DNA of 64,000 bases from Alphaproteobacteria bacterium (lineage in GTDB: Bacteria > Pseudomonadota > Alphaproteobacteria > MPNO01 > UBA830): NCBI GenBank assembly GCA_964291215.2, contig OZ219791.1, positions 3,264,001-3,328,000 on the forward strand, written 5' to 3'. The translations under genes were made by a program, and so were the position numbers. The notes under the pieces were generated by a model. It had not been told where the DNA came from. It saw only the letters and a program-made list of their open reading frames with translations, and ran no database searches. The number at the start of each line of letters is the position of its first letter. The stretch's first letter is position 1. Below are positions 1-64,000 of this stretch, piece after piece.

Positions 1-1
1 G

Positions 2-193
2 GAGCGCCGGGCTGATCTACCGGCGATCGGTGTCTCGACGGTCGAAGCGGCCGTGAGCGCCGGCCTGCGCGGCATTGCTCTCGAGGCTGGCGGCGCGCTG
101 ATCATCGGACGGGACGCCGTCGTTGCCGCTGCCGACAAGGGCGGCATATTCGTTTTCGGAACCGAAGCCCCGGAAGTCGATGGAGGCCGATGA
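2..193 (+). CDS. lpxI: LpxI UDP-2,3-diacylglucosamine diphosphatase, C-terminal part (5' end outside window)
   Basis: Manual translation from base 2 gives ERRADLPAIGVSTVEAAVSAGLRGIALEAGGALII...GIFVFG, stop at 191-193. The DLPAIG motif and the position directly upstream of lpxB fit alphaproteobacterial lpxI. Confidence 0.8.
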   Translation, partial: ERRADLPAIGVSTVEAAVSAGLRGIALEAGGALIIGRDAVVAAADKGGIFVFGTEAPEVDGGR

Positions 194-1409
194 TCTGGCG
201 CCGCTGGTCTGGCTGATTGCTGGAGAGCCTTCTGGCGACCTTCTCGGCGCCCGGCTGATGGCGGCGCTACGCGAACAGACTGGTGGCCGGATCAGGCTGG
301 CCGGCATAGGCGGCGAGCAGATGACGGCCCAGGGGCTGAACAGCCGTTTTCCGATATCCGATATTACGGTCATGGGAATGGCCGAGGTCCTGCCGCGGAT
401 TCGCCTGATTCGGCGGCGCATCGACGAAACCGCTGCGCAGATTCTCGGCGACAGGCCGGATGTCGTGGTATCCATAGATTCGCCGGGATTCTGCTACAGG
501 GTCTGGAAAAAGCTGGTGGGCCGCGGCATTCCGCTCATTCACTACGTTGCTCCAACGGTCTGGATATGGAAGCCGGAAAGAGCCCGCAAATTCGCGCGGT
601 TGCTCGACCACTTGATGGTGGTACTTCCGTTCGAGCCGCCCTATTTCCAAAAGGAGGGGCTGGCCTGCACCTTTGTCGGCCACCCGGTGGTCGAGGAACC
701 GGATGGCCGGGGGGACGGCGGTGCTTTTCGGAAAGCCCATGGAATTTCACGAAAGACAAAAATCATATGCGTGCTACCCGGCAGTCGGCGCTCGGAGGTT
801 GTCCGGCTCCTGCCTGCGTTTCGGGATGCAGCCGAACGGGTGAGCCGCCAAACTCCCGGAGTCGTGTACTGCTTTCCGACGCTTCCGTTTCTTGACGAGA
901 TTGTGCAGTCTGGGACGGCGCGTTGGCCCAGTCGCGCGATTGTCGTGACGTCGGCGGCCGAGAGACGCGATGCGATGGCTGCAAGCGATGTTGCGATGGC
1001 GGCTTCAGGCACGGTGTCGCTTGAACTGGCAAGGGCTGCAATTCCGCATGTTGTCGCTTACCGGGTGCACGGCGTAACGGCGACGCTGTTCCGGGTAATG
1101 CAGAAGGGACGGTTGCGCTATGCGAATCTCGTCAACATACTGCTTGACAGGGAAGCAATTCCGGAATTCCTGCAGCAAAAGTGCCGCGGGGACCGGATAG
1201 CGGCAGCCGTGACCGCGCTCCTTGAGACCGGGGCGGCTGCATCTGCCCAGAAGGAGGCGGCATCACAGGCGCTGGGGATGCTGCGCGCCGGCAGTCGTGC
1301 ACCGAGCTTGGCCGCAGCCGCCATTGTCCTCGCCCATGCGTACGGGCAGGTGTCCCGGGGCGCGGGCGTAGCGCAGACAGACGAAAACACTGACGGAGAG
1401 ACAGCATGA
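180..1409 (+). CDS. lpxB: Lipid-A-disaccharide synthase
   Basis: Motifs IAGEPSGDLLGA, IDSPGF, HYVAPTVW, LPFE, FVGHP, LPGSRRSE, ASGTVSLE. ATG at 180 overlaps the lpxI end. Confidence 0.95.
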   Translation: MEADDLAPLVWLIAGEPSGDLLGARLMAALREQTGGRIRLAGIGGEQMTAQGLNSRFPISDITVMGMAEVLPRIRLIRRRIDETAAQILGDRPDVVVSIDSPGFCYRVWKKLVGRGIPLIHYVAPTVWIWKPERARKFARLLDHLMVVLPFEPPYFQKEGLACTFVGHPVVEEPDGRGDGGAFRKAHGISRKTKIICVLPGSRRSEVVRLLPAFRDAAERVSRQTPGVVYCFPTLPFLDEIVQSGTARWPSRAIVVTSAAERRDAMAASDVAMAASGTVSLELARAAIPHVVAYRVHGVTATLFRVMQKGRLRYANLVNILLDREAIPEFLQQKCRGDRIAAAVTALLETGAAASAQKEAASQALGMLRAGSRAPSLAAAAIVLAHAYGQVSRGAGVAQTDENTDGETA

Positions 1410-1813
1410 CTGCCGATAAAAGCGGATTCCGTTTTCTGCACACAATGATCCGCGTCAGGAATCTTGAAAAATCGATCGACTTCTATTCGCGGCATCTCGG
1501 GATGCAGGTCCTGCGACAGAAGGATTTCCCCGGCGGCAAGTTCACCAATACCTTCATGGGCTACGGGGACGAGGATCTTCATACGGTGTTGGAACTCACC
1601 CACAACTGGGAGCAGGAAGAGCCGTACACCCATGGTTCCGGATTCGGGCACCTTGCGGTCTCGGTTCCTGACATCAATGCCGCCTGTGCGCGGATGGAGG
1701 CCGAAGGGGTGAACATACCGAGGCCGCCCGGACCCATGAAGCACGGTACGACCGTGATCGCGTTTATCGAGGATCCGGACGGTTACAAGATAGAGCTGAT
1801 CGAAAGGAAATGA
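1406..1813 (+). CDS. gloA: Lactoylglutathione lyase (glyoxalase I)
   Basis: LHTMIRV..L..SIDFY, LELTHNW, GFGHLA, AFIEDPDGYKIELI. Confidence 0.93.
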   Translation: MTADKSGFRFLHTMIRVRNLEKSIDFYSRHLGMQVLRQKDFPGGKFTNTFMGYGDEDLHTVLELTHNWEQEEPYTHGSGFGHLAVSVPDINAACARMEAEGVNIPRPPGPMKHGTTVIAFIEDPDGYKIELIERK

Positions 1814-1835
1814 GGCGGCGGTATCGGCCGGGGGG

Positions 1836-3152
1836 TCAGCGGGCTTCTATGGATACGAACTTTCGTTTTTCGGGTCCGAGATAGAGTTGGCGCGGACGTC
1901 CGATCTTCTGGTCGGGATCCTCAATCATCTCGTTCCAGTGCGCGACCCATCCCACCGTCCTGGCCACTGCAAAAAGGGCGGTGAACATCGATTCCGGAAT
2001 GCCGATCGCGCGGAAGATGATGCCCGAATAGAAGTCGACATTGGGGTAGAGCCTGCGCTCGACAAAATAGTCGTCTTCCAGCGCAATGCGTTCAAGTTCG
2101 ATCGCCAGCTCGAGAAGTGGCTCGTCCCTGATGCGGAGCGCATCGAGAACTTGATGACATGTATCACGCATGATTTTCGCGCGGGGGTCGAAATTCTTGT
2201 AGACGCGGTGACCGAAGCCCATCAGGCGGAACGGATTATGCCGATCCTTTGCCTTGACGATATACTCAGGGATACGGTTCACACTGCCGATCTCGTGAAG
2301 CATGTTGAGGACGGCTTCATTGGCTCCTCCGTGGGCCGGACCCCAGAGGCTGGCAATACCCGCCGCGATGCAGGCAAACGGATTTGCTCCCGACGAACCC
2401 GCAAGTCTCACCGTTGATGTCGAAGCGTTCTGCTCGTGGTCGGCATGCAACGTCAGGATTCGATCCATGGCCCGGGCTATGACCGGATCCACGCCATAGG
2501 ATTCGCAGGGAGTTGCGAACATCATGTGGAGCAGGTCTTCCGCATATGTCAGGTCGTTCCTCGGATACATGAACGGCTGGCCGAGCGCGTACTTGAACGC
2601 CCATGCTGCGATCGTCGGCATCTTGGCGACAAGCCGATAGGAGGCAATCATGCGCTGCTGGGGATCCGAGATGTCGGTGGAGTCGTGATAGAACGCGGAG
2701 AGGGCGCCGACCACGCCGCACATGATCGCCATGGGATGGGCATCACGGCGGAAGCCGTTGTAGAAGTTGTGCAACTGCTCATGCACCATCGTGTGGTAGG
2801 TGATGTCGTGGACGAACCTGTCCCTTTCGTTGGCGTTCGGCAATTCTCCTTTCAGCAGCAGATACGAGATCTCGCTGAAATCGCAATGCTGGGCGAGATC
2901 CTCGATAGGATAGCCGCGATAGAGGAGGATTCCGGCGTCGCCGTCGATATAGGTGATTTTTGAATCGCAGCTTCCGGTCGCCATGAAGCCGGGATCGAAG
3001 GTAAAGCAGTCAAGTTCCGAATAGAGCGCACGTATGTCGATCACCCTTGGACCGGCCGTTCCGCTGAGCAGGGGCATTTCCAGTTTCCTGCCCGTTGAAT
3101 TGTCGGTGAGCGTGACCGTTTCGTTGCCGACTGCTGCCTTGCCCTTGTTCAT
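1836..3152 (-). CDS. gltA: Citrate synthase (type II)
   Basis: [41 protein letters not shown]. Confidence 0.97.
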
Positions 3153-3338
3153 CGTGGCCCTTCTCCCTGTTCCGTTCGCTGATTCTCTTCATCGGCAGGC
3201 AAAGCCTCACCAAAGACCGTCCATCGGTTCCTGATTCCGAAAGGCGGGAAAATACACGCTTTGCGGCGCCAGATCAAAGACGTGCTCGTTGCAGGGAGCC
3301 GTTGCGGGAAACATCTCGCGGCAGGCAGGCGCCCACTG

Positions 3339-4772
3339 TCACGAGGGTGATGCCGGCACGGTGGCGGTTGTTCCGGTGGCCTCAGCGATGCGAGCCAGCG
3401 TCTCGTCGCGGCCGAGGATGGCGGCAACCTCGAAGATTCCAGGCGACACGTTGCTGCCGGTCAACGCTGCGCGCAGCGGCTGGGCGATTGCACCGAGCTT
3501 GAGATTCCTGTCGGCCGCAAACCTCCTTACGGCGTCTTCGAGCCCCTGTTCATCCCACTCCGTGACGTCGCCAAGCGTGGCGCAGAGTTCGGCGAGATGT
3601 CCGGGTGCGGATCCGGCAAGCAGCTTCACCGCCTTCGGGTTCGGTGTAAGCGGCCTCGGGCGGGCGTAAAAAAGGAGGGAATCGGCGAGATCGACCAATG
3701 TCTTCGCGCGCGCCTTGGCGGCCGGAATCCCTGCGAGGATACGTTGTCCGACATGTTCCGGGAGCAGAGCTCCAATCTCGCGTTCGATCACCGGAATTAC
3801 CTGGCCGGCGAGAGCGTCGTCATCGCTTGCCGACAGGTAGAGCCCGTTCAGATGGGAAAGCCTGTCGAGATCGAAACGAGCGGCGCCCCTGTTCACGTCA
3901 GAGACGTCAAACCAGTCGATCGCCTGATCAAGGGTGAAGACCTCGTCGTTACCATGACTCCAGCCGAGCCGGCAGAGATAGTTCAACAGCGCCTCGGGCA
4001 GGACACCCATCTCGCGGTAGGCCTCGACACCCAGCGCGCCATGGCGCTTGGAGAGCTTGGCGCCGTCCGCGCCGTGGATCAGCGGAATATGCGCATATGC
4101 CGGCAAATTCCACCCAAGCGCCTGAAACAATTGAGATTGGCGGGCGGCGTTGTTGAGGTGGTCGTCGCCGCGAATGACATGCGTCACCCCCATATCGTGA
4201 TCGTCAACGACCACCGAAAGAGTATAGGTCGGCGTCCCGTCTGCGCGCACCATGATCAGGTCGTCGAGTACCGAATTGTCGGTTGCGACCGGGCCCTGGA
4301 CCATGTCCTCTACCACCGTCACGCCGTTTGCCGGGGCGCGGAACCGGATGACGGGATCAATCCCTTCCGGGGCTTCGGAAGCCGGACGGTCGCGCCATGT
4401 GCCGTCATAGCGGACGGGTCTGCCCTCGGCCTTTGCCCTTTGGCGCATCTCGGAGAGTTCTTCCGGGGTGCAGTAGCAGTAATAGGCGTGTCCGGCGTCG
4501 AGCAGCGCCCTCGCCACTTCCGCGTGACGCCCCCTCCTGTCGTATTGGAAGACGGGTTCGTCGTCCCAGTGAAGCCCGAGCCACGAAAGGCCGTCCAGAA
4601 TCGCGTCTGTCGCCTCGGGTGTCGAACGCTTGCGGTCGGTGTCTTCGATGCGGAGCAGGAACGTTCCCCCGCCATGGCGGGCATACAACCAATTGAACAG
4701 TGCTGTCCTCGCTCCACCGATGTGGAGAAACCCTGTCGGCGAGGGTGCAAAACGGGTGACAACCTTCGTCAT
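3339..4772 (-). CDS. gltX: Glutamate--tRNA ligase
   Basis: [34 protein letters not shown]. Confidence 0.96.
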
Positions 4773-4813
4773 CGGCGGTCTTCGGGAAACTCTGCAGGGG
4801 CCGTCCGGCCTGG

Positions 4814-5515
4814 TCAGTACTTCCGGACCAGTCCGACCAGGCGGCCCTGGACACGGATCTGGTCGGGGCCAAATATCCGGGTTTCGTGGTTGGCATTCGC
4901 TGGTTCCAGCGCGATCGACGCCCCCCGGCGGCGGAACCGCTTGAGGGTTGCTTCCTGCCCCTCGACCAGCGCAACGACGATGTCGCCGTTCTCGGCCGTG
5001 TCGGTCCGTCTGATCAGGACCACATCACCGTCGAATATGCCTGCCTCGATCATCGAATCGCCCTCGATCTCGAGGGCATAGTGCTCGCCCCGCCCGACAA
5101 GGCCGGGAGGGGCGTCAAAGGTGCGCGAATGGTCCCTGAGGGCCTCGATCGGCGTGCCCGCGGCGATCTTGCCGTAGAACGGCAACTCTGCCGCGCCCGT
5201 GCCGGCGGGCGCTTCGGAATCGGCCGGCTGTTCGCCGCGCACGAACGATCCGCTGATTACCCGGGGCCTGAAGTTGCCGGCGATCTGCCCGGTTCCCGCA
5301 TGTGGCGGCCGGCGCAGGATTTCGAGAGCCCTTGCCTTGTACGGCATGCGCCGGAGGAAGCCGCGTTCCTCGAGAGAGCTGATCAGACGGTAGATTCCGG
5401 ATTTGGATCTGAGGCCCAGCGCTTCCTTCATTTCCTCGTAGGACGGCGACACGCCGGTAGCGTTGATCTGCCGGTCTATGAAGGTCAGCAATTCGCTTTG
5501 CTTTTTCGTCAACAT
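4814..5515 (-). CDS. lexA: SOS repressor LexA
   Basis: N-terminal wHTH ([18 protein letters not shown]), AAG cleavage site, GDSM catalytic Ser, TLK catalytic Lys. Confidence 0.96.
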
Positions 5516-5572
5516 TTGCTGCTTTCCGACTGGTTTCAGCGATCGGTCCGAGAAAACAAACCGCAGACATAT

Positions 5573-5587
5573 GTTTATGGTTTGTTC
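5573..5587. promoter_or_regulatory. Alphaproteobacterial LexA box (autoregulation of lexA)
   Basis: GTTT-atggttt-GTTC, one mismatch to GTTC-N7-GTTC, about 60 bp upstream of the lexA start. A -35-like TTGACT lies on the minus strand at 5595-5600. Confidence 0.7.
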
Positions 5588-5643
5588 CAGATCAAGTCAA
5601 GAATCACCGCACGCCTCTCCGGGTGGCGCGGTGCCGAAGCCGC

Positions 5644-6870
5644 CTAGGTGCTGACTATGCTGCCGCCGAGCTGGATTATCTTGACCCGGTCTCCGGATGA
5701 CGCTGGCGGTGCGAAAGGGGGGCGGACGACGAGCGCATCGGCACGGGCCATGGTGGCGAACATCGAGCTGTCCTGTTTCGAAAAGGGCCTGACGACGAAG
5801 CCGCCGCCGTCGGATCGGTGAAGTGTGCCCCGCAGGTAGTCCTCGCGTTCGTCGTTCGCAGGAAGCGCGCGGTCGAGGCGGGCGCTTCCGGTTCGGGGAA
5901 GGACATCGACCATGCCCATCATCTTCCGTATCGCAGGTGCGAGAAACATGACCGCGCACACGAGGGATGAAACCGGGTTCCCCGGCAGCCCGATCATGTA
6001 GCTGTCCCTGAAGTTCCCAAACATCAGCGGCTTGCCGGGGCGCATGGCGATGCGCCAGAAATCGACTGCAAGCCCGATGTCGCCAAGCACGCTCTGCACT
6101 AGGTCATGGTCCCCGACCGACGCGCCGCCAGTGGTCAGGAGGATGTCGCTGCCGCGCGCGCTGGCAGCCAGGGTGCGCAGTTCGCCGGCTTCGTCAGCGG
6201 CAATGCCGATATCCATCGCTTCCGCGCCTTGGGCCGTGATGAAGGCGCAGAGCGCGAGGGCGTTCGAGCTCACGATCTGGTTGCGGCCGACAGGATCGCC
6301 CGGCATGACGATTTCGTCGCCGGTCGCGAGCACGGAAATCCGTGGCCTGCGGCGGACCATCAGCCACGGGATGTTCATCGCGGCCGCGAGGCCGACGTCG
6401 CGCGCCGTCAGCACGCGACCGGCTTCGAGAAGGGTGTCTCCCTCGCAGAAATCCAGCCCCGCCGGGCGCACATAGCGCCCCGGCGGGGCCTCGCCGGCGA
6501 CGACGCGCACCGATGGCCCGGCCGCTTGCGTGTTTTCCTGAATGACGATGGTGTCGGCGCCATCAGGCAGCGGCGCCCCGGTGAAGATCCGCACCGCCTG
6601 TCCGGCCTGCAAGCGGCCGTCGAAGGCATGTCCGGCCGGAGCGTATCCCACGATGTCCAGATCGGCCGGGAGTTTGGCGGCATCGGCGGCGCGGACAGCA
6701 TACCCGTCCATTGCCGAGACCGGCATTGGCGGCTGGCTTCGCCGCGCAATCAGATTCTCCGCCAACACGCGGCCGAGTCCGTCAGCCACGGGGACCTGTT
6801 CCGCGGCGACCAGCGGCATGGCCTCGACGATGCGGCGCTGGGCATCGGCCACCGGCAGGAGATCGGACAT
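5644..6870 (-). CDS. moeA: Molybdopterin molybdenumtransferase
   Basis: SAMDGYAV, RIFTGAP, TGGASVGDHD, RPGKP, LPGNPVS. Start taken at MSDLLPV. Confidence 0.95.
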   Translation of the reverse strand: MSDLLPVADAQRRIVEAMPLVAAEQVPVADGLGRVLAENLIARRSQPPMPVSAMDGYAVRAADAAKLPADLDIVGYAPAGHAFDGRLQAGQAVRIFTGAPLPDGADTIVIQENTQAAGPSVRVVAGEAPPGRYVRPAGLDFCEGDTLLEAGRVLTARDVGLAAAMNIPWLMVRRRPRISVLATGDEIVMPGDPVGRNQIVSSNALALCAFITAQGAEAMDIGIAADEAGELRTLAASARGSDILLTTGGASVGDHDLVQSVLGDIGLAVDFWRIAMRPGKPLMFGNFRDSYMIGLPGNPVSSLVCAVMFLAPAIRKMMGMVDVLPRTGSARLDRALPANDEREDYLRGTLHRSDGGGFVVRPFSKQDSSMFATMARADALVVRPPFAPPASSGDRVKIIQLGGSIVST

Positions 6871-6871
6871 G

Positions 6872-7378
6872 TCAGGCGGCGCTTTCCGGATCCGGTCGCT
6901 CGTCCGACGCCGCGAATTCTCCCGACCGCCCGCCGGACTTTCGGACAAGCCGGATATCGGTGAGGCGCATGGTGCGGTCGACCGCCTTGCACATGTCGTA
7001 GATGGTGAGCGCCGCGACCGAAACGGCGGTCATGGCCTCCATCTCGACGCCGGTGCGGGCCTTCAGGCGGCAGGTCACCTCGATATCGACGGCATTGCGC
7101 CCGTGATTGCAGCTCAGATTCAGATCCACCTGGTCGAGCGCAAGCGAATGACAGAGGGGAATGAGTTCGGCAGTCCGCTTGGCGGCCATGATGCCGGCAA
7201 GCTTGGCCACCGACAGGACGTCGCCCTTTTTCATTGTGCCGGCGGCAACCAGCTCGAGGGTCTGTGGCTGCATCAGCACGCTGCCGCGCGCCGTGGCGGT
7301 GCGCTCGGTGGTGTCTTTGCCCGAAATGTCCACCATGCGCGCGCTGCCGTCGGTGCCGATATGGGTGAGAGAGGACAT
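6872..7378 (-). CDS. moaC: Cyclic pyranopterin monophosphate synthase
   Basis: LTHI..G.ARMVD, LIPLCH, TGVEMEA, YDMCKAVD, KSGG. Confidence 0.96.
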   Translation of the reverse strand: MSSLTHIGTDGSARMVDISGKDTTERTATARGSVLMQPQTLELVAAGTMKKGDVLSVAKLAGIMAAKRTAELIPLCHSLALDQVDLNLSCNHGRNAVDIEVTCRLKARTGVEMEAMTAVSVAALTIYDMCKAVDRTMRLTDIRLVRKSGGRSGEFAASDERPDPESAA

Positions 7379-8196
7379 CAGGTGCTCGCGCCCTCGAGGA
7401 CATTGTCGGCGGCAAGCAGCCTGGCCGCGGCCTCGACGTCATCCCGGCGCATCAGCGCCTCTCCGATCAGGAAGGCGCGGGCGCCGGCGGCGCGCATGGC
7501 CAGGAGATCGCCCGGTCCGGAAAGTCCGCTTTCGCTGACGATGAGGCGGCCCGCGGCAAGCGCCCTGGGAGCGAGACGGCGTGTGGTCGCCGTGTCCGTC
7601 TTCAGGCTCTTGAGATCGCGGTTGTTGATGCCGAGAAGGGGCGATCCGAGCTTCATCGCGCGGTCGAGCTCGGCGGCGTCATGAACTTCCACCAGTACGT
7701 CCATGTCCCAGTGAAAGGCCGCTGCCTCGAGCTCGGCCGCAAGGACATCGTCGATGGCGGCGAGAATCAGCAAGATGCAGTCGGCGCCGAGCATTCTGGA
7801 TTCAGCGACCTGATAGGGGTCGATGATGAAGTCCTTGCGCAGTACCGGCAGGGAGACGGCCTCGCGGGCCTCCACGAGATGGTGATCCGCGCCCTGGAAC
7901 CAGGGCATATCGGTGAGCACGGACATGCAGGTAGCGCCGCCACGCTCATAGGCGCGGGCAAGGTGGGCCGGGTTGAAGTCCTCGCGAATGAGCCCCTTGC
8001 TGGGCGACGCTTTCTTGATCTCGGCAATGAGTCCGTAGCGGCCGCCGCCGGATTCCCTCTGCAGGGCCTTGGCGAATCTGCGCGTCGGGGACGCGTGCCG
8101 GGCTGCCGCCTCCACCTCGCCGGGCGGCATCGCGGCGCGGCGGGTTGCAACATGTTCCGCCTTGTCGGCGCATATCCGGGTCAGGGCGTCACTCAT
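7378..8196 (-). CDS. trpC: Indole-3-glycerol phosphate synthase
   Basis: IAEIKKASPSKG, SVLTD, LRKDF, GINNRDL, SESG, LIGEALM. Confidence 0.96.
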   Translation of the reverse strand: MSDALTRICADKAEHVATRRAAMPPGEVEAAARHASPTRRFAKALQRESGGGRYGLIAEIKKASPSKGLIREDFNPAHLARAYERGGATCMSVLTDMPWFQGADHHLVEAREAVSLPVLRKDFIIDPYQVAESRMLGADCILLILAAIDDVLAAELEAAAFHWDMDVLVEVHDAAELDRAMKLGSPLLGINNRDLKSLKTDTATTRRLAPRALAAGRLIVSESGLSGPGDLLAMRAAGARAFLIGEALMRRDDVEAAARLLAADNVLEGAST

Positions 8197-9238
8197 CGGT
8201 GTCCTCGTCCTCGGGCGGTTCCGGAGGCGTCTCGTTGGAGATCTCTATCATGCGGTCGAGAGCGCGGCGCGCGTGACCGTCGTCAAGCGACCGGGCCGCC
8301 ATCTCGACGCCATCCTTGAGGTTTTCCGCCCGGTCCGCGACGACGAGCGCGGCTGCGGAGGTGAAGAGGACCGTATCGCGAAAGGCGCTCGGCTGGCCGC
8401 CGAGGAGGCGGCGCATCGCGTCGGCGTTGAACTCGGCGTTACCGCCCCGGAGATCGCCGAGCCGGCACACCGGCAGACCCGCGTCGTCAGGAATGACCTC
8501 GAACGTCGTGATGCTGCCGCTCCTCAGCTCGGCGACGCTTGCGGGGCCGCTGGTCGACAGTTCGTCGAGGCCGCCAGAGCCGTGCACGACCCATGCCTGC
8601 CGCGCGCCGAGTTCACCTAGGACCCGGGCGACGGGTTCCACCCATTCGGGTGCGAAAACGCCGACCAGCAGCCGGTCCACCATCGCCGGGTTCGAGAGCG
8701 GACCGAGCATATTGAACACGGTGCGAAAGGCGAGTTCGACCCGCGGGCCGGCGACGTGCCGGGTTGCGTTGTGATGGCGGGGGGCCATCATGAAGCCGAT
8801 CCCGGCCTCGGCGATCGATTTTTCGATCAGCCGCGTGTCAGCATCGATATTGACTCCGAGAGCCCCGAGCACATCGGCCGCGCCGGCGCGCGAGGACAGG
8901 GCGCGGTTGCCGTGTTTTGCGATGGGAACACCGCAGCCGGCCACCGTGAGGGCGGAAGCGGTCGAGATATTCAAGGTGCCGCTGCCGTCACCGCCGGTTC
9001 CGACGATGTCAATGGCGTCGGGCGGGGCCGAGATGTGCAGCGCCTTGGCCCGCATCACGCGCGCAGCGGCAGCAATTTCCGTGACTGTCTCGCCGCGTAT
9101 TCGCAGGCTCATCAGGAACGCGCCGATTTGTGCCGGTGTCGCGTTGCCCGTCATTATCACGTCGAACGCCGTTTCGGCCTGCTCGTTGTTCAGCGCGTTG
9201 CCGTCGGCCACCAGCGCCAGGATACTCTTGAAATCCAT
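8189..9238 (-). CDS. trpD: Anthranilate phosphoribosyltransferase
   Basis: DIVGTGGDG, NIST, KHGNR, FNMLGPLSNP, GLDE. Start taken at MDFKSIL. Confidence 0.95.
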   Translation of the reverse strand: MDFKSILALVADGNALNNEQAETAFDVIMTGNATPAQIGAFLMSLRIRGETVTEIAAAARVMRAKALHISAPPDAIDIVGTGGDGSGTLNISTASALTVAGCGVPIAKHGNRALSSRAGAADVLGALGVNIDADTRLIEKSIAEAGIGFMMAPRHHNATRHVAGPRVELAFRTVFNMLGPLSNPAMVDRLLVGVFAPEWVEPVARVLGELGARQAWVVHGSGGLDELSTSGPASVAELRSGSITTFEVIPDDAGLPVCRLGDLRGGNAEFNADAMRRLLGGQPSAFRDTVLFTSAAALVVADRAENLKDGVEMAARSLDDGHARRALDRMIEISNETPPEPPEDEDTDE

Positions 9239-9613
9239 CGGGTTCCTTTTCCGTGAGCGCCGTCCGTTGCTTCGGGACTCGAGCCTTCGCGAAGCCATGC
9301 GGCCCGCAGCCGGTCGAAAAGGCCTCGTTGTCGGGACCAGCGACGATCCGCGCTCGACCGCCGGGGATCCTGCACAGGCCGGAAACACCCCACTCGTGCA
9401 TATATACACGGGAAGCGGTTCAATGCGAAGGATTCGGTGACGGGTGTCGCGCCGGCCCCTTGACAACACAGACGGCGATGTCGTTCGCCATGCCGTGCAT
9501 TGTGCGCAATGTCAGCGAACCGCTCTGCCTGTTCTTCCAATCTTGCGTTCAGGCGGTCGGAGCGGTAGGTTGGCATCAAGGCGGTACCAAAGGCCGATGG
9601 GTGGAGGGCTCAC

Positions 9614-10201
9614 ATGGAAATGACCGGAGAATACCGGATTGCCGCGCCGCGCGAGAAGGTCTGGCAGGCGCTCAACGATCCCGAAATACTCGCCGAGTGC
9701 ATTCCCGGATGCCAGAAACTCACCAAGGACTCGGACACCGAGATGTCGGCCGTGGTCAAGTCCAGGGTCGGCCCGGTCTCGGCGACGTTCACCGGCAAGG
9801 TGACGCTGAGTGATATCGTTCCGCCGAGCAGCTACCGGATCTCGGGCGACGGACAGGGCGGAGTCGCGGGATTCGCGAAGGGCGGCGCGGAAGTCACTCT
9901 GACCGAGGATGGATCGGAGACCGTGCTCACCTACACGGCGACCGCGCAGGTCGGCGGCAAGCTCGCACAGATCGGATCCCGTCTGATCGATTCGACGGCC
10001 AAGAAACTTGCCGGCGAATTCTTCGGCAAGTTCGCCGAGGAGGTGGCCGAACGAGAGGCGGAGCCGCCGTCCACCGAGGCGCCGCCCGAAACACCTGAGG
10101 AAACAGAGGCGCCGCAAGAGACGGCTGGCCTCAGCCCGAAGATATGGGTGGGCGGGCTGATCGCCGTTGTCGCGGTCGTGCTTCTGCTGCTCACCCTTTA
10201 G
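9614..10201 (+). CDS. coxG: CoxG / SRPBCC family protein with C-terminal membrane anchor
   Basis: VWQALNDPEILAECIPGC, GGVAGFAKG, VGGKLAQIGSRLID, hydrophobic C-terminus. Confidence 0.85.
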   Translation: MEMTGEYRIAAPREKVWQALNDPEILAECIPGCQKLTKDSDTEMSAVVKSRVGPVSATFTGKVTLSDIVPPSSYRISGDGQGGVAGFAKGGAEVTLTEDGSETVLTYTATAQVGGKLAQIGSRLIDSTAKKLAGEFFGKFAEEVAEREAEPPSTEAPPETPEETEAPQETAGLSPKIWVGGLIAVVAVVLLLLTL

Positions 10202-10389
10202 CTGCGGGGTGCGCCCCGCAGCGGCGGTCTCGCGGCGGCTTGCGCCTGCGCACGGATGTGTGGCACGATACCCGCAGGTGTCGGCGCACGACTGAAGCCT
10301 CGCGGAAGAACCCTGATTTCCGGCGTTGCGGCCCGAACAGCCGTGCGCCTGTCGTGCCGATGCGCTGCCGTTCGGTTGCGGAAACCATC

Positions 10390-11241
10390 ATGACCCTGCC
10401 TTTCACCAAGATGCACGGGCTTGGCAACGATTTCGTGGTGGTCGATGCGCGGCCCGGCCGGCCGGGCGCGGGCGTCGACATCACTGAAGCGCGCGCCGCC
10501 GCCATTGCCGACCGCCACACGGGGGTGGGTTGCGATCAACTCATTCGGCTGGAGGCGGACATGGAGGACGCAGCGCCACGCGCCGACGCCTTCATGCGGA
10601 TCCACAATGCGGATGGCGGAATTGTCGAGGCCTGCGGCAACGCCACACGCTGCGTGGGCGCTGTCCTGCTGGAGGAGACCGGGCAGCCCGATGTCCGCAT
10701 CCGCACAGCATCCGGGCTTCTGACGGTGCGTGGTGCCGCCGCCGGGCTGGTTACGGTCAACATGGGTGCGCCGGGTTTTCACTGGCGGCAGATTCCTCTG
10801 GCCGCGGAGAAGGAGACCCTGCATCTTCCGCTGGAACTCGGAGTCCTTCGGGATCCTGCTGCTGCCAGTATGGGCAATCCTCATGTGACTTTCTTCGTTG
10901 CGGAGCCCGACGCGGTGCCGCTGGCCGAACTGGGGTCGGTCCTCGAGCATCACGAGATGTTCCCCGAGCGCGTGAACGTAGGTGTGGCCGCGGTCGCCCC
11001 GGACAACCGCATGCGCCTCCGGGTATGGGAGCGCGGGGCGGGCATGACCCTGGCTTGCGGCACGGCGGCGTGCGCGGCAGCCGCCAATGCGCATCGCCGG
11101 GGCCTTTGCGGACGCACCGTGGCCGTCGAGATGGACGGCGGCGAACTCGAAATTGCGTGGCGGGAAGACGGCGATATCGAAATGACCGGCCCGGCGGCGG
11201 TGAGTTTCACCGGCGTCTACGATACGGGAGCCTGGTCATGA
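10390..11241 (+). CDS. dapF: Diaminopimelate epimerase
   Basis: FTKMHGLGNDF, GVGCDQ, ACGNATRC, SMGNPH, WERGAGMTLACGT. Confidence 0.96.
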   Translation: MTLPFTKMHGLGNDFVVVDARPGRPGAGVDITEARAAAIADRHTGVGCDQLIRLEADMEDAAPRADAFMRIHNADGGIVEACGNATRCVGAVLLEETGQPDVRIRTASGLLTVRGAAAGLVTVNMGAPGFHWRQIPLAAEKETLHLPLELGVLRDPAAASMGNPHVTFFVAEPDAVPLAELGSVLEHHEMFPERVNVGVAAVAPDNRMRLRVWERGAGMTLACGTAACAAAANAHRRGLCGRTVAVEMDGGELEIAWREDGDIEMTGPAAVSFTGVYDTGAWS

Positions 11242-12488
11242 CCGGTACCCGGATCCTGACTTTCGGTTGCCGCCTGAACGCCTTCGAGTCCGAGGTGATG
11301 CGGGAGCATGCGGCGGCTGCCGGCCTCTCCGAAACGGTCATCGTCAACAGCTGCGCGGTCACCGCCGAAGCGGAGCGCCAGGTGCGCCAGGCCATCCGCC
11401 GCGCTCGCCGCGAACAGCCCGGTGCGCGGATCGTGGTCACGGGTTGCGCGGCCCAGCTCGATCCCGAAAGGTATGCGGCGATGGAGGAGGTCGATCGGGT
11501 CGTCGGCAATGTCGAGAAGCTGCGCCGCGAGACCTGGGCCGATGGCGAAGATCGGCCGCCCGTCTGGGTGGACGACATCATGGCCGTGCGCGAAACCGCA
11601 TCGCATCTCGTTTCCGGATTCGAGGGCCGCGCGCGCGCCTTCGTCGAGGTCCAGCAGGGGTGCGATCATCGCTGCACCTACTGTGTCATTCCGTTCGCGC
11701 GCGGCAACAACCGGTCGGTCCCGATCGGCATCATCGTCAGCCGCGTCCGCCAGCTGCTGGACAAGGGATTCTGCGAGATAGTGCTGACCGGGGTCGACAT
11801 TACCGGTTATGGTGCGGATCTGCCCGGGCAGCCGACCCTCGGCGCCATGGTCCGCAGGTTGCTCGCGCTCGTCCCGGATCTGCAGAGGCTGCGGTTGAGT
11901 TCTCTCGATCCTGCGGAGATCGATGACGATCTCTGTTCGCTGATTTCGGATGAGCCGCGTCTGATGCCGCATTTTCATCTGAGCGTGCAGTCGGGCGATG
12001 ACCTCGTGCTCAAGCGCATGAAGCGGCGCCACAGCCGCGCCGAGGTGGAAGACCTGGTGGCGAGAATTCGCACGTTGCGTCCGGACGCGGCGTTCGGCGC
12101 CGATATGATCGCCGGATTTCCCACCGAGGACGACAGTGCTTTCGCGAATTCGCTTGCCCTTGTCGAGGATTGCAATCTCGTCTGGCTTCACGTTTTTCCC
12201 TATTCCGCCCGCCCGGGAACTCCGGCGGCATCCATGCCGCAGACGCCGGTGCCGGTGCGGCGGGCGAGGGCAGCGGAGTTGCGCGCCGCCGGCAGGTTGC
12301 AGGCCGGGCGTTTTCTGGATGCGTGTGTCGGGAAGATCGTCGACGTGCTTGTCGAGCAGGACGGGGAAGGACGTTCGCCGAATTTTGCGGTTGTGCGTCT
12401 CGATGAAGAGGTGTCTCCGGGCACGCTGGTGTCCGCGCGGGTTGTTGCCCGGCAAGACGACAAGTTGCTGGCGCGCAAGGCGGCATGA
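11238..12488 (+). CDS. mtaB: tRNA (t6A37)-methylthiotransferase, radical SAM
   Basis: TFGCRLN, NSCAVT, GCAAQ, radical SAM CDHRCTYC, HVFPYSARPGT. Conserved dapF-mtaB-ftsY order. Confidence 0.93.
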   Translation: MTGTRILTFGCRLNAFESEVMREHAAAAGLSETVIVNSCAVTAEAERQVRQAIRRARREQPGARIVVTGCAAQLDPERYAAMEEVDRVVGNVEKLRRETWADGEDRPPVWVDDIMAVRETASHLVSGFEGRARAFVEVQQGCDHRCTYCVIPFARGNNRSVPIGIIVSRVRQLLDKGFCEIVLTGVDITGYGADLPGQPTLGAMVRRLLALVPDLQRLRLSSLDPAEIDDDLCSLISDEPRLMPHFHLSVQSGDDLVLKRMKRRHSRAEVEDLVARIRTLRPDAAFGADMIAGFPTEDDSAFANSLALVEDCNLVWLHVFPYSARPGTPAASMPQTPVPVRRARAAELRAAGRLQAGRFLDACVGKIVDVLVEQDGEGRSPNFAVVRLDEEVSPGTLVSARVVARQDDKLLARKAA

Positions 12489-13426
12489 GCGGGGAGCCCG
12501 AAGAAAGGCGGGGATGGCTCGCGCGTCTCCGTGCCGGGCTTCAGCGCTCCTCGTCGCGCCTGTCCGATGGCATCGGCGCCATCTTTTCGGGGCGCCGGCT
12601 GGACACTGCCACGCTCGAGGAGCTCGAGGAGCTCCTGATCATGTCGGATCTCGGTGTCGATGTCGCGGAGCGCGTATCGCGCATGCTGTCGAGTCGGCGT
12701 CTGGGCAAGGATGTTTCGGCGGACGAGATTCGCGAGGCGCTGGCCTCGGAGATCGCGGAAATACTCGAACCGGTTGCCATGCCACTGACAATCGACCCGT
12801 CGTGCAGGCCGCATGTGATCCTCGTCGTCGGTGTCAACGGGTCGGGGAAAACGACCACGATCGGCAAACTTGCCCGGCAGTTTCGTGCCGAGGGGCGATC
12901 GGTCATGCTGGCGGCCGGCGATACTTTCCGCGCTGCCGCCATAGATCAGCTTCGCATCTGGGGTGAACGGAGCGGCGTCCCTGTGATCGCCCGCGATCCG
13001 GGCTCGGACGCCGCCAGTCTCGCTTTCGAGGCTATAGATGCCGCGCGCGCCCGGGATGCGGAGATTCTCATCATAGATACGGCCGGGCGCCTTCAGAATC
13101 GTGACGATCTGATGCAGCAGTTGCAGAAGGTGATCCGGGTAATCTCCAAGCAGGATGAAACGGCGCCACATGACTGCCTGCTGGTTCTTGATGCGACTAC
13201 CGGGCAGAACGCCCTCTCACAGGTCGAGACCTTTCGTAACCTGTGCGCCGTCAGCGGCCTCGTGATCACCAAGCTTGACGGGTCTGCGCGCGGAGGTGTT
13301 CTGGTCGCACTAGCCGAGCGGTTTGGCCTGCCGGTGCATGCCGTTGGGGTGGGTGAAGGCGAGGACGATCTCAGGCCGTTCGAAGCAGGGGAATTTGCGC
13401 GCAGCCTGGTTGGGATGGATGGCTGA
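12485..13426 (+). CDS. ftsY: Signal recognition particle receptor FtsY
   Basis: GVNGSGKTTT, DTFRAAA, DTAGRLQN, TKLDG. Confidence 0.96.
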   Translation: MSGEPEERRGWLARLRAGLQRSSSRLSDGIGAIFSGRRLDTATLEELEELLIMSDLGVDVAERVSRMLSSRRLGKDVSADEIREALASEIAEILEPVAMPLTIDPSCRPHVILVVGVNGSGKTTTIGKLARQFRAEGRSVMLAAGDTFRAAAIDQLRIWGERSGVPVIARDPGSDAASLAFEAIDAARARDAEILIIDTAGRLQNRDDLMQQLQKVIRVISKQDETAPHDCLLVLDATTGQNALSQVETFRNLCAVSGLVITKLDGSARGGVLVALAERFGLPVHAVGVGEGEDDLRPFEAGEFARSLVGMDG

Positions 13427-13782
13427 CCGTTGGCTTGGCGTGGACCGGCGCCTCACCAATCCGGACGGGGTTCTCAGGGCGATCCGGTCCCGTCCAACAG
13501 CGCATTGCAGGCCTGACTCCGAGGCCAGGCCTCGGTTGCCACTACCATTACCGTTGGGAGATTGCACCGCGGTAAGCTGTTGCGGCTCGGGTGTTGCACA
13601 AGTTTTCCCCCTCTGCCCCTCTCGATTCCGCCTAGGAACAGCTTCAGTTCCTTCAACATCAAGCTTATGCAACGCCTTTGTCGGCTTCAAGCCACTATTT
13701 CGCCGTCGCGCGGCATGGACCCTGCTGCACGTTGCGGCTTCGGAACGCAGATGGTCAGGGCGGTTTCACTTCAAGGTCGAAC

Positions 13783-15263
13783 GTATCTACTCACCCCTAA
13801 TTGGGTTCTGATTGGTCGTAGTGCTCGTTGATGATGTCTGCGGCTTTTCCGTCGAGGGCGATCTGGGTGGCGACGAGTGGGTTGTAGCCGAGTGCGGCCA
13901 TGGAGGTGAGGTAGCTTGAGCCCCGGCACCATGCTTTTGCGTGGAGCGGAAGCATCCGGACACCTTGACCTTTGCCATCCTGATTTTCTGTTCTCCGGCA
14001 TTGTTGGTGAAGCTGACGTTGGGGTCGTCTGTGAAGCGCAGGTTTTCGTGTTTCACGAGACGTTCGTGCAGGTTGTGCGCGTTTGCGTCCACGTTTTCCT
14101 TTCGGCGGGATGTCGGGCAGTTCCCTGGCGCCCTGATGGTGCGGTAGCGCTTGCGCCCGGCGTCGTTCAGGGTCTTGGATGCGCTCTTGTTGACCTTGTG
14201 GCAGGGAGCAGGCTCTTCATCAGTCGCGCGGTAGCCTCGACGACAAAGGTCAGTTCGCGCAGCAGGTGGCTGCCGCACAACTGGTGGCTACACTGCCATG
14301 TACGAGGCCCAGGACGCCCTTGTAGCACGGGCCGATCTCTTGCCCGCGCTTGCGGTGCGGGAACTTGCACGTCAGGGTCCCACGACATGGAGCCACTTAC
14401 TGTTGATCCGAAATCGTCGACATCGGGCGTTGCAGGAGGTGCGCCACGGCGGCCTCCTCCCATGACGCATCGTGAAAGCATGGCCGAGGCCTCGGAGAGC
14501 TTGATGCCGGAGATCGCCTGCACGAGCGCGACGGCGCAGGGACAGCATCTGGGCGACCAGCAGGTTGATGACGAGGGCTTGGATGCCGATGCCGTACTGC
14601 ACGGGATGTTGTCGGGGAACCGGCCCCGGGCCTTGCACTTCGGGCATTCCTTGATCTCGGCGCGGCGCTCGACGACCTCGAACACGATGTCGTGCGGCGC
14701 TCCCGATCGACGGGGGCGTCGATGTCGGCGCCGCAGGCGTCGCAGGCCGCGACCGTCTCCTCGACGATGGTCTTGCGCAGTTTGTCGCCCATCTGCCGGT
14801 TCGGCTTCGGGCCGTTGCTTCCGGCACGCTTTTGTCCGTCTGTGACGACGGCAGACCGGAGTTCCGGCTCGTGCGTAGTCTTCTCCAGAAGGACGACGAT
14901 GATGATGTCGAGCAGGATGACGAGGACGCGGATCACGGCCTCTTCCGCCACCTTGCCGGCAGCGCCGCGGTCTTGGCCGCTTCGAACTCCTCGCGCGCCG
15001 CCCGTCGCCATCACCCGGCCTTGCGTTTCATCAGCGCGCCGCCTCCGAGATGCGTTTCCACATACAGATCATGCGGGGGCTGGAGCCCCGGAAGCAGCTG
15101 GCACAGCCCGCTCGTCGCCTTCGATCCAAAGTAGCCCACTGGCGGTCCCCGTCGTTCTCGATTACCACCACTAAACGAATCGGCCTGCAGTGTCAAATCT
15201 CCACGAAAACCCGTTCGTTGCTCTACCCCGACATCAAGCCGGAACCAGGGGGTGAGCAGTTAC
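13783..15263 (-). mobile_element. IS66-family element, copy 1 (eroded transposase, MTase fragment at left end)
   Basis: Ends GTATCTACTCACCCC (13783) and GGGGTGAGCAGTTAC (to 15263). 8-bp TSD GGTCGAAC at 13775-13782 and 15264-15271. TnpC-like fragments (HQLCGSHLLREL, FTNNAGEQKIRMAKVK.SGCFRS) are spread over shifting frames. Confidence 0.92.
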
Positions 15264-15271
15264 GGTCGAAC

Positions 15272-16193
15272 ATTACCTCCGTCGGCGATCTCAGGACTTT
15301 CCGAGTGTTGAGCCGATCCTGCACCTTCTGAACATCTTCGTTGCATGTCGCGCGAAAGTCCGTGCCCTTCGGGAAGTACTCCCGCACCAGGCCGTTGGTG
15401 TGCTCATTCAAGCCGCGCTCCCGGGAATGGAAAGGCGAAGAAGAAATCTGCGTCAAGTGCGACACGCCTGTGGTCTGCGAACTCCTTGCCGTTGTCTGAC
15501 GTGATTGTGTGGACCAATAGCGCACCAGAGCCGAGCAGGCGGATCATACCGACCGTGTCTTTCTGTCCACCCAGCAAGGCGTATTTCGTGGCACGATCAA
15601 CCAGCGACATCACAGCTCCACTGTGAGCTTTGCCGATGATGGCTCCCAGTCGCCGACCCGTTCCTTTGCCTCCGCAGGGCGCTCGGAAATGTCCACCCGG
15701 CCGGAATGGCATCCGCCCTTCCAGTTCGGCTTCTTGCCGCGCCGCCGAAGCTTCAAGACGCCCCCGGCTCTCCGATCTTCGGCGATCATGGATCCGTTCA
15801 CGGCCCTCCAGTCGAAAACGGCCGCTGCTCGGGGCCCTCCCGCAGCTTTTTCTGAGCTTCAACCCGAGGCGTCAACCGCCAGGAAACAAACGAGGCTGCC
15901 CTGCGTTTCTGCCATCCTTTGCGCCTGCTTGTGACGGTAACCCCGTCCCCCGGTGTTGCGCTTGATCTCCCGGAAAATTGTTGATCGGCCCAGCTGCCGA
16001 GCAATCGCACCTTGTGAAAGACCGCTTTTCTGCCTCAATCTGACATCGCTCTTCGTAGGTGACGGTAGCCTTTGGACATGAACAAGCTCCCTTCATCTTG
16101 TAGAGGGGCTCTCGCCGCTACCGCTCCGCAACATCATGCGTCTAAAAACACATGGCCACAGCCCATCATGTGTTGCACTTCACTATGGAACGG
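15272..16193 (-). mobile_element. IS30-family element remnant (frameshifted), interrupted near its 3' end by IS66 copy 1
   Basis: Fragments MSKGY..TYEERCQIE (start near 16079), VGDWE..IIGKAHSGAVMSLVDR, TITSDNGKEF, ERGLNEHTNGLVREYFPKGTDF, DRLNTRKVL. TGTTGCACTT-like end at about 16171. Right end not identified. Confidence 0.85.
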
Positions 16194-16235
16194 GGGTTCA
16201 GAAAATGGAGTGGCATCGGAGTTTTTCAGCAGCCT

Positions 16236-16497
16236 GGATTACGCAACCTGATGTCTGGAAATTGTCGTGAAGCTGATCGAACTGTTCCCATTTGATCTTG
16301 GTTTCGGTTTCCCATTTTTCGTCGATGAGGACCGCGGTTGAGAGGCGCTCCAACGAGGCGAGGTTCGGAAAGACCCTGACTTTGGAGGTGCGCCGCTTGA
16401 GCTCTTGCTGGATCGGCCGCTCGATACCGTTCGAGGTTCGCATGCGCTTGCGGTGAGCATTGGGCAAGGTGAAGACAGCGAGCCCCGCATTCTTTTC
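16236..16497 (-). mobile_element. IS256-family 3' fragment, truncated by a second copy of the same IS
   Basis: Begins with IR GGATTACGCAACCTGATGTCTGGAAATTGTC. Encodes HRKRMRTSNGIERPIQQELKRRT..VFPN. Confidence 0.85.
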
Positions 16498-17731
16498 GGT
16501 ACTGTAACTTGATGTCTGGAAATTTGTCTGAGGTTTGCGCTTTGAGGTGTTTCACTGGGGGGCTAGCCCCCTAGTGAAACGCGGCGCCATCGTGCTATCC
16601 CATGGAGTTGTAAAACCTTCATGGAGGAAGCGAATGGAGCTGCGACACACTACGACGATTGAGGCCGTTTTGGAACATCTGATCGCAAACGGAGCAACGG
16701 ATCTGGGGCGGGTCTTTGGTCAGCTCTTCGAGCTTGCGATGCAAATCGAGCGCGAGCAGTACTTGAAAGCGGGCCACCGGACACCGGAGCGACAGGGCTA
16801 TGCCAACGGCTATAAGCCCAAACGGATCGACACCCCCCTGTTGCCGTTCAGGTGCCAAACGGTCACGGGGACGACCCCCCCAGTCGCTTGAACGCGGCCA
16901 GCGATCTTCTCGCGCCGTAGCCGAGATGTACATCAAGGGTGTTTCCACACGGCAGGATGTAATGCGCGAGTTCGGGAGCCTGTCCTCTTCTCAGGGGGCC
17001 ACCAGGTTGCTCGATGAAGAACTCGCCGCGCAACCGGCCCCTGATGAAATACCTGATCCTGGATGCGCGCTACGAAAAAGCCCGCCATGACGGCGTTGTG
17101 CGCGATGTCGCAGTACTCTCGGCCATCGGAATAGGGGCCGCAGGCACGTTCTGGGGCTCTTTGTGGCGCTCTCCGAGGCCGAGGTCCATTGGAGAGCCTT
17201 CCTGGAAAGCTTGCTAGCCCTGCATGGTACGACCTTCATCGTCTCGGATGACCATGCTGGGCTGAAAGCGGCACGGTGCTGGGCGCGGCGACATGGCAGC
17301 GCTGCCAGTTCCACCTGGCGCAAAACGCCGTGCACCGAACAACGACATCAGGAAACGTATTGGAAAACAGCTCGGAGCCATGCGTCCTCACTCCAAACCG
17401 CCGAGGCTGAACCGGGCGCCCTCGTGGCCAGCTATCGCGACAAGCATCCAAGCTTCCTGGCTGGAAAAGAATGCGGGGCTCGCTGTCTTCACCTTGCCCG
17501 ATGCTCACCGCAAACGTATGCGAACCTCGAACGGCATCGAGCGGCCGATCCAGCAAGAGCTCAAGCGGCGCACCTCCAAAGTCAGGGTCTTTCCGAACCT
17601 CGCCTCGTTGGAGCGCCTCTCAACCGCGGTCCTCATCGACGAAAAATGGGAAACCGAAACCAAGATCAAATGGGAACAGCTCGATGACTGAGAGCTTCAC
17701 GACAATTTCCAGACATCAGGTTGCGTAATCC
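16498..17731 (+). mobile_element. IS256-family element, copy A (frameshifted transposase)
   Basis: IRs GGTACTGTAACTTGATGTCTGGAAATTTGTC and GACAATTTCCAGACATCAGGTTGCGTAATCC. Fragments NGYKPKR, EMYIKGVSTR, YLILDARYEK, SDDHAGLKAA, TSNGIER. No TSD at the flanks. Confidence 0.9.
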
Positions 17732-18375
17732 AAGTTCCCGCACCGCAAGCGCGGCCGGGAGGCAAGAGATCGGCATCATCCCGTGCTACAAGGGCGTCCT
17801 GGGCCTCGTACATGGGCCAGTGTAGCCACCAGCTGTGCGGCAGCCACCTGCTGCGCGAACTGACCTTTGTCGTCGAGGCTACCGCTGGGCGCGACTGATG
17901 AAGAGCCTGCTCCGCGAGATCTGCCACAAGGTCAACAAGAGCGCATCCAAAACCCTGAACGAGGCCGACCTCCGGGCCGTGCGCAAGCGCTACCGCACCA
18001 TCCTCACGCAGGGCGCCAGGGAACTGCCCGACATCCCGCCGAAAGGAAAACGTGGACGCAAGTCCGACGCGCACAACCTGCACGAACGTCTCGTGAAACA
18101 CGAGAAGTCCGTCCTGCGCTTCATAGACGACCCCAACGTCAGCTTCACCAACAATGCCGGAGAACAGAAGATCAGGATGGCAAAGGTCAAGCTCAAGGTG
18201 TCCGGGTGCTTCCGCTCCACGCAAAAGCATGGTGCCGGAGCTCAAGCTACCTCACCTCCATGGCGGCACTCGGCTACAACCCACTCGTCGCCACCCAGAT
18301 CGCCCTCGACGGAAAAGCCGCAGACATCATCAACGAGCACTATGAATCAGAACCCAACAAGGGGTGAGTAGATAC
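17732..18375 (+). mobile_element. IS66-family copy 2, 3' half only
   Basis: Same sequence as copy 1 with fewer deletions. Ends GGGGTGAGTAGATAC at 18361-18375. The 5' half is missing at the IS256 junction. Confidence 0.88.
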
Positions 18376-18686
18376 TTTCACCGAATAGTCGCACCCGAAC
18401 CCATCCAGCGCTCGCCGGTCGATCCCGATCGAGCGCCGGCGCCTTGCGCTTCATCAGCGCGCCGCCTCCCGGATGCGTTTCCACATACAGATCATGCGGA
18501 GGCTGGAGCTCCGGAAGCAACTGGCACAGCCCGCTCGTCGCCCTGAATTCAAAGTAGCCCGCTGGCGGTCCCCGTCGTTCTCGATGACCACCACTAAACG
18601 AATCGGTCTTCCGTGTCAAATCTCCACGAAAACCCGTTTGTTACTCTACCCCGACATCAAGCCGGAACCAGGGGGTGAGCAGTTAC
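18376..18686 (-). mobile_element. IS66-family left end carrying a longer DNA adenine methyltransferase fragment
   Basis: Left IR ends at 18686. Translation gives GYF..ATSGLCQ..PPHDLYVETHPGGGALMKRKAPAL and continues in another frame as SIGIDRRALDGFGCDYSVK. It is cut by the right end of copy 2. Confidence 0.75.
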
Positions 18687-18846
18687 GCTTTTTCAAGGCT
18701 GAACCTTGGCCCCGGAGTGTCGGAGTTATTTTTGCTCTGCTTACTGCGGAGCGATCATAGACACTGCACCAATCGGGATGAGGCGACCGAATCCACTGGC
18801 ACTGCCACGAGCCCGTACATTTCTTGTCGGCGGCAGAAAAGAATGG

Positions 18847-20160
18847 CTATCGCTCGGGAATGAGGCCCCGCGGCGAGAACCTGAGCACCAGCAGCAGGAT
18901 GACGCCCATGGTCAGAAGGCGCATGTAGGCCGCCGAGTTCAGGAGGTGGGCGCGAAGGCCGCTGTCCTCCGGCATTCCGGCGGTCACCGTGTGCATGAGC
19001 CACAGCCCGAGGGGCTCCACTTCCACCCACAGGAACCAGATCAGCATGCCGCCGAGCACGGCGCCGAAATTGTTTCCCGAACCGCCGATGATGACCATGA
19101 CCCACACCAGGAAGGTGAAGCGTAGCGGCTGGTAGGATCCCGGGGTCAACTGCCCGTCGAGCGTCGTCATCATCGCTCCGGCAATTCCGCATACCGCCGA
19201 ACCGAGGACAAAGGTCTGGAGATGTCGGGCGGTTACATCCTTGCCCATAGCCTCCGCGGCGGCCTCGTTGTCGCGAATTGCGCGCATCATGCGACCCCAG
19301 GGGGAATAGAGCGCTCTCTGCGAGAGCCAGAGGACGACGGCAAGGACGATGGCGAACAGGATGGCGTAAGACAGCTTGACGTAGGCCGACGAGAGATCGA
19401 TGGGGTCGAGCCCGAGGCGGGTTGCCCAAGCGACGAAGTCCGGTGATCGCTGAAGCTCGACCTCGTAGGCGACCGGGCGCGGAAGGCCGACAACATTCTT
19501 CACGCCGCGTGACAGCCAGTCCTCGTTTTTCAGCACGAAAATGATGATCTCCGCTATGCCGAAGGTAGCGATTGCGAGATAATCGGTTCGGAGTCCGAGC
19601 GCGGTCTTGCCGACAAGCCAGGCCGCGCCCGCTGCGAGAAGTCCGCCGACCGGCCATGCGAGGAGAATTGGCAGCCCGAGGCCTCCCAGATAACCCGTCG
19701 CGGCGGGATTGACCGCTTCGATCGCGGCCACCGCGGGGTCGAAGACAAAACGGTAGGCGAAGAAGCCTGCAAGCAGCGTTGCCGCAAGCGCCAGCCAGCG
19801 CTTTCGCCTGGGCGCCATACGTTTCCACAGAAGGATCGCGGCGCCGATTGATCCGGCGCCGACGGCGAGCGCGACGAGAACGCGCGCGCCACCGGCCGCC
19901 CAGGCGGCGGATACCGGTGGCATCGAGACCAGCACCGCCGCCAGCCCGCCGAGGGCAACAAAACCCATCGTCCCGAAATTGAACAACCCGGCATAGCCCC
20001 ACTGGACGTTCAGGCCCAGGCTCATGATGGCCGAGATCAGGCAGAGGTTGAGGATTGTCAGCGCCACCGTCCAGCTCTGGATCAAACCGACGCCAACCAT
20101 CAGGAGAGAGAATACCGCATAGAGGACGAGAATCCGTGTGCGTGAATTTGTCGCGCTCAT
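18847..20160 (-). CDS. livM: Branched-chain amino acid ABC transporter permease (LivM-like)
   Basis: LGLNVQWGYAGLFNFG, LRTDYLAIAT, SPWGRMMRAIRDNE, GGSGNNFGAVLG. Confidence 0.88.
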   Translation of the reverse strand: MSATNSRTRILVLYAVFSLLMVGVGLIQSWTVALTILNLCLISAIMSLGLNVQWGYAGLFNFGTMGFVALGGLAAVLVSMPPVSAAWAAGGARVLVALAVGAGSIGAAILLWKRMAPRRKRWLALAATLLAGFFAYRFVFDPAVAAIEAVNPAATGYLGGLGLPILLAWPVGGLLAAGAAWLVGKTALGLRTDYLAIATFGIAEIIIFVLKNEDWLSRGVKNVVGLPRPVAYEVELQRSPDFVAWATRLGLDPIDLSSAYVKLSYAILFAIVLAVVLWLSQRALYSPWGRMMRAIRDNEAAAEAMGKDVTARHLQTFVLGSAVCGIAGAMMTTLDGQLTPGSYQPLRFTFLVWVMVIIGGSGNNFGAVLGGMLIWFLWVEVEPLGLWLMHTVTAGMPEDSGLRAHLLNSAAYMRLLTMGVILLLVLRFSPRGLIPER

Positions 20161-21170
20161 GTCGCGCGCCCCCTGAGGATGCCCGTGGGCATGAACAGCA
20201 GGACGAGGATGAGAATCCCGAAGGAGACCGCGAGCTTGTAATCCGTCGACAGCAACTGTACGAGCCCTTCGGGGTCGAGGCTGTCCGGAAGGATGTAGGT
20301 AAGAACCTTCTTGAACGCGTAGGTGATCAGTATTTCGGAATAGGCGACCACGAAGCCGCCGACAATGGCGCCGACGGGATTGCCGAGCCCCCCTACGATG
20401 GCGGCGGCAAACATCGGAAGCAGGAGTTGGAAGTAGGTGAGCGGCACGAAACCCTTGTCAAGCCCGTACAACGTGCCCGCAATGGTGGCGAGGGCCGCGG
20501 TGAGAATCCAAGTGATGGCGACGACCCGTTCGGAACTGATGCCGCAGAGGAGGGCGAGATCCTCGTTGTCGGACAGCGCCCGCATCGATTTTCCGGTGCG
20601 GGTGCGCTGGAGAAACCAGAACATCGCGGCGACGACGATGACCGCGGTGACGATGGCGATGGTCTGGGCGACATTGATCGACAGCCCCTCGGACAGGCCT
20701 GTCGCCTGCTTGAACTCGCGCGCCCTGACGATGAAGCGGGCGCCGTCGGCAAAGTGCTGATGATCCGGTCCGATGATCAGGCGGATGATGCCGTTGAGGA
20801 CGAACATCACCCCGACGGACACGATCGTGAAGATGACTGGGTCGCTCCGCCTGCGCCGATAATACCGGTAGACGACGCGGTCGGTGACGTGCAGCAGAAC
20901 GACGGTGGCGGCAATCGCGGCGGGCAGGGCGAGAACGGCCGTTGGCAAGGGGCCCAGACTCACGCCGAGTCCCTGCAGCCACCAGGTCAGCAGCACCGTC
21001 ACCATGGTGCCGAAAGCCATGGTGTCGCCGTGAGCGAAGTTGGAGAAACGCAGGATGCCGTAGACGAGGGTTATGCCGAGCGCTCCGAGTGCGATCTGGC
21101 TCCCGTACGCGGTGGCCGGGAAGAGCACGAAATTGCAGAGCACTAGAACCGCATTGAGAAAGTCCATCAT
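20157..21170 (-). CDS. livH: Branched-chain amino acid ABC transporter permease (LivH-like)
   Basis: ALGITLVYGILRFSNFAHGD, TRTGKSMRA, FAAAIVGGLG. Confidence 0.88.
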   Translation of the reverse strand: MMDFLNAVLVLCNFVLFPATAYGSQIALGALGITLVYGILRFSNFAHGDTMAFGTMVTVLLTWWLQGLGVSLGPLPTAVLALPAAIAATVVLLHVTDRVVYRYYRRRRSDPVIFTIVSVGVMFVLNGIIRLIIGPDHQHFADGARFIVRAREFKQATGLSEGLSINVAQTIAIVTAVIVVAAMFWFLQRTRTGKSMRALSDNEDLALLCGISSERVVAITWILTAALATIAGTLYGLDKGFVPLTYFQLLLPMFAAAIVGGLGNPVGAIVGGFVVAYSEILITYAFKKVLTYILPDSLDPEGLVQLLSTDYKLAVSFGILILVLLFMPTGILRGRAT

Positions 21171-21874
21171 CAGTCTCCGAGAAAAGACCCTCGGACTTCG
21201 GGGTCGAGCAGCAGTTCGCTACCGTCATCGGTATACAGGTTCCGTCCATGCACGAGGACATAGCCGGTGTCAGCGATTGCCAGTGCCTGGCGTGCGTTCT
21301 GTTCGACCATGAGCACGGATACGCCGGTGTGCACGATCTCCATGATCTTGAACATGATCTCGTCCTTGACCGCGGGCGAAACCCCGGCCGTCGGCTCGTC
21401 CAGCATCAGGACCTTCGGCAGGGTCATCAGCGCCCGCCCGATCGCCACCTGCTGGCGCTGGCCACCTGACAGTTCTCCGGCTAACTGGCGGCGTTTTTCG
21501 CTCAGGACAGGAAACAGCTCGTAGACCTCCTCCAAGGTTTTCCGGATGTCGTCGCGGCGGATGAATGCCCCCATCTCGAGGTTTTCCTCGACCGTCATGG
21601 TCGTGAACACGTTGTTCGTCTGCGGCACGAAGGCCATGCCCCTGATCACCCGTTCCTGCGGCGACAGGCCGGTGATGTCCTCTCCGTCGATATGCACGGA
21701 GCCGTGCTTCAGCGTGAGCATGCCGAAGATCGCTTTCATTGCCGTCGATTTGCCGGCGCCGTTCGGTCCCACGATGACGGAGATCTCGCCGGCCTCGGCG
21801 GCGATCGTGCAGTCATTGAGGATGTCGGGGCCGCCGTAGCCGCCGGTCATGCTCTCGCCGACGAGAAGACTCAT
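21170..21874 (-). CDS. livF: ABC ATPase (LivF-like)
   Basis: GPNGAGKST, LSGGQRQ, LDEP, VEQN. Confidence 0.9.
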   Translation of the reverse strand: MSLLVGESMTGGYGGPDILNDCTIAAEAGEISVIVGPNGAGKSTAMKAIFGMLTLKHGSVHIDGEDITGLSPQERVIRGMAFVPQTNNVFTTMTVEENLEMGAFIRRDDIRKTLEEVYELFPVLSEKRRQLAGELSGGQRQQVAIGRALMTLPKVLMLDEPTAGVSPAVKDEIMFKIMEIVHTGVSVLMVEQNARQALAIADTGYVLVHGRNLYTDDGSELLLDPEVRGSFLGD

Positions 21875-41145: not shown

Positions 41146-41490
41146 ATGTCCGAAACGAACGTGGCCAGGATGGTCTATGTGACCGTTGGCAGCCCGGAGG
41201 AGGCCCGCGCCATTGGCAGGGTTCTCGTGGATGAGCGTCTTGCTGCCTGCGTGAACATCTTCGAGTTCATGACGTCGCTCTACCGCTGGGAAGGCGACTT
41301 GTGCGAGGACCGGGAGACGGTACTGATTGCCAAGACCCGCGCGGACCTCGTTGACGCGCTGACGAAACGGGTGGTTTCGCTCCACAGTTACGACTGCCCC
41401 TGCGTGGCCGTGCTGCCCGTTGTCGGCGGCAATGCGCGCTTTCTGGCCTGGATCGCGGACGAAACGGCGGACGACACTGTCGTCCCCTGA
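41146..41490 (+). CDS. cutA: Divalent-cation tolerance protein CutA
   Basis: LVDERLAACVN, SLYRWEG, HSYDCP. Confidence 0.92.
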   Translation: MSETNVARMVYVTVGSPEEARAIGRVLVDERLAACVNIFEFMTSLYRWEGDLCEDRETVLIAKTRADLVDALTKRVVSLHSYDCPCVAVLPVVGGNARFLAWIADETADDTVVP

Positions 41491-41502
41491 TGGCATCCGC
41501 CT

Positions 41503-42813
41503 TCAGGAGGCCGCCCGGAGCGCCTGGTCGAGATCGCGGATGATGTCCTCGACGGTCTCAAGCCCGACAGATATCCGCACCACATCGGGGCCGGCTCCGG
41601 CCGCGATCTGCTGCGCTTCCGTGAGCTGGCGATGGGTCGTCGACGCCGGATGGAGAACCAGGCTCCGCGTGTCGCCCACATTGGCAAGATGCGAGAGGAG
41701 TTGGCAGTTCTCGACCAGCCGTGTGCCGGCTTCGTAGCCTCCCTCAAGGCCGAAGGTGAAGACCGACCCGCATCCCTTCGGCATGTACTTTTCTTTCCAT
41801 CCGTAGGACGGGCTCGACGGGAGTGCGGCGAAGGATACCCACGCTACGGCGGGGTGCGTGTCGAGAAAAGCGGCGACCTCGGACGCGTTGGCCACATGCC
41901 GTTCCATGCGCAGCGGCAAGGTCTCGATACCAGTGATCGTCATGAACGCGTTGGTCGGCGACAGCGTCGGGCCGAAGTCGCGCAGCGCCACCGCCCGCGC
42001 ACGCATCGTGAATCCGAAATCTCCAAACGTCTCGTAGAAGGTGAGGCCGTGATAGGCCTCGTCGGGGGTGGTAAGTGCTGGAAACTTGTCGTTCCTGGCC
42101 CAGTCGAACCGGCCCGATTCGACGATGACGCCGCCCATCGAGTTGCCATGTCCGTTGAGATATTTGGTGGTTGAGTGGATGACGATGTCGGCGCCGTGAT
42201 CTACGGGATTGAAGAGGCACGGCGTCGCGATGGTGTTGTCGACGATCAATGGAATGCCGGCCTCGTCGGCGATTCCGGCGATGGTCTCGATGTCGCCGAT
42301 GATGCTCGACGGGTTGGACACGGATTCGATGAAAATCGCCTTCGAGTTCTCCCTGAGCGCATCGCGGAACGTCGCGGGTTCGAGAGGGTCGGCAAAGCTA
42401 CAGTCCCATCCCAGTTTCCTGAAGGAGACGCCGAACTGGGTGATGGAACCGCCATAGAGATAGCGTGAGGCAACGAAGTGGTCGCCCGGTTCCATGAAGG
42501 TGAAGAAGGCAAGAAACTGCGCTGCATGGCCGGAGCCGGCCGCGCACGCAGCGCGGGCGTTCTCGAGGCTGGCGACGCGTTCCTCAAGCACGGCGACGGT
42601 GGGGTTGGTCAGCCGCGAATAGATGAAGCCGAAGGTCTGCAGATTGAACAGCGAGGCAGCATGGTCGACATCGTCGAAGACATAGGAGGTCGAGTGATGG
42701 ATCGGCGTGTTGCGCGCGCCGGTAAGCGCGTCGGGGGCGGCGCCGGCGTGGATGGCGCGGGTCTCGAAACCCCATGCCGGGCGGCCGGGGTCTGTTTCCG
42801 GCTGTTTGCTCAT
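41503..42813 (-). CDS. metY: O-acetylhomoserine aminocarboxypropyltransferase / sulfhydrylase
   Basis: IYSRLTNPT, LYGGS, VDNT, HSTTKYLNGHG (PLP Lys), HLANVGD, HPASTTH. Confidence 0.88.
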   Translation of the reverse strand: MSKQPETDPGRPAWGFETRAIHAGAAPDALTGARNTPIHHSTSYVFDDVDHAASLFNLQTFGFIYSRLTNPTVAVLEERVASLENARAACAAGSGHAAQFLAFFTFMEPGDHFVASRYLYGGSITQFGVSFRKLGWDCSFADPLEPATFRDALRENSKAIFIESVSNPSSIIGDIETIAGIADEAGIPLIVDNTIATPCLFNPVDHGADIVIHSTTKYLNGHGNSMGGVIVESGRFDWARNDKFPALTTPDEAYHGLTFYETFGDFGFTMRARAVALRDFGPTLSPTNAFMTITGIETLPLRMERHVANASEVAAFLDTHPAVAWVSFAALPSSPSYGWKEKYMPKGCGSVFTFGLEGGYEAGTRLVENCQLLSHLANVGDTRSLVLHPASTTHRQLTEAQQIAAGAGPDVVRISVGLETVEDIIRDLDQALRAAS

Positions 42814-42838
42814 GGATCCGTTCTCTGCCGGCGCTGGC

Positions 42839-43393
42839 TCAGCGCCGCGCGGCCAGTCTCGGCCGTTTCGCCGAGATCACGCCGGTATTGATGCCGGACC
42901 ACGACAGCTCGTGGTGAAGGCGGGCAAACTCGATTTTGGGGCAGCGATCCATGATGACCGTGAGCCCGGCCGCTTCGGCGCGCGCCGCCGCCTCATGGTC
43001 GATGACGCCGAGCTGCATCCACACCGTCCGTATTCCCCGCTCGCCCCTGAGAGAGATTGCCTCGTCGACGATCGGCCCCACGGCATCCGGATGGCGGAAG
43101 ATATCGACCATGTCGAAGCTTTCCGGGATTTCGCCGAGCGTCGCGTAGCAGGTCATGTCATGGATCTCGGCGCCAGCCGAGCCGGGATTGACCGGGATGA
43201 CGCGGTAACCCTTCTCCTGGAGGTATTTCATCGCGAAACTGCTCGGCCGCACCCATCTTGCCGAGACGCCGACCATGGCAATCGTCGAGGTGCCCGCGAG
43301 TACCGCCCGGATCGCGGCATCGGTGTAGGAGAGGACCGGATCCGGGCGTCGTTTGCCGGCGGCGCGGGGCTGCACCTTCATTCGCCGGTCCAT
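42839..43393 (-). CDS. CoA-binding protein (YccU-like)
   Basis: IAMVGVS, GYRVIPVNP, DMVDIFR, VWMQLGV, VIMDRCPKIE. Start could be 43393 or 43381. Confidence 0.88.
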   Translation of the reverse strand: MDRRMKVQPRAAGKRRPDPVLSYTDAAIRAVLAGTSTIAMVGVSARWVRPSSFAMKYLQEKGYRVIPVNPGSAGAEIHDMTCYATLGEIPESFDMVDIFRHPDAVGPIVDEAISLRGERGIRTVWMQLGVIDHEAAARAEAAGLTVIMDRCPKIEFARLHHELSWSGINTGVISAKRPRLAARR

Positions 43394-44172
43394 CGGGGTG
43401 CGCGCTTTTCGAGGAACGCGTCTATACCCTCTCCGGCATCGCGGGCGAGCATGTTCTCGACCATGGCCTCTCCGGCGTACCGGTAGGCGTCCTCGACCGG
43501 GAGTTCGAGTTGGCGGTAAAACGCCGTCTTGCCGATGCGCAGCGTAAGCGGCGACTTGGAGGCAATCGCTTCGCACCATGAGGCTACCTCCTGGTCGAGC
43601 TCCTCGTCGGAGACGGCCCTGTTGACGAGGCCGGCGGCGGCGGCGTCCTCGGCATCGATCATTTCGCCGAGAAGCAGCATTTCCATCATCTTCTTGCGGG
43701 GCAGGTTACGGCTCGCCGCGACCATCGGCGTCGAGCAGAAGAGACCGATATTCACGCCCGGGGTGGCAAAGCGGGCGGAGCGGCCGGCAATGGCGAGGTC
43801 GCATGTCGCCACGAGCTGGCATCCGGCCGCCGTTGCCGTGGCGTGAACCCTGGCGATCACCGGTTGCGGCAGTTTCATGATCGACAGCATGAGCTTCGAG
43901 CATTGCGCGAAGAGCTTCTCGTGGCTTCGCCGGCCGGAGAGACCGCGAATCTCGCGGAGGTCGTGGCCGGCGCAGAAGGCGGGGCCGTTGGCCGCGATGA
44001 CGACGACGCGTATTGCCTTGTCGTCGGAAATGGCGTCGAGCTCTGCCTGCAGGGTGGCCATAAGGCTTGTCGACAGTGCGTTGCGCGCCTCCGGGCGATT
44101 GAGCGTCAGCGTCGCCACGCCAGCATGGTCGTTGCGCGCTAGAATCCCTTCCATTGGAGGACGGCCGTCCAT
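43378..44172 (-). CDS. Enoyl-CoA hydratase/isomerase family protein
   Basis: [41 protein letters not shown]. Confidence 0.9.
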
Positions 44173-44339
44173 TTTGCAATCCCGAGAACATTGCGCACGG
44201 AAGCAAGCACTATAGCATCGGCGGTTGCGTTGCGGACGGAAAATTTGCTGTCCGGGAGAGCTTGACAAGAAGTCAGATTCTGTCATGTTGCGGGAGCTTC
44301 TCGCCGCGCTGGCGGCGTTTTTTGCCTTGGACAGTCGTA

Positions 44340-44804
44340 ATGAAAACCTATTCCGCAAAAGCGGCGGATATCGAATCGAAATGGTATCTGATCGATGCCG
44401 AGGATGTGGTGCTCGGCCGGCTCGCATCGCTGTGCGCGAGAATCCTCCGCGGCAAGCACAAGCCTGTCTTCACACCGCATGTGGATTGCGGCGACGGCGT
44501 CGTCGTCGTCAATGCGGAACGGGTTGCGCTTACCGGCAACAAGCTGACGGACAAGATCTACTACCGGCACACCGGCTATCCCGGCGGCATCAGGAGCGTC
44601 ACGCCGGAGAAGCTGATCGCGGACGGGAAGGCGGAACGAATCGTGATGAAGGCGGTCGAGCGGATGCTTCCCAAGACCAAGCTCGGACGCAGGCAGATAA
44701 CCAAGCTTCGCGTCTATTCCGGTCCCGACCATCCGCACCAGGCCCAGAACCCGGAACAGCTGGATCTGGCGTCGATGAACCGCAAGAACATGAGGACAGG
44801 CTGA
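44340..44804 (+). CDS. rplM: 50S ribosomal protein L13
   Basis: [33 protein letters not shown]. Confidence 0.97.
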
Positions 44805-44805
44805 G

Positions 44806-45348
44806 ATGGCCGAAACCGAGACACAGGAACAGCAACCCGCCGAAACGGTCCTCGGCGAGGCGATGGCCGCTGCCGGAGTCGCGGCCGGGGCGGACGCCTC
44901 CGAGGACGGCGATGCCGGCGACGCTTTCGGCGCCGCGCCGCAGGAACCGCAGATTGACAGTCTCGGCCGCGCCTATGCCACCGGAAAGCGCAAGAACGCG
45001 ATCGCCCGCGTGTGGCTGAAACGCGGCACGGGCGGCGTCGTGGTCAACGGCAGACCGGCGCCGGAGTATTTTGCCCGGTCGGTGCTCCAGATGATCATCA
45101 ACCAGCCCTTCGAGGCGGCCAACCGCGGAAACGAGTTCGACATCTGGTGCACGGTCAAGGGCGGCGGGCTCTCGGGCCAGGCCGGCGCGGTGCGCCACGG
45201 AATATCGAAGGCGCTCGCGCTGTTTGAGCCGGAACTCCGCTCGACCCTCAAGAAGGGCAGCTTCCTCACGCGGGATTCGCGCATCGTCGAGCGCAAGAAA
45301 TACGGCAAGCGCAAGGCGCGACGCAGCTTCCAGTTCTCCAAGCGCTAG
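44806..45348 (+). CDS. rpsI: 30S ribosomal protein S9
   Basis: [32 protein letters not shown]. Confidence 0.97.
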
Positions 45349-45375
45349 GCAGGCGTCTCGTCGCATCCAGACAAG

Positions 45376-45405
45376 AGGCGCCCGGCGCGGGCGCCTTTTT
45401 TCTTT
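45376..45405 (+). terminator. Rho-independent terminator of rplM-rpsI
   Basis: AGGCGCCCG-gcg-CGGGCGCCT followed by a T tract. Confidence 0.85.
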
Positions 45406-45450
45406 GTGCGCGCCTGGCGCGCCCCTATACTGGCATCGGGAAACAGAGCC

Positions 45451-46509
45451 TTGGCAGAGCAGAGATCCGACAGCATTCGTGTCGCCCTTCTCGGCGCGAC
45501 CGGTTACACCGGCTCCGAACTGGTACGCCTCCTGATACCGCACCCTCGGGCAAGGATCGTGGCAGCGACCGCAGATCGACATGCGGGCAGGGACATCGCC
45601 GAGATCTTTCCGCAGTTCGCGGGCCGGGCGATTCCGAAGCTGACGCGCATAGAGGACCAGGACTGGTCTGCCATCGATGCCGTGTTTTGCTGCCTGCCTC
45701 ACGGTACTACCCAGGAGGTGATCGCCGCCCTGCCGCACCATCTCAGGATCCTCGACCTGTCAGCGGATTTCAGGTTGCAGGATCCGGCGACCTATGCCGA
45801 ATGGTATGGTCATGAGCATCTCGCCGTCGAACTCCAGGGCGAGGCGGTCTACGGGCTCACCGAGCGGGCGCGCGACAGCATTAGGGAGGCGCGGCTCGTC
45901 GCCTGTCCGGGCTGTTATCCAACATCGGCGATCCTTCCCCTGGCGCCGCTCCTTGAGGCGGGCGTGATTGACGCGGATGACGGCATCATCATCGATTCGA
46001 AATCCGGCGTCAGCGGCGCGGGGCGCGCGGCAAAGGAGATAAGTCTGTTCGCCGAGGTTGCCGAGGGCATTCACGCTTATGGCGTCGCGCGGCACCGCCA
46101 CGCCCCGGAGATCGAACAGGAACTATCGGCCGCGGCCGGACATCCGGTAAGCGTCAATTTTACACCGCACCTCATCCCGATGAACCGCGGAATCCTGTCG
46201 ACGATCTATGTCAGGCTGGCTGCGGGCGTCGGGTTCGAGGCACTCTGCGGCGCGTTGGCGCAAGCCTACGCGGAAGAACCGTTCGTGCGCGTCATGCCGC
46301 CCGGGGTCGCGCCGGCGAGCCGCCATGTGCGGGGATCTAATTTCGCCCTGATCGGTGCGTTTGCCGACCGCCTGCCGGGCCGCGCGATTCTCGTCTCGGT
46401 GCTCGACAATCTGGTCAAGGGCGCTTCCGGACAGGCGCTGCAGAACATGAACCTCATATTCGGCCTGCCGGAGACCATGGGTCTCGAACAGCAGCCCATG
46501 TACCCGTGA
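45451..46509 (+). CDS. argC: N-acetyl-gamma-glutamyl-phosphate reductase
   Basis: GATGYTG, DLSADFR, PGCYPT, SGVSGAGR, DNLVKGASGQA. TTG start assumed. Confidence 0.95.
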   Translation: MAEQRSDSIRVALLGATGYTGSELVRLLIPHPRARIVAATADRHAGRDIAEIFPQFAGRAIPKLTRIEDQDWSAIDAVFCCLPHGTTQEVIAALPHHLRILDLSADFRLQDPATYAEWYGHEHLAVELQGEAVYGLTERARDSIREARLVACPGCYPTSAILPLAPLLEAGVIDADDGIIIDSKSGVSGAGRAAKEISLFAEVAEGIHAYGVARHRHAPEIEQELSAAAGHPVSVNFTPHLIPMNRGILSTIYVRLAAGVGFEALCGALAQAYAEEPFVRVMPPGVAPASRHVRGSNFALIGAFADRLPGRAILVSVLDNLVKGASGQALQNMNLIFGLPETMGLEQQPMYP

Positions 46510-46583
46510 GCGTTGCGCCACCGCCTCCGAGGGGTGGGTATGCGGGAAGGCAGAAACCCGGCCCGCCAGATCGAGGAGATGTC

Positions 46584-47150
46584 ATGATCCAGTACCAGGG
46601 GAACATCCTTCCCTATCTCGAGAAGCGGCCGAAGATCGCAGACGATGTCTTCATCGCTCCAGGGGCCTGCATCATCGGTGATGTGGAGATTGGCGCGGGC
46701 TCGTCGATATGGTTCAATACGGTCATTCGCGGCGATGACTTTCCGATACGCATCGGCGAGCGCGTGAATGTCCAGGACGGAACCATCATTCATGTGCATA
46801 CGAGCTATCAGGGTACCTTCATCGGTGATGACGTGACGATTGGACACATGGCGCTGCTTCACGCCTGCAACATCGAGAGTGGTGCCTTCGTCGGCATGGG
46901 TTCCATAGCGCTCGACGGCAGCACCGTCGAGTCCGGCGCGATGTTGGCCGCCGGCGCGATGCTGACGCCGGGAAAGACGGTGAAGAGCGGTGAGTTGTGG
47001 GCCGGGCGCCCGGCGCGGTACATGCGCGCGATTACCGAGGAGGAACTCGGCAATTTCGAATGGTCATTTGACTCGTATGCCCAACGGGCGCAGGAATACC
47101 GTACGCAGTATGGACAGCTTGCCCGCGGCCGCCGTCAGGCGGCTGAATAG
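46584..47150 (+). CDS. Gamma-carbonic anhydrase family hexapeptide-repeat protein
   Basis: IIGDVEIG, IRGD, NVQDG..IH, TIGH..LH.C. GAGGAG RBS. Confidence 0.9.
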   Translation: MIQYQGNILPYLEKRPKIADDVFIAPGACIIGDVEIGAGSSIWFNTVIRGDDFPIRIGERVNVQDGTIIHVHTSYQGTFIGDDVTIGHMALLHACNIESGAFVGMGSIALDGSTVESGAMLAAGAMLTPGKTVKSGELWAGRPARYMRAITEEELGNFEWSFDSYAQRAQEYRTQYGQLARGRRQAAE

Positions 47151-47208
47151 GCACGGTTGCAATCGCGCCGGCCGGGCAGAGCCAGGAACTCTCGGGGGAA
47201 CGTGGACG

Positions 47209-47826
47209 ATGAGCCGGATACGCGAACTGGGCGATAGCGAAATTGGCAACTTGGCAGAATTCTTCGCGCCCGTATTGGAGCGGCTGGGGTTCGTGCCGAA
47301 TTCGCAGCGCGTCATGGCGCACAAGCCCGAGCTGCTTGAAGCATTCGCAGCACTGGCGAAAGCAGTCAACAACGAGACGGAACAGTCGATTCCGGCATCC
47401 CTCAAATACATGATTGCCAACGCCTCGAGTCTCGCGGCGGGCTGCATGTACTGCGTCGCCCACACCGGAAGTGGAACCAGCCGCACCGGTGTCGAGGACG
47501 AGAAGATCGCTGCCATCTGGGAGTTCGAGAGCAGCGACTTGTTTTCGGAGGCGGAAAAATCAGCCCTGCGTTTTGCTCAGGCGGCGGCCTCTGTGCCCAA
47601 CATGGCGGGCGACGCCGATTTCGCGGACCTGCGCCGACATTTCACCGACTATCAGATCGTCGAGATCGTCGGCGTGGTCTCGCTGTTCGGTTTCCTCAAC
47701 CGCTGGAACGACACCATGGCGACCACGCTGGAAGATGAGCCGACGGAATTTGCGGAGCGCACGATCAGAGACAAAGGCTGGGACGGCGGAAAGCATGTTG
47801 ACGATCCGCGTCAAGCGGCCGAGTAG
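47209..47826 (+). CDS. Carboxymuconolactone decarboxylase/AhpD-like peroxidase
   Basis: GFVPNS, GCMYCVAH, FLNRWND. Confidence 0.85.
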   Translation: MSRIRELGDSEIGNLAEFFAPVLERLGFVPNSQRVMAHKPELLEAFAALAKAVNNETEQSIPASLKYMIANASSLAAGCMYCVAHTGSGTSRTGVEDEKIAAIWEFESSDLFSEAEKSALRFAQAAASVPNMAGDADFADLRRHFTDYQIVEIVGVVSLFGFLNRWNDTMATTLEDEPTEFAERTIRDKGWDGGKHVDDPRQAAE

Positions 47827-47952
47827 AGAGTTCCATTAGGGGGATCGTTTCCCTGCCGCACCGAGATCCGGTGCGGCAGGGGCGGCAAGGCTGGCGGTCC
47901 CCGTCAGTGGTCCAGTCCGGCCTTGCTTGTCCGAAACAACACGGGAAATACG

Positions 47953-48171
47953 ATGCCGAAAGAAGATTTCATGGAGTTTTCCGGAATGGTCATGGAGCTG
48001 TTGCCCAATGCCATGTTCCGGGTGAAGCTGGATAACGACCACGAAGTGCTGGCCCACACTTCGGGCAAGATGCGCAAGAATCGGATTCGCGTTCTTGCCG
48101 GAGACCGCGTCAATGTCGAGATGACGCCCTACGATCTCACCAAGGGCCGGATCACCTTCCGTTTCAAATAG
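47953..48171 (+). CDS. infA: Translation initiation factor IF-1
   Basis: [36 protein letters not shown]. Confidence 0.97.
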
Positions 48172-48175
48172 GGCA

Positions 48176-48808
48176 ATGGCCGAAGCCCCCGGGCCGCAGC
48201 GCCTGGTTCTGGCATCTTCGTCGCCGCGCCGCCTTCAACTTCTGGCCCAGGTCGGGATCGTTCCCGACACCGTCATTCCTGCCGAAATCGACGAGACTCC
48301 GGGGGAGCGGGAGCTGCCTGGCCATCTTGCCCGCCGACTGGCCGATGCCAAGGCGGTAACTGTCGGGGTGGCGGCTGGTAGTGCATTCGTGCTTGCTGCG
48401 GACACGGTCGTTGCGCTTGGGCGCCGAATCCTGGGAAAGCCGGCCGGCGAAGCCGAGGCGCGGCGTTTCCTGCGCATGCTTTCGGGACGCCGCCACCAGG
48501 TCTATGGCGGTGTTACGGTGCTTGCTCCGGACGGCCGTTGCGCCGGTCGACTGGTACGGACTGCGGTCAGCTTCAAGCGTCTCGACACGTCTGAAGTCGA
48601 GAGCTATGTCGCTGGTGGCGAATGGCAGGGCAAGGCGGGGGGCTATTCCATACAGGGCGCAGCAGGGGCATTCGTGCCGCGCGTCAACGGCTCATATCCG
48701 AACGTTGTCGGGCTTCCCCTCTACGAGACAGTCTCCCTGCTGAGAGGGCTCGGTTATCAGCTGACGGCTGCAGCGCCAGACATGGCTGCAAGACGGGCGG
48801 ATCACTAA
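48176..48808 (+). CDS. maf: Maf nucleotide pyrophosphatase
   Basis: LASSSPRR, ADTVV, GKP, KAGGY.IQG, NVVGLP. Confidence 0.93.
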   Translation: MAEAPGPQRLVLASSSPRRLQLLAQVGIVPDTVIPAEIDETPGERELPGHLARRLADAKAVTVGVAAGSAFVLAADTVVALGRRILGKPAGEAEARRFLRMLSGRRHQVYGGVTVLAPDGRCAGRLVRTAVSFKRLDTSEVESYVAGGEWQGKAGGYSIQGAAGAFVPRVNGSYPNVVGLPLYETVSLLRGLGYQLTAAAPDMAARRADH

Positions 48809-50251
48809 ATGGCCACCGAACTCCTTGTCAGCACGCTGCCGGGAGAGGTGCGCGCGGCTCTCGTCGAGGACGGCGCGGTGACCGAACTTGCCTTTGAACG
48901 CGCCGGCGAAGCGAGCATCGTCGGGAACATCTATCTCGGCCGCATCGAGCGGATGATGCCTGGTGCCGGCGCGGCGTTCGTGAACATCGGTCTCGCGCGC
49001 TCAGGTTTTCTTGTCCTGGGGGATCGGTGGCAGGGATCCGCAACTCATGCGGAGGGTACCACGGGGGCGCTGCATGAAGGAGCAGCCGTGGTCGTGACGG
49101 CGGTCAAGGATTCGGTAGGACGCAAGGGCCCGGAACTCTCGTTGCGGCTGTCGCTGCCGGGGCGCCATCTCGTCTACCTGCCGCAGAATGGCCTAATCGC
49201 GGTCTCGCGCCGGATCGCTGACGAAGACGAGCGCCAGAGACTGCTCGGGCTGGGGGCGGAGATTGCAGCGCAGGAAGAGGGGCTTGTGGTCCGCACGGCC
49301 GCGACAGGGGCTTCGCGCGCGGATCTGGAAGCGGATTTGCGGCTACTTCGCGAAACCTGGGCCGCGGTCGAGAAGGCGCAAAGGACGGCTTCCGCGCCGA
49401 CGCTGCTTTATGCCGATCTTGATCCGGTAACTCGCATTCTCCGCGATCAGGCGCTCGACCGAATCGACCGTCTGGTTTTCGACGATGGGGCTGCTGCGGA
49501 CCGCGCCCGCCGGTATTGTGATGCGATGATACCGGGATGGTCTGAGCGGTTGAGTCTCCATTCTTCGGACGACGACATGTTCGAGGTTCTTGGCATAGAG
49601 GCGGAGATCGAGCGCGCCTGCCGCAGGCGCGTGCGAATGTCGTCCGGTGGCAACCTCGTCATCGACTCGATGGAAGCTTTGACCGCAATCGATGTGAATT
49701 CCGGCTCGTTCGAGGCCGGCTCCGATCCGGAACGGACAGCGTTCGAGATCAACCAGGAGGCCGCTGCGGAGGCTCTTCGCCAGATCCGGCTGCGTAATCT
49801 CTCCGGTCTGATCGTCATAGACTTCATCGGCATGGAAGATCCCGGCAACTGGCGCGCGGTTCTTGCCCTGCTGGAACAAGGGACCTTGCGGGACCGGACA
49901 CGCCTCCGCGTCCTGGGGCGGACGCGTGCCGGGTTGGTGGAACTTACCCGCCGCCGCCGCCGCCGTTCCCTGGCCCAGCTGATGACGGAAACATGCGCTT
50001 CGTGCCGCGGCTCCGGGTGGGCGGTGTCGCCGGATGCCGCCTGTCTCGACATATTGCGGGCGCTGCAGCGTGAAGGGGCGACTCTTCCGGCCAGGCAGCT
50101 GACACTACATGCGGCGCCTGAGGTTGCCGCCATGCTCGACAGCCGGTATGCGGATACACTGCGCGATCTTGAGGTGCAAATTGCCTGTCGTGTCGATGTG
50201 CGTGCGGCCGCGGGCTTGGCAAATCATCAGTACGAGATCGTGTCGGGATAG
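48809..50251 (+). CDS. rng: Ribonuclease G/E family
   Basis: GNIYLGR, AFVNIG, TAIDVNSG, LRNLSGLIVIDFI, CxxC. Confidence 0.88.
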   Translation: MATELLVSTLPGEVRAALVEDGAVTELAFERAGEASIVGNIYLGRIERMMPGAGAAFVNIGLARSGFLVLGDRWQGSATHAEGTTGALHEGAAVVVTAVKDSVGRKGPELSLRLSLPGRHLVYLPQNGLIAVSRRIADEDERQRLLGLGAEIAAQEEGLVVRTAATGASRADLEADLRLLRETWAAVEKAQRTASAPTLLYADLDPVTRILRDQALDRIDRLVFDDGAAADRARRYCDAMIPGWSERLSLHSSDDDMFEVLGIEAEIERACRRRVRMSSGGNLVIDSMEALTAIDVNSGSFEAGSDPERTAFEINQEAAAEALRQIRLRNLSGLIVIDFIGMEDPGNWRAVLALLEQGTLRDRTRLRVLGRTRAGLVELTRRRRRRSLAQLMTETCASCRGSGWAVSPDAACLDILRALQREGATLPARQLTLHAAPEVAAMLDSRYADTLRDLEVQIACRVDVRAAAGLANHQYEIVSG

Positions 50252-50261
50252 GAGGGGCCGC

Positions 50262-50462
50262 ATGCGGAGAGCTTCCTGTCCCGTCTGCAAGGCGCCAAGG
50301 TCGCCGAAATATCGTCCGTTCTGCTCGAAACGCTGCAAGGATGCCGATCTCGGACGGTGGTTCAGCGGTGCCTACGCCATTCCCGCGGAAAAGGATGACG
50401 GGGAGGAGGATATCGTCTCGATCCAAGAGGCTGGGGACGGGTTGGGAGGGGATACGGAATAG
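50262..50462 (+). CDS. yacG: DNA gyrase inhibitor YacG
   Basis: CPVC..RPFCSKRC..DLGRW..Y.IP. GGAGG RBS. Confidence 0.92.
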   Translation: MRRASCPVCKAPRSPKYRPFCSKRCKDADLGRWFSGAYAIPAEKDDGEEDIVSIQEAGDGLGGDTE

Positions 50463-50559
50463 GGCGGGGACTCGCCACACGGGATACGCCCACCTGTCCG
50501 ACTGGAATCGGTGGTGGCGCAGCATGCTGTCGGCGCACTGTCCGAGTACACGAAGCATG

Positions 50560-50841
50560 TCACCTGCCGCTTCCTCCCCCGTCAGGCACCCGCCGCCGGA
50601 AAGTGGCGGGCAGAAGTATGGGCACGGAGAATGCCTCTGCGTGCGCCAGGATGTCGGCGTCGTCAGTCACCAGCGCGTTGGCACGTCCGACAAGCGCGAG
50701 TTTCAGAAACGAACGGTCAAAACGATCGTTGCACTCGGGAACCGTCGGTGGCAGCTCCGGAACAGTGACGGTCTCGCAGAACGGAAGATAGTCGTCGAGG
50801 AGATCTTGCTGGTCCTCGGTACTCAGCGCGAATTTCAGATG
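50560..50841 (-). pseudogene. 5'-truncated PIN-domain toxin (not in ORF track)
   Basis: Manual translation KFALSTEDQQDLLDDYLPFCETV..VPECNDRFDRSFLKLALVGRANALVTDDADIL resembles the C-terminal half of PIN TA toxins (CRDPxD..FL..A....A..LVTGD.DLL). No in-frame start. Confidence 0.7.
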
Positions 50842-50984
50842 TTCTGACTTCGTGAGTTGACTTCATCAGTCCGGCTCCCCTTTTGTTTGGGGATTATATA
50901 CCAGTTTACCCAAGCGGCGGATCGCCAGCCCAGGGGACTGATTTAAGAGAATCCAAAGGGGGTTATATCGAATGGTCCCAATCC

Positions 50985-51263
50985 TCAGTCATCAAGTTCC
51001 CGCAGTAGCGTTCCCATAGCATTGAGGGCGGCCTTGCGATTTACCTTCAGCATAGTCTCCATGACGGCTATGAATCCCTCCGGTTTGACAACGATGTGAA
51101 CGTCGGAGACGCCGCCCGAGCACGGTATGCTGGTCACTAAATCAACGGTTCCCTCGTAACCGCTGATCGAACCCGATCCGATTTCGAGATCAACCTTCAA
51201 TTGGTCCACTTTCTTCCCCGAGCGCGGGCCGCGCCAAACCTCACAGGATGTCAGTTTCAGCAT
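50985..51263 (-). CDS. Hypothetical protein (92 aa), IS1595 passenger
   Basis: ATG 4 bp after the stop of the preceding small ORF. No family recognised. Confidence 0.55.
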   Translation of the reverse strand: MLKLTSCEVWRGPRSGKKVDQLKVDLEIGSGSISGYEGTVDLVTSIPCSGGVSDVHIVVKPEGFIAVMETMLKVNRKAALNAMGTLLRELDD

Positions 51264-51267
51264 GTGA

Positions 51268-51417
51268 CTACTTCTCAGAATCATCCGGCTTGAGGTAGCG
51301 CCAATCATCCTTCGGCTTGCGCTGCATGATCGCGAGGGCAATGTCCTTCGACGCGGCGTCAATCGGCTCCGGTAACGGCTTCTCTGCAGGACGGCCCCGC
51401 GACCGCTTCTCGGTCAA
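51268..51417 (-). CDS. Small hypothetical protein (49 aa), IS1595 passenger, not in ORF track
   Basis: AAGGAG RBS, TTG start, MTEKRSRGRPAEKPLPEPIDAASKDIALAIMQRKPKDDWRYLKPDDSEK. Confidence 0.55.
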   Translation of the reverse strand: MTEKRSRGRPAEKPLPEPIDAASKDIALAIMQRKPKDDWRYLKPDDSEK

Positions 51418-51435
51418 TGGTCGTCTCCTTCAGTC

Positions 51436-51714
51436 TTATCGGCTTTGCTGCCTGATCTTGTCGCACTTGTCTAGCAGCACCGCCAATCGCACCGCGGGGG
51501 ATGCATCCATGTAAAGGGGGCGGGCGTAAGCCTCAAGCAGGAGCGTGCCCTTGACCGCGATCAATGGGGTCCGCGGATCGTCCTCCATGATCCTCGTCAT
51601 GCTGGCCGCTACCCAGTTCCAGCAAGCCTTGTGTCTTTCAGTCGGATCGCCATCGGCGGCCGCTGCTGGAAACGCGAAATGCGCGAGGATCAGACCGATA
51701 ACGATTGCTCTCAT
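51436..51714 (-). CDS. Hypothetical secreted protein (92 aa), IS1595 passenger
   Basis: Signal-peptide-like MRAIVIGLILAHFAFPAAAA, two Cys, GGAG RBS right after the transposase stop. Confidence 0.6.
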   Translation of the reverse strand: MRAIVIGLILAHFAFPAAAADGDPTERHKACWNWVAASMTRIMEDDPRTPLIAVKGTLLLEAYARPLYMDASPAVRLAVLLDKCDKIRQQSR

Positions 51715-51728
51715 GCTCCGTCGTCCTT

Positions 51729-52670
51729 CTATTCGGAGATTAGATCGGAGTAGCTGAGTCGCTTCCCGATCATGCCGGTTACGGTCGTGGCCATCTGGTC
51801 GAGTGTATCGGCGGGCCGGATGTTGTGCCGTCCCGAAAACTCGGTCACATAGCGGTGCATGTGCTTGGTGCTCATGTGGTGGTAGGTACCATGATACCCC
51901 CGCTTGAGCATGGACCAGAAAGACTCGATCCCGTTCGTGTGCGCCATCTGCCGGACATACTCGCCAACGCTGTGATTGACGCTTTCATGGTCGAAAGGAA
52001 TTCCGTTGTATGTCTTCGCGTCATCCGTGTAAACGGTGGCGGACGGATCGGTGTGATCGCCGATGAAGCCGTGCAGGGTTTCGGCGTCAGTCGCCTCGAC
52101 GGGCCGGGCGACGACCTTGCCGGTCTCCCGATCCTTCGCGCCGACCACAGCGGTTTTGCCGACAGGGCCGCGCCCGGTGAGCTTGGCCCGCTTGGCCTTC
52201 GGCATGTTCTTGCGCTTCCCGCCCATGTAGGTCTCATCGACCTCGCAAGGGCCGGCAAAGAGATCGGCGCTGTTATCGTCCCATGTCTCGCGGATGCGGT
52301 GCGCCAGGTGCCAGGCGGTCTTCTGCGTTACGCCGAGATCGCGGTGCAGCTTCATCGAGGACTGTCCCTTGAGGCCGGTGTTGAAGAGGTAGATCGCGAT
52401 GGCCCAGATCTGAAAGCCGAGAGGCGATGAATGCATCAGGGTATCGGTCTTCACTGAGAAGTCCTTGCGGCAGGACCGGCAGCGGTAGGGCTGGGGCTTG
52501 CGCGTCACCCGCTCCTGCACGTTATCGGAGCCGCACTTCGGACAATGGACGCCATCGGGCCAGCGGATTTTCGTGAACCATGCTTCGGCGGTCGCGTCAT
52601 CGGGGAACATGCGGATGAGATCAACGAAGGTCATCCCCTTGCGGAAGTTCTTTCCCGATCCTTTTGTCAT
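51729..52670 (-). CDS. IS1595-family transposase (intact)
   Basis: Zn ribbon CPKC..YRCRSC, EVDETYMGG, VYTDD, VNHS..YV..HTNGIESFWS.LKR. Confidence 0.95.
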   Translation of the reverse strand: MTKGSGKNFRKGMTFVDLIRMFPDDATAEAWFTKIRWPDGVHCPKCGSDNVQERVTRKPQPYRCRSCRKDFSVKTDTLMHSSPLGFQIWAIAIYLFNTGLKGQSSMKLHRDLGVTQKTAWHLAHRIRETWDDNSADLFAGPCEVDETYMGGKRKNMPKAKRAKLTGRGPVGKTAVVGAKDRETGKVVARPVEATDAETLHGFIGDHTDPSATVYTDDAKTYNGIPFDHESVNHSVGEYVRQMAHTNGIESFWSMLKRGYHGTYHHMSTKHMHRYVTEFSGRHNIRPADTLDQMATTVTGMIGKRLSYSDLISE

Positions 52671-52784
52671 GTCTCTACTCCCTATTATGGAAACAGTTTA
52701 CCCAAATCGGGTCGACTCGTCAACAGTTGCCGAAAAAAAAAATTTCTGCTAAATTGTGGGAGTGAACCGTTCACATCATCGCTT

Positions 52785-53300
52785 ATGACGATGGGCTACC
52801 CTGCCAAAGCCGTCGCAAACTACTTCCTGTCAAAATACGGGAAGCATGGCATTACGCCGCTCAAAATCCAGAAGCTCGTGTACATCGCCCATGGTTGGCA
52901 CATGGCCCTGCACGGTGTGGAAAACCCGTTGGTTGATGATGAATATGCCGAGGCTTGGGAATACGGGCCAGTGTTCTCATCCCTGTACCATGAGTTCAAA
53001 TATCGTGGTCGCCTCCCGATCCTCGAACTTGCGACCGAAATAGACGACGATCTGGAATTCACACCCCCGAAGATCCCAAAGTCCGATAAGTCGACCACCG
53101 GGCTGCTTGACCGGATTTGGGAGATCTATGGTGGCCGCACAGGGATTGAACTTTCCGAGATGTGTCATCAGGAAGGTTCGCCGTGGGATAAGGCCAGGAA
53201 AAATTCACAAGGTCGGAGGAACGCTCATATCAGCGACGAAGAAATAGCCGCTCACTATAGAGAGAAGTTGGAGCGAAATAAGGCGCGGCGCAATGGCTGA
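52785..53300 (+). CDS. Panacea/SocA (DUF4065)-like antitoxin
   Basis: AVANYFL, ITPLKIQKLVYIAHGW, EAWEYGPV, LSEMCH..SPW. Confidence 0.88.
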   Translation: MTMGYPAKAVANYFLSKYGKHGITPLKIQKLVYIAHGWHMALHGVENPLVDDEYAEAWEYGPVFSSLYHEFKYRGRLPILELATEIDDDLEFTPPKIPKSDKSTTGLLDRIWEIYGGRTGIELSEMCHQEGSPWDKARKNSQGRRNAHISDEEIAAHYREKLERNKARRNG

Positions 53301-53694
53301 TCTTGATAACGTGACTGAAGACCCAGAAAATTTGTCGCTCGGAGTGACGGGGAACGCTGAATCTGATTTTTTGTCAGGGCAGGGAGAAGCATTAGCAAAA
53401 GTCCAAGTGGCTTTGGCCCGACAAAGATTGCGGTTTAGACGATTTGCTTTCATCGTCGCTCTTCTCGTCATGGTTGCCGCCGGTATTCTGGAATGGAAAC
53501 TTCTGGAATATATTCGCACGCCGTGTTCGCAAGCTGATGACCTGTTCGTTCTTTTGGCCATCTCCCCTATCGCCTCGATTACGCTGATCTTGATCTTCGT
53601 TCTGAACGGTGTGTTTCGTGGTTTCCGAGAAAGCGACCTAAAGGGCCTCCCGCTTGAAACCGCCGGCAAGGCAGCTTTTGGGGGCGATTCTTAG
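53293..53694 (+). CDS. Two-TM membrane protein overlapping the Panacea gene, candidate toxin
   Basis: Hydrophobic segments FAFIVALLVMVAAGIL and LFVLLAISPIASITLILIFVL. Overlaps the upstream gene by 8 bp. Confidence 0.65.
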   Translation: MADLDNVTEDPENLSLGVTGNAESDFLSGQGEALAKVQVALARQRLRFRRFAFIVALLVMVAAGILEWKLLEYIRTPCSQADDLFVLLAISPIASITLILIFVLNGVFRGFRESDLKGLPLETAGKAAFGGDS

Positions 53695-54557
53695 CCTCCC
53701 GCAATCTTGCGGGTTGGGTAAACTAGTATATAAGCCCCTTTTGTTTCCAACACAGTAACTGCTCACCCCCTGGTTCCGGCTTGATGTCGGGGTAGAGCAA
53801 CGAACGGGTTTTCGTGGAGATTTGACACTGCATGCCGATTCGCTTAGTGGTGGTAATCGAGAACGACAGGGACCGCCAGTGGGCTACTTTGGATCGAAGG
53901 CGACGAGCGGGCTGTGCCAGCTGCTTCCGGGGCTCCAGCCCCCGCATGATCTGTATATGGAAACGCATCTCGGAAGCGGCGCGCTGATGAAGCGCAAGGC
54001 CGGGTGATGGCGACGGTCAACGCGGCGCGCGAGGAGTTCGAAGCGGCCAAGACCCGGATCGCGGCGCTGCGTGCGGCCGGCAAGGTGCCGAAAGAGGCCG
54101 TGATCCGCGTCTTCTTCATCCTGCTCGACATCCTCATCGTCGTCCTTCTGGAGAAGACCACGCACGAGCCGGAACTCCGGTCTGCCGCCGTCACAGACGG
54201 ACGAGAGCGTGCCGGGAGCAACGGCAAGGGCCCGAAGCCAAACCGGCAGATGGGCGACAACCTGCGCAAGACTATCGTCGAGGAGACGGTCGCGGCCTGC
54301 GACGCCTGCGGCGCTGACGGCCCCGTCGATCGGGAGCGCCGCGTCCTCTACGACATCGTGTTCGAGGTCGTGCCGCGCCGAGATCAAGGAATGCCCGAAG
54401 TGCAAGGCCCGGGACCGGTTCCCCGAAAACATCCCGTGCAGTACGGCATCGGCATCCAAGCCCTCGTCATCAACCTGCTGGTCGCCCAGATGCTGTCCCT
54501 GCGCCGTCGCGCTCGTGCAGGCGATCTCCGGCATCAAGCTCTCCGAGGCCTCAGCTA

Positions 54558-55851
54558 GATTACGCAACCTGATGTCTGGAAATTGTCGTGAAGCTGATCG
54601 AGCAGTTCCCATTTGATGTATGCCTTGGTTTCGGTTTCCCATTTTTCGTCGATGAGGACCGCGGTTGAGAGGCGCTCCAACGAGGCGAGGTTCGGAAAGA
54701 CTCTGACTTTGGAGGTGCGCCGCTTGAGCTCTTGCTGGATCGGCCGCTCGATGCCGTTCGAGGTTCGCATGCGCTTGCGGTGAGCATCGGGCAAGGTGAA
54801 GACAGCGAGCCCCGCATTGTTTTCCAGCCAGTCTGCGAAGCTTGGATGCTTGTCGCGATAGCTGGCCACGAGGGCGCCCAGTTCAGCCTCGGCGGTTTGG
54901 AGTGAGGACGCATTCCAGACGGCTCCGAGCTGTTTTCCAATACGTTTCCTGATGTCATTGTTCGGTGCGTGCTGCACGGCGTTTTGCGCCAAGTGGAACT
55001 GGCAGCGCTGCCATGTCGCCGCGCCCAGCACCGCGCGTCGTGCCGCTTTCAGCCCAGCATGGTCATCCGAGACGATGAAGGTCGTACCATGCAGGCCACG
55101 GGCTAACAAGCTTTCCAGGAAGGCTCTCCAATGGACCTCGGCCTCGGAGAGCGCCACAGAGAGCCCCAGAACGTGCCTGCAGCCCCTATTCCGATGGCCG
55201 AGAGCACTGCAACATCGCGCACAACGCCGTCATGGCGGGCTTTTTCGTAGCGCGCATCCAGGATCAAGTATTTCATCAGGGGCCGGTTGCGCGGTGAGTT
55301 CTTCGTCGAGCACCCTGGTGGCCCGACTGACCTGAGAAGAGGACAGGCTCCCGAACTCGCGCATTACATCTTGCCGTGTGGAAACACCCTTGATGTACAT
55401 CTCGGCTACGGCCAGCATGACGGCGCGAGAAGATCGCTGGCCGCGTTCAAGCGACTGGGGATAGAACGGATCGTCCCCGTGACCGTTTGGCACCTGAACG
55501 GTAACAGTGGGGGTGTCGATCCGCTTGTAGCCGTTGGCATAGCCCTGTCGCTCCGGTGTCCGTTCGTAGTGGCCCGCTTTCAAGTACTGCTCGCGCTCGA
55601 TTTGCATCGCAAGCTCGAAGAGCTGGCCAAAGACCCGCCCCAGATTCGTTGCTCCGTTTGCGATCAGATGTTCCAAAACAGTCCCGATCGTCGTAGTGTG
55701 TCGCAGGTCCATTCGCTTCCTCCATGAAGGTTTTACAACTCCATGGGATAGCACGATGGCGCCGCGTTTCACTGGGGGGCTAGCCCCCCCCCAGTGAAAC
55801 GCCTCAAAGCGCAAACCTCAGACAAATTTCCAGACATCAAGTTACAGTACC
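54558..55851 (-). mobile_element. IS256-family element, copy B (frameshifted)
   Basis: Same IRs as copy A. Motifs WQRCQFH, TSNGIER. Roughly 0.2 kb of IS66 sequence is missing between its two flanks. Confidence 0.9.
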
Positions 55852-56354
55852 ACCTGCGCGAACTGACCTTTGTCGTCGAGGCTACCGCGCGACTGATGAA
55901 GAGCCTGCTCCGCGAGGTCTGCCACAAGGTCAACAAGAGCGCATCCAAAACCCTGAACGAGGCCGACCTCCGGGCCGTGCGCAAGCGCTACCGCACCATC
56001 CTCACTCAGGGCGCCAGGGAACTGCCCGACATCCCGCCGCCGCCGAAAGGAAAACGTGGACGCAAGTCCGACGCGCACAACCTGCACGAACGTCTCGTGA
56101 AACACGAAAAGTCAGTCCTGCGCTTCATAGACGACCCCGACGTCAGCTTCACCAACAATGCCAGAGAACAGAAGATCAGGATGGCAAAGGTCAAGGTGTC
56201 CGGATGCTTCCGCTCCACGCAAAAGCATGGTGCCAAGCTACCTCACCTCCATGGCCGCACTCGGCTACAACCCACTCGTCGCCACCCAGATCGCCCTCGA
56301 CGGAAAAGCCGCAGACATCATCAACGAGCACCACGACCAATCAGAACCCAACTA

Positions 56355-57525
56355 GTCACCTGAATCTAAAGTTCGTGGCATAAGTTTTTTTCGACGCGGA
56401 GACAGAAGCGCTTGACGGCGGCGAGGATTTCGTCAGCGGACTTTGTCCACTTGAAGGGCTTGGGATTTTCGTTGTGGGTTTTGATGAAGGCCCGGATGTC
56501 GGTTTCGAGTTGCAAGGTCGAGCGGTGGACGCCACGTTGCAACTGCTTGCGGGTCAGTTCGGCGAACCAGCGCTCGACCTGATTGAGCCACGAGGCGGAT
56601 GTCGGCGTGAAGTGGACGTGCCAGTGCGGCCGCCGGGCCAGCCAGGCTTTGACCGCGGCAGTCTTGTGGGTGGCGTAGTTGTCCATGACGATGTGGATGT
56701 CGAGGCCGTCCGGGATATTGCGGTCGATCACCTTGAGGAAGTCGAGGAACTCTTTGGCCCGGTGGCGTCTGTTGCCGATGACCGCGCCGGTGGCGATGTC
56801 GAGCGCGGCGAACAGCGAGGTCGTTCCGTTGCGCTTGTAGTCATGGGTGCGCCGCTCAGGGATGCCGGGCAGCAGGACCGGCTGGGTGCGGTCGAGGGCC
56901 TGGATCTGGCTCTTTTCGTCGACGCAGAGCACCAGCGCGCGATCCGGCGGCGAGAGGTAGAGGCCGACGATGTCGCGGACCTTATCGACGAAGTGCGGAT
57001 CACGAGAGAGCTTGAACGTCTCAGCTCGGTGCGGCTGCAGGCCGAAGGCGCCCCAGATGCGCCAGATCGACGTGTGCGACAGCCCCGCCTCCTTCGCCAT
57101 CGAGCGCAGCGACCAGTGGGTCGCGTCCGCGGGCGTCGAGGTGAGCGTGCGCTCGATCACTTCCGCCACCTTCTCGTCCGCGATGCTCCGCGGGCGTCCC
57201 GGCCGGGGCTCGTCCGAAAGCCCCTCGATGCGGTCCTTGACAAAGCGCTTGCGCCACTTGCCGACGGTGTGCTCGTGCACGCCGATCTCTGCGGCCACCG
57301 CCTTGTTGCCAAGCCCGTCCGCGCAACGCAGGATTATGCGGCAACGATCCGACAGCGAGCGCGCCACACGGTGGCGGCGCACCTGCGCCTCCAGATACGA
57401 CCGTTCCGAATTACTCAAGACCAGCACCGCCAAGGGCCGTCCTATACCGCGTGGCATCGCCATGACCTCCGTGTTCACACTCCGACCGCCATCATACAAT
57501 TATACTTACTTCAGTTCCAGATGAC
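56355..57525 (-). mobile_element. IS630-family element (ORF 56366-57499, probable start MPRGIG)
   Basis: IRs GTCACCTGAATCT and AGTTCCAGATGAC, each flanked by TA. Motifs [28 protein letters not shown]. Apparent short in-frame deletions ([16 protein letters not shown]) relative to my recollection of the family consensus. Confidence 0.92.
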
Positions 57526-57527
57526 TA

Positions 57528-57726
57528 GTGTTGTGTCCCGCAAATACGCGCATATAACCTTTCAAGCTTGTCGAAGATCGAATCTGCGGTTACGACCCAT
57601 ACGAAAGGGGATGTGGATTTTCGGTGGGCAACCAGAGGGGAAGTTGGCGGCCGCGGGGCATATCGAAAGGCCTCCTGTTGCGAGAGAGACCGAGAATATA
57701 TCACACTTATTTACGGGACACTACAC
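57528..57726 (-). mobile_element. MITE: internally deleted IS630-family element
   Basis: IRs (TA)GTGTTGTGTCCCGCAAATA and TATTTACGGGACACTACAC(TA). The minus strand keeps AGGAGG-MPRGRQLP and the C-terminus PFVWVVTADSIFDKLERLYARICGTQH. Confidence 0.85.
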
Positions 57727-58974
57727 TAGGGGTGAGTAGATACGATTCGGTTACTCCTTCGTTTCAGGGGGCTTTCACCCCCTGTCTTCTGCCAGTTCGC
57801 CTGGCACACCGGAACCAGCTCTGCCCGCTCGACCCGGGGCGCACCGTCGTCCCGGGCCTCGGCACCCCGCAGCGCGTACACGCTCTCACGCACCCGCCGC
57901 TCCGTTTCCTCAAAGGCCTCGGCGCTGCGAACCGAGTTGCCGATGACAAACCGCGGTTATCTGCGTGACCGCCTCGACAACCCGAGCGGCAAGCCGGAAA
58001 TATCGATCGACGCGGAAGGCTGCGAAACTGACATGGGAGCGCTCCTGATGCTGTGGATTGTCTCCAATATCATCTCGCATCTTGCGGTGCAGAGCGTTCC
58101 CACCTCCACCGCTCGGCCCGTGACAAAATCCTGTCCTGAAACCGGCGATTGTCACGAAAACCCGTTTTCGCCGCTGCCTCGCGACCACACAACCGCGTTA
58201 AATCAATGATTTGCATTCGCCATGCGAGAACTGCACCCGGACCGCGCGCTGCAACACCCCGCCCGTGCCCTGCGAGACCTTGGTCGAGGTCCCGCGCCAC
58301 GGCGGCGGTGTCTGCCGGGCCGCGGGCTGGACCCGCGTCGGAACAACCAGAGGGCGCGGCCGCTACGACCGACATGACAGGGCCGACAAGCCGAAGAAGG
58401 ACATCTGGCTCTGCCCGCTCCGCAAGGACCGGAAGCGGGCCCTCAATCGCTGAACCCTGCAACCGCCAACCGGCACAGGATGGCGCTCAGCTCCTCCTCC
58501 GCAGCGCCGGGACCACAGTGATCCCACGCTGTTAATCCGGCGACGACTGGCGAGATTTTTTCAGTTTGCGTCGCGCTGCAATCGTGCCGCCAAGGCTTGA
58601 TGGGGCCTTCTCGGCACGAAAATTGTGATCAAGGAGGCGATTTGTGATGAGTCGAGCCCCAACGTATTCGGATTTCGCGTCTCCGAATTAGCATGGGATC
58701 GTCGTGCGCTGGGACAAAACCGCAACCAATGCGGAAAACACGGCATGGCGCCAGTGCCCCTCACCGCGCATCCCGGTGCACGAAACCGCTCCGGGTAACT
58801 CTGGAACTCCCTGACAAAAGCCCGTCAAACGGACGAAAACAACAACACCTCACCGCACGAACGAACGCTTACAGTTACCGTTTTCTGTTCGATTCGGCAC
58901 TACGGCCTGGTGGACCGGGACGCATGTCTCCGGTTGCAGGAAATCAGCACCTTAAAGCCATTGTTCACGACAAA

Positions 58975-58991
58975 TGTTCTCCATATGTTCT
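58975..58991. promoter_or_regulatory. LexA (SOS) box upstream of the mobilisation genes
   Basis: TGTTCT-ccata-TGTTCT, a perfect GTTC-N7-GTTC, with a further GTTC at 58963. Confidence 0.65.
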
Positions 58992-59355
58992 GCATCCATG
59001 CCGGAACACCTTTCCATCGCGAACGCTTCCGCAGGTCGGGCCGGTTGGCCCTGTGGCCACCCGAACCGCCGTGCGCGAAGGCGCACGGCCCTCCCGGGAA
59101 GCGCCCGACTGGCCTCCGGAACGCGGATGGACACTGCCGGCAAGGGCGACGGGCCGGGTTCGATCAGGCTCTTCGAATTGCCGCTCCCCGGCACGGTGAT
59201 CGGCGACGTACCAGTGAACGGCGCTCCCGGGTGGTCCGGGCGGTTGTCGGACAGGCTGTCGCAGCGCTTTGTTGGCCGGATACGAAGCCGTGGCAAGCGC
59301 TCGAAGCGCCCCTCGATCTCATGTCTCCGCTGCTGTTGTCGGACGGGCGGCCGGC

Positions 59356-61218
59356 ATGGCACCTGAAATCCCCGAGGTGTCGTCGACCGCGGTTCTCGCG
59401 GGCACGTTGGGCCTCGCCCTGGTCCTGTTCTATGCGACTGACCGCCGCGAGAAATGGCTCTGGCTCCGGTTCTGCGTGCATGGCGGCGCGCTCGCGGCCT
59501 GCGGCGCGATCCTGTGGACGGCGGTCGTGCGGCCGCTCGCCGACAACGGCCCGGCGGCACTTCTCGCACCCCTTCAGGAGGCCGCGTTCGGCGGTTCGGC
59601 CGCCGTCATGCTGGCCCTGCCGGGATTCGTGATCATGACCGTGCTGTGGCTCGAGGTCGCCGTGCAGGCGCTCAAGCGCCTCCACCGGCGGACGCGGCGG
59701 CAACGCGCCGATTCCGACCTCTATGGCCGGGCGTCGTTCCTCGATCCGCGTTTCGTGACGCGGTTAACGCGGCGTGACGGTATTCTCCTCGGCCAGCGGG
59801 GCTCCGGTCTGGAGGCGCCGATCGTCGCCTGGCCGCTGGAGGGCTCCGCGATCACCATCGCGCCGCCGCGGACGGGGAAGGGCGCGACGATTGCGCTCAA
59901 CCTCCTGTCGCCCGGGTGGCGCGGTTTTGCAGGCTCGACCGTAATCATCGATCCCCGCGGCGAGATCTGGTGCGTCGCCGCGCGCCGCCGCCGGGAGATG
60001 GGGCGTCAGGTGCTGCTTCTCGATCCGTTCTCGGTCGTCGAGAGGCATGCGGCGCAGTTCCCCGAAGCGCACCTGCCGGTGACCGGGAGCGCGGTGTTCA
60101 ATCCGCTGGACTTCATCCGCGACGACGAGAATCACGCCTACCACGACATCAACATCCTGCTCGACGCGCTGCTGACGCCGCCGAAGCCCGATGCCCATCC
60201 CGCGGCCAGGCATTTCTACGAGTCCGCGCACGCGATCATCGCCGGCTACATGGCTTGGGTTCGCTATCGCGAACCGGAGCCGCAGCGTACTCTGGAGAGG
60301 CTTCACCAGATGCTGTCGATGTCGGCCAGGCAGCAGGACACCTTTGCCGAGGCGATTCGCGAGACCGAACGTTTTGCCGGCGGCCTGACCCATCTCGCGG
60401 TCGAGAGACAGAGCCAGACGGGATCGGACGAGAAGGGGTCGAATTTCTCGACGATCGCGAACCAGCTCGCGTTCCTGAACTTTCCCGAACTCCGGTCGCA
60501 CACCCGAAAGTCGAATTTCGATCCTCTGGATCTTGCCGACGGCAAGACCGATCTGTTCGTGGTCGCGCCGGAGGAGATGATTGATCACGTCAGGGGCTGG
60601 ATCAGGCTTTGGATCACGATCCCGAACGCGGTGTCGGGGCGCCGCGCCCTGGAGCGGGACCTCTTCCTGATCATCGACGAGATGCCGCGGCTGGGCTTCC
60701 TCAAGCCGGTCATGGACGGCTACAACCTGGCGGCCGGCAGGGGCGTGCATTTCTGGTGCTTCGCGCAGTCGCTGTCGGCTCTCGATTCGACCTGGGGCCG
60801 GGATCACCGCAAGACGCTCACGGATCTTGCCGAGGTTGTGCAGGTCCTCGGCTTCCCGCGCACGGATGCGGCGGGGGCGGAGGAGATGTCGAAGGCGCTC
60901 GGCACGGCAACCTTCGAATCGAGAACCGAAAGCCGCTCGGGAACGATTTCCGAAAGCAGGGTCCTGGCGGCCAATACCCAGTGGCAGGCCGGAGAATCGC
61001 GCACAGTGGTGCGCGAACGGCTGGTCACGCCCGACGAGCTGATGACGCTGCCGCCCGATCGGCAGTTCGTGATCGCCGCGCCAAAGGACATGCCGCGCGA
61101 TCCGCTGCACCTCAATCACACCCGCTACTGGAAACACCGTGCAACCGAACTGCTTGCCGATCCGAATCCGCTGGCCATGCGCAAGCGTTGCGCCGCGCCG
61201 CAGCTGGCAGCTGGCTGA
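59356..61218 (+). CDS. Type IV coupling protein (VirD4/TraG family)
   Basis: N-terminal TMs, YGRASF, Walker A APPRTGKG, IDPRGE, FNPLD, Walker B IIDEMPRLG, QSLSAL, LVTPDEL. Start uncertain (59269 or 59356). Confidence 0.9.
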   Translation: MAPEIPEVSSTAVLAGTLGLALVLFYATDRREKWLWLRFCVHGGALAACGAILWTAVVRPLADNGPAALLAPLQEAAFGGSAAVMLALPGFVIMTVLWLEVAVQALKRLHRRTRRQRADSDLYGRASFLDPRFVTRLTRRDGILLGQRGSGLEAPIVAWPLEGSAITIAPPRTGKGATIALNLLSPGWRGFAGSTVIIDPRGEIWCVAARRRREMGRQVLLLDPFSVVERHAAQFPEAHLPVTGSAVFNPLDFIRDDENHAYHDINILLDALLTPPKPDAHPAARHFYESAHAIIAGYMAWVRYREPEPQRTLERLHQMLSMSARQQDTFAEAIRETERFAGGLTHLAVERQSQTGSDEKGSNFSTIANQLAFLNFPELRSHTRKSNFDPLDLADGKTDLFVVAPEEMIDHVRGWIRLWITIPNAVSGRRALERDLFLIIDEMPRLGFLKPVMDGYNLAAGRGVHFWCFAQSLSALDSTWGRDHRKTLTDLAEVVQVLGFPRTDAAGAEEMSKALGTATFESRTESRSGTISESRVLAANTQWQAGESRTVVRERLVTPDELMTLPPDRQFVIAAPKDMPRDPLHLNHTRYWKHRATELLADPNPLAMRKRCAAPQLAAG

Positions 61219-61222
61219 CGGA

Positions 61223-61906
61223 ATGTCCGAACATTTCATCGCACAACAGGGAGAAATGACGATGACGAAAAACCGGAGAACGGAATCGGCAACAGAAGGG
61301 ATCTGCGGGACCGCGGCTGTGCCGAAGACCGGAGACCCGGCCGCCGGTCGCGACGGCGCGAATACGCCGGAAGCGCAGCTTCGCGGCCACGATGCCGACC
61401 CAAAGGCGGGCGGCGCCGCCTTCGCGCCCGGGCAGGCTGTCGACAACATGACGGTTCAGCGCAAGGCCATGGAGGAGATCCAGGAAACCCTGCAAGGCCT
61501 CGTTGAGGCTGTCGAGGCAACAGGACGGCTGATGAGCTTCCTTGGCGGTAGGGGGAAGCCGACGGCGGAGGGCGATTCCGCAGATGATCCGCTTGAGAAG
61601 GCTGCGCAGCGGATCGAGGAACAGGTGCGCGTATACACCGCCGACTTTCACAGGTGGCAGGAGATCAACCGGCGGGTTCCGGCAAGGCTCCGGGCGGCGT
61701 TTGCCGCGGTCTCATTTGTCGCGGTGTTCTCCCTTGGCGTTCTGGTCGAACAGCGCTGGCAGCCGATTCCGGTCCAGGACGACACCGGCGGGTGGAAGAA
61801 TCATGTCTGGCAACACTATGGCCGGCAGGTTGCCGACTGCTACCGGGGCATCGGAGAGAAGGCTGCCGACGGGTCGTGCGTGGTCATCGTGCGGCAGAAG
61901 CGGTAG
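61223..61906 (+). CDS. Hypothetical membrane-anchored protein between the coupling protein and the relaxase
   Basis: Helical central region, one TM (AAFAAVSFVAVFSLGVLV), C-terminal W..HVW..YG..C..C. Start uncertain (61223 or 61256, the latter after GGGAG). Confidence 0.6.
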   Translation: MSEHFIAQQGEMTMTKNRRTESATEGICGTAAVPKTGDPAAGRDGANTPEAQLRGHDADPKAGGAAFAPGQAVDNMTVQRKAMEEIQETLQGLVEAVEATGRLMSFLGGRGKPTAEGDSADDPLEKAAQRIEEQVRVYTADFHRWQEINRRVPARLRAAFAAVSFVAVFSLGVLVEQRWQPIPVQDDTGGWKNHVWQHYGRQVADCYRGIGEKAADGSCVVIVRQKR

Positions 61907-62042
61907 CCGGGAGGCGAATCGATGGCCCGCGCAGCAGCCGGATCGGCCCCTCTTCTGCCGGACAAGGCGTTCCGCCACGGTCGGCAGCACTCGCTGCCGC
62001 CGGATCGGGGCGTCCGGTCGCCGCAAGGACTGGTTGTCTGAC

Positions 62043-64000
62043 ATGGTTGCGACGTACGGAAGATCGGGTGGGCCGCAATACTATCTGGACAGTCAGCAGA
62101 CGCTCCACGGGCCCCGGCACGGCGCGGACGGATCTCGGGAGGCTCAGGGGGCTTGGTGGAACCCCGGCGGCATGTTCAGCCTGCCCGACGGAGATCCGGT
62201 CGAGCCCGAGGCTTTCCGCAATCTTCATCGCGGCCGTTCTCCGGACGGCCTGACGGGCCTTGCGCGGAGATTCCGCGGCCAGCGCCGTGGCGGCACCGAT
62301 CTGGTGTTCGCTGCCGACAAGTCGGTTTCCGCCCTGTGGGCGCTGGCCGATCCGGCGATGGGCCGGCAAATCGAAGAGGCGCACGACGCGGCCGTTCGCG
62401 TGGCGCTCGACGAGATTGTCGCGAAGCGTGCGAGCTGGGCGGTGAGTAGGCGCAACGGCGGACGCGAGTTTGGCGCCGCGAAGGTCCTGGGAGCCACGTT
62501 CCGGCATGGATGCAGCCGACAAGGAGACCCGCACCTTCACACTCACGGCGTGATTTTCAATCTCGCGTGGTCCTTCGATGACGGAATCTGTCGATCCTTG
62601 GAATCCCGGCCGCTCCATAGCTGGATGAAGGCTGCCGCATCGGTCTATCGGCACGCGTTGGCTTGGGGCCTCGGTGAGCGACTCGGGATCCGGTGCGAGC
62701 GGTATGGCCGCAACGGCGCCTATGCGCGCGTTGCCGGGATGCCTTTCGGACTTGTGCGTGACTGGTCGAAACGCATGCGGGCCATGAGGGCGGCGATGGA
62801 GGACGCGGGGATGCGGGCGCGCGGCGCGTCGCCGTCGCAGATCGAGGCGATTGCACGGAAGACCCGCGACGGGAGAGCCGAGCCGCATCCGGCGCTCGAG
62901 AACCTGGTTCCGGTTTGGATGCGCGAGCAGAGAGCCCATGTCGCCGACCCGGCCCGCCTGATCGCATCCCTGCCCGAGCCCGACCGGTCCGACGCCCGGT
63001 TCCGCGAGATTCTCCATAACCTCGAACACCTGCCCGAAAAGCTTGTGGCCGGCCGTTTCGTTTTCTCCTACCCATTGGTAGTCGAAGAAGTCTGCAATGC
63101 AACGGCCGGCTACATGGACTGGTCGTCCGCCGAGACCTGGACGGCGAATATCGTTTCCCGCCCCGAGGTTGTGCGCGTCGACGATCCGGAAAGGTCCCCC
63201 GCTGCGCGGGCCGGGCAGGAAGGCCTGCAGATCTACAGGCTGAGGGCAACACCGGGCCTTGAGGAGGAGGTGAGGCAGGCGGTGCGGGAGCTGAACGCGG
63301 ACGGGCGCTTCCATGTGCCGCGGCCGGATGTCGAGGACAGGATTGGGGCGCTCCTGGAGGCCGGATACCCGCTCGACGATGATCACATCGCGGCGATCCG
63401 GCGCTGTACGTCTTCGAGCCGTGTAGCGGCAATCGAGTTCGCGCCAGCGATGGACCGAAGCCTGGTGCTGCGTCCGGTCAGGGATCTCTATCGGGAACAT
63501 GGCTATCAGGTGATCGGCACCGCATCCACCTTGCGTGCGGCCGCGGAACTTTACAATGAGAGCGGTATCGCCGCCGTGCAGGTTGGGCGGTTTCTGCGGA
63601 TGGGCAGAAACGGCGCCATCGACAAGGACCGCCCCCTGGTTCTGGCGGTTGCCGACGCGGGCATTCTTGACGCGCGGGAAATCGGGATTCTTCTCGAGTT
63701 CTCGGAGCGACATCTCGCCAAGATCCTCCTGGTTGCGACTTCGGGTCAGCGGCCGAGGCTCGCCGTCTCCCCCGCGTTCGATCTCGTCACCGCCGCTGCC
63801 GGCCAGCAGCATGTCGGTGCAGCCACGCACTGGCGCACCGACGCGGGCCGGACATGGAGGCGAACGGCCGATGGCGCCGGCCGGGGCGGAGAGGTTGCAG
63901 AGGGGTTGCCCCGGGTCACGATTCTGCCTGATGTCGCGGTCGCGGGACAACTGGCGCAAACTCCGTCCGCCCGTGTGCGCCTCTGCGCGGGTCTCGGTGA
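62043..64000 (+). CDS. MOB-F (TrwC-like) relaxase with degenerate helicase domain, runs off the window (not in ORF track)
   Basis: Manual translation MVATYGRSGGPQYYL..WWNP..DLVFAADKSVSALW..HGCSRQGDPHLHTH..WSKR. No stop found in the segments translated, and absence from the ORF track is consistent with an open frame to the edge. Confidence 0.88.
   Translation, partial: MVATYGRSGGPQYYLDSQQTLHGPRHGADGSREAQGAWWNPGGMFSLPDGDPVEPEAFRNLHRGRSPDGLTGLARRFRGQRRGGTDLVFAADKSVSALWALADPAMGRQIEEAHDAAVRVALDEIVAKRASWAVSRRNGGREFGAAKVLGATFRHGCSRQGDPHLHTHGVIFNLAWSFDDGICRSLESRPLHSWMKAAASVYRHALAWGLGERLGIRCERYGRNGAYARVAGMPFGLVRDWSKRMRAMRAAMEDAGMRARGASPSQIEAIARKTRDGRAEPHPALENLVPVWMREQRAHVADPARLIASLPEPDRSDARFREILHNLEHLPEKLVAGRFVFSYPLVVEEVCNATAGYMDWSSAETWTANIVSRPEVVRVDDPERSPAARAGQEGLQIYRLRATPGLEEEVRQAVRELNADGRFHVPRPDVEDRIGALLEAGYPLDDDHIAAIRRCTSSSRVAAIEFAPAMDRSLVLRPVRDLYREHGYQVIGTASTLRAAAELYNESGIAAVQVGRFLRMGRNGAIDKDRPLVLAVADAGILDAREIGILLEFSERHLAKILLVATSGQRPRLAVSPAFDLVTAAAGQQHVGAATHWRTDAGRTWRRTADGAGRGGEVAEGLPRVTILPDVAVAGQLAQTPSARVRLCAGLG

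What the first reader, a model, noticed from the sequence alone, without database searches (positions are those of the whole stretch)
13783..57743. Multi-copy mobile elements are selectively eroded by dense 5-7 nt microdeletions while host genes are intact
Seen: sister copies are nearly identical in substitutions but differ by many short deletions. IS256 A lacks TACGAA near 16777 that copy B has, and B lacks CCCAAA that A has near 16813. A also lacks 12 nt at a GCCGT microhomology near 16918. IS66 copy 1 lacks GCGAGAT, GTCCG, GTCCGT and a further 7-mer relative to copy 2. IS30, ISAs1-DUF4338 and the intron RT read as protein fragments with residues missing at short intervals. Single-copy genes, T1SS, virD4 and the IS1595 transposase show no such damage. 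Known: ordinary pseudogene decay is usually dominated by substitutions. Inference: a repeat-directed cut-and-repair process (a RIP-like anti-transposon mechanism) or a strong short-deletion mutator visible only in unselected DNA. A consensus or polishing artefact in repeats is a real alternative.
Basis: partly seen in the sequence, partly recalled or inferred. Interest (0 to 1): 0.85.

Follow-up and report, generated by a model that had tools for sequence, protein, structure and literature searches.

The report
Deletion ratchet killing bacterial jumping genes
In this bacterium and a distant cousin, cuts of five to seven bases mark both ordinary DNA and jumping genes, and they likely spread from copy to copy of each repeated element without the neighbouring letters, so that every full-length copy of four abundant element families is now broken.

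Summary
The deletions are real. Every named IS256 and IS66 indel checks out, and such 5-7 nt indels stand in read-derived contigs of three samples. Genome-wide, 1,305 of 2,449 distinct repeat indels are 5-7 nt.

Host DNA is not spared: against a sister species, this lineage lacks 141 such segments in 987 kb of single-copy DNA versus 9 the other way; 54 are in-frame 6-mers in genes.

What is special in repeats is spread. 87 of 248 5-7 nt deletions exceed 50% of copies, while 1-nt deletions and most SNPs stay rare. All 121 IS66 haplotypes differ. Deletions are shared between intron subfamilies while flanking SNPs are kept 105 of 107 times within 10 bp.

Best reading: a lineage-specific, T-anchored 5-7 nt deletion mutator, plus deletion-only gene conversion of loops too large for MutS. 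A second genome of the genus shows the same signature. No pAgo, NucS, Ku, ATP ligase, EndoV or self-targeting CRISPR spacer was found. The enzyme is unidentified.

The parts
13783..15263 (-). IS66-family element, copy 1; 32 deletions of 4 nt or more, 16 substitutions, 299 bp lost
   Evidence: about 190 copies in the genome
15272..16196 (-).
   Evidence: 72 copies
16237..16497 (-). inverted fragment of an IS256 end
   Evidence: repeat boundaries
16498..17730 (+). IS256 copy A; 21 deletions, 16 substitutions
17731..18687 (+). IS66 copy 2, partial and rearranged (17731-18375 aligned, 5 deletions; second end piece 18441-18687)
30273..33486 (-). IS66 copy 3, split by the group II intron; 24 deletions in 32197-33486
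30514..32196 (+). group II intron with broken RT; 37 deletions, 19 substitutions
   Evidence: Rfam RF02005 and RF00029, RVT_1 fragment; 77 copies
   Evidence: name not confirmed
53755..56355 (+). IS66 copy 4, split by IS256 copy B
54558..55851 (-). IS256 copy B; 15 deletions, 24 substitutions
   Evidence: 115 copies
56352..57528 (-). IS630 with an open 377-aa transposase frame and 2 deletions; several sister copies carry 14-38
51729..52670 (-). single-copy IS1595 transposase, intact (control)
38526..39332 (+). single-copy NifU-like host gene lacking an in-frame 6-mer near 39063 relative to sister G001
44806..45348 (+). ribosomal protein S9 gene lacking an in-frame 6-mer near 44895 relative to G001
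9320..9365 (.). single-copy intergenic DNA lacking two 7-mers relative to G001
13588..13775 (.). MITE, about 65 copies, almost no 5-7 nt deletions
24075..24266 (.). second MITE, about 100 copies, few 5-7 nt deletions

Best explanation
This lineage carries 5-7 nt deletions throughout its genome, likely made by a short-gap repair error anchored one base before a T, and in repeated elements each deletion likely spreads from copy to copy by deletion-only gene conversion. Step 1 (pattern shown, enzyme inferred and unidentified): rare deletions of 5, 6 or 7 nt, with T as second lost base at one end only, arise anywhere. Selection removes them from genes unless in frame. Step 2 (pattern shown, mechanism inferred): when two copies of a repeat pair, a long and a short allele form a 5-7 nt loop. 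MutS/L would restore base mismatches and 1-4 nt loops to the recipient but largely miss larger loops, and a loop-removing activity would excise the long strand. Each copy thus drifts toward the union of all deletions in its family. The result is a ratchet that has broken every full-length copy of four abundant families, RIP-like in outcome but probably a by-product of repair.
For: Genome-wide signature: 82 non-coding and 59 coding (54 of them 6-nt) losses in G000 vs 6 and 3 in G001, over 987 kb aligned from 1.35 of about 5.0 Mb of G001. End anchor: T at +1 in 58-64% vs 35-38% null, both ends together in only 27 of 373; 89% of 72 5-mers vs 35% null in G002. Size-specific spread: 5-7 nt deletions 45 of 248 singletons and 127 of 248 at 20% or more; 1-nt deletions 31 of 37 singletons; SNPs 981 of 1,785 singletons and 128 of 1,785 at 20% or more. 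Mosaicism: 121 of 121 IS66 and 49 of 49 intron deletion haplotypes distinct; deletion-SNP linkage |D'| 0.60 within 8 bp, back near 0.3 by 16-25 bp. Deletion-only transfer: a diverged intron subfamily (7 copies, 89 diagnostic SNPs, 49 of 70 coding ones at third codon positions) shares 43 of its 62 deletions exactly with the main family, 22 still polymorphic in it, and keeps its own SNPs 36 of 37 times at 1-5 bp and 69 of 70 at 6-10 bp. Load per substitution rises with copy number, 0.017 to 0.12. Only 3 tandem duplications of 4 nt or more, all singletons. New-site singleton deletions are rare in big families, 4 vs 543 singleton SNPs, close to the single-copy non-coding ratio of about 0.013. MutS and MutL frames are full length. 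Bacterial MMR handles loops up to about 4 nt efficiently and a separate large-loop repair exists in E. coli with unidentified proteins (PMC2504288, passages).
Against: No enzyme was identified for either step. Some families look too rich in distinct deletions for a low genome-wide rate: a 15-copy family has 22 distinct deletions of 4 nt or more, though 12 of its copies are within 6 SNPs of consensus (38 SNPs in all), and one IS630 copy has 28 private deletions vs 14 private substitutions. That fits a raised rate inside repeats, or lost donors. Deletions, rare ones included, avoid the first 250-290 bp of IS66 and IS256 although SNPs do not, which this model does not explain. Large deletions (15 nt or more) are mostly rare, 26 of 44 singletons, so loop removal is not size-blind. 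The same paper says 5-8 nt loops are still repaired by MMR at lower efficiency. Haplotypes come from one assembly; no spanning long reads were seen. Direction of transfer is inferred from frequency spectra, not observed.
Confidence: 0.6

Rival explanations
1. A dedicated repeat-directed defence: pairing of repeats, or an unknown guide, triggers cutting that makes new 5-7 nt deletions preferentially in repeated DNA, and cut copies are repaired from already deleted, resistant copies; host DNA takes only off-target hits.
For: Distinct deletions per distinct SNP are 0.10-0.6 in dead repeat families vs about 0.013 in single-copy non-coding DNA. 28 private deletions in one IS630 copy. Both genomes with a clear signature are about 6.1 Mb, with about 30% repeats in the DNA examined. 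The same T anchor in two distant congeners suggests a related enzyme.
Against: No Piwi, NucS, Ku, ATP ligase, RecT, EndoV, UvdE or intact TnpB in G000. None of 111 CRISPR spacers matches the genome outside the arrays. Surviving long alleles are not enriched for changes inside the target (68 vs 68.3 expected; anchor base changed in 0 of 1,005). A single-copy element remnant has 5 deletions in about 620 bp. Young 12-copy IS66 and 5-copy HsdM repeats are untouched. Intergenic DNA is under selection and the mutator may have begun late on the branch, which lowers the single-copy ratio (inference).
Confidence: 0.22
2. No drive: deletions arose in an early burst in master copies, were amplified by transposition in trans, and were later shuffled by unbiased conversion.
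For: Element ends are spared, as expected if mobilisation needs them. 78 of 114 IS66 copies keep 8-bp target duplications. Deletion load differs among copies (9-41 in IS66) with positive linkage at all distances.
Against: Deletions cross subfamilies that split while still coding, without their SNPs. Unbiased conversion should move SNPs and 1-nt indels alike, yet these stay rare. Load is the same in copies with and without target duplications, 27.1 vs 27.1.
Confidence: 0.11
3. Recurrent hotspots: the same deletion recurs independently at fixed sites in each copy, with no transfer.
For: Little co-conversion of neighbouring SNPs; slight excess of different-length alleles at one centre, 16 vs 9.2, p=0.03.
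Against: New events vary in length (5:6:7 about 1:2:1), yet most sites show one exact junction in up to 172 of 180 copies. The motif is far too weak to define sites. Some deletions drag a neighbouring allele completely, for example 28/0 vs 21/13 and 18/0 vs 30/11 at 9 bp.
Confidence: 0.05
4. Consensus or polishing artefact in repeats.
For: Only one assembly per genome; no spanning reads seen.
Against: Same 5-7 nt indels in read-derived contigs of three samples. Private SNPs are retained and transition-rich, 637 C>T of 1,146. Young families and CRISPR arrays are clean. Signature present in single-copy DNA and in a second genome.
Confidence: 0.02

Closest known systems
Deletion-biased nonallelic gene conversion in Drosophila and primates (Assis and Kondrashov 2012, PMC3280953; abstract and author summary seen)
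   Same: Deletions are copied between paralogues more often than insertions, giving cooperative shrinkage of neutral repeats.
   Different: Here it is a bacterium; the bias is near absolute (3 duplications vs 248 deletions of 5-7 nt) rather than about 3.5-fold; it has a size threshold near 5 nt; it carries almost no flanking SNPs; and it is fed by a size-quantised, T-anchored mutation class.
Gene conversion among IS copies in Wolbachia (Cordaux 2009, seen only as a cited title; Cerveau et al. 2011, PMC3205602, passages)
   Same: Bacterial IS copies exchange sequence and accumulate as degraded fossils.
   Different: By its title that conversion maintains dead elements; the passages seen describe decay by substitutions and deletions with no size class. 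Here conversion spreads the damage.
Large loop repair of E. coli and yeast (PMC2504288, passages)
   Same: MMR-independent processing of heteroduplex loops larger than about 4 nt, including loop-directed removal.
   Different: Known from laboratory substrates; proteins unidentified in E. coli as of that paper; no genome-scale footprint was found in my searches; does not explain the origin of 5-7 nt deletions.
Repeat-induced point mutation (RIP) of fungi (features recalled, no call)
   Same: Outcome: whole families of repeated elements are disabled while single-copy genes keep working.
   Different: RIP makes C-to-T changes only in repeats. Here the lesions are deletions, they also occur in single-copy DNA, and young repeats are untouched.
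EndoMS/NucS short-patch mismatch repair (PMC11551744, abstract)
   Same: Patch size of about 5-6 bp.
   Different: NucS is not found in G000; deletions are not centred on SNPs; the anchor is one-sided.
General bacterial deletional bias (cited in PMC4224334, passages)
   Same: Deletions outnumber insertions in unselected DNA.
   Different: The sister species has no 5-7 nt peak (9 events); the peak here is narrow and sequence-anchored, and single-copy DNA stays about 83% coding.

Membership tests
Deletion-biased nonallelic gene conversion | Identical indel alleles shared among paralogues in a non-tree-like pattern | tested here: met
   121 of 121 IS66 haplotypes distinct, four-gamete 59-67% of deletion pairs; 43 of 62 shared across subfamilies
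Deletion-biased nonallelic gene conversion | Excess of deletion over insertion alleles reaching high frequency | tested here: met
   87 of 248 above 50%; 3 singleton duplications
Deletion-biased nonallelic gene conversion | Direction shown by phylogeny of orthologous copies across strains or species | not tested
   No locus-resolved strain data were obtained; the elements gave no full-length match in G001
Large loop repair (E. coli type) | Acts on loops beyond MutS range with MMR present | tested here: inconclusive
   Threshold fits (1-nt rare, 5-7 nt driven) and MutS/L frames are whole, but 15+ nt deletions are mostly rare and activity was not assayed
Large loop repair (E. coli type) | Biochemical loop-removal activity | not testable with these tools
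   needs extracts or a reporter
RIP | C-to-T point mutation as the lesion (recalled) | tested here: not met
   lesions are 5-7 nt deletions; substitutions per copy are only 1-2%
RIP | Confined to repeated DNA (recalled) | tested here: not met
   141 vs 9 events in single-copy DNA
RIP | Family-wide inactivation of repeats | tested here: met
   fewest deletions in any full copy: IS66 9, IS256 8, IS30 11, intron 14
pAgo or CRISPR-guided interference | Piwi-domain protein or self-targeting spacers | tested here: not met
   PF02171 0 of 26 genomes; no spacer of 111 hits outside the arrays; the pPIWI-RE search rang nowhere, controls included, so it is uninformative
EndoMS/NucS | nucS gene and deletions centred on mismatches | tested here: not met
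   no PF01939 hit in G000; 68 vs 68.3 sites with a SNP
Ku/LigD non-homologous end joining | Ku and ATP-dependent ligase | tested here: not met
   0 of 5 genomes for each
Top1B/ribonucleotide short-deletion signature (recalled) | Type IB topoisomerase, loss of RNase HII | tested here: not met
   PF01028 0 of 5; RNase HII present in 5 of 5

The most novel reading that the evidence does not exclude
These alphaproteobacteria carry an undescribed, transferable genome-defence activity, a bacterial counterpart of RIP that works by deletion: one nuclease both clips 5-7 nt beside a T and removes 5-7 nt loops from paired repeats, so that any element family reaching many copies is driven to extinction while single-copy genes take only in-frame collateral damage.
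Probability: 0.25. Interest if true: 0.93.

Novelty: new variant of a known kind. Interest (0 to 1): 0.8.

Why it matters
How bacteria end IS bursts, and what causes their deletional bias, are open questions. These two genomes hold a measurable footprint of both: a narrow, sequence-anchored deletion class that differs between sister species, and a conversion drive that copies only deletions and has broken every full-length copy of four large element families without host gene decay. The trait is present in G000 and G002 and absent in the sister G001, so gene-content comparison can look for the enzyme, and large-loop repair proteins were unknown in E. coli as of PMC2504288. It also warns that repeat families can erode far faster than their substitution age suggests.

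Tried and rejected
Mismatch-triggered cutting: SNPs inside deleted zones 68 vs 68.3 expected over 176 sites. Hairpin or cruciform origin: stems and folding energy equal to null, -3.41 vs -3.35. Distal recognition motif: none within 25 nt in G000 or 14-21 nt in G002. Palindromic transposase-type target: the two ends are not co-enriched, and insertions seen against G001 mostly overlap by 8-11 bp, one by 6. Okazaki primer origin: motif on leading 13 vs lagging 12, low power. No coding/template strand bias. Resistance by motif loss: anchor base changed in 0 of 1,005 surviving long alleles. Candidate enzymes not found in G000: NucS, Piwi, Ku, ATP ligase, Top1B, TnpB beyond a weak fragment, RecT, EndoV, UvdE; searches for pPIWI-RE and endonuclease VII (111) rang in no control and show nothing. 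Repair genes with full-length frames: mutS, recJ, rnhB, polA, uvrD, recQ, mutL, ruvABC, rnhA, dnaQ, xseA, uvrA, mutM, dut, recG, five UDG-family genes. Pfam scan of 82 of 128 listed island and repeat proteins gave RM, BREX-like, Sir2, Fic, integrase and transposase families but no evident candidate; most of the roughly 3,500 non-repeat genes were not scanned. PIN remnant as control: 50563-50862 is an open 100-aa PIN_3 frame absent from G001 at this place, age unknown, so uninformative. Repeats of G001, G003, G004 and G030 held were too few to judge (413-3,392 bp each). No RNA holder listed. Strain-level polymorphism in single-copy DNA was not obtained and stays open. Ten paper searches listed no bacterial report of this signature; subscription journals are mostly missing and no supplements were read. 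Earlier scan findings returned only eukaryotic RIP-like cases.

Full report
Setting. The window is C2:3,264,001-3,328,000 of a 6.15 Mb, two-contig genome of 64% GC, about 31% repeated. An ispG search returns mainly alphaproteobacteria, best 83%. Three runs of one study hold most of the unique DNA, and one laid sponge-metagenome run holds a relative at about 93%. Single-copy DNA is about 83% coding by my own simple gene calls, so this is not a decaying genome.

Observation. The named indels are there. Window copies carry about as many or more deletions of 4 nt or more than substitutions, for example IS66 32 vs 16 and intron 37 vs 19. Across all repeats, 1,305 of 2,449 distinct clean indels are 5-7 nt, with sizes 4-8 at 35, 302, 635, 368 and 105. 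They are deletions. Every full-length copy of IS66 (121), IS256 (51), IS30 (45) and the intron (49) has at least 8 such deletions; median loss is 104-330 bp. Read-derived contigs of three samples show such indels (9 of 12 rows shown, 158 not shown), private SNPs have a natural spectrum, and young families are clean. The artefact reading fails.

Host DNA is not exempt. A sister species G001 aligns at about 93%. In 987 kb of single-copy alignment, from 1.35 of its about 5.0 Mb, G000 lacks 82 non-coding and 59 coding 5-7 nt segments (54 six-mers), and G001 lacks 6 and 3. In the first subset 38 of 42 were non-tandem, so they are losses in G000 and not duplications in G001. Five lie in this window, including in-frame losses in a NifU-like gene and ribosomal S9. 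The non-coding rate is 0.77 per kb, about 0.013 per branch substitution if half of the 12,752 mismatches are assigned to G000. One single-copy element remnant has 5 in about 620 bp, the densest cluster and so biased upward.

Anatomy of the lesion. Microhomology of 3 nt or more occurs in 31% against 6-8% by chance, and 53% have 0-1 nt. One end is anchored: the second lost base is T in 58-64% of events vs 35-38% null, and S|RT in 34-45% vs 14-15%. Both ends carry the mark together in only 27 of 373. There is no hairpin signal, no replication or transcription strand bias at low power, and no link to SNP positions.

A second genome. In 400 kb of G002 (same genus, 70-80% identity, 6.1 Mb; regions chosen around known repeats), 207 of 309 distinct repeat indels are 5-7 nt (84, 103, 20), 168 of 207 with 0-1 nt microhomology, and T is the second base in 89% of 72 five-mers vs 35% null, mostly after A. 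Its largest sampled family has 17 of 17 distinct deletion haplotypes, and 22 of 93 5-7 nt deletions reach 50%. Repeats held from G001, G003, G004 and G030 were too few to judge.

Why repeats are hit so hard. Most deletions are shared. In four families 127 of 248 reach 20% of copies and 87 exceed 50%, whereas 31 of 37 one-base deletions and 981 of 1,785 SNPs are singletons (G-tract regions and sites with under 40 copies left out). Sharing is not by descent: all 121 IS66 haplotypes differ, and deletion-SNP linkage fades within 16-25 bp. The clearest case is an intron subfamily of 7 copies whose diagnostic SNPs are mostly third-position (49 of 70), so it split while still coding. It shares 43 of 62 deletions exactly with the main family, 22 still segregating within it, yet keeps its own SNPs 105 of 107 times within 10 bp; main copies carry its alleles only 54 of 4,030 times. 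One exact junction per site argues for copying over recurrence. Load per substitution rises with copy number (Spearman 0.44 over 389 tiles), though low-copy repeats include working genes.

Mechanism. Shown: size class, T anchor, lineage specificity, presence in host DNA, size-dependent high frequency, transfer without SNPs. Inferred: a short-gap repair fault as source, and loop removal in heteroduplex between copies as the drive, with MutS/L (full-length) guarding mismatches and small loops. PMC2504288 (passages) gives the roughly 4-nt limit of efficient bacterial MMR and an MMR-independent large-loop repair. I put this at 0.6.

Against it. A 15-copy family has 22 distinct deletions against 38 SNPs and one IS630 copy has 28 private deletions against 14 private SNPs; both fit a raised rate inside repeats, though lost donors or late onset of the mutator could also do it. 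On the other side, new-site singletons in the big families are only 4 vs 543 SNPs, a count that drive and site saturation would lower. The spared 5' 250-290 bp of IS66 and IS256 and the nearly spared MITEs are unexplained. No candidate enzyme turned up in targeted searches or in 82 island proteins, and the two CRISPR arrays (96 and 17 repeats; types I-G and II-C are my recalled reading of gene sizes) do not self-target.

Comparison. It works like deletion-biased nonallelic gene conversion of flies and primates (PMC3280953, abstract) and ends like fungal RIP, but fails RIP membership on lesion type and on confinement to repeats. Ten full-text searches of the held library listed no bacterial case; Cordaux 2009 was not held and no supplements were read. 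Verdict: real, partly reinterpreted, a new variant of a known kind, interest 0.8.

Noticed in passing
window 13783-15263 and 54558-55851 families (IS66, IS256), genome-wide: The first 250-290 bp at the transposase 5' end carry almost no 5-7 nt deletions, rare ones included, although SNP density is uniform.
   Followed up: partly
window 30514-32196; family-wide: The group II intron inserts site-specifically into IS66, about 240 bp from one end; about 43 IS66 alignments break at that point, and many intron copies share flanks.
   Followed up: partly
window 13783-15263 family, near position 15021: A second shared break point in about 41 IS66 copies suggests another site-specific insertion.
   Followed up: no
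G000 C1:574247-581196 and C2:2068487-2069551: Two CRISPR arrays (96 and 17 repeats) beside a long Cas1-containing frame and a 1,047-aa gene; regular periods, no 5-7 nt losses, one duplicated spacer.
   Followed up: partly
L288:1385-2404 (G000 C1): A young IS66 family of 12-13 near-identical copies with open frames, so invasion is continuing or recent.
   Followed up: partly
G000 C1:420000-475000, C1:780000-830000, C2:405000-425000: Several related integrative elements with ssb, radC, Toprim, strawberry-notch helicase, type I RM and Sir2 genes in 4-8 copies, with few 5-7 nt deletions.
   Followed up: partly
window 24351-29883: RTX-repeat protein with ABC transporter and HlyD genes (type I secretion), lying in DNA not aligned to the G001 stretches held.
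   Followed up: no
window 50563-53694: Low-GC island absent from G001 at this place: truncated PIN_3 frame, intact IS1595, SocA/Panacea antitoxin gene.
   Followed up: partly
window 59269-63959: VirD4/TraG-like coupling protein and downstream unassigned frames, likely a conjugative element.
   Followed up: no
L015:718-1941 (G002): A 407-aa protein with a NucS-like nuclease domain in G002 with no counterpart in G000.
   Followed up: partly
G000 C2, about 600 kb and 1.40-1.60 Mb: GC skew stays clean despite 31% repeats: a switch near C2 600 kb and one reversed 200 kb block.
   Followed up: no
IS256 family, two internal sites: Variable-length G/C tracts with many length alleles among copies; left out of the frequency counts.
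   Followed up: no
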